A stretch of DNA of 64,000 bases from Sphingobacteriales bacterium (GTDB lineage: Bacteria > Bacteroidota > Bacteroidia > Cytophagales > 172606-1): assembly GCA_031424975.1 (NCBI GenBank), contig JANPIL010000141.1:7293-71292 (forward strand), given 5' to 3'. Under the pieces are notes generated by a model. It ran no database searches, had not been told where the DNA came from, and saw nothing but the letters and a program-made list of their open reading frames with translations. The number at the start of each line of letters is the position of its first letter. The first letter of the stretch is position 1. The position numbers were made by a program, and so were the translations under genes. Positions 1-64,000 of the stretch are shown here, one piece after another.

Positions 1-1641
1 AAGGTCTTTGCCTTCAAAATGAAAGTGCATTTCCTTCCGGTAGCGTTCACCTTGGAAAGCCTTTTTGTAAAGCATTTTCCAAGGCTCCCTCATATCCACG
101 GGAAACTGTTCGATTATGTTTTTGCCCGGTTCCAGTTGCGCGCCGAACAATGACCGGCAGCCACGCTGCAAACTGGTGTTCACGATCATGATTTCATGCT
201 TGCGGTTCACCACCCAAATGCCATCGGCGGTGTTTTCAATCAGGGCTTCCAAGTTGGCCTTATCCTTTTCAATGGAAAACTGGATTTGCTTCTGCTCGGT
301 GATGACCGTCACATTGACCAATATCTGGCTGACCGAACCGTCAGGGTGGCGGCTCATGACCACTACCCGCCCCGAAACCCATTCAACCTGTTTTGTGGCG
401 TTATACACGCGCAGTTCCACATTGTAATGGTCGGGACTATCGGTTTCTGCAATTTTCTGGCGCAGTTCCTGTAGCCTGGGCACATCTTCCTCATGCACGA
501 ACCATTCGTGTATGGTGGAAAAAGGGGTAAATTTTTCTGCCGGATACCCGAATATATTTTCCCGATTCAGGTAGATTATTTTCTGTTCGGGCAGTTGCTC
601 CACGAAAACAATGTCCGGTGAGTTTTCCGCGAGTTTCCGGAACCGTTCCTCACTTTGCTGCACGGTTTCGAGGTTGCGCAGCCGCTCTTCTTCAATGGCG
701 CGACGGGCTTCCAGCGTGTCGTAAAAAAACTTCGTGAGCTGCATTTTGCTCTTGTCGCGTTCGGTTACGATGCTGATCAGGTTGGTGGCAATGCCAACGC
801 AATCTGTTTCAAAACCGGTCAGCGTGTGCGGCTCATTGGCGTAGATGCAAAACAGGGCGGTTACTTCCTGTTTGGCAGACAATACCGGAACCGCCCAGCA
901 CGAACGCAGTTTGAAAGCCGCCAGAAAGGGCTGCATTTCAGGATAGTCGGCAGTGGTGTCAATGTCGGCAAAGCCTTCCATTTGGCTCGAACGCACCGCT
1001 TTTGACCACGGTGCCGAGTCTGGCTGACGAAACGAATGCCCGATTTCGCGTTTGAAGTTCTCGGGCAGGTTTGGCGCGCACAACAGCGACAAACGGTGTT
1101 GGCCAAGGTCGTAAAGCATGACGGCGCACCGGATTTTCGGATTCAGCACCTCCACGCCCTTGCACAGCTCGCCACAGATGAAATCCGTTGATACGTTTTT
1201 GGCGGTGTTTTCCAAAATATCCTTTTGGAGTGCCAGCAGTTTTTGTGACTGCACTTGTTCGGTCACGTTCTGCACCATTACCAAACGGTCTTTATGACCT
1301 TCAAGTGATTGGGTTTCAGCCGTAACTTCCACGTATATGAGCTGCCCGTCTTTGGCACGGTGCCGCCAAATACGCTTGGGTTCGTGGGGTTCGCCGTGCT
1401 TTACCCGTTCAATCTCCTGACAAAGTGCGGGAACATCTTCGGGCGGACGGATATCGGCGATTGTCATCTCCGCGAATTCTTCCTTGGTGTATCCGTAGAG
1501 CCGGATTGCCGCTTCATTGACTGCCACAAAGCGGAGCGTTTCCAAGTCGTACGTCCACATGGGCATCGGGTTCCGGATGAACAGCAATTCGGATTCATGC
1601 ATGGCCTCTTCCGTGTTGTTGATGTTGTATGTCGTCACCAT
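1..1641 (-). CDS. PAS/GAF-domain sensor protein (probable histidine kinase), continues off the left edge
   Basis: Hand translation gives an open frame from ATG 1641 (MVTTYNI..) to base 1. PAS signatures: NPMPMWTYDLETLRFVAVNEAAIRLYGY, WRHRAKDGQLIYVEV, EERFRKLAENSPD. A GAF-like segment is present. Absent from the ORF track because there is no stop in the window. Confidence 0.8.
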   Translation of the reverse strand, partial: MVTTYNINNTEEAMHESELLFIRNPMPMWTYDLETLRFVAVNEAAIRLYGYTKEEFAEMTIADIRPPEDVPALCQEIERVKHGEPHEPKRIWRHRAKDGQLIYVEVTAETQSLEGHKDRLVMVQNVTEQVQSQKLLALQKDILENTAKNVSTDFICGELCKGVEVLNPKIRCAVMLYDLGQHRLSLLCAPNLPENFKREIGHSFRQPDSAPWSKAVRSSQMEGFADIDTTADYPEMQPFLAAFKLRSCWAVPVLSAKQEVTALFCIYANEPHTLTGFETDCVGIATNLISIVTERDKSKMQLTKFFYDTLEARRAIEEERLRNLETVQQSEERFRKLAENSPDIVFVEQLPEQKIIYLNRENIFGYPAEKFTPFSTIHEWFVHEEDVPRLQELRQKIAETDSPDHYNVELRVYNATKQVEWVSGRVVVMSRHPDGSVSQILVNVTVITEQKQIQFSIEKDKANLEALIENTADGIWVVNRKHEIMIVNTSLQRGCRSLFGAQLEPGKNIIEQFPVDMREPWKMLYKKAFQGERYRKEMHFHFEGKDL

Positions 1642-1932
1642 TAGCTGTTTCGCTATAAAAATAAAATTTTTACTTGTTAAAGAAGAAGGTTTTTTCAGTA
1701 CCGAAAAAATCAACGGGTGGAAATGAGGAAATCAGAAAAAACAGGCCGCTTATCCGCTAAAAAACCCCAAGGCCGAAAAGGCCGGATGTTGCATTCATGA
1801 GCGAATTATCATCTCTGAATCCGACTTTTTGCCACAAAGTAACTTTTGGGCTTTATAGGCGGAATATTGCCCGGAAAACAACTTTTGCGGCCAAAGGAGA
1901 TTACCGGAACCGGCGAATTTGCATCGTTAAAT

Positions 1933-2739
1933 TTACCGGTAAGCGAATATGTTCAGTTGCAAATCCATGGCCGGGGTTTTCCGGTTGGTGCGGTTCACGA
2001 AAGGCTGCTTGCGGTCAGCTTCTGATCGTATGAAGTAGCGAAAACCGTTCCCGGTCAAAATCCGCAGCATTTCGTCGAGTGCCTGGGGCTGCCCAACGTA
2101 GGCATGGTATTCGATAAAAATGTTTTTCACCCGTTGCAAGGCATCGCCGCAATCGCGGATTACGGCCGTTTCCGCGCCTTCAATGTCCATTTTCAGCAAG
2201 TCAATTTCGGTTTCCGCCAACAGCCAATCTTTCAGGCGGATGGCGGAAATCCGCATTTGCCCGGTGTCGGCGGTCATCGCGCCACCATCCGCCCCTTCGC
2301 TGGCAAACGATACGGTGGTGTCGGCAATCCAGACGGCCTTGCCAATCACCTGCACATCGGCAAAGCCGTTGGTGTGCAGGTTCTTTTGCAGCAAAGCCGC
2401 AATTGCCGGGTCGGCCTCAAAGGCTTTGATGCGCGATTCGGGGTATAACCGCTTGAAATACAGCGCATCCAGTCCAATGTTGGCTCCGCAGTCGTAAATC
2501 AGCGGCGCATCACTGTCGGCTTGGAAGCAGTAATTTTCATCGGCAAAGATTTCCTTGAACTGCCACAAAAACGACTGGCAGTCGGGCACATCCATGGTAT
2601 ACTTGAAAAAGCCAACGGTTTTTGGTTCGTACCGCTTCGCATCACCGTACCGGAAAGCGAGTTTCAGAAACATCCGGCTGTTGCGGGTGCGCAGCAAATG
2701 GTACAGGTCTTTGAAAAGTATCTTGAAAAACAAAACCAT
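1933..2739 (-). CDS. FkbM family methyltransferase
   Basis: IYDCGANIG SAM-binding motif, AFEAD, LLKMDIEGAE; start chosen at ATG 2739. Confidence 0.85.
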   Translation of the reverse strand: MVLFFKILFKDLYHLLRTRNSRMFLKLAFRYGDAKRYEPKTVGFFKYTMDVPDCQSFLWQFKEIFADENYCFQADSDAPLIYDCGANIGLDALYFKRLYPESRIKAFEADPAIAALLQKNLHTNGFADVQVIGKAVWIADTTVSFASEGADGGAMTADTGQMRISAIRLKDWLLAETEIDLLKMDIEGAETAVIRDCGDALQRVKNIFIEYHAYVGQPQALDEMLRILTGNGFRYFIRSEADRKQPFVNRTNRKTPAMDLQLNIFAYR

Positions 2740-2876
2740 GGAATCGGAGGAATCAAAAAGGTTTGGACGGGCAAAATAACGAATGAAAAACGGTTTTCCG
2801 CCCACTGTCTGGCACGGGCGTAGCCGCCAAAAACAAAAGGCGGAAGTTTCCAAGGAAACCGCCGCCTAAGCGATTG

Positions 2877-2905
2877 AAAATAGTATGTTTTGAAACACGC
2901 AAACC
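2877..2905 (+). repeat. Motif A copy
   Basis: AAAATAGTATGTTTTGAAACACGCAAACC. Confidence 0.9.
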
Positions 2906-3082
2906 TCAAACAGGCTGCTCTTTGCTTTTCATCCCGGCTGCTGTTTTTTTAAAATCAATGCCGCCGCACGAGCCGCAGCCTTTAGCACAGCCTTGCTTGC
3001 TGGCAAACTGCCCACGCACGGTGCGCAGCAAGTAGCCCAACGCCGCCAAAAATACCAGTCCGACAATGATGTTTTCCCACAT
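2906..3082 (-). CDS. Small FeoB-associated Cys-rich membrane protein-like
   Basis: MWENIIVGLVFLAALGYLL transmembrane segment followed by GCAKGCGSC; the upstream ORF extension is repeat-derived. Confidence 0.7.
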   Translation of the reverse strand: MWENIIVGLVFLAALGYLLRTVRGQFASKQGCAKGCGSCGGIDFKKTAAGMKSKEQPV

Positions 3083-3152
3083 GGTCGTGTAACGCAAACC
3101 GTTTACGGTTGGTTTCCAATGGCCGGGCTTTGCGTGTTCCAGCCAACGGGTA

Positions 3153-3205
3153 GGTTTGGGTGTTTTAAAAGCTGAAAGCCCCGTCTTTAGCGGGGATACT
3201 ATTTT
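3153..3205 (-). repeat. Motif A copy split by a 24-bp hairpin insertion
   Basis: GGTTTGGGTGTTTTAAAAG[3172-3195]ATACTATTTT. Confidence 0.9.
3172..3195 (+). mobile_element. 24-bp hairpin insertion element, copy 1
   Basis: CTGAAAGCCCCGTCTTTAGCGGGG; removing it restores a perfect 29-bp Motif A. Confidence 0.8.
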
Positions 3206-3314
3206 TGCCGAAGGGTAGCCGGACTTTCCAAGTCCGGCAGTTGGGCGCAAACTGTGGTTGCGGGTCGTGGGAGACGACCCGCCATTTGCTTGCCCGACAA
3301 ATTATTGTTTTTCA

Positions 3315-3343
3315 AAAATAGTATCCCGCAAAAACCCCAAACC
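3315..3343 (+). repeat. Motif A copy
   Basis: AAAATAGTATCCCGCAAAAACCCCAAACC. Confidence 0.9.
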
Positions 3344-3351
3344 TGCCTGTT

Positions 3352-4149
3352 TTAAGCCTGCCAATGCTTGGCAATCACTTCTTGCATTTCCGCGTGGATA
3401 TTGGCGGCAGCGGCAATGAGTTTTCCGCCGAACAAATGCCCATCGCCACCGCTAAAATCAGTCACCTTGCCGCCCGCCTCCTCCACAATCAGGATGCCCG
3501 CCGCCATATCCCAAGATTTGAGGCCGAATTCATAAAAACCCTCAAACCGTCCGCAGGCCACGTAGGCCAAATCCACGGCCGCCGCCCCAAAACGCCGCAC
3601 CCCGTGCGAATGGCGCACAAAATCCTGCAAGATGGTCAGGTACACGTTTATCTTGGTCGCCACTTCATAAGGAAATCCGGTGGCAATTAGGCCGTGGGCC
3701 AGCGAGGGTGCGTCGGAAGTGCGGATTTTCTTTTGGTTGCAAAATGCCCCGCCACCCTGCCACGCATAAAAACACTCATCCAGGTTGGGTTCGTAAATCA
3801 CGCCCAGAAGCGGCTGTTTGCCCTGCACCAACGCCACGCTGACACAATACACGGGCAGGCCGTGGATGAAATTGGTGGTGCCGTCGAGCGGGTCAATGAT
3901 CCAGTTCAGCGTGTCCGAATGCTTTTCGATGGTGTTTTCCTCGGTGATGAACCCGGCTTCGGGCACCAGACTGGAGAGGCTGGCCACCAATTGCCTTTCG
4001 GCTTCCTTGTCCACGTACGAAACCATGTCGTTGGCCGCACTTTTGTATTCAATGTTGGCCTTGTCAAACGTGGCCGCTTCCTGCTTCAGGAAAGCCCCCG
4101 TCTTCTTGACAATGGCTATGGTGTCTTGGCAAAGCTGGGATAAGTCCAT
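3352..4149 (-). CDS. suhB: Inositol monophosphatase family protein
   Basis: WIIDPLDGTTNF, RRFGAAAVDLAYVACGRFEG and WDMAAG motifs. Confidence 0.9.
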   Translation of the reverse strand: MDLSQLCQDTIAIVKKTGAFLKQEAATFDKANIEYKSAANDMVSYVDKEAERQLVASLSSLVPEAGFITEENTIEKHSDTLNWIIDPLDGTTNFIHGLPVYCVSVALVQGKQPLLGVIYEPNLDECFYAWQGGGAFCNQKKIRTSDAPSLAHGLIATGFPYEVATKINVYLTILQDFVRHSHGVRRFGAAAVDLAYVACGRFEGFYEFGLKSWDMAAGILIVEEAGGKVTDFSGGDGHLFGGKLIAAAANIHAEMQEVIAKHWQA

Positions 4150-4198
4150 AAATAAAAGCCCCGGAGGGGGAGTTTTTGTTGGCCTGTGCGGGGACACA

Positions 4199-4247
4199 GG
4201 TTTGGTGTTTTGAAAAGATACCTGTCTGCCGACAGGCAGGCTATTTT
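4199..4247 (-). repeat. Motif A copy split by a 20-bp palindrome insertion
   Basis: GGTTTGGTGTTTTGAAAAGATA[4221-4240]CTATTTT. Confidence 0.9.
4221..4240 (+). mobile_element. 20-bp palindromic insertion element
   Basis: CCTGTCTGCCGACAGGCAGG inside the Motif A core. Confidence 0.8.
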
Positions 4248-4262
4248 ACGTTTCTTTCACGA

Positions 4263-5477
4263 TTACGTTTCCTTCACGGGTTGGGGGGCGGTCTGTTTTA
4301 CGGACAGCCGCATCCTAAAAACCAAGAAAGCGGAACGCAGCGCAAGTAACAACACTATCGGAATAAGTTCATAATCAATGCGTTGCGGTATAAATTGCCA
4401 ACTACCGAGCAGCAAAACCAAAAGCCCCAAATACGTGACAAAATAAATGCGGAGCCATGCGGGCTTGTGTTTGCGGAGCAGCCACAGCGCCACCGGAAAA
4501 TGCAGCGGCCACGCCCACCACAAATGCCAGTTTTGCACCGTTGCCCGGTGGTCGGTGCCAAACCACAAAAACGCCAGCAGCCAGCCCAGCAACCCAATCA
4601 CCGAAAAAAGGACGGCATCAAGCCAGAATTGCCGCCCCGTGCCGCGAAACTGCCAGATTGTGATCAGAACGCCAACGGCCAGCAGCAACCAGAACAAAAT
4701 CGTGGGCGTAAGCCCATCGGAAAGGGCAGGGCGCGGCACGGCTTGGAACAGCGTCTGGTGCGTGAGTTCAAATTTTTCGGGCTTGCCGTTGCGCATCACC
4801 GTGGCCGTAGCCGTCAGGTTCATCAGGTTGTCGGGCAAGAACATACTTTCATCAGACGAAGCTGGCTTATCGGCCGGTGAGGAAATGCCCAGGTCAATGC
4901 CAAAATCAGCGTAGTGATTATGTTGCAAATAGCGGTCAATCCACTGCCTGAAGGTCAGGCTGTCAGGGTTTTGGCCGAATTTCAGGCTGTCGCCGCACAC
5001 GGCTTGCAGGGCATCGCGCACGCGGGTGGTGCAATTGTCGTAGAAGTGGTCGTATTTGTAATACCGCTGGTCGGGTTGGTAATTGCGCTGCAAAAACGCG
5101 TACAGCTTGGTCACCTGCGCCGGGGAAAGGTTGAGTTGCTGGGCGGTAACGGTGCGGTTTTCGTACTGTGCGCCGTACACCATGTTCTCGATTTTGCCAA
5201 TTGCCAGCGCGTAAAGCAGTTTCCCACGGATGTATTTGATATAAAAATTGGATTCGTTGAAGTCGAACGTGCCATAATTGTACACTTCATTGAGACCCAA
5301 TTGCGGATCCTGGATCCAGAGGGCGGTATGGCCGAAAACGGAATAAAGTTCCTCGCCCGGCGCAACGGTGACCAACGTGGCGGTGGCTTGCGGCGATAGC
5401 GTAACCAATTGCGCCTGAGCGGGTTGCCAGCAAAAAATAAGTCCGGCGGAAAGAAACAGAAAAATGTTTTTGAGCAT
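4263..5477 (-). CDS. DUF4105 / Lnb-like membrane protein
   Basis: Signal peptide, PGEELYSVFGHTAL, YNYGTFDF, YDNCTTR, four C-terminal transmembrane segments. Confidence 0.75.
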   Translation of the reverse strand: MLKNIFLFLSAGLIFCWQPAQAQLVTLSPQATATLVTVAPGEELYSVFGHTALWIQDPQLGLNEVYNYGTFDFNESNFYIKYIRGKLLYALAIGKIENMVYGAQYENRTVTAQQLNLSPAQVTKLYAFLQRNYQPDQRYYKYDHFYDNCTTRVRDALQAVCGDSLKFGQNPDSLTFRQWIDRYLQHNHYADFGIDLGISSPADKPASSDESMFLPDNLMNLTATATVMRNGKPEKFELTHQTLFQAVPRPALSDGLTPTILFWLLLAVGVLITIWQFRGTGRQFWLDAVLFSVIGLLGWLLAFLWFGTDHRATVQNWHLWWAWPLHFPVALWLLRKHKPAWLRIYFVTYLGLLVLLLGSWQFIPQRIDYELIPIVLLLALRSAFLVFRMRLSVKQTAPQPVKET

Positions 5478-5499
5478 GGTGATAATTTAAAAGGAGTGG

Positions 5500-5533
5500 C
5501 CTCCCCTAAATCCCCTCCAGAGGAGGGGACTTT
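5500..5533 (+). repeat. REP-like palindrome, family CCTCCCC..GAGGGG
   Basis: CCTCCCCTAAATCCCCTCCAGAGGAGGGGACTTT; 32/34 identical to 8990-9023. Confidence 0.85.
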
Positions 5534-5543
5534 TAAACAGGTG

Positions 5544-5572
5544 GGTTTTGGCTTTTGAAAAGATACTATTTT
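5544..5572 (-). repeat. Motif A copy
   Basis: GGTTTTGGCTTTTGAAAAGATACTATTTT. Confidence 0.9.
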
Positions 5573-5668
5573 CTCTGCCCCGTTTCGCAGGGCGATACCC
5601 TGCGTTGATGGATATCGCCCTTTCAGGGCTGTTGGACTGCATTGGCCAGAGGCCGCCCGGGCCGCTTC

Positions 5669-8311
5669 TCATTCGTACATTTCCTTCAGTTTTCCGCTGG
5701 TTTCCTTGTCCCGGATATCCCGGAGCAATTCGGGCACGCCCTCCGACTCATCAAACATGGCCAGCGTCTGATAGGCATTCAATCGCACGTATTCATTTTT
5801 GGCGTTGCGCGCGGTATTTTCAAGGAAACCAATGCCTTTTTTCTGGATTTCGGCGGGCTGCCTGAGCAAATACGAACCGAACAATTGCGTAAATGGATAC
5901 AGGAAGTCAAGGCTGTTGCGTTTGGCTTTTTCCAAGAACCAATCCAACTGTTCGGTTCCGGCGGTTTCGGCGTAGTAGGCGGCAATGGTAAGCGTGATGT
6001 CGCTGCTGGCCGAGTTGCGGAAAGCCGCCAGTTGCCGTTCAGCATCAGCGGGTTGGGTGCTCAGATAGCCGAATAAGGCGATGGAAACCACGTAGTACGA
6101 CGAATCTTTCAACGCCTGCCGGAAAGCGGCTTGGTAATCCTTGTGTTTCCAGCCAATCATCTTGCTCACAGCCTCGGCACGTACGTACGATTTGGGGTCG
6201 GAAACGGCCATTTTTTCCACAACCGTCTCGTAATCAGACAGTTTTACCACCGGTATTTCGGGTAGGTTGCGTATGGCCATCTGCCGGATCACCCAAGAAG
6301 CATCGTGCAGGGCATCGGCGGCCAGCTTTTTTCTTGAAGGTGTGCCAAAATGTCCGGCGGCGGTTTGGGCATTTTCAGACATACTATTTTTGGCGGAGTC
6401 GGCGGGTGGCTTTTCACCGTTTTCATCAGCCACCACTTCAAACAGCTTGTTAAACGCTTCGTAACGAGCCAAGTACTTGTCCGAATGGTAGTATTGGTAA
6501 GTCAGTTCGGCCTCCGTTTTTTCGTGCGTCACCTTGCCGAGCAACTGGGTTTCGGCATCAAAAAGCACCAAATCGGGTTGGGTGGCCGTTGCAAATGCAA
6601 AGGTTTGGTCGGGTTGGTTGATTACAATATCGCGGACGGTTTTTGTGCCGCCCGCCCATATTTCCACTTGCAGCGGCAGGCGGCAGGTTTTGTCATCGCC
6701 GGATATACTATTTTGGGTCTGCACCCGCAATTGTACTTTTCCGTTGGCATAAGTGTGCGAGACTTTCAGTTCGGGATGGCCCGCCGACAGGAACCACTGG
6801 TCAAAAAACCACTGCAAGTCTTGGCCCGTCACCTCTTCAAAGGCCAGGCGCAAATCGTGGATTTCGGCCTTGTTGTACGCGTGTTTTTTCAGGTACGTGT
6901 TCAGCGACTTAAAAAACGCCTCATCGCCCACGTATTTGCGCAGCATGTGCAGCACGCAGCCGCCCTTCTGGTACGAATGCGCATCGAACATATCCTCCTT
7001 GTCGTTGTAGTAATAGCGAATCAGCGGCTCCTGCTTGGTTTGCGCCTCCGAAAAATACACTTCCTGATCCTGTTGCAGATGGTAGTCGGCTTCGGCGCGG
7101 CCCTGTTTGTGTTCAATCCACAAATACTCGGCGTAGGTGGCAAACGCCTCGTTGAGCGGCAGGTTAGACCATGATTCGCAGGTCACCAAATCGCCGAACC
7201 AATGGTGGAACATTTCGTGCGCAATCACATCGTCGTCGTTTTCATCGAGCAGTTGGTGGCGGTCTTTCTGCACCGATTCGCCAAACACCACCGCGCCGGT
7301 ATTTTCCATTGCGCCCGACACGTAATCGCGCACCACCACTTGGGCGTATTTGTCCCACGGGTACGGATAATCCAGAATTTTGGAGTAAAAGGACAGCATT
7401 TCGGGTGTCCGCCCAAAGATATTTTTGGCGTATTTCTCGTACGGTTTTTCAACCAAGTAGCTCAGTTCCATACCGTTCCACTTGTCGCGCACCACTGCAA
7501 ACTCGCCCACGGCCATCATGAACAAGTACGGCGCGTGCGGCTTGTCCTGCTTCCAATGGTCGGTGCGCGTGCCGTTGGCATTGGATTTGGACGAGATCAG
7601 CAACCCGTTGGAAAGCGTAGTGTATTGCTTGTCCACGGTGATGAAAATCTCCTGCGTGGTGCGTTCGTTGGGCGAGTCAATGGTGGGGAACCAGCACGAA
7701 GAAGCCTCGGTCTCGCCCTGCGTCCAGATTTGGCGCGGCTTGCCGGGTTCCCGGCCATCGGGATTGATGAAATACAGGCCCTTGTCTTCGGTAATGGCCG
7801 CACTGCCGCCTTTGGGCAGGTCGTTGGGCTTGGCCACATACCGTATTCGCACCGTGAATTTTTCGTGGCGGGTGTAGGGTTTGGGCAGTTTCAGGGATAC
7901 TATTTTCTGGTCGTACGTATAAGGCAACGTGGTTTTTTTGGCGGCGGCCACCAACTCAACCGACTGTATGTCAAACCCTTTGGCATTGAGTTGCAGCGAA
8001 TCCTGGGCGTAAAAATGCGGCTTCAGCGTCAGCGTTGCCGTGCCCAGCAGGTGCTGCCTGCCCCAATCAAAACTGACTTCCAGTTTGGTGTGCAGTAGGT
8101 CATGTTTGCGGGTGCGTTCGGGTTGGTAGGGCAGCGGCGCGGTGTCGGCCACAAGGGCAAGGGGCGGCGCGGCCAGCGTGTCGGTGGTGTTGCCGGGCAT
8201 TGCCACCGGCACGTTGGCCGTTGAAGTCTGCGCAATCTTGGGGCTTTTGCACGATTCCAGACTGCCCGCGAGCCACGCCAGACAAACAGCCAGCCATAGT
8301 TTTTTGCCCAT
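5669..8311 (-). CDS. M1 family aminopeptidase, lipoprotein, with HEAT-like C-terminus
   Basis: GAMEN and HEMFHHWFG..E motifs; lipobox-like LESC. Confidence 0.92.
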   Translation of the reverse strand: MGKKLWLAVCLAWLAGSLESCKSPKIAQTSTANVPVAMPGNTTDTLAAPPLALVADTAPLPYQPERTRKHDLLHTKLEVSFDWGRQHLLGTATLTLKPHFYAQDSLQLNAKGFDIQSVELVAAAKKTTLPYTYDQKIVSLKLPKPYTRHEKFTVRIRYVAKPNDLPKGGSAAITEDKGLYFINPDGREPGKPRQIWTQGETEASSCWFPTIDSPNERTTQEIFITVDKQYTTLSNGLLISSKSNANGTRTDHWKQDKPHAPYLFMMAVGEFAVVRDKWNGMELSYLVEKPYEKYAKNIFGRTPEMLSFYSKILDYPYPWDKYAQVVVRDYVSGAMENTGAVVFGESVQKDRHQLLDENDDDVIAHEMFHHWFGDLVTCESWSNLPLNEAFATYAEYLWIEHKQGRAEADYHLQQDQEVYFSEAQTKQEPLIRYYYNDKEDMFDAHSYQKGGCVLHMLRKYVGDEAFFKSLNTYLKKHAYNKAEIHDLRLAFEEVTGQDLQWFFDQWFLSAGHPELKVSHTYANGKVQLRVQTQNSISGDDKTCRLPLQVEIWAGGTKTVRDIVINQPDQTFAFATATQPDLVLFDAETQLLGKVTHEKTEAELTYQYYHSDKYLARYEAFNKLFEVVADENGEKPPADSAKNSMSENAQTAAGHFGTPSRKKLAADALHDASWVIRQMAIRNLPEIPVVKLSDYETVVEKMAVSDPKSYVRAEAVSKMIGWKHKDYQAAFRQALKDSSYYVVSIALFGYLSTQPADAERQLAAFRNSASSDITLTIAAYYAETAGTEQLDWFLEKAKRNSLDFLYPFTQLFGSYLLRQPAEIQKKGIGFLENTARNAKNEYVRLNAYQTLAMFDESEGVPELLRDIRDKETSGKLKEMYE
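6686..6714 (-). repeat. Motif A copy in aminopeptidase CDS (degenerate middle)
   Basis: GGTTTTGTCATCGCCGGATATACTATTTT; encodes QNSISGDDKT. Confidence 0.65.
7878..7906 (-). repeat. Motif A copy in aminopeptidase CDS
   Basis: GGTTTGGGCAGTTTCAGGGATACTATTTT; encodes KIVSLKLPKP. Confidence 0.85.
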
Positions 8312-8478
8312 TGGTTTTCTTTTGTTTACTTGGCGCAAAGAAACGGAAAAGTTGGGGGCGTTTCAAAACATTTTGCGTTTGGCGTTTTTCATTGTCCGCC
8401 ATTCCGCAAAGCCCCCGGACACGCCGGTTTATGTCCATGGCCCGAAGGCTGCGGAGAACATTTATTTTATCCAATGCC

Positions 8479-8976
8479 ATGCTCAAAATTACAGTTGCCG
8501 GACGGTATATTTTCAACTTGGATGAAAACGCCCACGCCGGCCATGATATTGCCGAAATCCGCGACGGAGTTTTCCATGTTTTGAAAGCTGGAAGTCCCGT
8601 CTTCAGCGGGAATACTGTTTCGTACAATGCCGAGGTGGTCAGGGCCGACTTTGCCCACAAGAGCTTCACCGTCAAGGTAAACGGCAAGTTGCTGGAAGTG
8701 AAAGCGCACGACAAGTTTGATTTGCTGCTGCAGCAACTCGGCTTGGGCCAAGCCAACGGCACGCAACCCAAAGACCTGAAAGCCCCCATGCCCGGCCTGA
8801 TTCTGGACATTAAAGTGACTGAAGGTCAAGCGGTGCTGAAAGGCGATGTGGTAGTCATACTGGAAGCTATGAAAATGGAAAACGCGATAAAAGCCCCCGC
8901 CGATGGCACTGTGAAGGCCGTGAAAGTGAAAACCGGCGACAATGTGGAGAAAAACCAAGTGCTGATTGTGTTTTAA
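8479..8976 (+). CDS. Biotin carboxyl carrier (biotin/lipoyl-domain) protein carrying an 8-codon repeat insertion
   Basis: KAPMPGLI and EAMKMEN biotinylation motif; insertion at 8588-8611. Confidence 0.9.
   Translation: MLKITVAGRYIFNLDENAHAGHDIAEIRDGVFHVLKAGSPVFSGNTVSYNAEVVRADFAHKSFTVKVNGKLLEVKAHDKFDLLLQQLGLGQANGTQPKDLKAPMPGLILDIKVTEGQAVLKGDVVVILEAMKMENAIKAPADGTVKAVKVKTGDNVEKNQVLIVF
8569..8621 (-). repeat. Degenerate Motif A copy in biotin-carrier CDS, split by a 24-bp insertion
   Basis: GTTTTCCATGTTTTGAAAG[8588-8611]ATACTGTTTC. Confidence 0.7.
8588..8611 (+). mobile_element. 24-bp hairpin insertion element, copy 2 (in frame within a CDS)
   Basis: CTGGAAGTCCCGTCTTCAGCGGGA; 20/24 identical to copy 1, same AAAG^ATAC junction. 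Confidence 0.8.
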
Positions 8977-8989
8977 AGGTCTCCAAAAG

Positions 8990-9023
8990 CCTCCCCTAAA
9001 TCCCCTCCGAAGGAGGGGACTTT
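8990..9023 (+). repeat. REP-like palindrome, family CCTCCCC..GAGGGG
   Basis: CCTCCCCTAAATCCCCTCCGAAGGAGGGGACTTT. Confidence 0.85.
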
Positions 9024-9054
9024 TAAAAGCCTCCCCTTGGGGCTGTTTTTTTCC

Positions 9055-9062
9055 TATCTTTG
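9055..9062 (+). promoter_or_regulatory. Bacteroidota -7 promoter element (pyrH)
   Basis: TATCTTTG matches TAnnTTTG, 28 bp before the GTG start. Confidence 0.65.
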
Positions 9063-9090
9063 CGCAAATTTCCAACAAATACATCTTACA

Positions 9091-9801
9091 GTGAAATACA
9101 AACGGATACTCCTCAAACTCAGTGGTGAATCGCTGGCCGGCAAACAAGGATACGGCATTGATTCCCAAAGGCTTACCGAATACGCAAAACAAATAAAGGA
9201 AGTCGTGGACGCGGGCGTGCAAGTGGCGATTGTGATTGGTGGCGGCAACATTTTCCGGGGTGCCGATGGCGAAAACTCGGGCATTGACCGCGTGCAAGGC
9301 GACTACATGGGAATGCTGGCAACGGTGATTAACGCCATGGCCTTGCAGAGCGGCCTGGAAAAAAGCGGCCTGTTCACCCGCCTCATGTCGGGCATCCGCA
9401 TTGACCAGGTGTGCGAGCCGTTCATCCGCCGCCGCGCCGTGCGCCACCTTGAAAAAGGCCGCACCGTGATTTTCGGGGCGGGCATCGGCAACCCGTATTT
9501 CACCACCGACACCACGGCCAGCCTGCGCGCCATCGAAATCGAGGCCGATGTGGTGCTCAAAGGCACCCGCGTGGACGGCGTGTACAGTGCCGACCCCGAA
9601 AAAGACCCCGATGCGGTGCGCTACGCCACCATCACGTTTGAGGAAGTATATGCCAAAGGGCTGAATATCATGGACATGACGGCCTTTACGCTGTGCAAGG
9701 AAAACAACCTGCCCATTATTATCTTCGACATGAACAAGCCCGGCAACCTGTATAACCTGGTGAAAGGCGAGGACGTGGGTACGCTGGTAACGATGGGTTG
9801 A
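9091..9801 (+). CDS. pyrH: Uridylate kinase
   Basis: [28 protein letters not shown]; GTG start 9091. Confidence 0.97.
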
Positions 9802-9874
9802 TTCTTGCGAGTCCACAGACCACGGTCGGCAGTCCACAGGTAAACCGTAGGAGCCGCCTAATTGACTGTTGGCG

Positions 9875-9903
9875 GGTTTGGGCTTTTTAAAGGATACTAT
9901 TTT
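9875..9903 (-). repeat. Motif A copy
   Basis: GGTTTGGGCTTTTTAAAGGATACTATTTT. Confidence 0.9.
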
Positions 9904-9976
9904 AGCCAACAGTTCACGTCCGACAGTCCACTGAAAAAAACAGATTGATACTGACAAACTACCGCCGCCGAGTTAG

Positions 9977-9997
9977 CCTGCCTGCCGGACAGGCAGG
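9977..9997 (+). repeat. Variant of the 20-bp palindrome
   Basis: CCTGCCTGCCGGACAGGCAGG. Confidence 0.7.
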
Positions 9998-10101
9998 GAA
10001 TCTCGGAACATGGGCGGCACGAGATGGGAATCTCGCGCCAGCGGGAACCGCCTGATTTTTCAATACCCACCACATTGGTGGTTTAAACGCAAAACAATCT
10101 T

Positions 10102-10662
10102 ATGGAGGAAATACAATTTTATCTGGACGAGGGCAGGGAAGACATGGAAAAATCCCTGAGGCACACGTCAAGCGAACTTGCCCGGATCAGGGCGGGGCGG
10201 GCCACGGTACACATGGTAGACGGGCTGATGGTTGAATACTACGGCTCGCCCACGCCACTGAGCCAGATGGCTTCGGTTACCGTGCCCGACTCGCGGACGC
10301 TGGCTATCAAGCCCTTTGAAAAGAAAATGGTGGGCGAAGTGGAAAAAGCCATTCGCAACAGCGACTTAGGCGTAATGCCCCAGAACGACGGCGAGACGGT
10401 GCGCATCAGCATTCCGCCGCTCAGCGAGGAACGCCGCCGCGAACTGGTGAAACGCGCCAAAAACGAGGTGGAAAGCGGCAAGGTCAGCATCCGCACTGTG
10501 CGCAAGGAAACCAACGAAGCCCTGCGCAAATTGCTGAAAGAAGGCGCATCGGAAGACGATGTGAAACGCGCCGAGGAGAAAGTACAAGCCCTGACCGACC
10601 AGTACATTGCCAAAGCCGATGAGATGGCGGGTAAGAAGGAAACTGAGATAATGACGATTTGA
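10102..10662 (+). CDS. frr: Ribosome recycling factor
   Basis: IRAGRA, IPPLSEERRRELVK. Confidence 0.97.
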   Translation: MEEIQFYLDEGREDMEKSLRHTSSELARIRAGRATVHMVDGLMVEYYGSPTPLSQMASVTVPDSRTLAIKPFEKKMVGEVEKAIRNSDLGVMPQNDGETVRISIPPLSEERRRELVKRAKNEVESGKVSIRTVRKETNEALRKLLKEGASEDDVKRAEEKVQALTDQYIAKADEMAGKKETEIMTI

Positions 10663-10712
10663 TTTTCCGGCAGTTATTCGCCATTTGAAACCCGGCTATG
10701 GCAAGATAGACG

Positions 10713-10741
10713 GGTTTCGTATTTTGAAAGGATACTATTCT
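10713..10741 (-). repeat. Motif A copy
   Basis: GGTTTCGTATTTTGAAAGGATACTATTCT. Confidence 0.85.
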
Positions 10742-10788
10742 TGCAGGAAGTACGCAGATTGCTTGGTTGGCACTTAATTGCCAATTAC

Positions 10789-10970
10789 GCACAACGGACA
10801 GGGCTTGGCGAAGTGTGGGAAATAGAATTCCGTCCGCCCGCGGCTATCTGAAACCAAATTTACAAATAGAAGCTAATTATTTGCACATGGCTAAATTAAT
10901 AACTTCCTGCTGGATATGAAGCCAAATTGAAAAACAAAAAGTTGAAACACAGCTTCCGTCAGTCCACCAA
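10789..10970 (-). other. Truncated attC-like site (array 1)
   Basis: Begins GCACAAC and shares GGGCTT..GTGTGG..AATAGAATT..GTC..GCCCG and CTTCCGTCA with the 11644 and 12520 sites; the second arm is missing; right limit approximate. Confidence 0.5.
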
Positions 10971-11121
10971 GAAAAACTTATGATTTCTTTTGCTTTTAAG
11001 CATTCTACTATTTCTACTGTATGATGTTGACTATGGTGAATAGTATTTATATAAAATTCTAATCCTGAACTGTCTGGCCGTAGTGTCCGCTACGACCAGA
11101 CCCAGCCGAGTAACTGTAGTG

Positions 11122-11307
11122 TTATACCTTTCGGTATAACGTACCAATGACAAGTAAAATAAAGCCAATTAGTAACATTTCATAGTTATACTTTGACAAT
11201 ACATCTATGTGCGTGTAATGTCCCAAAATGCCTAAAAAGCCGACGATGAGGGCAAGAACCCAGACTATTTGGTTGGGTGCACTGGGCATAAATTTTTTGT
11301 TTGCCAT
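11122..11307 (-). CDS. Small two-transmembrane membrane protein
   Basis: 61 aa with two hydrophobic segments; AT-rich. Confidence 0.6.
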   Translation of the reverse strand: MANKKFMPSAPNQIVWVLALIVGFLGILGHYTHIDVLSKYNYEMLLIGFILLVIGTLYRKV

Positions 11308-11511
11308 GGTTATTTGATTTAATTAAGGTTAAATTATTCTTTATATGAACCGTTTATTGAGTAACAATGACTCCCTTCAAAAGTAGGTCTATTTGAATTC
11401 TCAATCAAGGTAGATTTGTTCCAAACTTTGAGTTAACCAAATTTCTTCTATGGAGCTGCTATACACTGATAATCAACAGATTGTGTATTTTTCCAATAAA
11501 GCCGAACCCAG

Positions 11512-11540
11512 AAAACAGTATCTTTTCAAAACGCAAAATC
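11512..11540 (+). repeat. Motif A copy
   Basis: AAAACAGTATCTTTTCAAAACGCAAAATC. Confidence 0.75.
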
Positions 11541-11643
11541 CCTTTTTGTCAAAACAAACAGAGAACGTGCATTGCACGGATGAGAATGCAGTTTAAACAA
11601 GTTTTTAACTAACTGATTATCAACCGATAACAACTCTAAGGAC

Positions 11644-11839
11644 TGCTAACGCGCAGGGCTTTGCGCAGGTGTGGAATTAGAATTGCGTCTGCCCGGAACC
11701 GATGCCGGTTGAAAAAATAAAGTTAAAGTCAAGTGAAAAAATTCACTGATGTACGTCAAGCCCGAACAAAAGCTGAATAGAATTACAAATGCTCATTGTT
11801 ATTCCGTCTGCCCAACTTGCACAAAACCCCATGTTAGTG
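11644..11839 (-). other. attC-like recombination site (array 1)
   Basis: TGCTAAC...GTTAGTG ends; complementary arms GGGCTTTGCGCAGGTGTGG / CCCAACTTGCACAAAACCCC; stop codon overlap. Confidence 0.7.
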
Positions 11840-12493
11840 GCTGGCTCTGTGTTTTCGCATCGCATTATGTATGTCATTAATTAGTTTTTCAATTTTTGTC
11901 AATGAGTATTTACAAAATTCGCTGTCAATTTGTATGTTAAAATTTTCCTCGTCATATTCTGTTAATTCTATCGGACTATACTTTTGACAAATCTTTATTG
12001 TATCTATTGTCGATTTTGATAAGATTCCATCAGAATGCACAAATACATTCCGTATCTTATTAAAATCATTTACTTCTGTCCAAGTTTCAGACTCAAATGG
12101 CTCTATAATGTTACATACTTTTTTCAAATACAAGCTACTTCTAAATATTCCACTCCCACTAATATCTTTCAGAGTTAATTTATAAGAGTTTGATTTTTTT
12201 AAATTTTTACATATTTGGTCAAGTGAATTTTCAAGTAGAAAGTAGGTACTCAAAAATATTGATTTCCATAGTATCATAGGAAAAATTCCTTCATATTGAA
12301 TTTTCTTGCCAAATCTTTCGTCAATTACATCTTCATCAGTACTGCTTTCCATTGCAGTAATTTTTGTCTTTAAAAATACTTCTGTTTCACTTATTAAATC
12401 TTCATAATGTTTCAACTCATCATATACTCCGTGATTGAAGAAAAAATGATAAGTATAAGTGTCTTCTTCTTGTTTTTTTAAATCTTCGTCCAT
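11834..12493 (-). CDS. Hypothetical protein (cassette ORF, array 1)
   Basis: 219-aa AT-rich ORF; its TAA stop overlaps the end of the attC-like site. Confidence 0.75.
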   Translation of the reverse strand: MDEDLKKQEEDTYTYHFFFNHGVYDELKHYEDLISETEVFLKTKITAMESSTDEDVIDERFGKKIQYEGIFPMILWKSIFLSTYFLLENSLDQICKNLKKSNSYKLTLKDISGSGIFRSSLYLKKVCNIIEPFESETWTEVNDFNKIRNVFVHSDGILSKSTIDTIKICQKYSPIELTEYDEENFNIQIDSEFCKYSLTKIEKLINDIHNAMRKHRASH

Positions 12494-12519
12494 TTTTTAA
12501 AAGGTCTGTTTGAGCTTAC

Positions 12520-12716
12520 CACTAACGATCGAGTATTGCTGCAGTTGGGGAATTGACCAACTATCTGCCCGGTACTGAAGCTAAATTAATAACTAAAAGC
12601 CGAAGTTAAGAACTAATGATCGGTAGAATTCCGTCCGCCGGATATAAAGCTTGGATATGCACTGCTGCTGATTGTACTTCCGTCAAACCCCAATTGCAGC
12701 AATACTTTTGTTGGCA
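12520..12716 (-). other. attC-like recombination site (array 1)
   Basis: CACTAAC...GTTGGCA; arms AGTATTGCTGCAGTTGGGG / CCCCAATTGCAGCAATACT. Confidence 0.72.
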
Positions 12717-12725
12717 GCCGTATTT

Positions 12726-13529
12726 TTAGTCAATGAATACTTTGCGATGTCTCATGTCATGTTTAAATATTTCATCGGATTTCATTGTCTTACCCTTATA
12801 AATGTTTGAAGGTTTACACTTGTCGCAATTAATCACTCTATATACTAAGTTGTAGCCTTTGTGTTTTTTATTCTTTCCAACTACAACTCCTTTAATTATA
12901 CAGTCATAAGTTATGTAGTCAGTGAAAGCTGAATAAGAAAACAAAGTAGCACTATCAGTTCCGTCATGTCTGGATTGTTCTTTGAATGGGATTTTGATGG
13001 TGTCGCCTATATTCACTTTCTCAAAAATTTGTTTGAGTTCAGCTTCTTTTTTTATCATTTGCCGTTTTACCTCGTCAAAATATAGTTTGTCTGGCTCAAA
13101 CTCATTTGAATAACAAGTTATTTCCTTAGAAAATAGTCCTTTGTTATATGCTTGCAAATGAAGTTCTGGCAACTTATTAAATTGCTTTAATCGCTGTCTG
13201 TCAATTTTTTTTGGTGACATGAAGTCATAAGTTCCAGCGTACAGCATAATAATTTCAAGTGTATCGCATTTTTTTTGCAATTTGATTTTTGTCCGCTCAA
13301 ACCCAACCCAAGTAAAAAATAGAATTTGTATTTGTTGCGGTACTTCAATTTTAAATCTGCCGTTTAAATCTGTCCTGCCAAACAAAATTGTGTCTTTGTT
13401 TTGAATGTGGACGTCAGGTAGCGGCTCTAAGTCTTGTGAAATAACTCTTCCCCGAATAGTTCGGGTTTGTCCACACAGAATTGTGTCAAACAAAAGTAAA
13501 GTCGCTATAAAAATGACTGTAAGTTTCAC
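12726..13529 (-). CDS. Carboxypeptidase-regulatory-like domain protein (cassette ORF, array 1)
   Basis: Signal peptide, TIRGRVISQDLEPLP..TDLNGRF..FTWVGFE; GTG start 13529 just downstream of the attI-like GTT. Confidence 0.7.
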   Translation of the reverse strand: MKLTVIFIATLLLFDTILCGQTRTIRGRVISQDLEPLPDVHIQNKDTILFGRTDLNGRFKIEVPQQIQILFFTWVGFERTKIKLQKKCDTLEIIMLYAGTYDFMSPKKIDRQRLKQFNKLPELHLQAYNKGLFSKEITCYSNEFEPDKLYFDEVKRQMIKKEAELKQIFEKVNIGDTIKIPFKEQSRHDGTDSATLFSYSAFTDYITYDCIIKGVVVGKNKKHKGYNLVYRVINCDKCKPSNIYKGKTMKSDEIFKHDMRHRKVFID

Positions 13530-13543
13530 ATTAATATGTCTGC

Positions 13544-13567
13544 CAACTCTCAAATAGACGCAAGTTT
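13544..13567 (-). other. attI-like array head (array 1)
   Basis: CAACTCTCAAATAGACGCAAGTTT, identical to 26394-26417; on the - strand it ends in GTTG. Confidence 0.65.
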
Positions 13568-13920
13568 TGCGCCTCATCGCAATGTTAGTGAAAGGGGCTG
13601 AAGATACCAAAATACGGTGTCCATTTTTCCATAACCGTTTTACAATCAGTTGGATAAGCCCTTACGATTACTGCCAGGTTAAGTTGAACAATACAAAATG
13701 CGCATTGAGTACTAGACGGTGTTTATCGTTTTCGGCAATACAAAATACGCATTGCGGCAATGACACTATTTTGCCTGTCAGCAATACAATATGCGCAATA
13801 ATGCGTGCCGTCATTTCAGAGTGTCCAGCGGGCTTTTCGTATTCTTCAAATTCCTTTGGCTCACGCATATCTAATGCATCTTTCAAGAATAACCCCAAAA
13901 CCCCCGCCGACACCAGCAGG

Positions 13921-13949
13921 GGTTTTGTGTTTTCGAAACATACTATTTT
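13921..13949 (-). repeat. Motif A copy
   Basis: GGTTTTGTGTTTTCGAAACATACTATTTT. Confidence 0.88.
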
Positions 13950-14030
13950 CCAAGGATGGTTTTGGGGTAGGCTGGCAATATGGAAAACGGGGACGTAATT
14001 TATGCCTGCCGCCATATTGCCAAACCAATG

Positions 14031-14939
14031 TCAGTGATGGCTTTTTATTTTATCTCCAATATAGTTCAAAGCCTCACCGTAAGTTTCAATTCCGTGTCCC
14101 ACATTGTTGAATACTTTTATTTCTTTCAAAAACCTTAAATGTTGTTTTGCATTTTCAATGGATTTTTGAAATGGAAAGAGCAAATCCTTGTCACCTTCGA
14201 TAAGGTAGGTTTCGGCTTTTACATCTGAGAGTTGCTTGTCCATGTAATATGGCTTTTGTGTCCTGTCCTTGTAGCGGCTTATTGCAAACACCTCATAGTC
14301 AACAAGCATTTTTTCCGAAAACACAGATAGCTTGTGATGGGGTTTTGAAAAAACGGCTTTATCCAAAAATTTCAACACATTCTTTTCCGTCGGGCTTACA
14401 ATGGGCAGCAAATTGAAATAAAGGTTTTTGAGTGTCATCGAAAAAGGTTGCAAACAGCCAGGATTCAGCAAAAAAGCCGACTTTATTTTTTCAGGCTTCA
14501 CTATTCCAAGTTTCATGCAGATGAGACCGCCAAATGAAGCTCCTGCAACAAATGCTTTTTCGATATTCAATTTGTCAAAAACTTCTGCCGCCCAAAAACC
14601 ATAGTCCAACGATTTGATTTCCGGGGTTGCCCCATCACTCAGATTGGGAAGGCCATTTGTTTCCACCATGAAGATTTTCATCTTATGGTTCAGGTTGTCA
14701 AGCCCTTTGTCAAAATCCCAAATCAAAGAGGTTGTTCTTGCACCCGGAAAAATCACCAATGTCTCAAGATGTTCCTCCTTTGTGTTGAGACCCCAGACAT
14801 GGGTGTTTCCAAGTGAAGTTTTTATTTCATAACGTTCATATTGCCTCCCGTTATTTTTCTCCAATTGTCTTACCCAACTTTCAAAATGCTCGAAGTCGGC
14901 CTTTTCATCTTTAAAACATGATTCTTTTTTTATTTCCAT
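14031..14939 (-). CDS. Alpha/beta hydrolase
   Basis: GASFGG nucleophile elbow, GDKD, GHG; lower GC. Confidence 0.85.
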   Translation of the reverse strand: MEIKKESCFKDEKADFEHFESWVRQLEKNNGRQYERYEIKTSLGNTHVWGLNTKEEHLETLVIFPGARTTSLIWDFDKGLDNLNHKMKIFMVETNGLPNLSDGATPEIKSLDYGFWAAEVFDKLNIEKAFVAGASFGGLICMKLGIVKPEKIKSAFLLNPGCLQPFSMTLKNLYFNLLPIVSPTEKNVLKFLDKAVFSKPHHKLSVFSEKMLVDYEVFAISRYKDRTQKPYYMDKQLSDVKAETYLIEGDKDLLFPFQKSIENAKQHLRFLKEIKVFNNVGHGIETYGEALNYIGDKIKSHH

Positions 14940-15019
14940 CGTCTTTCATGTTGGCGTTTTTTTGAAACACCCGCCTTTTTACAGTACCAGCCGTGCTTTT
15001 TGCTCGTTTGCCGGCAGGG

Positions 15020-15048
15020 GGTTTGGCCTTTTTGAAACATACTATTTT
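15020..15048 (-). repeat. Motif A copy overlapping the treS stop codon
   Basis: GGTTTGGCCTTTTTGAAACATACTATTTT. Confidence 0.9.
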
Positions 15049-18000
15049 GCCGCGTACTCGTCCATGATGTATTTGATGCCGCGAATCGGGATCACCACCC
15101 AGTCGGGGCGCATATTCAGCTCGTAGTTGAGTTCGTAAATCGCTTTTTCAAGGATGAAGATTTGCAGCATCAGGTCAACATCTTCCAAGGTGTCGGGCAG
15201 GAAATCCTGGCCGTTGGCGGTTTCCAGGTACGATTGCATGAAAAAGCCCGACACGTAGTGGAACCACTGCTCGGCCCACGTTTGCAGGTAGGCCACATCT
15301 TCGCGGCGCATTTTTTCGTCCTGAATCAGTTGGTAGAACGCCGCGTAGTGAAACGACCGGATCATGCCCGCCACGTCGCGCAGGGCGGAGCGTTTCAGGC
15401 GGCGTTCACTGAACGAACGTATTGGCTCGCCTTCGAAGTCAATGATGATGAAATCCTCGCCCGTAAACAGCACCTGGCCCAAGTGGTAGTCGCCGTGGTT
15501 GCGAATCTTGTTGGTGTTGAACTTGTGGCTGTACACGCGCTGCATGAATTTCAGGATGGCGGGCCGCATACCCAGCACTTCTTCGGCTTCGGCCCGCACC
15601 GATTCGGGCAGCGTGGACAGCTTTTTCTTCAGCAAATCAAACGAGCCGCGCACCTGCGCCACCAGCGACGAATACAGCGAACGCTGGTAGTGCAGCGAAT
15701 AGGCTTCCGGCTCAAAGCCTTTTTCCTCAGGATGCGAGGCAAGTGCCAAGTGCATTTCGGCGGTGCGCTGGCCCAGCAGCCGCACCCGCTCCACGTACGC
15801 GCCCCCGAGCAGTTGCTGCATTATTTCGGGAATCTGCTCGAACGTGACCGGCTTAGTGAGCATCCCCATGGGCGGCAGCACGTTTAAATGGCGGTTTTCG
15901 GTCAGTTTGCGGTCGAAGAACCGGCGCAGCACATCACCGAAGTACGTCCAGGCATCGCCTTGGTTAGGCACCAGTTCCTGCATCATGCCCAGCACCATGG
16001 GGTCGTGTTTGGCCTGCTGGTATTCAAGCGAACCGGCAAACTTGGGCACGTGCCTGAAATTGGTCTGCTCGGTCAGGAAGCGGGTTATTTCCAAATCGGG
16101 GTTGTAGGCGCGGTCCAGTTTGCGGTAAATCTTGAAGAAATACTTGTCGTCGAAAACCGCCGAGGTGTTGCTCTGCTCGGCATTCAATATCTTGGATTTC
16201 ACTACCTGCTTTTTGGTTCCACGCAGGGCTTTTTCCACGTCTTTGGTCACGTAGGCGTTCAGGTCGCCATCGCCCACGCGCATCTTGCGTTTCTGTGTCA
16301 TCAATGCGTACAGCACGTTGCGGAACTCTTCGCTGTACACGGCATCGTAGAGTATGCCTTTTTTGCCACCCACCAGCACCGGCACAATGATTGCCTTCGG
16401 GCTTTCGTCGCGGATTTTCCGTTCCTCGTCGCCAAAAGCCAGTGCCACCGGCAGCGAATACATTTCGGGCAGGCCTTCGTTATAGTTCACTTCCAGCACA
16501 AAAAACGCCGACTCGCTGCTCACCGTCGGGATGGTGATGTTTTCCACGACTTGCACCGTCTGGATTGTGCGGGCTTTGCCGCCAAACCAACGGCAACTGA
16601 GCAGGTAGGACGGGAATACCTTGTTTTCCAAGAACCGGATTTTCTTGGCTTCCGACAGTTCATCCCAATCCGAAAGTTCCAAGGCGGGCAGTTGGCTGTT
16701 GTCCCTTGCCGAAGCCGCCACCTCCACTTTTTTCAGTGCCAGCCAATAATAGCTGTGCGCGGTCAGCGTGAACAGGTAATCGTGATCCTTGATGGGGGGG
16801 AATGCGTTGTGGCTGAACACTTCAACGGGTTCGTAGCCCCGGTAAGCCGATAGGTCCAGTTCAACCGCCTGCGGGAAACGCGACAGGTTGGCCACCACCA
16901 GCATAGTCTCGCCTTCATAGGAACGGATGAAGGCCAGCACTTTTGAGTTGGTAGGGTTCAGGAAATGGATGTCGCCCCGGCTGAATGCCTTGTAACGCTT
17001 GCGCATATCAATGATGCGCTTGGTCCACCAGAGCAGCGAATTTTGGTTTTTCTGCTGGTTTTCCACGTTTACCGACCCGTACATATATTCCGGGTCGCTC
17101 ACTACGGGCAGGTACAGTTGCTGCGGGTTGGCCTTGGAGAAACCGGCATTGCGGTCGTCGTTCCATTGCATGGGAGTCCGCACACCGTCACGATCCTTGA
17201 GGAAATAATTGTCGCCCATACCGATTTCATCGCCATAATACACCACCGGTGTGCCGGGCAGCGAAAATAGCAGCACGTTCATCAGTTCTATCTTACGGCG
17301 GTTGTTGTCCATGAGCGGAGCCAGCCGGTGCCGGATGCCGAGGTTTATCTTGGCCTGCGGGTCTTTGGCATACACCTTATACATGTAGTCGCGTTCCTCG
17401 TCGGTCACCATTTCCAGCGTCAATTCGTCGTGGTTGCGCAAAAATACCGCCCACTGGCACGCATCGGGAATGGAAGGTGTCTGCTCAATGATGTTCATGA
17501 TCGGGTAGCGGTCTTCCATTTTCACCGACATGTACATCCTCGGCATAATCGGGAAGTTGTAGTTCATGTGGCATTCGTCGCCGTTGCCAAAGTAGCTTGC
17601 CGAATCTTCGGGCCACATATTGGCTTCGGCCAGAAACATCCGGCCCGGATAATTCTTGTCCATGTGGGCGCGCATTTTCTTCAAAAATGCGTGCGTTTCG
17701 GGCAGGTTCTCGCAGTTAGTGCCGTCGCGTTCAAACAAATAGGGCACGGCATCCACCCGGAAACCGTCCACACCCATGTCCATCCAATAGTCGAAAATCT
17801 TGAAAACCTCTTCTTGCACCTTCGGACTGTCGTAGTTCAGGTCGGGTTGGTGGTGGAAAAACCGGTGCCAGTAGTAGGCCTTCGCCACCGGATCCCAGGT
17901 CCAGTTGGAGGTTTCGGTGTCGGTGAAAATGATGCGTACGTCCTCGTATTTCTTGTCCGTGTCGCTCCACACGTAAAAATCGCGATTGACCGAGCCCTCC

Positions 18001-18380
18001 GGTGCCCGCCTGGCCCGCTGGAACCATGGGTGCTGGTCGGAGGTGTGGTTCAGCACCAGTTCGGTAATCACGCGCAGGCCCCGGCGTTTGGCTTCCTTCA
18101 TGAAATTCTTAAAATCCTGGATGTTGCCGTACGTCGGGTTGATGGTGTAGTAGTCGGCAATGTCGTAGCCATCATCGCGCAGCGGCGACGGATAAAATGG
18201 CAGCAGCCAGATTGCCGTCACGCCCAGTTCTTCGAGGTAGTCCAGTTTCTGGATCAGGCCCTTGAAGTCGCCGATGCCATCGCCGTTGCTGTCGGCAAAC
18301 GCCTTGATGTGCAGTTCGTAAATGATTGCGTCCTTGTACCAGCGCAAGTTGTCGTCTTGGGGAAGTGTGTTCGTTGCCAT
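15042..18380 (-). CDS. treS: Trehalose synthase fused to maltokinase (TreS-Mak)
   Basis: WYKDAIIYE, SPLRDDGYD, GFRVDAV, FLRNHDELTLE; C-terminal kinase IRNHGDYHLGQVL..IIDFEGEP. Confidence 0.95.
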   Translation of the reverse strand: MATNTLPQDDNLRWYKDAIIYELHIKAFADSNGDGIGDFKGLIQKLDYLEELGVTAIWLLPFYPSPLRDDGYDIADYYTINPTYGNIQDFKNFMKEAKRRGLRVITELVLNHTSDQHPWFQRARRAPEGSVNRDFYVWSDTDKKYEDVRIIFTDTETSNWTWDPVAKAYYWHRFFHHQPDLNYDSPKVQEEVFKIFDYWMDMGVDGFRVDAVPYLFERDGTNCENLPETHAFLKKMRAHMDKNYPGRMFLAEANMWPEDSASYFGNGDECHMNYNFPIMPRMYMSVKMEDRYPIMNIIEQTPSIPDACQWAVFLRNHDELTLEMVTDEERDYMYKVYAKDPQAKINLGIRHRLAPLMDNNRRKIELMNVLLFSLPGTPVVYYGDEIGMGDNYFLKDRDGVRTPMQWNDDRNAGFSKANPQQLYLPVVSDPEYMYGSVNVENQQKNQNSLLWWTKRIIDMRKRYKAFSRGDIHFLNPTNSKVLAFIRSYEGETMLVVANLSRFPQAVELDLSAYRGYEPVEVFSHNAFPPIKDHDYLFTLTAHSYYWLALKKVEVAASARDNSQLPALELSDWDELSEAKKIRFLENKVFPSYLLSCRWFGGKARTIQTVQVVENITIPTVSSESAFFVLEVNYNEGLPEMYSLPVALAFGDEERKIRDESPKAIIVPVLVGGKKGILYDAVYSEEFRNVLYALMTQKRKMRVGDGDLNAYVTKDVEKALRGTKKQVVKSKILNAEQSNTSAVFDDKYFFKIYRKLDRAYNPDLEITRFLTEQTNFRHVPKFAGSLEYQQAKHDPMVLGMMQELVPNQGDAWTYFGDVLRRFFDRKLTENRHLNVLPPMGMLTKPVTFEQIPEIMQQLLGGAYVERVRLLGQRTAEMHLALASHPEEKGFEPEAYSLHYQRSLYSSLVAQVRGSFDLLKKKLSTLPESVRAEAEEVLGMRPAILKFMQRVYSHKFNTNKIRNHGDYHLGQVLFTGEDFIIIDFEGEPIRSFSERRLKRSALRDVAGMIRSFHYAAFYQLIQDEKMRREDVAYLQTWAEQWFHYVSGFFMQSYLETANGQDFLPDTLEDVDLMLQIFILEKAIYELNYELNMRPDWVVIPIRGIKYIMDEYAAK

Positions 18381-18403
18381 TGTATTGGTGAGGTGAGTAA
18401 CCG

Positions 18404-18432
18404 GGTTTGGGTGTTTTGAAAGATACTATTTT
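18404..18432 (-). repeat. Motif A copy
   Basis: GGTTTGGGTGTTTTGAAAGATACTATTTT. Confidence 0.92.
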
Positions 18433-18764
18433 GTGAAAATGCCGAATAGCTTTTTCGGTTTACGATTGGATTTTGTCTCCTTGTACTGTTTGTATTTTCC
18501 AAGGTCTTTCCACGCTTCACTGTACATTGCAACACGGTTTTTGGCAGCATCAATGTAATGACCGCCCAATCCGTGAAGTGTGTTCAGTAAGGACTTGAAA
18601 AAATAATCGTCTTTTTAATCTATTCTTTTCCATCGCGCATTTTTCGTGACCCTTGTTTTTCTGATAGTTTTTTACTGCTTTTTTGCAATCCAAATCTCAA
18701 TAGATTCCAATCTTTAACGTTGGATTCAGAAGATGTTCTCTTGTTGGCAAGTTTTGCATATCAG

Positions 18765-19046
18765 TTAATTGCTTTGCACGAATATTGAATTCTCCAATTC
18801 ATCTTTGAAATACACTGTGTATCCTCTAACTGTCCCGTTCTTTTGGAGTCCAAAGTTGACACATATCCAAGCAGATTTCACACAATTACACGCAGAAAGC
18901 GAACAGGAATCCTCCAAAGATGATTTCACATCAAAAAAAACGTCAACCTTACCGGCTTTTGATAGATTTCCGTTAGGGTCAACGCCCTTATGAAACCATT
19001 TTTTTATTTCCACGAAATTTGATTTGGACACCTGTTTATCCATCAT
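18765..19046 (-). CDS. Hypothetical protein in an AT-rich islet
   Basis: 93-aa ORF only; may be a fragment. Confidence 0.4.
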   Translation of the reverse strand: MMDKQVSKSNFVEIKKWFHKGVDPNGNLSKAGKVDVFFDVKSSLEDSCSLSACNCVKSAWICVNFGLQKNGTVRGYTVYFKDELENSIFVQSN

Positions 19047-19107
19047 CGGATACGAGAAAAGTGTTATTCGCTTTTCATCAAGTGCGATTTAAAAAACACA
19101 TTGAAAA

Positions 19108-19136
19108 CAAATAGTATCTTTTGAAAACACCAAACC
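19108..19136 (+). repeat. Motif A copy
   Basis: CAAATAGTATCTTTTGAAAACACCAAACC. Confidence 0.9.
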
Positions 19137-19195
19137 CCTTTTGTCATTCAGACAAAGGAGGAATGACAAAAAAGAGCAATAAAAACGCTCCGTCC

Positions 19196-19224
19196 AAAAT
19201 AGTATCTTTCAAAAAGCCCAAACC
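19196..19224 (+). repeat. Motif A copy
   Basis: AAAATAGTATCTTTCAAAAAGCCCAAACC. Confidence 0.92.
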
Positions 19225-19239
19225 TGCCAACTGTCAATC

Positions 19240-19265
19240 GGGCAACCGCAAGGGTTGCCCCCTAC
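19240..19265 (+). repeat. REP-like hairpin GGGCAACCGCAAGGGTTGCCC-CCTAC
   Basis: Stem GGGCAACC/GGTTGCCC. Confidence 0.7.
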
Positions 19266-19313
19266 GGTTTCTGTCTGTGGACTGCCGACCGTCGTCTGTG
19301 GACTAAAAACAAC

Positions 19314-21266
19314 TCACTCCACCCGGAACACGTGGGCGGGCATGATGTCGGGGTGCAACTCCACGTAGTTCCATTCGTGGTGCCATTGGTAGCGGCTGTC
19401 GGTCATCAGGTCGTGCATGGTGTAGGCCGAGCCGGAAGCCATGTTCAGGTATTGCGTGGGCACTTTTATCCAGCCTGACTGCACGTGGTGCGGATCGAGG
19501 TTCACCACCACCAGTATCTTGTTACTGCGCATATCGTCCATTTTGGCGTAGCAGAGCAGTTGCTGGTTGTCGGTTTCGCCAAACTCAATGTTCCAAGTGG
19601 TTTGCAGGGCCGCATTTTCGCGCCTGATCCGGTTGATGCGCGTCATGGTGTCGCGGATTTTGGTACGCCGGCTCCAGTCCCACACGTGCGGCTCGTATTT
19701 TTCCGAATCCAGATATTCCTCCTTGCCGGGAGCCATCGGCGAGTTGATGCCGAATTCATACACCGGGCCGTACAAACCGTAGTTGGACGACAGTGTGGCC
19801 GCCAGAATCAACCGGCTCACGTGTGCTGACTCGCCGCCCTGCTGCAATATTTCGGGCAGGATATCGGGCGTGTTGGGCCAGAAATTAGGGCGGTAATACT
19901 CGCGCATTTCTGTTTTGGTCAGCTCGGTCATGTACTGCTTCAGTTCGGCTTGCGTGTTGCGCCACGTAAAGTAGGTGTACGACTGGTTGAAGCCAATCTT
20001 GGCAAGCTGCTCCATTACGCGCGGACGGGTAAAGGCTTCGGCGAGAAAAATAACGTCGGGGTTTTTGGTGCGGATTTCGCGGATGCACCATTCCCAAAAG
20101 CCAAAAGCCTTGGTGTGCGGGTTGTCCACCCTGAATATCAGTACGCCCAGTCCGATCCAGTATTCCAACACCCGTTTCAGTTCCAGCCACAGGTTTTGCC
20201 AGTCTTCAGTCTCGAAATTTACGGGCAGCACATCCTGGTATTTCTTGGGCGGATTTTCGGCGTATTGCACCGAGCCATCGGGCCGCCACCGGAACCACTG
20301 CGGGTGCTGCTTCACGTACGGATGGTCGGGTGAACACTGGATGGCGTAGTCAATGGCAACCTCAATGTCCAATTGATTGGCCGCCTTGATAAAACTTTTG
20401 AAATCCTCCACCGTGCCCAAATCCGGGTGGATGGCATCGTGGCCGCCTTCCGCGCCGCCAATGGCCCACGGCGAGCCGTGTTCGCCGGGCTGGGCAGTCA
20501 CGGCGTTGTTGGCTCCCTTGCGGTTGCTCACGCCAACCGGATGGATGGGCGGCAGGTAAACCGTGTCGAAACCCATCTCGGCAATGCGCGGCAAAATGCG
20601 TTCTGCATCCTTGAATGTACCGTGTTTGCCCGCCTCAGAAGCCGTGGAACGCGGAAAAAACTCGTACCAAGTGCTGAACAACGCCTTTTTGCGTTCCACT
20701 TCCATTTTCAAAACGCTGTGGTACAGGCTGGCGCAACTTTTGTCGGGATAGGCTTCCACCAATCTGGTCAGTTCCATGCCCAAACCCAGCGACACCCCGG
20801 CGGCTTGGTCGGTTTCGGCACGCAGTTGCGCCACCCACGCCTGCAATTGCTGGGCATCTTTGCCTTTGGCGGCATTGGCGGCGGCTTCCACCCAGTTGGC
20901 CCCAATCAGCAGTTCCACGGCCACATCCTGTTTGGCCTCGAATTTCTTTTTTAATCCTTTCTGCCACGTCAGCAAATGATCCACCCAGCCTTGCACCGTG
21001 TATTCGTAAATGCCACGCCGGTCGGGCGTGCACGAAACCTCCCAACGGTCGTTGCCCAAGAAAACCATCGGCACTTCCGTCCAAGTGGCGGCTTGGGCGT
21101 GCCTGACCAGCAAAACGGCCCGCACTTCGTCGTGCCCGTCGGTGAAAACATCGGCGGTGACGGTCAGTTTCTCACCCACCGTGCGTTTGACCGGATAACG
21201 TCCGCTGTTGATTTGCGGGTTCACGTGTTCAATGACCACGCGGTTTCTGCCATCTGTATTCGTCAT
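19314..21266 (-). CDS. glgE: Alpha-1,4-glucan:maltose-1-phosphate maltosyltransferase
   Basis: STWYEFFPRS, YAENPPKKYQD, FRVDNPHTK, NFWPNTPDIL. Confidence 0.95.
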   Translation of the reverse strand: MTNTDGRNRVVIEHVNPQINSGRYPVKRTVGEKLTVTADVFTDGHDEVRAVLLVRHAQAATWTEVPMVFLGNDRWEVSCTPDRRGIYEYTVQGWVDHLLTWQKGLKKKFEAKQDVAVELLIGANWVEAAANAAKGKDAQQLQAWVAQLRAETDQAAGVSLGLGMELTRLVEAYPDKSCASLYHSVLKMEVERKKALFSTWYEFFPRSTASEAGKHGTFKDAERILPRIAEMGFDTVYLPPIHPVGVSNRKGANNAVTAQPGEHGSPWAIGGAEGGHDAIHPDLGTVEDFKSFIKAANQLDIEVAIDYAIQCSPDHPYVKQHPQWFRWRPDGSVQYAENPPKKYQDVLPVNFETEDWQNLWLELKRVLEYWIGLGVLIFRVDNPHTKAFGFWEWCIREIRTKNPDVIFLAEAFTRPRVMEQLAKIGFNQSYTYFTWRNTQAELKQYMTELTKTEMREYYRPNFWPNTPDILPEILQQGGESAHVSRLILAATLSSNYGLYGPVYEFGINSPMAPGKEEYLDSEKYEPHVWDWSRRTKIRDTMTRINRIRRENAALQTTWNIEFGETDNQQLLCYAKMDDMRSNKILVVVNLDPHHVQSGWIKVPTQYLNMASGSAYTMHDLMTDSRYQWHHEWNYVELHPDIMPAHVFRVE

Positions 21267-21327
21267 AAATGATTGCGTTTGTCGGGTTCCGAAACGGTTT
21301 TGGTGTGAAATATCAAATCAGGATTCA

Positions 21328-21356
21328 AAAATAGTATCCCCGGAAAAGGCCAAACC
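21328..21356 (+). repeat. Motif A copy
   Basis: AAAATAGTATCCCCGGAAAAGGCCAAACC. Confidence 0.88.
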
Positions 21357-21568
21357 CGCCGGGTTTAAAAATGCTCCCAGCCATCCATTGGCCGCTAAAA
21401 ATAGCGGATAAAACGGAGCGAAAAACACGCACAAACGAAAAACCGCAAATGCCGCCACCCCGTTGCCGCAATGGCGGCGCACATTGGTTCCAAAGTGAGT
21501 GCATGCCGCTGAAAAATCCAATTTTTTCTTTAATTTTATCAATCCAAAATATGGTTTTTAAATCGCCC

Positions 21569-24277
21569 ATGAAAAAGACTTTTACCCTTTTGCCGCCCAC
21601 CGGGGTTTGGGCCTTCCTGCTGATACTATTTTCCGGCGGCTTTGCCGGGGCGCAGCACGCATTTCCCACCGGCTTTGCCGAAACCCGCATCACCGGCGGC
21701 CTCAACCCGACGGCCATGGCGTTTTCGCCGGATGGACGGCTTTTCATCTGCGACAAAAGCGGCAGGATACACATTGTGCGCAACGATGAGTTTCTTACCA
21801 CGCCATTTGTGGTGCTGCCCAACGTGGACGACTTCAATGAGCGGGGTTTGGGGGGCATTGCCTTCGACCCGGACTTTGCCAACAACGGCTATGTGTACCT
21901 GTATTACGCGGTCAAGGATGCGAACCACAACCGCATTGTGCGCCTTAAAGCCAGCGGCGATGCGGCGGTTCCCGGTTCGGAAGAGATTCTGGTGGAACTG
22001 GAACCCATGGCGGGCACCATCCACAACGGCGGCGCAATGGCGTTCGGCCCGGACGGCAAACTCTACGTTTCCATCGGCGATGGTGCCAACTCCGGCAGTG
22101 CGCAGTCCATGGACAGCAAATTGGGCAAGTTCCTGCGCATCAACGCCGACGGCTCCATCCCCACCGACAATCCGTTTTACAACTCCGCCACCGGCACCAA
22201 CCGCGCCATCTGGGCGTTGGGTTTCCGCAATTCGTTCACGTTTGCCATCCAGCCCGGCACCGGACGCATTTTTGCTAATGATGTGGGCGGCAGCTTGTCT
22301 GAGGAAATCAACGAGGTGGTGAAAGGCGGCAACTACGGCTGGAACCAGATAGAAGGCCCAAAACCCGCCAATACCGCCCCGCCCGCCAACTACCGCGACC
22401 CGGTGTATGCCTACGACCACGGCTTGGGCTGCTCGATTATCGGCGCGGCATTCTGCGATGCGGCCACCAATCGGTTTCCGGCCATTTACGCGGGCAAATA
22501 TTTCTTTGCGGATTATTGCAACGGCTACATCAAGGTGCTGAATCCGGCCAACGGACAGATTGAAAGCACGTTTGCGACGGGCATCAACCGCCCGGTGGAT
22601 TTTGAGTTTGCCAAGGATGGCTCGCTGTACTACCTCGAACGGGCGGGCATGGGCGGCGGCTCCATGCAAGACAACACCAGTACCAACAACGGCGCACTCT
22701 GGAAACTTACCTACACGGGCAGCGGCGCACCGGGCATGTCGCAGCAGCCCGCTTCCGTATTGGTTTCGGCGGGCGACAGCGCGGTGTTTTTTGTGGCGGC
22801 TTCGGGCAGCCGTCCGTTGACTTTTCAATGGCAGCGCGATGGCAACAACATTGCCGGAGCCACGCAAAGCAGCCATACTTTCAAAAATGCGGCACTGGCC
22901 GATAACAACGCCCAACTGCGCTGCGTGGTCACCAACGCCTTCGGCTCGGCTGCCAGCCACGCCGCCGCCCTGCAAGTAACCGCCGACAAACGGCCCGTGC
23001 CCACAATTACCACGCCGCTGGCCGGAGCCACCTACCGCGCTGGCGACACGCTGGCCTTTGCCGGAACCGTCCTTGACAACGAGGATGGAAACCTACCCGA
23101 CTCGGCGTACACGTGGTGGGTTGATTTCCACCACGACAGCCACGCGCACCCCGGACTTTCGCCTGTGAAAGGCATCCGGGCGGGGCAATTTGCGGTGCCG
23201 CGCTTCGGCGAGATTTCCGATAATGTCTGGTATCGGATTCATTTGCGAGCCATTGATAGCAAAGGACTCTCCCAAACGACTTTCACGGATGTGTATCCGC
23301 AAAAAACAACCCTGAAACTGGAAACTGAACCGGCGGGCATCGGCATCAACCTGGATGGCGAAATGCGTATTGCGCCCTACGAATTCAACAGCGTCAAAGG
23401 CATCACCCGAATTGTAGAGGCTCCGGTTTCGTATGCAAAAAACAATAACCTCTACGTATTCAAACAATGGAGTGGCGGCGCGGCTGGCCGTATCCTGACA
23501 TTTGCCACGCCCGATGTGCCAACCACCTACCGGGCTATTTTTGATGTGGTGCCGCTGGGCACAGGCAGCGGTCTGACGGGCAAGTATTACGACAATGGCC
23601 GACGCAACTTCACCGTACCGGTCACGGTGAAACGACTCGATGCCAATATTGACTTTACGTGGGGCAATAATTCGCCCGACCCGAAAATCAAACCCGACAA
23701 TTTCACCGCTTCGTGGAGCGGGCTGGTGCAGCCACTGTTTTCGGAAGAGTACACGTTTTACGCCACCGCCGACGATGGCGTGCGGCTTTGGGTGGACAAC
23801 AAACTGCTCGTGGACAAGTGGCAGTTGCAGGCGGCCACCGAATGGCAGGGCACGGTGACGCTTGAGGCGGGCAAAAAATACGAGTTGCGGCTGGACTACT
23901 TCGAGGAACTGTACGATGCGGTGGTAAAACTGGCATGGAGCAGCCGCCGCACGCCCAAACAAATCATTCCGGCCACGCAACTGTATCCGCTGGAGTTTGT
24001 GACCGCCACCGAACCACTTGTGGCAGCGGGCGGTTTCACGCTGTACCCGGTTCCCGCTGGTGATATTCTGAAAGTGAAAATAGTATCTTTGAAAACGGCC
24101 AAAGCCGACGTGTCGGTGTATAACACGCTGGGGCAGAAGCTATTGCAAACGCCGCAAAGCCTGAGAGCCGGTGAAAACACGTTTGAGATCAACACGCAAA
24201 ACCTCGCGCCGGGAATGTATCTCATAACCGTCAGCGGCCCAAGCGGCCCGCAAAGCAAGGCTTTCGTCAAGCGGTGA
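21569..24277 (+). CDS. PQQ-dependent sugar dehydrogenase-like beta-propeller plus Ig-like, PA14 and T9SS C-terminal domains
   Basis: ERGLGGIAFDPDF, HNGG..FGPDGKLY, ALGFRN; PA14 WSGLVQP..DDGVRLWVD; C-terminal LYPVPA..GMYLI. Confidence 0.85.
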   Translation: MKKTFTLLPPTGVWAFLLILFSGGFAGAQHAFPTGFAETRITGGLNPTAMAFSPDGRLFICDKSGRIHIVRNDEFLTTPFVVLPNVDDFNERGLGGIAFDPDFANNGYVYLYYAVKDANHNRIVRLKASGDAAVPGSEEILVELEPMAGTIHNGGAMAFGPDGKLYVSIGDGANSGSAQSMDSKLGKFLRINADGSIPTDNPFYNSATGTNRAIWALGFRNSFTFAIQPGTGRIFANDVGGSLSEEINEVVKGGNYGWNQIEGPKPANTAPPANYRDPVYAYDHGLGCSIIGAAFCDAATNRFPAIYAGKYFFADYCNGYIKVLNPANGQIESTFATGINRPVDFEFAKDGSLYYLERAGMGGGSMQDNTSTNNGALWKLTYTGSGAPGMSQQPASVLVSAGDSAVFFVAASGSRPLTFQWQRDGNNIAGATQSSHTFKNAALADNNAQLRCVVTNAFGSAASHAAALQVTADKRPVPTITTPLAGATYRAGDTLAFAGTVLDNEDGNLPDSAYTWWVDFHHDSHAHPGLSPVKGIRAGQFAVPRFGEISDNVWYRIHLRAIDSKGLSQTTFTDVYPQKTTLKLETEPAGIGINLDGEMRIAPYEFNSVKGITRIVEAPVSYAKNNNLYVFKQWSGGAAGRILTFATPDVPTTYRAIFDVVPLGTGSGLTGKYYDNGRRNFTVPVTVKRLDANIDFTWGNNSPDPKIKPDNFTASWSGLVQPLFSEEYTFYATADDGVRLWVDNKLLVDKWQLQAATEWQGTVTLEAGKKYELRLDYFEELYDAVVKLAWSSRRTPKQIIPATQLYPLEFVTATEPLVAAGGFTLYPVPAGDILKVKIVSLKTAKADVSVYNTLGQKLLQTPQSLRAGENTFEINTQNLAPGMYLITVSGPSGPQSKAFVKR
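21604..21632 (-). repeat. Motif A copy in a signal-peptide coding region
   Basis: GGTTTGGGCCTTCCTGCTGATACTATTTT; encodes GVWAFLLILFS. Confidence 0.8.
24077..24105 (+). repeat. Motif A copy in the T9SS C-terminal domain coding region
   Basis: AAAATAGTATCTTTGAAAACGGCCAAAGC; encodes KIVSLKTAKA. Confidence 0.85.
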
Positions 24278-24519
24278 AGCCTATTGGGTTTCTATTGCCC
24301 CGGTACGGTGATACCAAGGGCTTCTTTATTAGAGTTGATTTTGTCCTGCCGCAAAAACGTCTGACCGTGCTGGATATTTACCAACCAAATCTTTTGAAGG
24401 GGATGCAAGCAATAGAATTTCATGAGGCGTTTTGTAGTTTTTGTCAAGCCTCATGAAAGTTGTATTTTGATTGCTAAATTCCGTTTTTTAAGCTGTAACG
24501 TCGTCATTTGTAACCTGAC

Positions 24520-24652
24520 CGCTAACGGTTTAGAGGGTTTGCGATGGCGGGGAGTTTTAGCACTAAACTTCATTCGGAGAACCAAACTTCCACTTTGCAC
24601 AAAAGTGTCTGCGAAGCACGCAACCCCCGCTACTGAAAACCCCTTGTTAGTG
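24520..24652 (-). other. attC-like recombination site (array 2)
   Basis: CGCTAAC...GTTAGTG; arms GGGTTTGCGATGGCGGGG / CCCCGCTACTGAAAACCC; stop codon overlap. Confidence 0.7.
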
Positions 24653-25450
24653 GTTCGTTGTTTCATTGTCATCCATTTCACGTTTATATTCTTCTTTATA
24701 TTCACCGTGTTCGTCAAATTTACTTTGAAATTGTCGGTAGCTAATAAAACCGATAAACGGCTTAGAATGATTGTCACCAAGTGTTAATCTCAATTTCGTT
24801 TTGTAATTACCCTTAAAAATTGGAGCTAATGTCAGGATGCACTCATTTGGAGGGAGAATAAATGAGCCCACGCCATTACCACACTTATAAATAAACCTTT
24901 CTTGTATCGGTTTCCAATTTCCTAAAGTGTCCACTGCTTCCATTACAATAGGAACGTGGCTACCATAACCGATGAAAATAGTGTCAGTGTCCCGATTTGT
25001 TAGTATTACTGGATATAAGTTGGCTAATTTAATTGCTGTGTCAAGCTGAATTTCAATTTTAGATTGTGTCCAGTTTCTATAACTCCTTTCCTCGTCCCAT
25101 TCTATATAGTATTTTTTAAAGGAATTTTCAAGTTCAGTTATTTTTGTCCTATTACTCGTCTTTGCTCCTGAAGGCAAAGGTGGCGGAGGAGGAGGTGAGA
25201 AGTTAGTAAAAGGACTTAAATAAATGGTGTCTTTAACTTCTCCAATAAAGTAAAAATTGTAATTTGAAGTTGTTAGCCAATTAGGGTTTTCATCTTCAAA
25301 AAAATGCAAAAACTTGTCTACGCCAAAAGTGTCAAGCACCAAGGGAAAAGGTTGTAAATTGTCAGCCTCTTTTGCTGCTTCCTTTTTGTCAGTCTGACAA
25401 CCGATTAAAAAAAGTGTAGTCAGAAGAAATATTAGTTGAATTTGTCTCAT
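24647..25450 (-). CDS. Hypothetical lipoprotein (cassette ORF, array 2)
   Basis: Lipobox LIGC; AT-rich; TAA stop overlaps the attC-like end. Confidence 0.75.
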   Translation of the reverse strand: MRQIQLIFLLTTLFLIGCQTDKKEAAKEADNLQPFPLVLDTFGVDKFLHFFEDENPNWLTTSNYNFYFIGEVKDTIYLSPFTNFSPPPPPPLPSGAKTSNRTKITELENSFKKYYIEWDEERSYRNWTQSKIEIQLDTAIKLANLYPVILTNRDTDTIFIGYGSHVPIVMEAVDTLGNWKPIQERFIYKCGNGVGSFILPPNECILTLAPIFKGNYKTKLRLTLGDNHSKPFIGFISYRQFQSKFDEHGEYKEEYKREMDDNETTNH

Positions 25451-25472
25451 TTGTTGTCGTCTTTACAATGAC

Positions 25473-25670
25473 CGCTAACGGCTACGGCTTGGCGATGTGG
25501 CGGTATTTGAAAATCGTCAGCCTGTAACTGCTGTTGAATAAAGTTACAAAAAATGATGATTAAGAACTACAGCTCGGCGTTATTCGTCGGCTGGAACTGA
25601 AGCCGATTAGCGAACAAAAAGTTGAGAATATATTCGTCGCCCCGCCATATTGCCAAACCGAATGTTGCCT
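25473..25670 (-). other. attC-like recombination site (array 2)
   Basis: CGCTAAC...GTTGCCT; arms CGGCTTGGCGATGTGGCGG / CCGCCATATTGCCAAACCG. Confidence 0.72.
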
Positions 25671-25696
25671 GCTGGCGTTTTTCGTTAGCTTTTGAG

Positions 25697-26053
25697 TTAT
25701 TTTTTCCATTCTTTTATGCTGTAAGAGTCAATGATAGAGTCCTTTGTCAATTTTAATTGTAAAGACTTGGTGTAAACTGGGTCAATGTCAAAGCCATAAT
25801 CTGTTTCAATTTCGTAATAAACAATGTCGTTTTCTTTGTCGCTATAGTTTTCTGGTTCGCCAATTAAGTTTACTAATTGTCTGTAAGAAAGACCTGTTAG
25901 TTTATAATTCTTGGTCAAATCTTTCAGCATAGATTTTCTATGTGTGTAAATTCTCAAGTCGCCCTGTTCTTGCCATTTCGTTTTGTCAAACTTTTCATTA
26001 GAGTTACAAGATGTAAGAAAGATGCTAACTAAAAAAGTTATAAATACCTTCAT
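25697..26053 (-). CDS. Hypothetical lipoprotein (cassette ORF, array 2)
   Basis: Lipobox LTSC; 118 aa; AT-rich. Confidence 0.75.
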   Translation of the reverse strand: MKVFITFLVSIFLTSCNSNEKFDKTKWQEQGDLRIYTHRKSMLKDLTKNYKLTGLSYRQLVNLIGEPENYSDKENDIVYYEIETDYGFDIDPVYTKSLQLKLTKDSIIDSYSIKEWKK

Positions 26054-26349
26054 AATTTAGATTCCTTCTTTTTGTTAAACGAATAAATTCTTTCTGCAAC
26101 AAGTCCATAAAACAGGCAATTTAGAAATAGTCCAACAAAAAACATTGAGCCATTCATAAACTGAAAAAATAAAGTGTGTGTCGGAAAACGAAAGATGTAA
26201 AATAGTTTTTCAAGGGCTTTCACAATTATTCCATCGCCACCTGTTCCTTCATCTCTTGCTGCTGCTGCAACTAATGTTACAAAAGTCAAAATGCCACAAA
26301 TTATTGTCGTAATAAAGAATGTTTTGAAGTTGAATTTTGGAATTTTCAT
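26050..26349 (-). CDS. Small membrane protein (cassette ORF, array 2)
   Basis: Two transmembrane segments; ATGA overlap with the next gene; start at ATG 26349 downstream of the attI-like GTT. Confidence 0.65.
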   Translation of the reverse strand: MKIPKFNFKTFFITTIICGILTFVTLVAAAARDEGTGGDGIIVKALEKLFYIFRFPTHTLFFQFMNGSMFFVGLFLNCLFYGLVAERIYSFNKKKESKL

Positions 26350-26393
26350 TGCCTGTCTAAATGCAAATTGTGGTGTCGCACTACGCTTGCAGG

Positions 26394-26417
26394 CAACTCT
26401 CAAATAGACGCAAGTTT
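26394..26417 (-). other. attI-like array head (array 2)
   Basis: CAACTCTCAAATAGACGCAAGTTT, identical to 13544-13567. Confidence 0.65.
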
Positions 26418-26675
26418 ACGCTAGAACGTAAACATGTGTGCATTTTCAGGAAAATCAAAGTTTTTCCTGAAAATTCCGTACAAGTGTCTGATATTCAGAC
26501 TATTGCATTTATTGCCTGTATTCGTTGACCCATCGGCAATGCAAAATACGCTGGTTGCACTGTGCGTATTTCCATCCGGTTGGCAATACAAAATGCGTAC
26601 TTCGCAAAACGTATTGCCGTCGATGACGACAATACGTTTTGCGAAGTACGCATCAACTTGTTCAGCGGGCTTTTT

Positions 26676-27455
26676 TCAATTACGCTCGGCCCGGAAGTTT
26701 TTCAAACAATCCTGAATGGCCGAAGCCAGCGTGTATTCGTCCGATTCCACCACAAAATCCTCGGCCAGCTTGCAGTAAGCCATGAATTTTTCCAGTTCTT
26801 CGGTTTGCAGCCCCGTCACCTTCGCCACAAAATCGGGGTTCATCTTGGCTTTGTACACCCGCTGCCGGTTGTCGTTTTGCAGCATTTCCGTCAGTTTGCG
26901 TTTGGATTTTCCTTCCTTACTGAACCGGTCGTAGAGCTTGGTGATAGGCCCCGAAACGCCAACCCCCACGCCGCCGCTGCGGACCACATCCGAAAGCGTT
27001 GCCAGCCGGGGTATTTGCGGCAACTGCAAATCGGGCTGGTTGGGAAGCCGCAAGCCAAGCAAGTCCTTTTTGAACTGCTTTTCAGAATACGGGCGGATGG
27101 TGATTTCGTTGAGCTGGTACACTTTCTGCCGCATCACCGCCCGCACCGACACCTTGTCGGATGAATAGTACTTTGGCAGCACGTACACCGATTTTTCCAA
27201 GTTCACGGCCGTAAATTCCAGCGTATCGCCGCGCCGCACATGGATGGAGAAAAAACCGTTGTCGCCGCTGATGGTTCCCATGCGGCTGCGCGTGTTGGCT
27301 ACCGTCACGTAGGCGGCGGGTGTGAGGCTGTCGCGGTGCAGCGTGAAACCCTGTACCAGTACAAGCCCTTGGCTGCCGGGTTTTTGCTGCGCAAGCGCGA
27401 CGTTTGCCAGGCATAAACCGGCAAGCAGGATGAGAAACAATGGTCGTTGCATCAT
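26676..27455 (-). CDS. Carboxypeptidase-regulatory-like domain exported protein
   Basis: Signal peptide, GTISGDNGFFSI..GDTLEF, VYQLNEITI. Confidence 0.75.
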   Translation of the reverse strand: MMQRPLFLILLAGLCLANVALAQQKPGSQGLVLVQGFTLHRDSLTPAAYVTVANTRSRMGTISGDNGFFSIHVRRGDTLEFTAVNLEKSVYVLPKYYSSDKVSVRAVMRQKVYQLNEITIRPYSEKQFKKDLLGLRLPNQPDLQLPQIPRLATLSDVVRSGGVGVGVSGPITKLYDRFSKEGKSKRKLTEMLQNDNRQRVYKAKMNPDFVAKVTGLQTEELEKFMAYCKLAEDFVVESDEYTLASAIQDCLKNFRAERN

Positions 27456-27484
27456 AAAATAGTATGTTTTGAAAGTGCCAAACC
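27456..27484 (+). repeat. Motif A copy abutting a start codon
   Basis: AAAATAGTATGTTTTGAAAGTGCCAAACC. Confidence 0.9.
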
Positions 27485-27723
27485 CCCGGAAACGCCAAAC
27501 CCTGGTTGGCGCGGATGAATTGAAAAACGATGCGGGCTGCCTTATGCCATCGACCCGCACAGTCCGGGCATAACCACCATTTCCATGCCAAGCCAAACGG
27601 TTTTGCGCGTCCAAATATGAACTAAATCCGGCTTGCGCGGCCAGCATTTAACAACCTTTAACATTGGCCGCACCAACGGATATTTTCCCGCGCCTGCCTT
27701 CCGCTTGCAAAAATCTGTGCGGG

Positions 27724-27752
27724 GGTTTGGGGTTTTTCAGGGATACTATTTT
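27724..27752 (-). repeat. Motif A copy
   Basis: GGTTTGGGGTTTTTCAGGGATACTATTTT. Confidence 0.9.
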
Positions 27753-27841
27753 CTGATGGCTCAGCTTTTTTGCAACCGCCCCGGTATTACCGGCCAAACC
27801 AGCCATTCCAAAAACCGGCCAACGTACCCGGAAGCCTTGGA

Positions 27842-27887
27842 AAAACGCCCAAACCCACCCGTGGCTGCGGGTGGGTTTGGGCGTTTT
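27842..27887 (-). terminator. 20-bp perfect hairpin built from the Motif A arm, downstream of the TolB-like gene
   Basis: AAAACGCCCAAACCCACCCG-TGGCTG-CGGGTGGGTTTGGGCGTTTT. Confidence 0.6.
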
Positions 27888-27902
27888 AAAAGATACTATT
27901 TT
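27874..27902 (-). repeat. Motif A copy
   Basis: GGTTTGGGCGTTTTAAAAGATACTATTTT. Confidence 0.92.
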
Positions 27903-27937
27903 TAGGATGCCGTTTCCGGAAAGTGTTTTTTTGGCGG

Positions 27938-28846
27938 TCACTGGGTTTTGTAGCGCACAAACGCAATCCGCCTACCGTCCGGCGACCAACTGGGAACGTT
28001 CAGTGTTCCTTGGCCACCGTAGAATACCGGCGTGAGGTCGCGGATCTGCCGGGTTTCGAGGTTCATCAGCCTGATTTTCACGTCCTTGCCAAACGGATGA
28101 CTGCCGTTTTGGTCTTGCACGTACGACAGGTAAACAATGCTTTTGCTATCGGGGCTGGGGTGGGCAAACCAATTGTCAAACCCATCGTCGGTCAGTTGTT
28201 CGGGCTGGCTGCCGTCGGGTTTCATGCGGTAAATATGCATCCGGCCGGTGCGGTGCGAGTTAAAGTATATCCATTTGCCATCGGGGCTGTATTCGGGGCC
28301 GTCGTCCAGAGCTTTGGCATCGGTGAGACGGGTTTCGTTGCTGCCGTCAATGCCGATGCGGTAAACGTTCCAGAATCCATTGCGCATGGCGCAGTAAACC
28401 AACGTTTTGCCGTCGGGACTGATGCCGTGCCAGTAGCTTGGAAACAGATCGGTTACCAAACGGGGTTTGCCACCGCCCACTGGCAACACAAATATCCGAG
28501 AATTCAACTCAGAGGCCACCGTTTCGTCGTTGTGACTGACAATAAGCGTTTTGCCATCAAAACTAAGCCCGTGGTCGTTGTTGCAGGCCGTGGCGAAACC
28601 AGTGTTGATTTTGCCGAGTTTCTTGCCGCCCACCGATATTTTTTCCAACAAACCGCCCGCGTTCACAATCAGGTACTTGCCATCGCGCGACCAGTTGGGA
28701 GCCTCGAAGTGGCGTTTTTCGGTCAAAATCACTGTTTCCTTGCCAGTCTTTACCTCCAGCAACACCAATGAGCTTTCTGTATTGACGGGTACTTGCGCCA
28801 AGCAAATGGCCGAGCAAAAGCCGAGCAAATAGGTTACGTGTTTCAT
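27938..28846 (-). CDS. TolB-like / PD40-repeat beta-propeller protein
   Basis: Repeated APNWSRDGK, SPDGK, YSPDGKWIYF, WSPDGRRIAF. Confidence 0.85.
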   Translation of the reverse strand: MKHVTYLLGFCSAICLAQVPVNTESSLVLLEVKTGKETVILTEKRHFEAPNWSRDGKYLIVNAGGLLEKISVGGKKLGKINTGFATACNNDHGLSFDGKTLIVSHNDETVASELNSRIFVLPVGGGKPRLVTDLFPSYWHGISPDGKTLVYCAMRNGFWNVYRIGIDGSNETRLTDAKALDDGPEYSPDGKWIYFNSHRTGRMHIYRMKPDGSQPEQLTDDGFDNWFAHPSPDSKSIVYLSYVQDQNGSHPFGKDVKIRLMNLETRQIRDLTPVFYGGQGTLNVPSWSPDGRRIAFVRYKTQ

Positions 28847-29030
28847 GATTGGAGAGTTTACCTTCACTTGTGTCCGTCAGGAATTGGGATTCAGAACATT
28901 TGTCTCCAAAAATCCGTGATGTCTTGACCTTGAGGGCATCAGGCTTTGGGCTTGTTTCCGGCGCGAGCTGATGTTTTTGGCCGCAATCACGTGTTTTTGT
29001 TTGGCGAGGTTCTTGGACTTTTCAACAACT

Positions 29031-29372
29031 TCATGTGATTGCTTCAACCCTGTCGCGGAATACATTGACAATCTTGCGGGTTTCGTTCAATTCCAACACT
29101 TGCGGCCACACTTGTGTAATCACATCGAACAATTCCTTCATTTTCACGTTGCCAATACGAATGTGAATCACTTTGGGCGGCGGTTCCTGAAAAAGCATCC
29201 GGTTAGAAAAATCGCTGTCCTTTGTGATGATAGTCAAGCTGTTTTCTTTGGCATAAGTCCAGATTCTCGCGTCTCTCCACTCATCATCAATGTCGCGTTG
29301 GTGCAGATAGTCATCGTTATTCCAAAGTGAGAAATAATAGGGCAGATTCACATCAATCAGGAATTCTGCCAT
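29031..29372 (-). CDS. DUF5615 PIN-like toxin
   Basis: FLIDVNLP..IITKDSDF..PPKVIHIRIGN; directly downstream of DUF433. Confidence 0.8.
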   Translation of the reverse strand: MAEFLIDVNLPYYFSLWNNDDYLHQRDIDDEWRDARIWTYAKENSLTIITKDSDFSNRMLFQEPPPKVIHIRIGNVKMKELFDVITQVWPQVLELNETRKIVNVFRDRVEAIT

Positions 29373-29383
29373 ACTCACCATAC

Positions 29384-29617
29384 TCACGCCACGGATTTAA
29401 TTACATACCCACGGTTCATCAGGTCGCTGGCAAACAGGATGCAGGCACCGATGTCCTCGGGTTCAAGAGAAGGATATTGGCGCAGAATTTCCTCCCTGCT
29501 CTCACCGGCACCCAGAAATTCAAGAACGGTTTGAACCGTAATCCGTTTTCCCCGGATGGTTGGTTTTCCATTGCAAAGTTGGTCGTCAATGGTGATCCGG
29601 TCGGTTATATACTCCAT
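29384..29617 (-). CDS. DUF433 antitoxin
   Basis: ITIDDQLCNGKPTIRGKRITV..EILRQYPSL..DIGAC. Confidence 0.9.
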   Translation of the reverse strand: MEYITDRITIDDQLCNGKPTIRGKRITVQTVLEFLGAGESREEILRQYPSLEPEDIGACILFASDLMNRGYVIKSVA

Positions 29618-29728
29618 TTCCGTAATTGTCTGCAAATGTGGTTGTCAATAACTGTAAAAACGGGTTGCCGCATTTCAAAGATAACCTAAATTTTGCCATT
29701 AGCGGGTTGGATTCGCCACAAAACCTAA

Positions 29729-29757
29729 AAAACAGTATCTTTTGGAAAGCTCAAACC
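29729..29757 (+). repeat. Motif A copy
   Basis: AAAACAGTATCTTTTGGAAAGCTCAAACC. Confidence 0.85.
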
Positions 29758-29986
29758 CCGGTGCATTTCAATATACAAGAGAGCCAACGGGAACTGTTTG
29801 TATCAGTGCTTGTACAAGGCCCGGCTCGATGCCTGTTTGGGGCGTTTGCAATGAGCGGGGTCGCTGGCGGCGCACGAAAAAAGGCCGGTCAGGCATAAGG
29901 TGAGCAGTATCCATTTCATGGTTTCGGTGTGTTGTCCGTGCGAATTGCGGTGGTTTGTCTTTAACGGTAAGCGGTTTGCAAATCGT

Positions 29987-30640
29987 TCATCCGGGCTGCC
30001 ATGATTCAGGATTCTGCCGCCAAGCCGCCAACGAAACCCGGTCGGTTTCGGAGATGATGTTGCGGCGGGTAGCTTCAGTGAGCAGGTGCGCGTAATCGCT
30101 CAGGCAAACCAATGGCATTTGCCTTGCCGCAAAATTGCGTTCGGCTTCGGCAAAGCCATACGTGAAAATGGCCGCCATGCCCAGCACTTCGGCCCCGGCT
30201 TGGCGCAACGCATCCACGGCTTTCAGCGAACTGCCGCCCGTGGAAACCAGATCTTCGATGACCACCACTTTTTGTCCGGCGGATAATTCGCCTTCAATCG
30301 CGTTGCCCATGCCGTGTTCCTTGGGTTTGGCACGCACATACACAAACGGCAACGCCAGCGCGTCGGCCACCAAGGCACCCTGCGGAATGCCCGCCGTGGC
30401 AACACCCGCAATGGCTCCCACGCCGGGGAAAGCCTCGCGGATGCGGGCGGCCAGCGCGTCTTTGATGAACGTGCGGATGCCGGGATAGGACAAAGCCAGC
30501 CGGTTGTCGCAGTAAATCGGCGATTTCCAGCCCGAACTCCACGTGAATGGCTCGCCGGGCCGCAACCGGATGGCTCCGATGTCGAGCAGGGCCGAGGCTA
30601 CGCGTTGGGCCACGGCATCATGGTCAATGGATGGTATCAT
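29987..30640 (-). CDS. pyrE: Orotate phosphoribosyltransferase
   Basis: SGWKSPIYCDNR, VVVIEDLVSTGGS PRPP motif. Confidence 0.95.
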   Translation of the reverse strand: MIPSIDHDAVAQRVASALLDIGAIRLRPGEPFTWSSGWKSPIYCDNRLALSYPGIRTFIKDALAARIREAFPGVGAIAGVATAGIPQGALVADALALPFVYVRAKPKEHGMGNAIEGELSAGQKVVVIEDLVSTGGSSLKAVDALRQAGAEVLGMAAIFTYGFAEAERNFAARQMPLVCLSDYAHLLTEATRRNIISETDRVSLAAWRQNPESWQPG

Positions 30641-30706
30641 GCGGCTAAAATAGCGGGTAATGCGCAGCCAAAAAAGCATCTTTTACTGGTTGCGCCCGAT
30701 TTACCG

Positions 30707-30735
30707 AAAATAGTATGTTTCCGAAAACCCAAACC
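30707..30735 (+). repeat. Motif A copy
   Basis: AAAATAGTATGTTTCCGAAAACCCAAACC. Confidence 0.9.
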
Positions 30736-30891
30736 CCCTACCCTTCTCCCCTTGAAATCAAAACCGGGTGGAACGGGTTCTTCGGGCGGCGGCCAACCGC
30801 TACCGGCTTTTGTGTTGCGTTATTGTCAGAAATGCGTTTCTTTTGTATCAGTATCGCGTCTTGTCTCCCCACCTTGTGTTTTCCATCCCAC

Positions 30892-31623
30892 ATGAATCTT
30901 TTCATCAACGACAAGCACGTGAAAGTCGTGAAAATGGAGGCCTTCACGGCGCAACAGTCCAAATTCAGCCGCATCATTGACGGGCAGACCGTGGAAGTGG
31001 CCGCCACCGACCTGGAGGGCGATGTGGCGGTGACCAACCCCTCGGTGGTGCTGCTCTATCGGTTGTTTGCCTTACTGCGCGACAAGAAACTGAGGAAACT
31101 CAGCTCGCTCACGCTGGCCTCGCCAGACAAGCAGATACTGACCGAGGCAATCAAGGCTCCGTACCGGATTATTGAGGCGGCAGGCGGCGTGGTACGCAAA
31201 GACAACCGAATACTGATGATTTACCGGCTGGGTGCTTGGGACTTGCCGAAAGGAAAAATGGAGAAGGACGAGACATTTCGCGAAACCGCCGTGCGCGAAG
31301 TGGAGGAAGAATGCCGCGTGAAGGTGCAACTGCACGAAAAAATCTGCACCACTTGGCACACCTACACCCAAAATGGCAGCGGAATCCTGAAGCAGACCAA
31401 ATGGTACGCCATGACCTGCCTCGACGACAGTGCCATGGCTCCGCAACGCGAAGAGGGCATTGAACGCGTGGAGTGGATCAGCGAGGAAAAAACCTTGGAA
31501 CTGACCGCCACTTCGTATCCTTCCATCCGGTTTGTGTGCCACAAGTATTTTAACAGGAAGCAGTCTGGCGACCCGGAAACGGGCTACGGGCTGGTTTCGG
31601 CTTTGAAAAAGATACTATTTTGA
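30892..31623 (+). CDS. NUDIX hydrolase
   Basis: PKGKMEKDETFRETAVREVEEE NUDIX box; the C-terminal tail reads through Motif A. Confidence 0.88.
   Translation: MNLFINDKHVKVVKMEAFTAQQSKFSRIIDGQTVEVAATDLEGDVAVTNPSVVLLYRLFALLRDKKLRKLSSLTLASPDKQILTEAIKAPYRIIEAAGGVVRKDNRILMIYRLGAWDLPKGKMEKDETFRETAVREVEEECRVKVQLHEKICTTWHTYTQNGSGILKQTKWYAMTCLDDSAMAPQREEGIERVEWISEEKTLELTATSYPSIRFVCHKYFNRKQSGDPETGYGLVSALKKILF
31593..31621 (-). repeat. Motif A copy encoding the NUDIX C-terminus
   Basis: GGTTTCGGCTTTGAAAAAGATACTATTTT; encodes LVSALKKILF*. Confidence 0.88.
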
Positions 31624-31738
31624 AAGGCGGGGACGGAACGGCAGAACAACGCTTCTGCGTCGCCCGCAAGTTGTTTGCGTGAGAATAGGAGTTGAAAGTA
31701 AATGGGTTCAGTGTTTTCCAACCAAAAATTGTACGGCT

Positions 31739-32317
31739 ATGGCAGTTGAAATGGTAACGGGTGTCTCGCTGGAGGAATACTGCCGGTTGGAATACGACGC
31801 GAAAACAAAACACGAGTACATTAACGGTGAAATCATCCCCATGCCCTACACCTCCGAAAACCACGGCCTGATTGCTTCCAATATGGCTGTTGCCATTGGA
31901 ATCTGCCTCAAAGGTAGCAAAAACCACCGCCTCTACATTGCCGACCGGATGCTGTATGTGCCTACCGATGCCAATGAGGGCAACACGTACTACCCCGACC
32001 TGATGATTGTGGAAGGCGAACCGGTTTTCAAGGCCATCAGTGCCAATATGCAGGCTACCACCAACCCGGCGGTGGTGATTGAAATACTGTCGGGCAGCAA
32101 CGCCGACAACGACTTGGTTGAAAAACTGACGCACTACAAAACGATACCCACGCTGAAACAATACCTGATTTTCTGGCAGACCAAAAGGCAGGTAGAAACT
32201 TTTACGCGCATCAATGAAAAGGAATGGCTCGATGTGGTGCTGACCGAAAAGGAAGGCGCGGTGCGGATATTGGATTGTGAACTCTCATTCGGCGACATCT
32301 ACGAAAAGGTATTCTGA
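31739..32317 (+). CDS. Uma2 family endonuclease
   Basis: KHEYINGEI..YYPDLMIV..PAVVIEILS..IPTLKQY. Confidence 0.88.
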   Translation: MAVEMVTGVSLEEYCRLEYDAKTKHEYINGEIIPMPYTSENHGLIASNMAVAIGICLKGSKNHRLYIADRMLYVPTDANEGNTYYPDLMIVEGEPVFKAISANMQATTNPAVVIEILSGSNADNDLVEKLTHYKTIPTLKQYLIFWQTKRQVETFTRINEKEWLDVVLTEKEGAVRILDCELSFGDIYEKVF

Positions 32318-32326
32318 CACAACCCG

Positions 32327-32785
32327 ATGAAATCAATCGCAAATACCGACGGCAGGGATGAGATTTTGGGCAGGATTGCCCGCCTGACGCACGAATCCAA
32401 GGGTTTGTGGGGCAAAATGAACGTGAACCAGATGGTTTGCCACTGCGCCGACCAAGTGAGAATCTGCATCGGCACGAAACCGGCCCGACAAAAAGGCAAT
32501 TTCCTGACGCGGACGCTAATCAAGTTTGCGGCGTTGAACTTGCCCATTGCCATGCCCAAAAACATGAGGACAATCTACGAACTGGATCCCGGAAAAGCCG
32601 GCATGACCCAGCCCTCGGGTTTTCGGGAAGACCGTGACGAACTCGTGGGTTTGATCGGCCACTTTTTTTCGCTGCCCGGCGGCCAGCGTTTCAGCCATCC
32701 GGTTTTTGGCGGCCTCAGCAAACGCGAATTGGGTAAACTCACCTACCTCCATTTAAACCACCACCTGCAACAATTCGGGGTGTAA
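32327..32785 (+). CDS. DUF1569 / DinB-like protein
   Basis: WGKMNVNQMVCHC..HPVFG..HLNHHLQQFGV. Confidence 0.85.
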   Translation: MKSIANTDGRDEILGRIARLTHESKGLWGKMNVNQMVCHCADQVRICIGTKPARQKGNFLTRTLIKFAALNLPIAMPKNMRTIYELDPGKAGMTQPSGFREDRDELVGLIGHFFSLPGGQRFSHPVFGGLSKRELGKLTYLHLNHHLQQFGV

Positions 32786-32799
32786 CAAAACAATATCTC

Positions 32800-32828
32800 A
32801 AAATAGTATCTTTCGGAAAGCCCAAACC
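32800..32828 (+). repeat. Motif A copy
   Basis: AAAATAGTATCTTTCGGAAAGCCCAAACC. Confidence 0.92.
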
Positions 32829-32866
32829 CAACCCTTGCAACAGCCGTGCTTTCCACAACCCTGTTG

Positions 32867-33067
32867 TTACGGGTTTTGTCCCAGTTTTTGCAGCCGCACT
32901 TCCGCCTCCGACAAATACGCCCGGCACTGGCTGATGTGCCGCGTGGCCTCCTCAAAAAGCGTGAGTGAATCATCAAACGGCTGGTTGCCGTCTTGCAGCA
33001 ACCCTTGTATTTCGCGGATGCGGTTCAGGGCGGTTTCTAAGTGGAAATCGGTTGAGGGTGTTTTCAT
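32867..33067 (-). CDS. xseB: Exodeoxyribonuclease VII small subunit
   Basis: LETALNRIREI..SLTLFEEA..C..L..AE; start at ATG 33067, upstream ORF extension is repeat-derived. Confidence 0.8.
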   Translation of the reverse strand: MKTPSTDFHLETALNRIREIQGLLQDGNQPFDDSLTLFEEATRHISQCRAYLSEAEVRLQKLGQNP

Positions 33068-33146
33068 GGCTTTGTATCTGTCTGTTCGCAATCTGTGGAC
33101 TATGGTTTTTACCGGCTTTTGCAAGACATTTCCGGAAACAGGTGCA

Positions 33147-33175
33147 GGTTTGGCATTTTTGAAAGATACTATTTC
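33147..33175 (-). repeat. Motif A copy
   Basis: GGTTTGGCATTTTTGAAAGATACTATTTC. Confidence 0.9.
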
Positions 33176-33284
33176 CCAAACCGGGTTCAACAATAACTCA
33201 CCGATGCTTTTGCCTGAAGCAAAGGCATCGGTGAGTTATAGCATGCATGCAAGGGCGCAATCGTTTTCACCGGGAAAGGGCGTG

Positions 33285-33818
33285 TTATTTTTTCACGAGT
33301 TCCAGTGTGCTCACCAGGCTCACCTTTTCGCCCAGCGCCGCTGCCGGATAGTTTTTTCCGATATCGAAAGCCATGCGTTCGATAAGCGCCGTCGCATTGA
33401 ACACCGCAATCGTGCTTTTATACACGGGATGCTCAAATTCGCCCTCGTAAGTGGCCTCAAGGACAATAGGCTTTTCAATGCCATTTACGGAGAGATTTCC
33501 TTTGATTGTATACTCTTTGCCTCCTACTTTTTCAATCGAACTGCTTTGGAAACGGATTTCAGGATGAGTGGCAACATCAAAAAAGTCCGGTGTTTTCAAA
33601 TGCCCGTCCCGGTTCGCGTCATTCGTATCGATTGAATCAGCCTTGATGACAATTTCCAAACTCCCATCCGAAAAATCATCCTCGGCATAGGTAAAGCTGC
33701 CGGCAAAATCCTTGAAGCTGCCTTTCACCTTTGCAATCATAAAATGTGAAATCGTAAAAGACAAATTTGTGTGGGCTTTGTCGATTTCCCAATGGGTTTT
33801 TTTGATCTGATCAACCAT
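33285..33818 (-). CDS. YceI family protein
   Basis: WEIDKAHT..RDGHLKTPDFFDV..HPEIRF. Confidence 0.92.
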   Translation of the reverse strand: MVDQIKKTHWEIDKAHTNLSFTISHFMIAKVKGSFKDFAGSFTYAEDDFSDGSLEIVIKADSIDTNDANRDGHLKTPDFFDVATHPEIRFQSSSIEKVGGKEYTIKGNLSVNGIEKPIVLEATYEGEFEHPVYKSTIAVFNATALIERMAFDIGKNYPAAALGEKVSLVSTLELVKK

Positions 33819-33906
33819 GTCGTGAGCGGATTACATTGTCTGTCAATATTGACATCACAAAGTTCACGCAAACACATTTATTGAACCATGGACAAAACTC
33901 CGCCAA

Positions 33907-34779
33907 TCAGGCACTTTTGGGATTTTCCTTTTGAAAGCCACTCGGGCTTGTGCCGGTATGTCTTGTGAAAAAACGGCTGAAATATGATGCGTCTTCGAAG
34001 CCCAAGCGGTCGGCTATTTCTTTTATGCTGTGTTCGCTGTAGAACAGCAGCCGTTTGGCTTCCACAACTATCCGTCCATGGATAGTCTGGATGGCGGTTT
34101 CGCCGGTGGCGCTTCTCACCATTTCATTCAGGTGTTTCGCCGTAAGGAATAGTTTGTCGGCGTAAAATGACACATCATGGTTTTTGTTGTAGTGTTCTTC
34201 GATGAGCCAAACGAAGTCGAAAAATGTTTTCTTGTGCTGGCTTTCCGCCAACATTGATTTCTCCAGTTCCTTACGCCCGCTCCTTAAAACGCCCGCAAGC
34301 ATTATTTTCAATGCCGACCGTATGGTTTCAAAATCGGGCCGCTCAAGTTTCAATTCCCCGTTGATGATGCTAATGCAGGCAAAAAAATTATTTTCGTCCT
34401 GGCTGTCCAGCCGTATGTCAGGCATCTGGTTGCTCAGGAACGCGAACCGGATCAGGAAAGCCGCATCCGGCGTTTCCCTGTAGACAAACTCCTTTTCGAA
34501 GATGATGACAACTCCCCGCTCAATGTTTCCCCTGTCAAAATTGTGCACTTGTCCGGGACTGATACAGAAAAGCGTGGGTGCTGCAATCCGGTAATCCACA
34601 AAGTCAACCTGATGGGTACCCGTGCCCTTTTCAATGAACACCAACTCATAGAATGAATGCCTGTGATTTGAATATTCCTTGTGCACTTGGTTATAAACCT
34701 CGATACTCAATACCCTGAAAGGAATGGGTTTTTCCGCAGTCGGCTTTATCTGATGCGTAACTAGGTTTTTGTTGCCCAC
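33907..34779 (-). CDS. AraC family transcriptional regulator
   Basis: HRHSFYE..GQVH cupin and EIADRLGFEDASYFSRFF HTH; start uncertain (GTG 34779 chosen). Confidence 0.88.
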   Translation of the reverse strand: MGNKNLVTHQIKPTAEKPIPFRVLSIEVYNQVHKEYSNHRHSFYELVFIEKGTGTHQVDFVDYRIAAPTLFCISPGQVHNFDRGNIERGVVIIFEKEFVYRETPDAAFLIRFAFLSNQMPDIRLDSQDENNFFACISIINGELKLERPDFETIRSALKIMLAGVLRSGRKELEKSMLAESQHKKTFFDFVWLIEEHYNKNHDVSFYADKLFLTAKHLNEMVRSATGETAIQTIHGRIVVEAKRLLFYSEHSIKEIADRLGFEDASYFSRFFTRHTGTSPSGFQKENPKSA

Positions 34780-34813
34780 ATTTTTACAGGGTTTGTGAAC
34801 CCGGAATCGCGCG

Positions 34814-34842
34814 GGTTCGGCCTTTACGAAAGATACTATTTC
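34814..34842 (-). repeat. Motif A copy
   Basis: GGTTCGGCCTTTACGAAAGATACTATTTC. Confidence 0.85.
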
Positions 34843-34847
34843 CCCGC

Positions 34848-36518
34848 TTACACCGCGTATTTCCTGCGCCGCCAGTAGGTACGCGCCACGCCGAAAACCA
34901 CAATCACCGCCACGGGCAGCAGCAGGTTGGTGAGCTGCCATTGCAGGCGCTGGTCGCGGAGTTTCTGCTTGTCGAGTGGGCGCAGCACGATTTCCTTGCT
35001 GCGGGCGGCAATCACGCCGTTTTCGTCAATCAGGTAATCCACGGCGTGCAGCACGAAATCCTTGTTGGCAAATGTCACGTTCATGAACTTATCAAAGCCG
35101 AGCGGCGCAAACTTGCCCGTTTGCGGGTCTATCTCGTTGGCGGGCAGGTCGCCATCCGAACAAACCACGATTTTGGAAGGCTGCCCGTAATCCCTGAAAG
35201 TCTTGGCACGCGGGTCGGCGGCGGTGATGCGGTTGGCGTACAACGACCGGAAACTGCCTTCCAGCAGATAGGCCACCGGCTGCGAACCGGCATTGAACTG
35301 CTGCGGATCGGGGTCGCGGCGGGCTTCGTTGAAATCTATTTTGGCCGGGGCCGCCGTCACTTTCGAGTAGCGCGAAGTGAACATGAGCGGCGTTTTGCGG
35401 ATGCCATTGGCGCGCACGGTATCCATTGTACCCGCGTAATGCGCATACACCGCGTCGAGGTTGCGCACAATCGGGTGCTTGGAAAACGTGTTGATAAGCG
35501 GGTAAAACCGCCACGGCATGAGTTGTATTTGCGGCTGCTCGCCAAATTTGCCCACGTTCATCGGGATCTGCCCGCTGTTCATGTCTTGGATCACGTTGCG
35601 GTTCAGCCGCACGCCGTACCGGAACAGCAAATCGTCGAGGTTCAGGTCGTTTTCAATGGCCAGCGTGCTTTCGCCGCGCATGATTGTGTCCGATTTCAGC
35701 GCGTCCACGAAAAACAACGCCCGCCCACCGCTGACAATGAACTGGTCGAGCTTGTATTTGTCGGTCTCCGAGAATGCCGAATCGGGCTTGGCAACGATAA
35801 TCGCATCTAAGCCTTGCAGCGACTGTTGGGTGCGTAAGTTGAATGTGTAAACCTCGTAATACGCTTGCAGTGAATTGATCAGGTCGGCCATTTGCACGGG
35901 GCGCAGATTGCCGTAGCCTTGCAGAATGCCAATGCGTTTTTTCTCTTTCAACGTGAGCCGCCGGATGGCCGAAGCCAGTTCATATTCCACATTTTCAACC
36001 GACTGGTTCAGAATCTGTTCCGAACCCACGCCTTTGGTGCGCTGGTTGCCGCGCAGCAGCATCACCGGCACTTCGCGGCCTTCGTAGCTGACAATGGCTC
36101 CGGGCACCACAATCCGCTCCACGGTTTTGCCCTCTTCCTTATCCACCAAATTGGTCGGGTTAATTCCCTTTTTGGCGAGTTCAAAGAGTTTTTCGTTGAG
36201 TTTTTTCTTGTCAGGCTCGGCGGTCACGTCTTCAAAACGGTAGCGCACGTTGCCTCCGGCGTAGGCTTTGAATTCCTCCAGCTTTTCCTGCACCGCCGTT
36301 TGCAGCCGCCGGAACGCGGGCGGCAACTGGCCTTGCAAATACACGGTAACCAACACCGGCGCATCGAGTTTTTCGAGCAGCCGTTCGGTGGCTGGCGCAA
36401 TGGTATAACGCTGGTCTTCAGTCAGATCGGCGCGAAAAAAAAACCGGTTGGCCAGCACATTCAGCAGTACAACCGCCGCGATTCCGATGGCGAACTGGAG
36501 GAGGTTTTTTCTTTTCAT
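34848..36518 (-). CDS. gldG: Gliding-motility ABC transporter substrate-binding protein
   Basis: DLTEDQRYT, LDQFIVSGG, DLLFRYG, NKDF..VDYL. Confidence 0.9.
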   Translation of the reverse strand: MKRKNLLQFAIGIAAVVLLNVLANRFFFRADLTEDQRYTIAPATERLLEKLDAPVLVTVYLQGQLPPAFRRLQTAVQEKLEEFKAYAGGNVRYRFEDVTAEPDKKKLNEKLFELAKKGINPTNLVDKEEGKTVERIVVPGAIVSYEGREVPVMLLRGNQRTKGVGSEQILNQSVENVEYELASAIRRLTLKEKKRIGILQGYGNLRPVQMADLINSLQAYYEVYTFNLRTQQSLQGLDAIIVAKPDSAFSETDKYKLDQFIVSGGRALFFVDALKSDTIMRGESTLAIENDLNLDDLLFRYGVRLNRNVIQDMNSGQIPMNVGKFGEQPQIQLMPWRFYPLINTFSKHPIVRNLDAVYAHYAGTMDTVRANGIRKTPLMFTSRYSKVTAAPAKIDFNEARRDPDPQQFNAGSQPVAYLLEGSFRSLYANRITAADPRAKTFRDYGQPSKIVVCSDGDLPANEIDPQTGKFAPLGFDKFMNVTFANKDFVLHAVDYLIDENGVIAARSKEIVLRPLDKQKLRDQRLQWQLTNLLLPVAVIVVFGVARTYWRRRKYAV

Positions 36519-36545
36519 TGATTCAGGAATAAAAGGGCAATGTCA

Positions 36546-36574
36546 GGTTTGGGCTTTTGGAAAGATACTATTTT
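36546..36574 (-). repeat. Motif A copy
   Basis: GGTTTGGGCTTTTGGAAAGATACTATTTT. Confidence 0.92.
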
Positions 36575-36695
36575 GCAAAGGTGTAAGCGAAAATGCCCAC
36601 ACCGGGTGCGTGTTTCCTGTTTGTGTTGGAAAATGGGAAGTTTCAAAAATCAAAAACCTGCGGTTTTTTGCACAAGCTGAAGCGTGTGCTACCGC

Positions 36696-37160
36696 TTACC
36701 TCATCCGGTCGGCGGAGCGGACCAGTTTTTCATCGCGGCGGATGAAACGGTTGGCGAGGATGTTGAAAGTCAGGGCCGCCATGGGCAGGTAGGTTCCGAT
36801 TTTGAATACGCCCTCGTTGTTGGGGATAACCGTTTCGGCCTCGCGCGAAAAATAAATGATCAGGCCCAGCACACCCGCCATCACCAAGGCATTCATGGCT
36901 CCCAGACCCGTTTGTGCCGTGCGGTTTTTGTACTGCGACAAGGAATAAGCGGCTATTGCGGCGGCCACCAGTGCCAGTGCGGCAATGTACCACACGTTGC
37001 GGCTGCTCACCTCGGCTCCGGCCTGCACAACCGTCATCTTCATGGCCGACAGTTCCACACGTTTGCCATTTGCTGCTTCCTCCCAGTTTCCCACAAAAGC
37101 GGTGGTGGCCATGCAAGCCGCAATGAGCAGCAAAAATACGGATTGGATACGCTGAATCAT
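36696..37160 (-). CDS. DUF4293 family membrane protein
   Basis: MIQRIQSVFL..IRRDEKLVRSADRMR. Confidence 0.9.
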   Translation of the reverse strand: MIQRIQSVFLLLIAACMATTAFVGNWEEAANGKRVELSAMKMTVVQAGAEVSSRNVWYIAALALVAAAIAAYSLSQYKNRTAQTGLGAMNALVMAGVLGLIIYFSREAETVIPNNEGVFKIGTYLPMAALTFNILANRFIRRDEKLVRSADRMR

Positions 37161-37203
37161 GTTAGTTGGATAAATGGTTGGTTGTCAATTGCCTGTTGCG
37201 GCG

Positions 37204-37211
37204 CAAAGTTA
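37204..37211 (-). promoter_or_regulatory. Bacteroidota -7 promoter element (DUF4293 gene)
   Basis: TAACTTTG on the - strand. Confidence 0.6.
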
Positions 37212-37243
37212 AAGTTAAAATGAATCGGTTGTTGGCCTCCGGG

Positions 37244-37266
37244 GGTTTAGCGTTTTGAAAGGATAC
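37244..37266 (-). repeat. Motif A copy truncated at its core by a REP-like element
   Basis: GGTTTAGCGTTTTGAAAGGATAC followed directly by GGCCTCCCC.. Confidence 0.75.
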
Positions 37267-37321
37267 GGCCTCCCCCCTGTCTGCCGACAGGCAGGCAACC
37301 CCCTCCGAAAGAGGGGGCTTT
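37267..37321 (+). repeat. REP-like palindrome, interrupted by the 20-bp element
   Basis: GGCCTCCCC[20 bp]CAACCCCCTCCGAAAGAGGGGGCTTT. Confidence 0.8.
37276..37295 (+). mobile_element. 20-bp palindromic insertion element
   Basis: Identical CCTGTCTGCCGACAGGCAGG inside a REP-like element; uninterrupted comparator at 38583-38617. Confidence 0.8.
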
Positions 37322-39191
37322 AAAACTCCCCTCCCTTTTGGGCAGGGGCTGGAAATGGGGCTGTTGGGGGGCTGTTCATCTCAATCCCTATTTGCTGCAT
37401 CAGTTTGCTGGCGTTGAAGCTGCGGCACGGGCCGGGCTGCAGTTTGTAGTCAAAAAACAGCCGGTCGTCAATGACTTCACTGTTGAAACTGAAATTTTCC
37501 ACCGTATCGGGCAATTCGGCTGCCATTTCGCCGAGTGCCAAATCGTGCGTCGAAATCAGGCCGGAAGCATGGTGGCGGTGCAACTGCCGGATCAACGCCT
37601 TGGCTCCTTCGTGGCGGTCTTGCGAGTTGGTTCCCTTCAGGATTTCGTCGAGCAGGTAAAAAACCGGCTCACCCGATGGCAGCAGTTCCAGCAATTGTTT
37701 GAGCCGTTGGAGTTCAGCATAGAAAGAAGACACGCTTTCTTCCAGCGAATCCTGGGTGCGCATGGAGGTAAATACTTGAAAAACAGACAATTGCATTGCC
37801 GTGGCGCACACCGGCGCACCAGCCATCGCCAGCACCGCATTGATGCCGACCGTGCGCAGGAACGTACTTTTGCCCGACATATTGGAGCCGGTAACGATCA
37901 TGGTTTTGCCGCTGCCCGCCAACGAAAAGTCATTTACGACCCTTTTTCCGGCGATAATCAAAGGATGACCCAAGGTTTGGCCTTCCAAAAAGATACTATT
38001 TTCGGTAAGTTTGTGAAATGCGTATTCCGGGTTGGCATGGCGGAAACCGGCGAGGCTGTTGAGTGTTTCCATTTCGGCCAATGCGTCGAGCCAGCGTGGC
38101 AGGTCATGTTGGTTGGCAGCGTGCCAACGTTCCAAACGGATGGCCCAAAACAAACTCCAGAGCATGAGTGCATTGGCAAGCGGTCCGAAAAAAGCATTTC
38201 CCGCCGAGAGCAGATTGCCCGAAATGCCCGCCAGCCGCTCAATTTTTGCGGATGCTTTCTGATTGTCGGCCAACAAAGCGGCTTTCAACCGCACAAGTTT
38301 TTCCGATTGGAACGGGTGGTTTTCCATCCCAACCAGCAAATCGGCGTATTGGCGCAGCGATTTGGCCATTTCATACGCCTGGTCGGTAAGCCGTTTGATG
38401 TGTTTGCCCGCCAAACCCACCAAGCCCAAATTAAGGAAGCCCAACACCAGTGGCACATGGTACGTGACTGATTCTGTGGCATTTGACAGGAAAATGGCCA
38501 GCAGCATTACAAAAGGCAAAACGCGCGAGGCCAGCACCAATAGCCTGCCAAATGCCCCACCCGCCCCCGAAGGAGGAGCAAAAAAGCCCCCTCTTTCGGA
38601 GGGGGTTGGGGGAGGCCTCTCCCCTTTCGGAGTCTGGGGGGCGGCGTGCCTTCCGGTGGCTTGGAACTGCTGCCGCCATTCAAGGTTTCCGCCCAATTCC
38701 GATACGGCGGCTTGGCGTTCAAGGATTTCCTTTTTGGCGGCTTGGTTTTGGAGCCAACCGGCCAGAAAATCGCTGCCGATAGCGGTTTGCGTGCGGTTTA
38801 GCAACACAAACAATGAATGCAGCCCGAAGATGTCCAAATCGCCGGTGTACGGATGTTGCGGGTTCTGGTAGTGCTGCCCGGTATTTTCAGGTTTGAATTT
38901 GCCTTGCAGGCGCAGGATTTCCTCGTGGTTGATCTGGCTCAAAAACCGGAACTGGTCGCGCCGGTAACCGATGCGGTTGTGCCACTGCATCATCGCAAAA
39001 AATAGTATCAAAAAAAAGAGCGCAACCCCCGTGGCAAGCCCGGCGTTTTCGGTGCTGCGGTAGGCCAGCCACGCACCGCCAATGCCCGCCAAAAACACGG
39101 CCAGCCTCAGCCACGACACGCTGCCGAACTTCTGCTGCCACTTGGCGGCCTCATCATTGAAGTGTTGCTTGCGCTGATGGTAAATTTCCAT
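37320..39191 (-). CDS. MutS domain V (MutS-related) membrane-anchored ATPase
   Basis: N-terminal transmembrane segments, TGSNMSGKSTFLR Walker A, SSFYAEL, LDEILKGTNS, STHDL; contains a repeat-derived insertion. Confidence 0.9.
   Translation of the reverse strand: MEIYHQRKQHFNDEAAKWQQKFGSVSWLRLAVFLAGIGGAWLAYRSTENAGLATGVALFFLILFFAMMQWHNRIGYRRDQFRFLSQINHEEILRLQGKFKPENTGQHYQNPQHPYTGDLDIFGLHSLFVLLNRTQTAIGSDFLAGWLQNQAAKKEILERQAAVSELGGNLEWRQQFQATGRHAAPQTPKGERPPPTPSERGGFFAPPSGAGGAFGRLLVLASRVLPFVMLLAIFLSNATESVTYHVPLVLGFLNLGLVGLAGKHIKRLTDQAYEMAKSLRQYADLLVGMENHPFQSEKLVRLKAALLADNQKASAKIERLAGISGNLLSAGNAFFGPLANALMLWSLFWAIRLERWHAANQHDLPRWLDALAEMETLNSLAGFRHANPEYAFHKLTENSIFLEGQTLGHPLIIAGKRVVNDFSLAGSGKTMIVTGSNMSGKSTFLRTVGINAVLAMAGAPVCATAMQLSVFQVFTSMRTQDSLEESVSSFYAELQRLKQLLELLPSGEPVFYLLDEILKGTNSQDRHEGAKALIRQLHRHHASGLISTHDLALGEMAAELPDTVENFSFNSEVIDDRLFFDYKLQPGPCRSFNASKLMQQIGIEMNSPPTAPFPAPAQKGGEF
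37974..38002 (-). repeat. Motif A copy in MutS-domain CDS
   Basis: GGTTTGGCCTTCCAAAAAGATACTATTTT; encodes ENSIFLEGQT. Confidence 0.85.
38583..38617 (-). repeat. REP-like palindrome inside the MutS-domain CDS
   Basis: Reverse complement GGCCTCCCCCAACCCCCTCCGAAAGAGGGGGCTTT. Confidence 0.85.
38999..39027 (+). repeat. Motif A copy in MutS-domain CDS (transmembrane segment)
   Basis: AAAATAGTATCAAAAAAAAGAGCGCAACC; encodes VALFFLILFF. Confidence 0.7.
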
Positions 39192-39244
39192 GTCTGTGTA
39201 AATGTTTGGGCCAAAGGTATGGAAATTCAGGGTGTGGCACAGGC

Positions 39245-39285
39245 AAAACACAAAAGCGCAGCTTGTGGCCGCGCTTTTGTGTTTT
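39245..39285 (-). terminator. Hairpin downstream of the TonB receptor gene
   Basis: AAAACACAAAAGCGC-loop-GCGCTTTTGTGTTTT. Confidence 0.7.
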
Positions 39286-39286
39286 T

Positions 39287-39315
39287 GAAATAGTATGTTT
39301 CCAAAAGCCCAAACC
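39287..39315 (+). repeat. Motif A copy
   Basis: GAAATAGTATGTTTCCAAAAGCCCAAACC. Confidence 0.9.
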
Positions 39316-39324
39316 TGCTTCGAC

Positions 39325-42195
39325 TTACAGCGTGAAGCCGAGTTTGGCAAACACAAACCGTCCGTTGAAGCCGAACTGAGTCACGGCGCGGCTGTACAGG
39401 AAACGCCCGTTTGAAGTATTGTCGCGGCCGGCGGTATAGTTGGCCGCCGGGTCGCCGGTGAAGTTGTCTTCGCGGTTGCGCGGGTCAATGTACATACGGT
39501 CGGGATAGACATCAAACAGGTTGTTGGCTCCCACGGTGGCCGTCAGCATCTTGTTGATTTTGTAACTGACCGTCAAATCCGTTATCCATTTGGCCGAAAA
39601 AGTCTGATCCATTTCCAAAGGCAGATTGTTGGCCGCAATGGTGGGATCCACTTGGTTCTTGAATGTCACCTCGCCAAAGCGCACCGTACGTGCCGAAATG
39701 TTCCATTTTTCACTGTCAAACGTCGCACTCAGGTTTATTTTGCTGCGCGGCACCGCCGATTCGTAACGCGAACGCTCAAGCCGGTCGAACAGACGGGCTT
39801 TCAGCGATGGGTCGCCTTCAATGATGCCGGAACCTTGTACGCTGGTTACTTCCGTCCGGTTGAAGTTGGCGGCTGCCGACAACACAAGGCTTTGGCGTTT
39901 GGCGGTGTTGATGTTAATCCGGTCGGAAAGCACCACATCCAAACCACGCGTGGTGGTATTGATGGCATTGGTGAAAAACTGGACGCTATTGATTTGGGCA
40001 TTGGGGTCAACGGTATTCAGGATTTTATTCACTAAGCCGTTTGGATTAAGCACACCGGCAGTACGTTCGCGCACATACTGGCTTGAGAACACGATCCGGT
40101 CTTTGATGTCTATTTGATAAGCATCCACGGTGAAGGTGAACGTGCTCACTTTGCCAGTCAGACCCAAACTGTACGAATTAGAAATTTCCGGCTTGAGCGA
40201 CCCCACACCAAACTGCCGTACCACCGAATTATCGTTGTTCACGGTCAGCACTTGCGTGGGCACACTGTTGACAAACTGGGTGCTTTCGTTGTTGAAATAC
40301 CGTTGGTGCAATGATGGCGCGCGGAAGCCGGTGGCAACGGCACCACGAATGGCAAAGTCATTGATAATCTTGTAACGCGCCGTAGCCTTGTACGAGAGGT
40401 TGTTGCCAAAATCGCTGTAGTTTTCAAAGCGTCCCGCCATATCCACAAGCAGTTTCGGCCCGAATTCCGCTTCAAAATCGGCATACACGGCTTTGTTATT
40501 GCGCGACTTGTTCAAGGCATTGGCAGGCTTGAAACCCGGAAACACTTGCGCACCGGCGGCTTTGGTTCCATCGAAATTTTGTCCGTCCGGGAAACCTCGC
40601 GACCAAGAGCGTTCCTCACCGGCTTTAATCTGATAGTTGTCCGAGCGGTACTCGCCACCAAAGGCCACGTTGAGCGAACTGAGTATGTTATCAAATTCAA
40701 GGCGGCGCGAAAAGTCAAGGTTCACCGTATTCTGCCGGAACTGCAGTGTGCCAGCGTAGAATTCGGTTTTGTTATCGGCCAAGTTGCTGATGGAAGCATT
40801 CAGTGTGTTGGTGATGTCGTAACGGATGGAGTTGATGCCCCAAGTATTGCTCAGGTCGTAATTCCATTTGCCCAGATTTCCCCGCAAACCCGTAATGGCC
40901 GAGTAGTCTTTGATAACGGTATTGATCAACGGCAGGAAACCGTTGGGATAGATGCGCAAATCTATCTGGGCGGCCTGTTGTGGAATACGGTAGAAACCAG
41001 CCGCTTCGCCCGTCCGGTAACCGCCACCGGCGGTCACATAAAGTTCGGCGGCGGGAGCCAGCTTGTAGCCGAAGTTAAGGAATCCACCCAAGTTGCGCGT
41101 GGATGAGTTACCGACGCGCATATTGTTGCGATCCAAGCCGCCAGCCGCCGCTTTGGCATCGTCGGCAACTTTCAGAGTTCTGTAACGGGTTTGGAAATCG
41201 GCATCCGCCTCCCCGGCTCCGCGTGAGGGAAGGTTAGTGTACAGTAGTGGCCGCGTATCCAAGCCTCCCCGGTTGGTTTCGCCCCGGCCCAGAGATTGTC
41301 CCGAAAAATTGACATAGCCTTTTTCGCCCAAGGCCCAGCCCTTGCTCAAATCCACTTGCAGGGTTTTGCCATCGTTGAAGTTACGGCCCAGGGCACTGGA
41401 AAGGCTTTGTCCGTAAAGGGCGGTTACCGTCCAGGGGGTTTCCTTTTTAAGGACAAGGTTTATCACACCCGCAATCGCATCCGATCCGTATTGGGCGGCC
41501 GCACCATCGCGCAGCACTTCAATGCGTTCAATAGCAGCGGCGGGAATCGCGTTCATGTCCGTGCCCACTGTACCGCGCCCGAATGTTCCGTTGATGTTGA
41601 GCAATGCCGTCGTGTGGCGGCGTTTGCCGTTTACCAGCACCAGCACTTGGTCGGGCCCAAGGCCGCGCAACGAAGCCGGGTCGATGTGATCGGTACCGTC
41701 GGCCACGGTTTGGCGGTTAGAACTGAACGAGGGCGCAATGAAATTCAATATCTGCGTCACATCGGTTTGGGCATAAGCCTTGATTTCCTTGGCTCCAATC
41801 ACGTCCACAGGCACGGGTGTTTCGATATTGGTACGCGCCACATTGGAGCGCGTACCTACCACCACGATTTCCTGCAACGTGGACGAGGCATCGCGCAGGG
41901 TCACATCTTGGGCTGCAAAATCAGTTCCCTGCACGGTTACGGCGGCAGTGCGGGTTTCATAACCTATCGAACTGATTTTCAGGCGGTAAGTGCCGGGTTC
42001 AATGCGCAATGTGTAGGCTCCATTGGCATCGGTAATCACTCCGGTTGTCCGCCCTTCAATGGTAACCGCTGCACCGGGAACTCCAGTGCCGGTGGTATCG
42101 CGGACAGTTCCCTTGATGCCTTGCGCAAAAGTGGCAAGTGAGATCATTGACAGGGCAATGACCATTGAGAATTTAGTAAGTTTCTTACTGCTCAT
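39325..42195 (-). CDS. TonB-dependent receptor
   Basis: Signal peptide, carboxypeptidase-like N-terminal domain, plug SLRGLGPDQVLVLVNGKR, IERIEVLRDGAAAQYGSDAIAGVIN, C-terminal F-rich end. Confidence 0.93.
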   Translation of the reverse strand: MSSKKLTKFSMVIALSMISLATFAQGIKGTVRDTTGTGVPGAAVTIEGRTTGVITDANGAYTLRIEPGTYRLKISSIGYETRTAAVTVQGTDFAAQDVTLRDASSTLQEIVVVGTRSNVARTNIETPVPVDVIGAKEIKAYAQTDVTQILNFIAPSFSSNRQTVADGTDHIDPASLRGLGPDQVLVLVNGKRRHTTALLNINGTFGRGTVGTDMNAIPAAAIERIEVLRDGAAAQYGSDAIAGVINLVLKKETPWTVTALYGQSLSSALGRNFNDGKTLQVDLSKGWALGEKGYVNFSGQSLGRGETNRGGLDTRPLLYTNLPSRGAGEADADFQTRYRTLKVADDAKAAAGGLDRNNMRVGNSSTRNLGGFLNFGYKLAPAAELYVTAGGGYRTGEAAGFYRIPQQAAQIDLRIYPNGFLPLINTVIKDYSAITGLRGNLGKWNYDLSNTWGINSIRYDITNTLNASISNLADNKTEFYAGTLQFRQNTVNLDFSRRLEFDNILSSLNVAFGGEYRSDNYQIKAGEERSWSRGFPDGQNFDGTKAAGAQVFPGFKPANALNKSRNNKAVYADFEAEFGPKLLVDMAGRFENYSDFGNNLSYKATARYKIINDFAIRGAVATGFRAPSLHQRYFNNESTQFVNSVPTQVLTVNNDNSVVRQFGVGSLKPEISNSYSLGLTGKVSTFTFTVDAYQIDIKDRIVFSSQYVRERTAGVLNPNGLVNKILNTVDPNAQINSVQFFTNAINTTTRGLDVVLSDRININTAKRQSLVLSAAANFNRTEVTSVQGSGIIEGDPSLKARLFDRLERSRYESAVPRSKINLSATFDSEKWNISARTVRFGEVTFKNQVDPTIAANNLPLEMDQTFSAKWITDLTVSYKINKMLTATVGANNLFDVYPDRMYIDPRNREDNFTGDPAANYTAGRDNTSNGRFLYSRAVTQFGFNGRFVFAKLGFTL

Positions 42196-42395
42196 ATTTG
42201 GTGGTTTTTTGGTAAACGATTGCTGAAAATGCTCACAGTGTTGCGATTGCAATTAAGATTAGCTGGAAATTCGATGAAAAAATCGCCTGTATTTTGTGTT
42301 TTAAAAATCTACTGGCGTTGGGCAAAGACAGGAAGGAACATTCATAACCGGTCAGGCTCACAAATGTTTGAGTGTTGGCAGGAAATACTGTGGGA

Positions 42396-42424
42396 GGTTT
42401 CGCATTTTTAAAAGATACTATTTT
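42396..42424 (-). repeat. Motif A copy (last before the motif desert)
   Basis: GGTTTCGCATTTTTAAAAGATACTATTTT. Confidence 0.9.
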
Positions 42425-42466
42425 CCAGCCTTCAATGCGGTGTTCCGTACTAAACCGCCAGCCGGA

Positions 42467-43567
42467 TTAATTTCGCATCAAGTCAATGAATTCATCAAAA
42501 AGATAACGCGAGTCGTGCGGCCCTGGCGATGCTTCGGGGTGGTATTGCACTGAAAAAGCCGGCTTATCTTTGCGCCGGATGCCTTCAATGGTGTCATCGT
42601 TCAGGTTCAGGTGCGTAATTTCAACATTAGCAAAATCGCGTACCACGTCGCCCCGTACGGCAAAACCGTGGTTTTGCGAGGTAATCTCGCCTTTGCCGGT
42701 AATCAGGTTTTTGACCGGATGGTTCAGCCCCCGGTGTCCGTGATGCATTTTATAGGTATCAATTCCACTGGACAAAGCCAATATCTGATGTCCCAGACAA
42801 ATGCCGAACATAGGTTTTTCGGCATCCAGAATTTGCTTGACCGTATTTATCGCGTAAGGCATTGCCGCCGGATCACCGGGACCGTTGGAGATGAAATATC
42901 CGTCTGGATTCCAAGCCTGCATCTCTTCAAAAGATGTTTTGGCGGGAAACACGCGGCAGTAACTGCCACGATTGGCCAGGTTACCCACAATACTTCTTTT
43001 AATACCCAAATCCAGAACCGCAACTTTCCATCGGGAATTCTCATCTCCCACAAAAAACGGCTGTTTTGTACTTACTTGCGAAGACAATTCAAGTCCGGCC
43101 ATATCCGGCACTTCCATTAATTTTTGCCGCAGAACCTGCACATCCGGTATTTCCGAAGATATAATGGCATTCATCGCACCACGGCTGCGAATGTGCCGGA
43201 CTATTTCCCGCGTATCCACCCCATAAATACCCACAATGCCAGCCTTCTCAAAATAGGCTTGTAGAGAAGCATCCGCCATATCGCGCGAGTGGATTGCCGA
43301 AAACGCACTGCATACCATCCCGCTTATTTTCACCGAACCGGATTCCTGTTCGGTGTCTATCGTTCCATAGTTGCCAATATGCGATACTGTATTGATTACG
43401 ATTTGCCCGAAATAAGAGGGGTCAGTGTAGATTTCCTGATAGCCGGTCATGCCGGTATTAAAGCAAACCTCGCCGGCTGTTGTCCCGGTTTTTCCCAGTG
43501 CATACCCACGGTAAATCGTACCATCCTGCAATAAAAGCACAGCTTCGGTGCGTGTTGGATATCTCAT
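42467..43567 (-). CDS. carA: Carbamoyl-phosphate synthase small subunit
   Basis: FNTGMTGYQE..TDPSY, SNGPGDP, GICLGHQ, QYHPEASPGP. Confidence 0.97.
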   Translation of the reverse strand: MRYPTRTEAVLLLQDGTIYRGYALGKTGTTAGEVCFNTGMTGYQEIYTDPSYFGQIVINTVSHIGNYGTIDTEQESGSVKISGMVCSAFSAIHSRDMADASLQAYFEKAGIVGIYGVDTREIVRHIRSRGAMNAIISSEIPDVQVLRQKLMEVPDMAGLELSSQVSTKQPFFVGDENSRWKVAVLDLGIKRSIVGNLANRGSYCRVFPAKTSFEEMQAWNPDGYFISNGPGDPAAMPYAINTVKQILDAEKPMFGICLGHQILALSSGIDTYKMHHGHRGLNHPVKNLITGKGEITSQNHGFAVRGDVVRDFANVEITHLNLNDDTIEGIRRKDKPAFSVQYHPEASPGPHDSRYLFDEFIDLMRN

Positions 43568-43678
43568 GGTAAGTCGGAGGTTTACGGATTTGAAAACATA
43601 TTATTTTGACAGGCTGTAATCAACAATTTAATTTGTCATTTATTGTCCATCACAAACATAAAAATTAACAGGGCATAA

Positions 43679-43711
43679 AAAAAGGATTGGAGACAAACTC
43701 CAATCCTTTTT
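43679..43711 (-). terminator. Intrinsic terminator after rplQ
   Basis: AAAAAGGATTGGAG-ACAAA-CTCCAATCCTTTTT. Confidence 0.85.
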
Positions 43712-43731
43712 CCTATTCAATGAATGCGGCA

Positions 43732-44298
43732 TTATTCCTTGCTTTGAGTTTCCTCCGAAGAAGAATCATCCGCATCTGTATCCTGTGCCGACTGCTCACT
43801 TGCTGGTGCTTCCGTTTCTATAACGGAAGTTGCTTGTACCTCCGCCACATCAGACTCGGAACCCTCCGCCTTTGATTTGCCTCCCCGACGGCTACGACGC
43901 GTCTTTGTCTTCACCTCAGATGCTGCTTTCAGCATTGTTTCGTTGTAATCAACCAATTCAATCAAGCACATATCTGCATTATCACCCGGACGGTTGCCCA
44001 ACTTGATTATACGAGTGTACCCACCTGGACGGTCACCAACTCTTTCGGCAATGTCACCAAACAGTGTCTTAATAGATTCTTTGTTTTGCAAATACGAAAA
44101 AACCGTCCGACGAGAGTGTGTCGTGTCATTTTTGGACTTTGTTATTAAAGGCTCCACATATTTGCGCAGTTCTTTTGCCTTCGCCAACGTTGTCTCAATT
44201 CTCTTGTGCTCAATCAAAGAGGACGCCATATTAGACAATAATGCCTGACGGTGGCTGGATGTCCTTCCTAAATGGTTGTGTGTTTTTCCGTGTCTCAT
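43732..44298 (-). CDS. rplQ: 50S ribosomal protein L17 with acidic tail
   Basis: [23 protein letters not shown]. Confidence 0.97.
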
Positions 44299-44371
44299 AT
44301 TACTAAACTAATAAATTCTATCAATTTACGTCTTTAAACAACATTTTTCATTAAAAATAATGACGGTTTTC

Positions 44372-45361
44372 TCAATCCTCTTCCAACTTGTATTTAATCA
44401 CATCCATACCAAAAGTGAGCCCTTTGTCCGATACCAATTGTTCTAATTCAGTAAGAGATTTTTTTCCAAAATTCCTAAATTTCATCATTTCCGAGATATC
44501 CAACCTTGCCAAATCTCCCAACGTACGGACATCCGCAGACTTAAGACAATTGTACGCACGAACAGACAAATCCAAGTCAGCCAAAGGCGTTTTCAACAAC
44601 TTACGCATATGCAGGTATTCTTCGTCCACCGTATTTTCTTCTTCCGGCTTCATAGCCTCGAATGTCATTGTCTGATCAGAGAATAACATAAAATGCTGAA
44701 TAAGAATTTTTGCAGCACCCTTTAATGCGTCTTCCGGATGAACAGACCCATCTGTCTGGATATCAATCAATAGCCGCTCATAATCGGTTTTTTGTTCGAC
44801 CCGAGTATTTTCAATGCTATATTTGACGTTTTTAATAGGTGTGAAAATAGCATCCACGGAAATAAAACCAATAGATTGGTCACCTTGCTTATTTTCCTCA
44901 GCTGGAACGTAGCCGCGTCCTTTTTCAATTACCAACTCAACTTCCAAATTTACGGATTCATCCATATTACAAATCACCAAGTCTGGATTCAGTATTTGAA
45001 ATGAAGGAGTGAATTTGGCTATGTCACCAGCAATAAATTTCTTGCTGTTTTTGATGTTTATTAAAATCCGGCCATCAACCGCATCCGAGATTTTTTTGAA
45101 CCGAATCATTTTCAAATTCAAAATGATTTCGCTCACATCTTCCACTACTCCTTCTACTGAGGAGAATTCATGCAATACAGTCGGCATTTTAACGGCAGTA
45201 ACAGCATATCCTTCTAATGAAGACAGCAATATCCGACGTAACGCATTGCCAATCGTAACGCCATATCCTTTCTCTAACGGTTTAAATTCAAACAAGCCGT
45301 GAAAATCGTCCGCTTTCTCCATCACCACCTTATCGGGCATCTGAAAAGTTACTATTGACAT
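44372..45361 (-). CDS. rpoA: RNA polymerase alpha subunit
   Basis: [30 protein letters not shown]. Confidence 0.98.
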
Positions 45362-45412
45362 AAATTTAATGTTTTGATTTCTGTTAGAGGACAAACTTCA
45401 CAAACAATTGAA

Positions 45413-46018
45413 TTATTTTGAATACAATTCAACTATGAGTTGCTCCTGAATGTTCTCTGGAATCTGATCTCTATCTGGATAATTGACAAATTTTCCCGTC
45501 ATTACTCCTCCATCCCACTCCAACCAATTGAACCTTTTCGCGTTTTTCGCTGACAAACTATTAGTAATTGCCTCGAGTGACTTAGATTTTTCGCGCACAC
45601 TTATCACATCACCAGGACGCAATGTATACGAGGGTATGTTAACTATGTCTCCATTCACCAAAATGTGTTTGTGAACAACCAATTGGCGTGCAGCCCTACG
45701 GGTGGGAGCCACACCCAACCTATAAACGGTATTGTCCAGTCTGGCTTCCAAAAGACGAAGCAAGTTCTCTCCAGTGATACCTTGCAAGCGACTTGCCTTA
45801 TCAAAAGTATTCGCAAACTGCCGCTCCAGAACTCCGTATGTGTATTTTGCCTTCTGCTTTTCTTGCAATTGAACCGCGTATTCTGATTGCTTGCGCTTTC
45901 GTCCCCTTCCGTGCTGACCAGGAGGATAATTCTTTTTAGCCAAAGCCTTGTTACCTCCAAGAATAGGCTCTCCAAATTTTCGGGATATTCTTGCTTTCGG
46001 ACCTATGTATCTCGCCAT
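45413..46018 (-). CDS. rpsD: 30S ribosomal protein S4
   Basis: MARYIGP..LEARLDN. Confidence 0.98.
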
Positions 46019-46155
46019 TTTATCTAATATTCAAAATTTTATTTTATGTCAGTGTTATGACTTTAAACGCCCGGCCTGTACTTTTATCTTAAGTCGTAAT
46101 AGAGATTTTGTTTGCCTGTGGCTCACGAAATTTTCCACCTCCGCAAATCATGCTT

Positions 46156-46551
46156 TTATACTCTTCTTCGCTTAGGAGGGCGGCATCCATTGTGTGGCAA
46201 TGGAGTAACATCTCTTATAGAGGTTACTTCAATACCTGCATTTTGTATCGTCCTTATAGCAGATTCGCGACCTGCGCCAGGCCCTTTGACAAGAACCTCG
46301 GCCTTACGCATACCCAACTCAAATGCAGTTTGTGCGCAATTAGTAGCTGCCATCTGGGCGGCGTATGGAGTATTTTTCTTCGAGCCTTTAAAACCCATTT
46401 TTCCGGCAGATGCCCACGAGATTACCTGACCATTAATATTCGTAATTGAAATGATAATATTGTTAAAAGAAGCCCTAATATGGATTTGGCCAATAGGCTC
46501 CACTACTACTATTCTTTTTTTGGCCTTGTCTTTCCTTTTTGCCTGCGCCAT
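46156..46551 (-). CDS. rpsK: 30S ribosomal protein S11
   Basis: [18 protein letters not shown]. Confidence 0.98.
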
Positions 46552-46687
46552 TGTTAGGTGTTTTTTAATTGATTTGATTTTCTGAGCGGACTATTTTGCA
46601 CGAAAACAATCAGGTGTTTGAAGATTTATCTACCAAAATATAGGGTTACAAAAAAATATTACAATGACAACCAATTTCGTTATCGCG

Positions 46688-47065
46688 TTATTTAGTTGCT
46701 TTTTTCTTGTTCGCAACTGTTTTGCGCTTGCCCTTTCTTGTACGGGCATTATTTTTTGTCCTTTGCCCCCTAACAGGTAAACCTTTTCTATGGCGAAGAC
46801 CCCTATAGCACCCTATATCCATTAAACGCTTAATACTTAACTGTACCTCCGATTTTAAGGCACCTTCAACTTTAAACTCCCCGGTGATTATGTTACGGAT
46901 TGCATTTGCCTCATCATCAGTCCACTGGTTGGCTTTCTTGTCAAATGACACATTTGCCTTTGCCAAGATTTTTTGGGCAGACCGACGTCCAACACCATAA
47001 ATGTAAGTAAGCGCAATTTCACCGCGCTTCTTATCAGGAATATCAACACCTGCGATACGTGCCAT
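46688..47065 (-). CDS. rpsM: 30S ribosomal protein S13
   Basis: [24 protein letters not shown]. Confidence 0.98.
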
Positions 47066-47070
47066 AAGAA

Positions 47071-47187
47071 TTAACCTTGTCTTTGTTTGAACTTAGGATT
47101 TTTTTTATTAATTACGTAAAGTTTTCCTTTGCGGCGGATGATTTTACAATCAACGCTACGTTTTTTTATAGAGGTCTTTACTTTCAT
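47071..47187 (-). CDS. rpmJ: 50S ribosomal protein L36
   Basis: Hand translation [38 protein letters not shown]; below the ORF-track cutoff. Confidence 0.95.
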
Positions 47188-47225
47188 TTCTGCGGAATTT
47201 TGAGGTAAGCACTAAATATTAGGAA

Positions 47226-47444
47226 TTACTTATAACGGTAGACTATACGACCTTTAGAAAGATCATAAGGTGACATTTCTATTTTGACTTTATCTCCTGG
47301 CAATATCTTGATGTAATTCATTCTCATTTTCCCTGAGATATGAGCTATTAGTTGGTGTCCATTTTGCAACTCCACCCGAAACATTGCATTCGACAAAGCT
47401 TCCACTATCGTTCCGTCTTGTTCAATAGATGATTGTTTTGCCAT
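47226..47444 (-). CDS. infA: Translation initiation factor IF-1
   Basis: [18 protein letters not shown]. Confidence 0.98.
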
Positions 47445-48237
47445 ATTTATTTTTTAAAACTTCTTCTATGTATGCAAATGTTGTGAGTACATCTGCTATT
47501 CCATCATTTATGGCAACTGTGTGTTCGAAATGGGCTGATGGTTTTCGATCTGCCGTTCTTATAGTCCACTTATCTCGCTCTTGAACCACATTTCGAGAAC
47601 CCATATTCACCATAGGCTCGATGGCAATTACCATTCCTTCTTGAAGTCTGATACCTTGACCGCGTTTACCATAGTTTGGGACTTCAGGCTCCTCATGGAG
47701 ATTTCTTCCAATACCATGTCCCACTAATTCTCTTACAACTGAAAATCCATGCTTTACAACATGAGTTTGGATTGCAAACCCAACATCTCCTAACCTTGCG
47801 TTCACAGCGATTTCTTCTATTCCGAAGATTAAAGCTTCTTTTGTACAAGACAGCAAATCAAGAACTGCCGCTTTTACAGTACCTACTGGATAAGTATAGG
47901 CGCTATCACTATGAAATCCGTTCAACAAGACTCCGCAGTCTATCGATACTATATCTCCCTCTTGCAGTTCATAATCATCAGGTATACCATGTACTACCTT
48001 TTCATTTGTAGAAATACAGATTGCTGCTGGAAAACCATTGAAATTTTTAAATGAAGGCCAACCACCATGATCTTTTATGTATTCTTCCGCAATTCTATTT
48101 AGCAATGATGTTTTTACTCCCGGTTCTATGTGCTTGGCAACTTCCGCGTGCGTCTTTGCAAGCAAAACGCCACTTATTCTTATCAGCTCAATCTCATCTT
48201 TTGTTTTGATATGTATCCCTTTCTTTTTCAAAATCAT
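47422..48237 (-). CDS. map: Methionine aminopeptidase type I
   Basis: HGIP, DCG, GHGIG..HEEP, IAIEPM, SAHFEHT. Confidence 0.97.
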
Positions 48238-48246
48238 TATAACCTT

Positions 48247-49569
48247 TTACACTGTCGCGATGCTTTCAGATCTACCTTGTATTCTACCTGATTTCATTAA
48301 ACCTTCATAATGTTGCATCAACAAATAGCTTTCTATTTGCTGGAGCGTATCCAAAATCACACCCACCATAATCAATAAAGAAGTTCCTCCGAAAAACCTC
48401 GATAATTCAGAAGTGATTCCGAACAAACTTGCAATTGCTGGTAATATTGCCAGCAAAGACAGAAACAAGGCTCCGGGCAACGTAATTCTTGACAAAATAG
48501 TATCTATGTAATCCGATGTTTGAATTCCAGGTTTAACATTTGGAATAAACCCCCCATTCCTTTTCATTTCCTCGGATATTTGCACCGGATTGACCGTAAT
48601 GGCCGTGTAGAAAAAACTAAAAAGTATTATCAATAAGGCAAAGAGCAGATTGTATGCAAGGCTTGTGTAATCTGCAAAGTCTTGTGCAATTGCACTGGCG
48701 GCATCATTTTTTCCTGCAAAATAGCTACTAAGTAAACTTGGCAGGAACATCAATGATTGGGCAAAAATAATTGGCATTACTCCGGCAGCATTCAATTTCA
48801 GGGGCAGATACTGGCGCTGTCCGCCATAAACTCTGTTTCCCACCACCTGCTTCGCGTATTGGATAGGTATTCTGCGAGTAGCCTGTAGAACTAAAACAAC
48901 ACCCATTACAATGAAAAACAAAATTATTAACTCTATCACAAAAAAGAGTATTCCTCCAACGCCCAACCTTTGCGCCTCCCCAAATAGTGCTACTGGCAAC
49001 CGCGATATTATTCCAATCATTATTAACATTGATGTGCCATTACCTATTCCCTTCTCCGTAATTCTTTCGCCTAACCACATACAAAACATAGTTCCAGTCG
49101 TCAGCACTATTATGGCACTGATTAGGAATCCTGTTTTTCCAACATCCGGAAGTATTGCATCATCAGCGATAGTACTGACCAAATATGTGTAGGATTGAGG
49201 GATTGTAACTAGTACAGTCAACGCTCTTGTAATTCTGTTCAGTTTCTGTCTTCCCGATTCTCCCTCCTTTTGCATTTTCTGAAAGTAGGGTACTGCTATG
49301 GTCAATAGTTGAACTATTATTGACGCCGTTATGTATGGCATAATGCCTAAACCAAAAATAGATGCGTTGCTAAAAGCTCCGCCCAAAAAAGCGTCAAGCA
49401 ATCCAAGTATGCCATTGGATTGTGAGACGAGTTTTGTTGGATCTATGCCCGGAAGAACAATGAAAGAACCTATACGAAACAACAATAAAAATAATAGTGT
49501 GTTCAGAATACGGGTTCTGAGATCAACTATTGAAAAAATAGCTTTGACTGCTCTAATGGCTTTTCTCAT
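48247..49569 (-). CDS. secY: Preprotein translocase SecY
   Basis: SIFGLGIMPYITASI, GIGNGTS, GGTSLLI. Confidence 0.98.
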   Translation of the reverse strand: MRKAIRAVKAIFSIVDLRTRILNTLLFLLLFRIGSFIVLPGIDPTKLVSQSNGILGLLDAFLGGAFSNASIFGLGIMPYITASIIVQLLTIAVPYFQKMQKEGESGRQKLNRITRALTVLVTIPQSYTYLVSTIADDAILPDVGKTGFLISAIIVLTTGTMFCMWLGERITEKGIGNGTSMLIMIGIISRLPVALFGEAQRLGVGGILFFVIELIILFFIVMGVVLVLQATRRIPIQYAKQVVGNRVYGGQRQYLPLKLNAAGVMPIIFAQSLMFLPSLLSSYFAGKNDAASAIAQDFADYTSLAYNLLFALLIILFSFFYTAITVNPVQISEEMKRNGGFIPNVKPGIQTSDYIDTILSRITLPGALFLSLLAILPAIASLFGITSELSRFFGGTSLLIMVGVILDTLQQIESYLLMQHYEGLMKSGRIQGRSESIATV

Positions 49570-50023
49570 GTGTTTTTTGCGATATTACTGCCTTACCTCC
49601 GACTTCTTCAATTGCTTTGATTGCGGATAAAGAAAAAGCATTCACTTTGATTTCCGCCGCTGTTACAATCTGTCCATCACCTAATACCTTAACTATCTCC
49701 CTATTTGAAATCAAACCATGAAGTTTCAAAAAATTGATATCTATAACACTAACTTTATGCAAATCTAGAAGTTCTTGAATTTTGTCTAAATTTATTGGCT
49801 TGTATTCTACCCTATTCGGAGATGTGAATCCGTATTTCGGTATGCGTCTTTGCAAGGGCATTTGGCCGCCTTCAAAGCCCCTTTTTGCACTGTGGCCTGA
49901 TCTTGATGCAGCACCCTTGTGCCCTCTAGTCGAAGTTCCACCTCTTCCGGAGCCAGTACCACGACCCAGTCTTTTGTTATCACGTACAGAACCTTTCGCA
50001 GGTTTTAGTGTATGTAGTTTCAT
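49553..50023 (-). CDS. rplO: 50S ribosomal protein L15
   Basis: GRGTGSGRGGT..FEGGQMPL. Confidence 0.97.
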   Translation of the reverse strand: MKLHTLKPAKGSVRDNKRLGRGTGSGRGGTSTRGHKGAASRSGHSAKRGFEGGQMPLQRRIPKYGFTSPNRVEYKPINLDKIQELLDLHKVSVIDINFLKLHGLISNREIVKVLGDGQIVTAAEIKVNAFSLSAIKAIEEVGGKAVISQKTHEKSH

Positions 50024-50028
50024 CTTTC

Positions 50029-50208
50029 TTAAACTTCCTTTACCGTAATCAAATGAATCACTTTTCTTAACATTCCAGAAATCTGTGGTGTATTTTCTAC
50101 TTCCACCGTTCTATTTATTTTACCTAGACCTAGAGCTTGAATAGTAAGCTTTTGATTATTTGGTCTTTTAATAACGCTTCTGATTTGAGTAATCTGAATC
50201 TTTCCCAT
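50029..50208 (-). CDS. rpmD: 50S ribosomal protein L30
   Basis: Hand translation MGKIQITQIRSVIKRP..ALGLGKINRTVE..; below the ORF-track cutoff. Confidence 0.93.
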   Translation of the reverse strand: MGKIQITQIRSVIKRPNNQKLTIQALGLGKINRTVEVENTPQISGMLRKVIHLITVKEV

Positions 50209-50210
50209 AA

Positions 50211-50723
50211 TTAGCCATTAAAAACTTTCGAAAGAGATATTCTTCTTTGTACTGCTACTTGGTGAGGTGCACGCATTTTCAAAAGGGCATCGAAAGTAGC
50301 CTTTACCACGTTATGTGGATTAGATGATCCTTTCGACTTTGCGAGCACATCTTTCACTCCCGCACTTTCCAATACTGCACGCATTGCCCCCCCAGCTATA
50401 ACTCCAGTACCTGCCGCAGCAGGTTTGAGAAACACGTAACCTCCGCTATATTTGCCATGCATTTCATGGGGAACTGTAGATTTCAATACAGGAATCTTGA
50501 TTAGATTTTTTTTTGCATCCTCTACACCTTTTGTGATTGCGTCTGTCACTTCGTTCGCCTTTCCCAAGCCATAACCAACTGTACCATGTGCATCTCCCAC
50601 TACAACTATTGCTGAGAAGCTAAACCTCCTTCCTCCTTTAACAACTTTTGCAACACGCTTGATAGCAACAACTTTTTCCTTAAGTTCAAGTTCACTTGCT
50701 TTGGCAATTGTTTTTTGTATCAT
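50211..50723 (-). CDS. rpsE: 30S ribosomal protein S5
   Basis: [14 protein letters not shown]. Confidence 0.98.
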
Positions 50724-50735
50724 ATTTTTTTTATT

Positions 50736-51086
50736 TTAGAATTTCAATCCCCCTTCACGGGCTCCTTCTGCAAGTGCTTTCACTTTACCGTGATACAAGT
50801 AACCGCCACGATCGAATACAACAGATACAATACCATTAACTAATGCTTTTTCTGCTATTTTCTTCCCTACTCCTTTTGACGATTCTATTGTATTGTTTTT
50901 AGAATTTCCCGTCTCAACGGAAGATGCACTTAAAATGGTTTTCCCTGAGACATCGTCTATTAGCTGTGCATATATCGCCGTGTTTGATCTAAACACCGAT
51001 AACCGAGGTCTATCTGATGTTCCTTTGACTTTTGCACGAATCACTCTTCTGATACGCAATCTGCGAGCATCCTTGTTATTAGTCAT
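50736..51086 (-). CDS. rplR: 50S ribosomal protein L18
   Basis: [24 protein letters not shown]. Confidence 0.98.
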
Positions 51087-51090
51087 ATTT

Positions 51091-51648
51091 TTATTTTTTT
51101 GCGGCTGTTTTACCAGCTTTTCTTCTAATCAATTGTCCTGAAGTTCTTATTCCTTTACCTTTGTAAGGCTCTACTTTGCGAAGAGACTTTATTTTGGCAG
51201 CAACTTGACCTACCAATTCTTTATCAATACCTTCAAGAGTCACAACTGGATTTTTACCTTTTTCAGTTATGGCCAAAGCTTTAATTTCTTGGGGAAATGT
51301 CAAAAACAAACCATGAGAATATCCTAAACTTAATTCTAACACATTGTTAACAACAGTAGCTTTGTAACCAACGCCTACTATTTCAAGGCTTTGCTTGAAT
51401 CCGTCACTTACCCCCACAATCATGTTATTCACTAAGGATCGATACAAACCATGGAGAGCTTTATGACGCTTTTGCTCTGTGGGCCGCTCTACTACTATTT
51501 GAGACCCCTCTTGTCTCACAATTATATCTGGATCTACTTTGCGGGAAAGTAAACCCTTGGGGCCTTTCACAATGACCACATTACCTATTTCAATTGAAAC
51601 AGTAACATCTGCTGGCAAACTTATCGGCTTTTTACCTATTCTCGACAT
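51091..51648 (-). CDS. rplF: 50S ribosomal protein L6
   Basis: [17 protein letters not shown]. Confidence 0.98.
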
Positions 51649-51655
51649 ATTAATG

Positions 51656-52051
51656 TTAGTAAACGTAACATAAAACTTCTCCTCCCACATTCAGTGTTTT
51701 GGCTTCTTTGTTTGTAATCACACCCTTGGGGGTGGATATTACAGCTATTCCCAATCCGTTGAGGACTCGCGGCATACCAATCACGCTTGTATATTTTCTG
51801 AGCCCAGGCCTACTTACCCTCTTTAAATTGACAATGGCGGATTCTTTAGTAATTGGATCGTATTTTAATGCTATTTTAATGGTCCCCTGCAAGTGACTAT
51901 CATCAAACTTGTAGTTTTGTATGTATCCTTTCTCATGTAGAACCTTGGTTATTTCTTTTTTTATATTGGATGAAGGTATTTCCACTATTCGGTGTCGTGC
52001 CTTTATCGCATTTCTCAAACGAGTAAGATAGTCTGCTATTGGATCTGTCAT
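51656..52051 (-). CDS. rpsH: 30S ribosomal protein S8
   Basis: MTDPIADYLTRLRNA..VSRPGLR. Confidence 0.98.
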   Translation of the reverse strand: MTDPIADYLTRLRNAIKARHRIVEIPSSNIKKEITKVLHEKGYIQNYKFDDSHLQGTIKIALKYDPITKESAIVNLKRVSRPGLRKYTSVIGMPRVLNGLGIAVISTPKGVITNKEAKTLNVGGEVLCYVY

Positions 52052-52140
52052 GATAACATAGTTTTGTGTCTCGATATTCACCGTCAAATAGATGAAGGCG
52101 TGAATCTAACGATTAATGATCAAATTTGAAGTAAAAATTC

Positions 52141-52410
52141 TCACCAACTTGATTTCGTTATTCCCGGTATTTTACCTTCTAAAGCCATACTACGGAACAT
52201 ATTTCGAGAGATACCGAATTTACGCATATACCCTCTAGGACGACCCGTAATTTTGCAACGATTGTGCAAGCGGACTTTTGAAGAATTTCTTGGTAATTTA
52301 TCTAATGCTTCATAGTCTCCTGCTGCCTTTAAGTCTTTTCTTCTTGAAGCGTACTTACTCACGAGCCTTTCTCTTTTTCTTTCGCGAGCTTTTATTGATT
52401 CTTTTGCCAT
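52141..52410 (-). CDS. rpsN: 30S ribosomal protein S14 (long form)
   Basis: [24 protein letters not shown]. Confidence 0.98.
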
Positions 52411-52414
52411 ATTT

Positions 52415-53008
52415 TTAAATTGTATTTTTATTTTTTTGATTAGCGAATGGCATTCCTAATGCTTTCAGCAGTTCCAAACTTTCCTCATCCGTATTGGCAT
52501 TCGTAACAAAGGTGATATCCATGCCAGATATCTTGTTTATTTTATCAATACTAATTTCAGGAAATATAATCTGCTCTTTGACACCCAATGTGTAATTACC
52601 ACGCCCGTCGAAACCTTTATCACTTATTCCTCTGAAATCACGTACTCGTGGCAGTGCAACAGATGTAAGTCTATCCATAAACTCATACATTCGATGCCTT
52701 CTCAGTGTTACTCTTGCACCAATTGGCATATTTTCGCGCAATTTAAAATTCGATATTGCCTTTTTGGAAAAAGTCGCAACTGCCTTTTGTCCAGCTATCA
52801 TCGTCAACTCCTCCACACCTATATCTACCAATTTCTTATCCGCCACCGCTGCTCCAATACCCTTATTTATGACAATTTTAGTTATTTTGGGCACTTGCAT
52901 AACAGATTTGTAACTGAATTTATCTTTCAAGAAAGGTACAACTTCTTGAAAATATTTCTCCTGCATTCTTGGAATGCGATTCGATGTTTTATATTCTTCC
53001 TTGGCCAT
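52415..53008 (-). CDS. rplE: 50S ribosomal protein L5
   Basis: [20 protein letters not shown]. Confidence 0.98.
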
Positions 53009-53085
53009 TTTCTGCTTTGTGTTAATGCAAATTTTTAACCTAAACTCTAACAACACCTATTTTTTCAAAAGCACGAAATCAAACC

Positions 53086-53433
53086 TTAAATCTCAGATTC
53101 TATCAGACCTCCCGTTTTTTTAGAAAACCTTTGCAGTTTTCCTTTTTCATCAATTTTTCTAAAAGTACGCGTTGCTTCGCCATTTGAATTTACAACCATT
53201 AAATTGCTCAAATGCACAGAAGCCTCTTTCTGAACAAAACCTCCTTGGGGGTTCTCGGCTGATGGCTTAACACTTTTTTTAATAATGTTTACCCCACTCA
53301 CAATAGCTCTGTATTTCTCCTTGCTGACTGAAATTATCTTGCCTGTTTTACCTTTATCGTCTCCAGACAGCAACTTTACTGTATCACCTCGTCTAACGTG
53401 GAACTTGATGTTTTTTTTGATTTTCTTTTTCAT
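53086..53433 (-). CDS. rplX: 50S ribosomal protein L24
   Basis: GDTVKLLSGDDKGKTG KOW motif. Confidence 0.96.
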   Translation of the reverse strand: MKKKIKKNIKFHVRRGDTVKLLSGDDKGKTGKIISVSKEKYRAIVSGVNIIKKSVKPSAENPQGGFVQKEASVHLSNLMVVNSNGEATRTFRKIDEKGKLQRFSKKTGGLIESEI

Positions 53434-53457
53434 TTCTAACGTGTCTAAAAACCTAAA

Positions 53458-53826
53458 TTATAAAACCTCAGGTGCCAAAGAAACTATTTTCATAAATTGT
53501 TTTTCTCGGAGCTCTCTTGCAACTGGGCCAAATATACGCGTACCTCTTGGCTCATCATTATTGTTGAGAAGAACGGCAGCATTATCTTCGAAGCGAATGT
53601 ATGAACCATCCTTGCGACGAATCTCTTTCCTGGTTCTAACCACTACGGCCTTGGAAACCGCACCTTTTTTCAAATTACTCGAAGACATTGAAGACTTTAC
53701 TGAAACCACTATTTTATCCCCAATAGAAGCGTATCGCTTTCCTGTTCCTCCTAACACTCGGATTACTAATACTTCTTTTGCACCGCTGTTATCAGCTACG
53801 CTTAGTCGAGACTCTTGCTGAACCAT
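53458..53826 (-). CDS. rplN: 50S ribosomal protein L14
   Basis: [20 protein letters not shown]. Confidence 0.98.
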
Positions 53827-53828
53827 AG

Positions 53829-54098
53829 TTATTTAGCTTTTTCTATTATTTCGATAAGTCTCCAACGCTTGTTCTTACTGAGAGGTCGCGTTTCCATTAT
53901 TTTGATTGTATCCCCTATGCCACACTCATTTCTTTCGTCATGAGCCATTAATTTCGTTGTTTTTGTCATAAACTTGCCATACTTGGGATGCTTTACTTTT
54001 CTTTCTATGGCAATTGTTATGGACTTGTCCATTTTATTACTTACAACGCGTCCTGTTCGTTCTTTTCTCGCGTTTCTCTCTGACAAGTTTGGTTCCAT
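53829..54098 (-). CDS. rpsQ: 30S ribosomal protein S17
   Basis: [23 protein letters not shown]. Confidence 0.98.
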
Positions 54099-54108
54099 TG
54101 ATTTGGTT

Positions 54109-54309
54109 CTATTTAATGTTTGCTATTTCTCTTGCTTTTATCTCAGTTAGGATTCGGGCAATCATCTTTCGGGATTCACGAATCCTAACTGGACTTTCGA
54201 TTGGGCTAATGGCATGGGCAAATCTTAATTTTTGGAGAGTGATTCTTTCAGAATTCACTCTCTGATGAAGCGCATCAAAGTCCAATGCTTCAATTTCTTT
54301 ATTTTTCAT
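54109..54309 (-). CDS. rpmC: 50S ribosomal protein L29
   Basis: Operon position; [14 protein letters not shown]. Confidence 0.93.
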
Positions 54310-54377
54310 TTTTAAAACAGTATTTTTTATAAAAACTCATTTCGACTAAAAAAATAATCGATTGCAACAAATCGGTA

Positions 54378-54803
54378 TTATTGACCCTCAACATAATCCC
54401 TTCGAACAATAAATCTGGTTTTTACCGGCAATTTTTGTGCTGCCAAACGCAATGCCTCTTGCCCCGTCGCTTTGTCAACGCCTGTTATTTCAAACAAGAT
54501 AGTTCCGGGTTTTATTACTGCGACCCAATATTCAGGTGCGCCTTTTCCTTTACCCATCCTTACCTCAGCTGGTTTTTTGGTGATAGGCTTGTCAGGAAAT
54601 ATACGAATCCAAACTTGACCTTCACGTTTCATTGTGCGCGTCATTGAAATACGTGCCGCTTCAATCTGACGGGAAGTTATCCAACCTGGCTCCAAGGATT
54701 TGACCCCAAATGACCCGAATGCTATCTCGTGTCCTCTCGTCGCCAAACCCTTGACACGACCTTTATGCATTTTCCTAAACTTCGTTCTTTTCGGTTGTAA
54801 CAT
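54378..54803 (-). CDS. rplP: 50S ribosomal protein L16
   Basis: [18 protein letters not shown]. Confidence 0.98.
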
Positions 54804-54859
54804 CGCTTTTCATAAATTTATTTCAAGGTATAGAACCCGATCCGTAACCTCAAATATTC

Positions 54860-55681
54860 CTACCTACTACCGGTTGTGGGGGCTCTTTTCTTCTTCTTAT
54901 TTCTGCGTGCAGAGTCTTTATCACCGCCCTTATCTCTGCTACGATCACTACCTCTGTCACCACCACCCTCGCGGCGGTTACCACGATCATTACTTACATT
55001 GCCACCCGTTGCGGTTGCAGCATTTCCGTATGTTGCATTTGGTGACAAGTCGCGCTTTCCAAACACCTCTCCCTTAAAAATCCATACCTTTATACCTATC
55101 TTACCGTATACGGTTTGCGCTTCTGAAATAGCATAATCAATATCCGCACGCAGTGTGTGCAAAGGTATTCTACCCTCTTTATATTCTTCAGTCCTTGCCA
55201 TATCTGCCCCAGCTAAGCGACCGGATAGACGTACTTTGATCCCTTGAGCTCCCACACGTGTAGCTGCAGAGATAGATTGCTTCATAGCTCGGCGATAGGA
55301 AATGCGAGCCTCCAATTGCTGGGCAATTGATTCACCAACTAATTTGGCATCCAACTCAGGACGTCTAATCTCAAAAATATTGATTTGTACGTCTTTGTTC
55401 GTCAATTTCTTCAACTCCTCCTTCACTCTTTCAACTTCGATACCATTCTTCCCTATCACCACCCCCGGACGAGCAGTATTGACCGTGAGTGTCACGCGCT
55501 TTAATGTACGTTCGATCACAACTTTTGCAATGCCTCCCTTAGGAAAACGAGCCATTACATACTTTCGTATTCTTTCATCCTCAATAAGTTTTTCAGCGAA
55601 ATTTTTTCCGCCATACCAATTGGAATCCCAACCTTTTACAATTCCTAAGCGAAAACCTGTTGGATTGACTTTTTGTCCCAT
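54860..55681 (-). CDS. rpsC: 30S ribosomal protein S3
   Basis: [23 protein letters not shown]. Confidence 0.98.
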
Positions 55682-55699
55682 GCTTATTATTTGGTTTCT

Positions 55700-56077
55700 T
55701 TAATTTTCTTTTTTCGTAGCAGCAGATGCAGCAGTATTTTTTGAATCTAAAACTATGGTTATGTGGTTGGAACGCTTTCGTATACGATGTCCACGTCCTT
55801 GTGGAGCGGGTCTTAATCGTTTAAGCATTCGCCCTTCATCCACAAAAATCATCTTTATAAACAGGTTTGCTTCCTCTATCCTCTCCGCCTCATTTGATTG
55901 TTCCCAGTTAGCTATTGCAGAAAGGAGTAATTGTTCGATTTTTTTGGATCCGGACTTCGAATCGTAACGAAGAAGGTTCAGCGCATCATTTACACGTCTT
56001 CCTCTTACCATGTCCGCTATAAGCCTCATTTTTTGAGGAGAGGTAGGGACGTTTCTTAGTTTAGCTGTTGATTCCAT
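55700..56077 (-). CDS. rplV: 50S ribosomal protein L22
   Basis: [22 protein letters not shown]. Confidence 0.98.
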
Positions 56078-56355
56078 TATTTTTTACCTTTATCCTTGTT
56101 ACCCGAATGACCTCTGAAATTACGAGTCGGCGAAAACTCACCCAATTTGTGCCCTACCATATTCTCGGTGACGTATACTGGAATAAATTTATTCCCATTA
56201 TGAACCGCAAATGTATGACCCACGAAATCAGGTGAAATAGTTGAACGCCGTGCCCAAGTCTTTATAACGGATTTCTTACCTGACCTGCCGACATTCTCTA
56301 TTTTACTTGATAATCGAAAATCTACGTAAGGCCCTTTTTTAATTGAACGTCCCAT
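56077..56355 (-). CDS. rpsS: 30S ribosomal protein S19
   Basis: [19 protein letters not shown]. Confidence 0.98.
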
Positions 56356-56391
56356 TTATGCGAATTGAATTTTACTTATGGAAGTTATATT

Positions 56392-57216
56392 TTATTTTCG
56401 GTTTTTGCGACCCATGATTAAGTCATTCGAATATTTCTTTGGCTTTCTTGTTTTCTTGCCCTTCGCATAAAGTCCGTTACGTGAACGTGGTTGCCCTCCA
56501 GATGCCTTTCCCTCACCACCACCCATTGGATGGTCTACTGGATTCATTGCAACCCCACGTACACGGGGACGACGACCCAACCAGCGCTTACGACCTGCTT
56601 TTCCAAGGCTTACATTCATGTGATCTGCATTTGACACAGACCCTATAGTAGCCATACATGTAACCAACACCAATCGCATTTCTCCTGAAGGAAGTTTAAG
56701 CGTTGCATATTTCCCCTCACGTGCTACTAACTGTGCATACGTTCCCGCACTGCGAGCCATGGCTCCACCCCGACCAGGCTGCAGTTCTATGTTGTGTACA
56801 ACAGTTCCCATTGGTATGTCGGATAAAGGAAGTGCATTCCCGACTTCAGGAACAGAACCAGCACCTGAACTCACAATTTGACCAACGGATATTCCTGTAG
56901 GAGCAATTATATATCTTTTTTCTCCATCAGCATATGTCAATAAAGCTATACGAGCTGATCGGTTTGGATCATATTCAACTGTATCAACGGTAGCACTTAT
57001 GTGTTTATCTCTTTTAAAGTCTATTATGCGATACCTGCGTTTGTGACCACCGCCTATGTAACGCATGGCTCGATGTCCACTATCGTTTCTTCCCCCACTT
57101 TTCTTTATCGCCGCAGTAAGGGGCTTGTAAGGCTTACTTACTGTGATTTCCTCAAACGCAGGGGCGACTCTAAATCGTTGACCTGGTGTAGTTGGTTTTA
57201 GTTTTTTTACAGCCAT
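56392..57216 (-). CDS. rplB: 50S ribosomal protein L2
   Basis: [25 protein letters not shown]. Confidence 0.98.
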
Positions 57217-57276
57217 TTTCGTAAACTTTTACTTCAGAGGAGAGCGTGCTGTGACACATGCCATTAAATTCGCCAG

Positions 57277-57561
57277 TTATTCTCCGTAAAAATCAATTAC
57301 CTCGCCATCAGATAATGATATCATTGCCTTTTTATAGGTACTTGTACGTCCTCTGCTTACTTTCGACTGGCTTGAACGAGATTTAGCTTTGCCTACGCAT
57401 CGAATAGTTCTGACTACATTAACATTAACATTATACAAACTTTCGATTGCTTTTTTTATTTCAATTTTATTGGCACTCTTGTCAACCTCAAAAGTATACA
57501 CTCCCTTTTCGGACATTGCATTTGCTTTCTCAGTTATGATTGGCTTTTTTATAATACTCAT
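57277..57561 (-). CDS. rplW: 50S ribosomal protein L23
   Basis: PIITEK..ANKIEIKKA..YKKA. Confidence 0.97.
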   Translation of the reverse strand: MSIIKKPIITEKANAMSEKGVYTFEVDKSANKIEIKKAIESLYNVNVNVVRTIRCVGKAKSRSSQSKVSRGRTSTYKKAMISLSDGEVIDFYGE

Positions 57562-57569
57562 GATTGTGA

Positions 57570-58193
57570 TTATTTTAACAATTCTTCAATTTTCGACAGT
57601 GAGGTTTCACTTATAAACAGGTGATCCGCATGTATCAAGGCGTGAGTATTCAACTGATTGACTAACATTACTTTTGCCTTTGGAAGATTACGGCTGGATA
57701 AGACAACATTCATGTTCGTTTCTGGCAGCACCATTAGCGTTTTTTTATCAGCCGCACCCAAACTTTGCAGTATTTTCAGATAGTCTTTCGTCCGTGGCTG
57801 ATTCAAAGTAAATTCCTCCAGAATTGTAATCGAGTCTTTTGCTTTGTAAGAGAGGGCGGACTTGCGAGCCAGTTCTTTTACTTTTTTGTTTAATTTGAAG
57901 CCGTAATCGCGTGGGACCGGTCCAAAAACGCGACCGCCATGACGGTACAGAGGGTTTTTAATGCTTCCTTTTCGCGAGCCTCCCGTACCTTTTTGCTTGT
58001 GCAACTTACGCGTGGAGCCATGAACTTCATTTCGCTGTTTTGCCTTATGTGTTCCTTGGCGTTGATTGGCCATGAACTGCTTTACATCCAAATAGATGGC
58101 GTGATTGTTTGGTATTATTCCAAAAATAGAGTCAACAAGGACAACCTTCCTGCCTGTATCTTTTCCGTCGATGCTATGTATTGCGATTTCCAT
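57570..58193 (-). CDS. rplD: 50S ribosomal protein L4
   Basis: RQGTHKAK..QKGTGGSRKG. Confidence 0.98.
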   Translation of the reverse strand: MEIAIHSIDGKDTGRKVVLVDSIFGIIPNNHAIYLDVKQFMANQRQGTHKAKQRNEVHGSTRKLHKQKGTGGSRKGSIKNPLYRHGGRVFGPVPRDYGFKLNKKVKELARKSALSYKAKDSITILEEFTLNQPRTKDYLKILQSLGAADKKTLMVLPETNMNVVLSSRNLPKAKVMLVNQLNTHALIHADHLFISETSLSKIEELLK

Positions 58194-58232
58194 AAAAAAT
58201 ATCTGTCATTGTTGCGTGAGAAAGTTCGCGCA

Positions 58233-58868
58233 TTACATAAATTCTCTGTGATTGTCTATAACAACAAATGAACTTTTCGCTCCCGGAACCGAGCCGCTGA
58301 CCAGAATCAGATTCTTTTCGGGAATTACTTTTAAGATACGCAGATTCTGGATAGTAACACGGTTGCCACCAGTTCTGCCTGCCATTCGTAATCCTTTAAA
58401 AACACGAGCCGGGAAAGAACAAGCCCCTATTGATCCCGGGTGGCGCTGGCGATTGTGTTGGCCGTGGGTTGCTCCTCCAACACCACTGAAACCATGCCTC
58501 TTAACAACACCTTGAAAACCTTTTCCTTTGGAAGTTCCTACAACATCTATGAATTCTCCCGCTTCACACACGTCTTCTGCTTTTACCGTATCCCCCAGAC
58601 TCACGTCTATTAAAAAATCCTTAAATTCTACCAGTTTACGCTTAGGGGTTGTGTTTGCTTTTTTGAAATGCCCCAGCAAAGGCTTTGTCGTGTTTTTCTC
58701 TCTCTTGTCACCGAAAGCAAGTTGTATCGCCGCATATCCATCGGTTTGCATAGTTTTAACCTGCGTTACGGCACATGGCCCAGCTTCAATAACGGTACAT
58801 GCCACACTTTCACCATTTTCAGTGAAAATGGTAGTCATTCCGATTTTCTTTCCTATTATCCCTGACAT
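58233..58868 (-). CDS. rplC: 50S ribosomal protein L3
   Basis: [17 protein letters not shown]. Confidence 0.98.
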
Positions 58869-58952
58869 GGTTGCTTAAAAAATATATTTGTACGTTGCCA
58901 TCAAGAATCTTCTCTTCAAAATAGCAACAAACTACCTTTTTGAAACGGATTG

Positions 58953-58960
58953 CAAAGGTA
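58953..58960 (-). promoter_or_regulatory. Bacteroidota -7 promoter element (rplC)
   Basis: TACCTTTG on the - strand in the 223-bp rpsJ-rplC gap. Confidence 0.6.
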
Positions 58961-59091
58961 ATGATTGAGAATGGTATTGCAAGAAAATGTTAAAAAAAAT
59001 CATTATTTGGTCGCTTGCCTTCATTGCAAGAAACATATTGCCACCAAACTAATCTATTTGTGCGCAATCGAATTTCCCTTACAAGTTCGCG

Positions 59092-59397
59092 TCAGACCTT
59101 AATTTCCACGTCAACGCCGCTCGGAAGCTCAAGTTTCATCAATGCATCTACCGTTTTTGCACTTGATGAATGAATATCAATTAACCGCTTGTACGTGCAT
59201 AACTGAAATTGCTCGCGCGACTTTTTGTTTACGTGTGGAGAGCGCAAAACAGTAAACCTTTCCATCTCCGTTGGCAAAGGAATCGGACCACTTACCACAG
59301 CACCCGTAGATTTAACAGCCTTAACAATTCTTTCGCACGATTTGTCCACGAGGCTGTGGTCAAATGACTTTAATTTGATGCGGATTTTCTGTGTCAT
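59092..59397 (-). CDS. rpsJ: 30S ribosomal protein S10
   Basis: [20 protein letters not shown]. Confidence 0.98.
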
Positions 59398-59504
59398 TTT
59401 ATCAAAGTTCGTTAATCAAATTCAAAAATTTTTTCCCAGCACGAGGGTTCGAACATATGTGTTTGGCCGTATCAAACCTCGCAACCTGCACGGTAAAGGA
59501 AAAA

Positions 59505-61646
59505 TTACTTTGCCCCCTTTATTCTGGCAATCTCTACTTCTGCCAAGTTAGAAGGCAGTATTTCGTAGTGCGAAAACGTCAAACTGGCAGCAGCTCGACC
59601 TGAGGTGATTGTCCGTAGGTCTGTTACATACCCGAACAATTTTGATAGCGGCACATCGGCCTTTACAACTTGGGAACCAGCTTTACTATCCATTCCTTTC
59701 ATCACGCCACGACGCCGGTTCAAGTCACCAGTAACAGGGCCGGTGAATTCATCGGGGGTTATAACCTCCACGCTCATTATTGGTTCAAGCAATTTGGGGC
59801 CGGCTTGCTTTGCTGCTTCCCGGAAACCATCGCGGGCGGCTATCTCAAAGGAAAGCGAATCCGAATCCACGTCATGATAGGAGCCATGGAACAATCGGAT
59901 TTTCATGTTATCCAATGGAAACCCTGCTAATGTGCCAGTTTTCATGGCTTCCGCAAAGCCTTTTTCCACTGCCGGAATAAATTCCCGTGGAATCACACCG
60001 CCCACAATTCCATTTACAAACTGGAAACTCAAGGTGGGATTAGCTACTTTCCACTCCTCATCTACTGGGCTCATTTCAAACACGATGTCCGCAAATTTTC
60101 CACGGCCACCGGTTTGTTTCTTGAACAATTCACGGTGTTCAACCGACTTAGTGATGGTTTCCTTGAAAGCGACTTGTGGCGCACCTTGATTGATTTCAAC
60201 ATTGAATTCACGCCGCATCCGGTCAATAATAATCTCCAAGTGCAACTCACCCATACCTCTCAGAATGGTTTGACCTGTCTCCTGATCCGTTTCCACACGG
60301 AGCGTAGGATCTTCCTCCACCAACTTTGTAATGGCATTGCTCAACTTATCGGCATCCGCTTGTTTCTTAGGCTCAATAGCATACCCGATTACCGGCTCGG
60401 GGAAACTCATTGATTCAAGTATGATAGGCTTATCTTCAAACACAAGTGTGTCGCCGGTTTTTATATCCTTGAAGCCCACACCTGCCGCAATATCACCCGC
60501 CTCCACCTTGTCAATCGGGTTTTGTTTGTTGGCATGCATCTGCATCAGGCGAGAAATGCGTTCTTTTTTGCCGGTACGCATATTTAATACGTAAGACCCC
60601 GCATCCAAGAAGCCGGAATACACACGAAAGAATGCCAGACGACCTACGTAAGGATCAGTGGCAATTTTGAAAGCCAAGGCAGCAAAAGGTTCCTTGTTAT
60701 CCGCTTTCCTTTCCTCTTCCTTTCCCGTATCCGGATTTTCCCCTTTAACGGGAGGCAAATCCATGGGAGACGGCAAGTATGCCATCACAGCATCCAGCAT
60801 GGTCTGTACGCCTTTGTTTTTGAAAGCAGAACCGCACAACACTGGGGTTATATCCATGGCTATCGTCGCCTTACGGATAGCAACCATCAGTTCGTCGCGG
60901 GTGATGGTATCAGGGTTATCAAAGAATTTTTCCAGCAACTTGTCATCATATTCGGCAATCGACTCCACCAGATATTGCCGCCACTCATTAGCCGTTTCCA
61001 CTAAGTCTTCCGGAATCTCAACTACTTTGTAAGTCTTGCCTTTATCCTCCTCATTCCAAATAATTCCTTGCATAGTCAGCAAGTCCACTACGCCCTTGAA
61101 CTGGGCTTCAGCCCCAATGGGAATTTGCAAGGGAACGGGCTTAGCACTGAGTTTTTCCTTTATCTCCTTTACGCAATTGTAGAAGTCAGCACCATCACGA
61201 TCCATCTTGTTGACAAAACAGAGGCGGGGCACACCATATTTGTTGGCTTGCCGCCATACTGTTTCGGATTGAGGTTCGACACCCGAAACCGCATCAAACA
61301 ATGCCACCGCACCATCAAGCACACGCAAAGAACGTTCGACTTCCACAGTAAAATCCACGTGGCCGGGTGTGTCAATCAGGTTAATCTCGTATGTTTTGGT
61401 GACACCTGCAATAGGATCACCTTGTTCGGTCGGGTAATTCCACTGCGAATGGGTAGCGGCAGACGTAATCGTGATTCCTCGCTCCTGTTCCTGCACCATC
61501 CAATCCATTGTGGCGGCACCATCATGGACTTCCCCTATCTTATGGGTTCTTCCGGTATAATAAAGAATGCGTTCACTTGTGGTGGTTTTACCAGCATCAA
61601 TGTGAGCCATGATGCCAATGTTGCGCAGATAATGTAAATCGGCCAT
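59505..61646 (-). CDS. fusA: Elongation factor G
   Basis: [23 protein letters not shown]. Confidence 0.98.
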
Positions 61647-61822
61647 AATTCTGATTACCTGTCGGTAGTAATGTTTGGTTTTTTTAAAGCGGGTTCGATT
61701 CTCACAAGAAAAGCGGACAATTCAGCCGCTTTTCCTTGCAGACGGAACAAGGTGGTTTAACTTTTTGAGAAAGATTGCCTCCGTTTAAATTTCAGGCATT
61801 CCATCCGGCTTTGCACCCTACA

Positions 61823-62290
61823 TCAGAATCTGAAGTGCGAGAAAGCTTTGTTTGCATCGGCCATGCGGTGCGTGTCATCTTTCTTTTTCACTGCGGCACC
61901 TTCGCCTTTGGCAGCGGCAACAATTTCGCCCGCCAGCCTTTCGGTCATTGTCTTCTCTCCTCGCCGACGCGAATACATAATCATCCACTTGATTCCCAAT
62001 GCCTGCTTCCTTTCGGGGCGAATCTCCGTGGGTACCTGGAATGTTGCACCACCCACTCGGCGGCTGCGTACTTCCACACCGGGCATAATGTTGTTCAAAG
62101 CTTTTCTCCAAATGTCCAAGCCATTTTCGCTGGTGCGTTTGGACACCATTTCAACCGCGTCGTAGAAAATAGCATACGCGGTGCTTTTCTTGCCATCATA
62201 CATCAGAGAATTAACAAATTTGGTCACCAGCACATCCTTGAACTTAGGATCGGGCAATACGTAGCGTTTTTTGGGTTTCGACTTTCTCAT
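61823..62290 (-). CDS. rpsG: 30S ribosomal protein S7
   Basis: [20 protein letters not shown]. Confidence 0.98.
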
Positions 62291-62451
62291 GGCTTTCGTG
62301 TGTGTTTACACAGCGCTTCTCCGGAATTTTACCACCGAATACTCACGATATTTTGTGTTTTTATGAAATATATAAGTTGAATGGCGAATTTTACTTACTT
62401 AAAACGCACTGTTTTCTTCGGCTGCTTTTTTCCAAAAACCTTTCTGCCCGG

Positions 62452-62853
62452 CTATTTCTTTTTGGCCGGTGCTGGCTGACCCGGTTTCGGTCTTTTCGCG
62501 CCGTACTTTGAACGCCCTTGCTTACGGTTGGCTACGCCAGCCGTGTCCAACGCGCCACGCACAATGTGGTAGCGAACACCCGGCAAATCCTTCACCCTGC
62601 CACCTCGGATAAGCACGATTGAGTGTTCCTGCAAATTGTGCCCCTCGCCCGGAATGTACGCGTTCACTTCCTTCGTATTACTCAAACGGATGCGAGCTAC
62701 CTTGCGCAAAGCTGAATTCGGCTTCTTTGGCGTAGTCGTGTACACGCGGGTACACACTCCCCGGCGCTGCGGGCATGAATCCAAGGCGGGTGATTTGGAC
62801 TTAAACTCCAGCTTTACCCTTCCCTTGCGTACTAACTGTTGGATGGTTGGCAT
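62452..62853 (-). CDS. rpsL: 30S ribosomal protein S12
   Basis: [21 protein letters not shown]. Confidence 0.98.
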
Positions 62854-62902
62854 TTATGAATAATTTTTGGCGTTGCTTGATTGGGTTTTTATTTTGGGAA
62901 TG

Positions 62903-62910
62903 CAAAATTA
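62903..62910 (-). promoter_or_regulatory. Bacteroidota -7 promoter element (rpsL)
   Basis: TAATTTTG on the - strand, about 50 bp before the ATG. Confidence 0.6.
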
Positions 62911-62981
62911 GGGCTTTCCGTGAGGAATACAAAAATCTTATACAATTTTTCCATCGCGTTCTGATTTGGCTCCTGCCAAAA

Positions 62982-63016
62982 GCAAAAAGTCGCGGTTGTG
63001 AACTGCGACTTTTTGC
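62982..63016 (-). terminator. Hairpin downstream of purE
   Basis: GCAAAAAGTCGC-loop-GCGACTTTTTGC. Confidence 0.7.
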
Positions 63017-63075
63017 GTAGAACCAATGAAAATGCCCCTTTCAGGCTATCTGAAACGCTTGTGTGCCTACCCTCG

Positions 63076-63104
63076 AAAATAGTATCTTTCTAAAACCCGA
63101 AACC
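63076..63104 (+). repeat. Motif A copy (first after the motif desert)
   Basis: AAAATAGTATCTTTCTAAAACCCGAAACC. Confidence 0.9.
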
Positions 63105-63127
63105 TGTAATCCGAAATTTCAGATTGG

Positions 63128-63616
63128 TTAGAATTGGGGCTGGTTAAGACGTTCATTCATTTTTTCGACCCGGTTTTTCAATTCCTCCTTGTAGCGAGCC
63201 AGCTTGTCGGCAATCTTCTCGTCAGACACGCTCAGGATCTGAGCGGCCAAAATGGCGGCATTTTTTGCGCCATCTAACGCAACCGTGGCTACCGGAACGC
63301 CGCCGGGCATTTGCAATATGGACAGTATGGAATCCCAGCCGTCAATGGAATTGGAGGATTTGACGGGAACCCCGATGACTGGCAAGGTTGTCATGGCGGC
63401 TACCATGCCGGGCAGATGCGCCGCGCCGCCCGCCCCGGCAATGATTACTTTAATGCCACGTCCGCGGGCATTTTGCGCGTATTCCACCATGCGCAGTGGT
63501 GTGCGGTGTGCCGACACAACGGATATTTCGTAAGGGATATTCAATTCCTGCAACATATTGGCCGCGTCTGACATGACCCTGAAATCAGATTCGCTACCCA
63601 TGATTATTCCTATCAT
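63128..63616 (-). CDS. purE: N5-CAIR mutase
   Basis: [32 protein letters not shown]. Confidence 0.97.
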
Positions 63617-63698
63617 ATATTTATTTGAATGCAATTGAAAATATGGCTTTGCAACCGTTAATATTTTTCATGGAAAAAATAACATTATTTCCCGAATG

Positions 63699-63706
63699 CA
63701 AATATA
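63699..63706 (-). promoter_or_regulatory. Bacteroidota -7 promoter element (purE)
   Basis: TATATTTG on the - strand. Confidence 0.5.
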
Positions 63707-63771
63707 ACGACTTTTCACGGCGGCGAGAAAGGGTTTACAAAGAATTTTGTGTTGGCTGGATGGCGATTGAC

Positions 63772-63800
63772 AAAATAGTATCTTCCGAATGTGCCAAACC
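63772..63800 (+). repeat. Motif A copy
   Basis: AAAATAGTATCTTCCGAATGTGCCAAACC. Confidence 0.88.
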
Positions 63801-63814
63801 CACCTTCCCCACGC

Positions 63815-64000
63815 TCAGCGACTGAGTACTTTCAGTTTTTTCCGCACTAAAGCCACCTTGCCACCCAATGAATCGGGATTGTCGTCGATGATGGTGACGT
63901 GACCCATCTTGCGGAATGGCTTGGTCATCGCTTTGCCGTACAAATGTGGATACACGCCCGGCATTTCCAACACCTCATTCATTCCTTTATAATACGCACT
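63815..64000 (-). CDS. purK: N5-CAIR synthase, C-terminal fragment (gene enters from the right edge)
   Basis: Hand translation ..HLYGKAMTKPFRKMGHVT..KLKVLSR*; adjacent to purE. Confidence 0.88.
   Translation of the reverse strand, partial: SAYYKGMNEVLEMPGVYPHLYGKAMTKPFRKMGHVTIIDDNPDSLGGKVALVRKKLKVLSR

Follow-up and report, generated by a model that had tools for sequence, protein, structure and literature searches.

Why should the ribosomal superoperon be so AT-rich in a genome that is not? The str-S10-spc-alpha superoperon (rpsL to rplQ, 19 kb; Table 1) has a GC content of about 40%, as against 52.9% for the genome that carries it. The host is an uncultured, soil-type Cytophagales bacterium; the window, that is, the whole stretch of DNA analysed, is 64 kb long. 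In 1-kb windows GC runs at 0.37-0.43 between 44 and 59 kb and at 0.45-0.48 between 59 and 63 kb; the remainder of the 64 kb lies mostly at 0.50-0.60. At third codon positions the flanking genes have a GC3 of 0.60-0.75 and the block 0.25-0.45: 0.28-0.44 for the genes from rplQ to rplC, 0.49 for fusA, 0.58 for rpsG and 0.63 for rpsL, with carA, on the other side, at 0.50. Binned by 100 codons, these values trace a smooth valley with shoulders 3-5 kb long on both sides: in order, 0.64, 0.50 (carA), 0.45 (alpha genes), 0.25-0.32 (map to rplF), 0.40 (S10 genes), 0.50 (fusA) and 0.58-0.63 (rpsG, rpsL). The initial annotation had described an AT-rich superoperon with GC climbing toward its edges; the 1-kb and per-gene values bear out the first part of that description, and the gradient that it predicted is present in the bins. 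(A technical note: gene calls are crude and our own, and all close genomes are metagenome-assembled genomes (MAGs). Pfam matches identify L17, RpoA, Map, SecY, L2, EF-G, S7 and S12; rpmC, rpmD, infA, rpmJ and the genes without a Pfam scan are named provisionally, from their size and the conserved order of the genes. The hairpin that follows rplQ is probably the end of the alpha operon; it is absent from the listing of the consensus scan.)

Table 1. Features of the superoperon and its surroundings (positions in the window)
Feature	Position	Strand	Basis and remarks
AT-rich ribosomal superoperon	43732..62853	minus	Pfam, ORF list, GC and GC3; sole copy in assembly. Order: rpsL, rpsG, fusA, rpsJ, rplC, rplD, rplW, rplB, rpsS, rplV, rpsC, rplP, (rpmC), rpsQ, rplN, rplX, rplE, rpsN, rpsH, rplF, rplR, rpsE, (rpmD), rplO, secY, map, (infA, rpmJ), rpsM, rpsK, rpsD, rpoA, rplQ
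Valley floor: map, secY, rplO, rpsE, rplR, rplF	47422..51690	minus	GC3 0.25-0.40, block minimum
Upstream shoulder	59505..62853	minus	GC3: fusA 0.47-0.53, rpsG 0.58, rpsL 0.61-0.63
carA, downstream shoulder	42467..43567	minus	GC3 0.46-0.52; Pfam CPSase_sm_chain and GATase; Motif A at each end
Terminator-like hairpin directly after rplQ	43678..43712	minus	Stem GGATTGGAG...CTCCAATCC, then minus-strand T run; read from sequence
Full Motif A, left bracket	42391..42424	plus	PWM 48.7 bits; 34-nt consensus AGGCGGGTTTGGGCTTTTTAAAAGATACTATTTT
Degenerate Motif A, carA-rplQ spacer	43574..43607	plus	PWM 28.6 bits; true left limit of motif-free stretch
Full Motif A, purE-rpsL interval, right bracket	63076..63109	minus	PWM 43.6 bits
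Chance 14/15 motif-core match, not a Motif A copy	53477..53491	plus	No upstream half; PWM <12 bits; motif-poor G002 and G005 match there too

The block uses the codons that are rarest in the genome. ATA supplies 41% of its Ile codons (12% in typical genes), AGA 30% of Arg (3%) and TTA 21% of Leu (2%), so that an early remark on the frequency of these three codons was correct; for the same genes in three relatives (G002, G004 and G005) ATA accounts for 15-18% of Ile. The block core has an Nc of 53.0 where 54.8 is expected, a deficit of 1.8. Elsewhere in the genome the deficit is 1.0 in AT islands, 10.3 in typical genes, 11.8 in other ribosomal-protein genes and 9.9 in tuf, rplK, rplA and rplL together: codon bias has been lost in the block. 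Low GC is not a trait of ribosomal or highly expressed genes as a class, since rplM, rpsI, rpsB, tsf, rpsA, rplT, rpmI, rpsO, rpmA, rplU, rpsF, rpsR, rplI and rpsP, which sit on contigs that carry Motif A, are GC-typical (GC3 0.54-0.79). Nor is it a matter of codons. With motifs masked, spacer GC is 51.2% for typical genes, 35.3% in the block and 36.0% for AT-island genes; the low GC is regional.

Is the block native? It is syntenic in all relatives examined, and the assembly has no second copy. G003, the MAG of a sister species (~92% DNA identity), has the same valley between GC-rich, motif-bearing flanks on one 72-kb contig, and G004, a third member of the genus, has a milder one, also on a single contig. 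SecY identity tracks kinship. Trees of 4,956 concatenated block columns and of non-block proteins have identical topology and similar relative depths; for the genus, with this genome as G000, this is ((G000,G003),(G004,(G002,G005))), with GC-rich G001 and mixed outgroups. The block is thus native, vertically inherited DNA and does not look like an import: kinship, trees, synteny and single copy lend no support to the horizontally replaced operon that had been offered as one option, and the comparison of block with non-block trees, proposed at the same time, gives no sign of it.

Silent sites in the block change faster than elsewhere. Between G000 and G003 four-fold sites diverge by 0.226 in the block and by 0.133 in 337 typical genes, a 1.7-fold difference; none of 100,000 randomly resampled gene sets reached the block mean. 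In the upstream shoulder silent divergence drops back (rpsG, p4 0.088). In the AT-rich pair G002-G005 the relation is reversed, as is usual, with 0.138 for the block and 0.205 for the flanks. Transitions outnumber transversions 3.0 to 1 in the block and 1.46 to 1 in typical genes (ratios of our counts), and on the coding strand C/T differences outnumber those of A/G by 164 to 103 (2,393 to 2,026 in typical genes). At sites polarised by the agreement of three outgroups (counts are small, outgroups saturated) the tips have a per-site GC-to-AT rate about twice that of AT-to-GC, which predicts a GC3 of ~0.35. For the genus as a whole, with G001 GC-rich and the outgroups mixed, the tree fits GC change in either direction.

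What, then, keeps a native block at this composition? The reading that we prefer, tentatively and with less than even confidence, is that in G000 and G003 the block stands at an AT-rich silent-site equilibrium of its own (GC3 ~0.34), beyond a regional GC-favouring process and with some extra transitions. Two pressures would be ineffective in it: 1) selection on codon usage, which shapes these genes in every relative examined, and 2) the regional process, which would hold other genes at GC3 ~0.68 and intergenic DNA at 51% GC. With both ineffective, codons and spacers would drift to the outcome of AT-biased mutation; in composition the block does match the genome's foreign AT-rich islands. We infer what that process is, and why the block escapes it, as follows. 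Being regional and not confined to coding DNA, it would be a form of biased gene conversion or of repair; it would penetrate only ~3-5 kb into 19 kb of densely packed genes under strong constraint and heavy transcription, whence the shoulders at carA and fusA-rpsL; and heavy transcription could add transition mutations, with coding-strand C/T over G/A.

The rates are consistent with this (the arithmetic is ours). AT/GC exchanges in the block rose 1.96-fold. Loss of the GC-favouring force alone predicts 1.47-fold; transversions rose 1.40-fold and transitions 2.14-fold, which fits loss of the force plus added transitions. C/G transversions show no rise (10 events), which speaks against a simple deeper coalescence as well. 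In the literature, r/m over 145 species is lowest for translation genes, r/m and GC are positively correlated in 82% of species (PMC11879095), and GC3 is higher in genes that recombine (PMC4450053). Among genes outside the block, silent divergence falls rather than rises as GC3 falls (rho +0.15), and the genome-wide trend thus gives a link between gene flow and GC no independent support. Counting against the preferred reading, rpoB-rpoC (8 kb, conserved, motif-free) dips in GC3 only to 0.62-0.67; an explanation by cold recombination must rely on the sheer length of the block.

Could transcription-associated mutagenesis do it alone, cytosine deamination on the coding strand swamping codon selection as well as the GC pressure on the whole genome? 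The raised silent divergence, the excess of transitions and the coding-strand asymmetry (~2e-4 by our chi-square) all speak for it, and the block's spacers, which are transcribed, are likewise AT-rich. GC3 bottoms out in the spc region, where read-through from promoters further upstream would accumulate, and read-through past rplQ would also be in keeping with the partly lowered GC3 of carA. But in ribosomal operons whose products are in equal demand (rplM-rpsI-rpsB-tsf, rpsF-rpsR-rplI, rpsL-rpsG) GC3 is typical and silent divergence typical or low; with other ribosomal operons, presumably transcribed about as heavily, unaffected, a transcription-only cause needs an extra assumption. G002 and G005 have the same block with neither rate rise nor asymmetry, which makes the effect particular to this lineage. 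T-ending codons went mostly to A-ending ones (at the polarised sites of the stem, with their small counts and saturated outgroups, ancestral T became A 36 times, C 12 and G 13), which coding-strand deamination does not yield; silent-site skews are small (T over A, G over C, ~0.05 each); and more GC-to-AT mutation alone predicts, again by our arithmetic, a 3.6-fold rise in AT/GC exchange, well above the one observed. As sole cause, transcription is unlikely.

The inward-facing pair of Motif A copies that the initial annotation saw bracketing the block is real, and so is the desert between them; its length, put at 20.6 kb, shrinks to 19.5 kb (43,608-63,075) because of the degenerate copy beside carA. 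This is the assembly's second longest interval with motifs at both bounds (mean gap 1.2 kb, 99th percentile 5 kb). Other conserved genes (rpoB, rpoC, dnaK, atpA, atpD, infB, rpsA and others) also lack an internal copy. Motif A occurs in 53-68% of the genome's co-directional 80-250-nt spacers and in 0/6 block spacers of 107-223 nt (P ~3e-3, our product of observed spacer frequencies). Architecture allowed for, the desert goes only modestly beyond chance.

Is the missing motif the cause? Were Motif A an uptake- or recombination-type signal, DNA near it would be replaced or converted more and rise in GC, and a motif-free block would stay cold. The block does lack both motif and GC rise, down to the six spacers expected to carry a copy; G000, G003 and G004, with 2,000-2,400 copies, have the genus's largest block-to-flank gaps, and G002 and G005, with ~125, almost none; local motif density goes with GC3 genome-wide (rho 0.22-0.51); and in G004 the motif is found only as far as the outermost operon spacers. 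The density correlation, however, is driven only by the lowest 5-10% of genes, in foreign islands, above which GC3 is flat at 0.69. Native 7-9-kb intervals without any Motif A stay at GC3 0.70-0.77, carA is at 0.50 with a copy <100 nt from each end, G001 reaches 52% GC with only 158 copies, and Hymenobacteraceae have 6-12-point gaps without the motif. The expected genome-wide fall of GC3 with distance from the nearest copy was not found (Spearman +0.07 to +0.09), and the blocks of motif-poor or motif-free relatives (G001, Pontibacter, Rufibacter, Nibribacter) are AT-richer too. Distance from Motif A as cause is ruled out by the GC-rich motif-free stretches, by carA and by the valleys of motif-poor relatives, and the signal reading as a whole is distinctly unlikely. 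Of the original proposal, that the region had escaped a motif-linked GC-raising process, the escape is kept in the reading that we prefer, the gradient being present; the motif link fails the tests proposed with it. The missing motif is mainly a by-product of architecture (conserved genes, short regulatory spacers), not the cause of low GC, and may also stem from the same coldness.

Alternatively, an unsampled sister lineage, AT-rich and lacking both motif and codon bias, could have supplied the block by homologous replacement, before G000 and G003 parted or on repeated occasions. In GC3, Nc and missing motif the block does look like the foreign AT islands of the genome, and most of the other long motif-free stretches are compositional islands (C201 0-47.5 kb, for example, at 40% GC); the added G000-G003 divergence is restricted to the block, and the stem branch of its proteins is long (0.15, and 0.07 in sister lineages). 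Against this, the stem depth of 0.15 is close to the 0.12 of non-block genes; taken with the congruent trees, this means that the donor would need the recipient's own branching point. The edges are multi-kb gradients rather than steps, near-identical gene by gene in G000 and G003; G004, G001 and Hymenobacteraceae have graded valleys as well; and a near-identical donor was not found among the matches listed (185,579 species genomes; JGI metagenome contigs). Such replacement seems to us improbable.

Translational selection might have kept ancestral A/T-ending optimal codons in place after a genomic GC upshift, as in Lactobacillus delbrueckii and L. fermentum (PMC5629928). It fits the relatives: in Pontibacter, Rufibacter, Nibribacter and G001 block Nc is 8-10 under expectation, CGT, AGA and GGT are preferred, ATA is rare, and the flanks are 6-12 GC points richer; tuf, rplK, rplA and rplL of this genome show the same codon pattern. 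In this genome's block it is contradicted by an Nc close to expectation, by the codon shares (besides ATA and TTA, AGG at 13% and CGA at 10%, the relatives' T-ending preference being lost), by silent sites that are faster, not slower, than the genome average, by the AT-rich non-coding spacers and by the GC-typical ribosomal genes elsewhere; we hold it to be very unlikely. That another organism's AT-rich ribosomal contig was joined into a GC-rich one by assembly or binning (the MAG has 515 contigs, and conserved ribosomal genes are classic chimera joints) is scarcely credible, and the chimera proposed at the outset is rejected, since lineage-specific Motif A stands in both flanks, composition shifts gradually with no joint, the layout recurs on single contigs in G003, ~8% divergent, and G004, block proteins and flanking genes place with the same relatives, and block-to-flank gaps occur also in cultured isolates with complete genomes.

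Neither ordinary codon selection nor the import of genes nor an error of assembly, then, explains the block. A valley accompanied by strong codon bias, as in Pontibacter, Rufibacter, Nibribacter and G001, is a known effect; the valley described here comes without codon bias, and departs from it.

The ribosomal superoperon of the window, here called the block, is arranged in the Bacteroidota style (rpsL-rpsG-fusA-rpsJ ... secY-map ... rpoA-rplQ), with purE as its upstream and carA as its downstream neighbour. The contig that holds the window is 76.9 kb long and belongs to the MAG referred to as G000 (4.6 Mb, 515 contigs, 52.9% GC). The AT-richness of the block remarked on in the initial annotation is real: in 1-kb windows GC is 37-43% in the block and 45-48% over fusA to rpsL, with most of the window at 50-60%; third-position GC (GC3) is 0.28-0.44 in block genes vs 0.60-0.75 in flanking genes (all gene calls are our own codon-model ORF picks). 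The climb of GC toward the block's edges, proposed at the same time, takes the form of a smooth valley: in bins of 100 codons GC3 descends from 0.64 in the flank through 0.50 in carA and ~0.45 in the alpha genes to 0.25-0.32 between map and rplF, and rises again through ~0.40 in the S10 genes and 0.50 in fusA to 0.58-0.63 in rpsG and rpsL. The block is atypical and island-like in composition and is bordered by GC gradients 3-5 kb long. The frequent ATA, AGA and TTA codons are also borne out: in the block ATA accounts for 41% of Ile codons, AGA for 30% of Arg codons and TTA for 21% of Leu codons, vs 12%, 3% and 2% in the G000 genes of ordinary composition ("typical genes"). The 32 tRNA genes found in the MAG are too incomplete a set to specify how ATA, AGA and TTA are decoded, and the G000 assembly contains no second, GC-typical copy of the block. 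Consensus scans of the block for sigma-70 promoters and terminators gave counts not above those of shuffled sequence; a clean hairpin with a T run, likely the terminator of the alpha operon, was passed over by the scan.

Coordinates of features in the window and on other contigs (C201, C379, C233) of G000
Feature	Coordinates	Strand	Basis or description
Ribosomal superoperon (the block)	window 43,732-62,853	minus	Pfam scans and gene order
Hairpin with T run	window 43,678-43,712	minus	directly after rplQ
Motif A, first of four copies at 42-64 kb	window 42,391	+	
Motif A, second	window 43,574	+	degenerate
Motif A, third	window 63,076	-	
Motif A, fourth	window 63,772	-	
Motif A, further examples	window 5559; 24076; 37989		
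Patch of high identity to sister species G003	window 38,900-41,900		96-99% identity amid 85-95% surroundings
Genes of low silent divergence from G003	window 27.6-30.7 kb		0.04-0.08
Motif-free run	C201 1-47,538		47.5 kb at 40% GC; GC3 0.35-0.43 throughout
Motif-free run	C379 ~16,000-33,600		GC3 0.65-0.80, above genome norm
AT-rich motif-free run adjoining the preceding	C379 9-16 kb		
rplL-rplJ-rplA-rplK-nusG-secE-tuf	C233 10,540-15,514		second, shallower GC3 dip, 0.44-0.56; optimised codon pattern, unlike the block

Is this simply what ribosomal genes look like in this organism? With E. coli K-12 proteins (annotated regions) as queries, 50-odd translation and housekeeping genes were located in the G000 MAG. 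Fifteen ribosomal and translation genes outside the block (14 for ribosomal proteins, plus tsf) have a codon pattern typical of the genome (GC3 0.54-0.79; among them rplM, rpsI, rpsB, tsf, rpsA, rplT, rpmI, rpsO, rpmA, rplU, rpsP, rpsF, rpsR and rplI), and their contigs carry Motif A, a repeated 34-nt word of this genome, so that they belong to the lineage of G000. Only tuf-nusG-rplKAJL is intermediate, with an optimised codon pattern (CGT 42%, GGT 48%, ATA 13%, AGA 3%).

Selection for a set of A/T-ending optimal codons does not describe the block either: it has no narrow preferred set, and its effective number of codons (Nc) is not well below Wright's GC3 expectation (block core 53.0 vs 54.8), the same unbiased picture being found in G000 and in its sister-species MAG, G003. 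The deficit of Nc in the block core is accordingly 1.8, to be set beside 1.0 in the foreign AT-rich stretches of G000 ("AT islands"), 10.3 in typical genes and 11.8 in other ribosomal genes. The relatives do show bias. Among 66 Cytophagales loci around secY, the Pontibacter, Rufibacter and Nibribacter blocks have 39-44% GC and so fall 6-12 points short of their flanks at 45-56% (isolate loci L096, L098, L100, L103, L105-L109, L130, L133 and L139), while in Spirosoma and Larkinella the gap is only 2-3 points at similar genomic GC. These Hymenobacteraceae blocks are strongly codon-biased (Nc 44.7-48.7 vs 51.9-58.5 expected; CGT, AGA and GGT favoured, ATA rare), and so are the blocks of three further members of the genus, G001 (51.8 vs 60.4) and G002 and G005 (42 vs 48.5). 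The relatives fit a published pattern in which selection goes on maintaining A/T-ending optimal codons once genomic GC has shifted (PMC5629928); G000 and G003 differ. Here the relatives' preference for T-endings has given way to a mix of A-, G- and C-endings (GCT falls from 0.50 to 0.23, CCT from 0.65 to 0.35), and ATA goes from 0.17 to 0.41.

Spacers tell the same story as codons. With motifs masked, their GC is 51.2% between typical genes, 36.0% between AT-island genes and 35.3% in the block, and this agreement of coding with spacer GC makes the genome a mosaic of two compositional states that extend across coding and non-coding DNA. Lower GC at silent as well as non-coding sites, a feature of recombination-cold, gBGC-free regions, is present here, at GC3 0.34 vs 0.68. 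The block, though native, is in the AT state, and the GC state is regional rather than codon-level. (A side note on the GC state itself: the Nc of typical genes is ~10 lower than their GC3 would predict, and intergenic stretches separating them have 51% GC, so that this state is strongly codon- and context-specific and also reaches non-coding DNA.)

The silent sites of the block change fast and appear to be at equilibrium. Over the 655 kb of G003 compared with G000, a single close species pair, divergence at four-fold sites within identical amino acids (p4) is 0.226 in the block vs 0.133 in 337 typical genes, and resampling of typical genes never gave a mean as high as the block's. Elsewhere in the genome p4 tends to decrease along with GC3 (rho +0.15), the small ribosomal operon has low or typical values (0.057-0.154), and the AT-rich pair G002-G005 has the normal pattern, with p4 lower in the block (0.138) than in the flanks (0.205). 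Against G004 (another member of the genus), G005 and G001 silent sites are saturated (Nei-Gojobori dS; pS 0.69-1.0): the block is therefore no slow-moving fossil, and for the same reason parsimony polarisation is weak. At sites where three outgroups agree, the small counts of tip changes give a per-site GC-to-AT rate ~2x that of AT-to-GC, from which an equilibrium GC3 of ~0.35 would follow; along the stem that G000 and G003 share, also in small counts, ancestral T changed to A 36 times, to C 12 times and to G 13 times. The block proteins have a stem of 0.15 vs 0.07 in sister lineages, roughly twofold longer.

The transition/transversion ratio is 3.0 in the block vs 1.46 in typical genes, and C/G transversions are not raised. 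Rate arithmetic based on four-fold base frequencies, with a fixation bias assumed to explain GC of 0.82 vs 0.34, predicts that AT/GC exchanges should rise 1.47-fold if the bias is lost with mutation unchanged, and 3.6-fold if only GC-to-AT mutation is raised. In fact these exchanges rose 1.96-fold in all; transversions account for a 1.40-fold and transitions for a 2.14-fold increase (C/T 2.4-fold, A/G 1.8-fold). The simplest fit would be loss of a GC-favouring force inside the block, together with a moderate, strand-skewed excess of transitions.

Might transcription-associated mutagenesis alone have made the block what it is? It is a less likely possibility. Strand-asymmetric cytosine deamination associated with transcription has reportedly been seen in E. 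coli genes (by Beletskii and Bhagwat in 1996, and by Francino and Ochman in 2001), and the block, presumably a heavily transcribed unit, likewise has a coding-strand excess of C/T over G/A: 164 C/T vs 103 A/G differences at its four-fold sites (unpolarised). However, the effect is missing from the other ribosomal operons of G000, nor do sister species show it in their copy of the block; compositional skews are slight, deamination does not account for the move from T-ending to A-ending codons, and mutagenesis as sole cause leaves several observations unaccounted for.

Import of the block from an unsampled sister lineage is another, less likely, possibility; it too leaves several observations unexplained, and the trees are congruent and the block syntenic among relatives. 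A tree built from the concatenated block proteins (4,956 columns) and one of RplM, RpsI, RpsB, Tsf and CarA share the topology ((G000,G003),(G004,(G002,G005))) at comparable depths, with 97-100% support on the named forks (G001 has no resolved place in the block tree), which lends no support to the earlier suggestion of a horizontally replaced operon; these trees do not polarise the GC shift among members of the genus. SecY identity tracks kinship (98% to G003, 81-84% in the genus, 65-72% in the family). In G003, G004, G002 and G005 purK-purE lies upstream and carA downstream of the block; in G001 the purK-purE side is matched and carA is without a match in the 25 kb compared. The valley of G004 is shallower (flanks 0.42-0.49, block 0.20-0.35 in GC3). 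An EF-G scan of JGI metagenome contigs for a closer outgroup gave nothing above 73% identity among the matches listed, and a scan of genome contigs gave no relative closer than G001-G005 among the matches listed, in a collection that may omit genomes very near G000. An assembly chimera, also considered initially, is rejected on the layout of G003 (~92% DNA identity; like all the close genomes, a MAG), which repeats the gene order and the valley gene by gene on a single 72-kb contig, with GC-rich, motif-bearing flanks on both sides; G004 reproduces the layout as well. The block is native DNA and not a chimera, with no sign of import. (In 300-bp windows G000 and G003 are 81-96% identical in the block and 77-99% in the somewhat patchier flanks, where the patch of high identity and the genes of low silent divergence hint at recent exchange between the two species.)

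What, then, of Motif A? The word is AGGCGGGTTTGGGCTTTTTAAAAGATACTATTTT; a position-weight scan at a threshold of at least 14 bits finds 3,318 copies in G000, and reversed or complemented sequence gives 2 matches at the looser cutoff of 12 bits. The copies are mostly intergenic, lie in either orientation, are equally numerous on the two strands and are slightly over-represented in convergent spacers; 53-68% of co-directional spacers of 80-250 nt carry one. A promoter or terminator function was considered and rejected: about half of all spacers hold a copy, in either orientation, and gene 3' ends are favoured only slightly, which is not promoter-like. In the comparison of the genus, counts are 2,048 in G000, 2,077 in G003, 2,380 in G004, 158 in G001, 127 in G002 and 124 in G005; other families are at background, and the motif-poor members of the genus are still 4-80x above a reversed-pattern control. 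Motif-rich G004 is sister to motif-poor G002 and G005, with G000 and G003 branching outside, and these counts, being at odds with the tree, speak for independent expansion, loss or horizontal spread.

The "desert" of Motif A over the block, first put at 20.6 kb, survives as a long motif-free stretch but, with a degenerate copy at 43,574, it is 19.5 kb long; among the gaps of the assembly that have motifs bounding both sides, only one is longer. Architecture is largely responsible, because conserved genes elsewhere are also without internal copies. Nevertheless, all six true block spacers of 107-223 nt lack the motif (P ~3e-3 from genome spacer frequencies), and in G004 only the two outermost operon spacers have it. 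As to long, tightly packed operons being motif deserts or GC valleys in general, the few such runs of typical composition that this much-fragmented assembly offers do hold copies, and tightly packed runs without Motif A are mostly compositional islands. The motif-free run of C201, with many large genes and adjoining normal motif-bearing DNA, is probably a large foreign island. The contrast offered by C379 implies that long motif-free DNA can be compositionally atypical in either direction.

Distance from the motif is ruled out as the driver of block GC. Contrary to what had been conjectured, genes farther from their nearest copy do not have lower GC3 (Spearman +0.07 to +0.09, genome-wide), and the correlation of local motif density (kernel) with GC3 is due solely to the lowest 5-10% of genes, sited in compositional islands. 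Native motif-free intervals of 7-9 kb have GC3 of 0.70-0.77; carA has Motif A at both ends, yet its GC3 is 0.50; G001 combines 52% GC with a small number of copies, and its block lies 5-6 points under its flanks. Escape of the block from some motif-linked process is unlikely as well: the blocks of Pontibacter, Rufibacter and Nibribacter are also AT-richer and Motif A is absent from all four of their genomes searched (two of Pontibacter).

If a GC-favouring force has been lost inside the block, reduced recombination in so long, heavily transcribed and densely constrained a unit could be how it fails. That would jointly account for the kb-scale shoulders, the lost codon bias, the longer protein stem and the motif-empty spacers, and would also leave 2-3-kb ribosomal operons immune. 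Hill-Robertson interference is reported to weaken codon bias towards the centre of long coding regions under dense selection in Drosophila (Comeron and Kreitman, in 2002); the block resembles it in a valley-shaped loss of efficacy that is deepest in mid-run and in faster protein evolution, but interference alone leaves unexplained the higher silent rate and the codon bias kept by the relatives. We know of no bacterial operon for which such a codon-bias valley has been demonstrated. The fuller proposal is a long shot: that the superoperon is a bacterial "recombination desert", and that lineage-specific GC-biased conversion, possibly tied to the spread of Motif A (itself uptake-signal-like), remodelled coding and non-coding DNA throughout the genome except in foreign islands and the block's interior.

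How does the block compare with known cases? Less-recombining bacterial genes have lower GC3, as the gBGC hypothesis has it (Lassalle et al. 2015, PMC4450053); of the functional classes, translation genes recombine least, with low r/m, and r/m correlates with GC in many species (PMC11879095). The reduced-recombination reading agrees with both, and the block shares with those cases a regional low GC that optimal codons do not explain; here, however, the gap is ~34 points with a kb-scale gradient, and the argument is made from composition and divergence. In L. delbrueckii and L. fermentum ribosomal genes lag a genomic GC upshift and keep their old optimal codons, with Nc <40, which has been read as sustained selection (PMC5629928). 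Silent sites in G000 are likewise GC-rich, its ribosomal block is well under genome GC3 and foreign AT-rich genes form a second low-GC3 class. The block departs from the Lactobacillus case in being unbiased, with Nc near expectation, and ATA/AGA-rich, in that only this 19-kb superoperon and no other ribosomal operon is affected, and in having silent sites 1.7x faster than typical genes and AT-rich spacers. Island finders flag compositionally atypical ribosomal-protein clusters (SIGI-HMM, PMC1489950; SWGIS/Pre_GI, PMC5630688), and here too a native ribosomal cluster is "alien" by composition. The usual cause there is the codon bias of highly expressed genes; this block is unbiased and matches foreign AT islands instead.

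Optimal codons and expression-based codon indices are conventionally calibrated on ribosomal-protein genes, which also supply standard phylogenomic markers; this superoperon holds roughly a quarter of the marker genes generally used for bacteria. Codon-adaptation indices trained on ribosomal genes would mislead for this lineage, and such blocks will be misplaced by binning on composition and misread by island finders. The block uses its genome's rarest codons while other ribosomal operons of the same cell are normal, which separates region from function within one genome and provides a natural contrast for asking what keeps bacterial genomes GC-richer than mutation alone would: selection, biased gene conversion or regional mutation. 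If the superoperon were indeed a recombination desert, the block would be a read-out of raw mutational equilibrium (GC3 ~0.34 vs 0.68 elsewhere) and an instance of linkage-limited selection in bacteria, with codon bias gone and proteins evolving ~2x faster.
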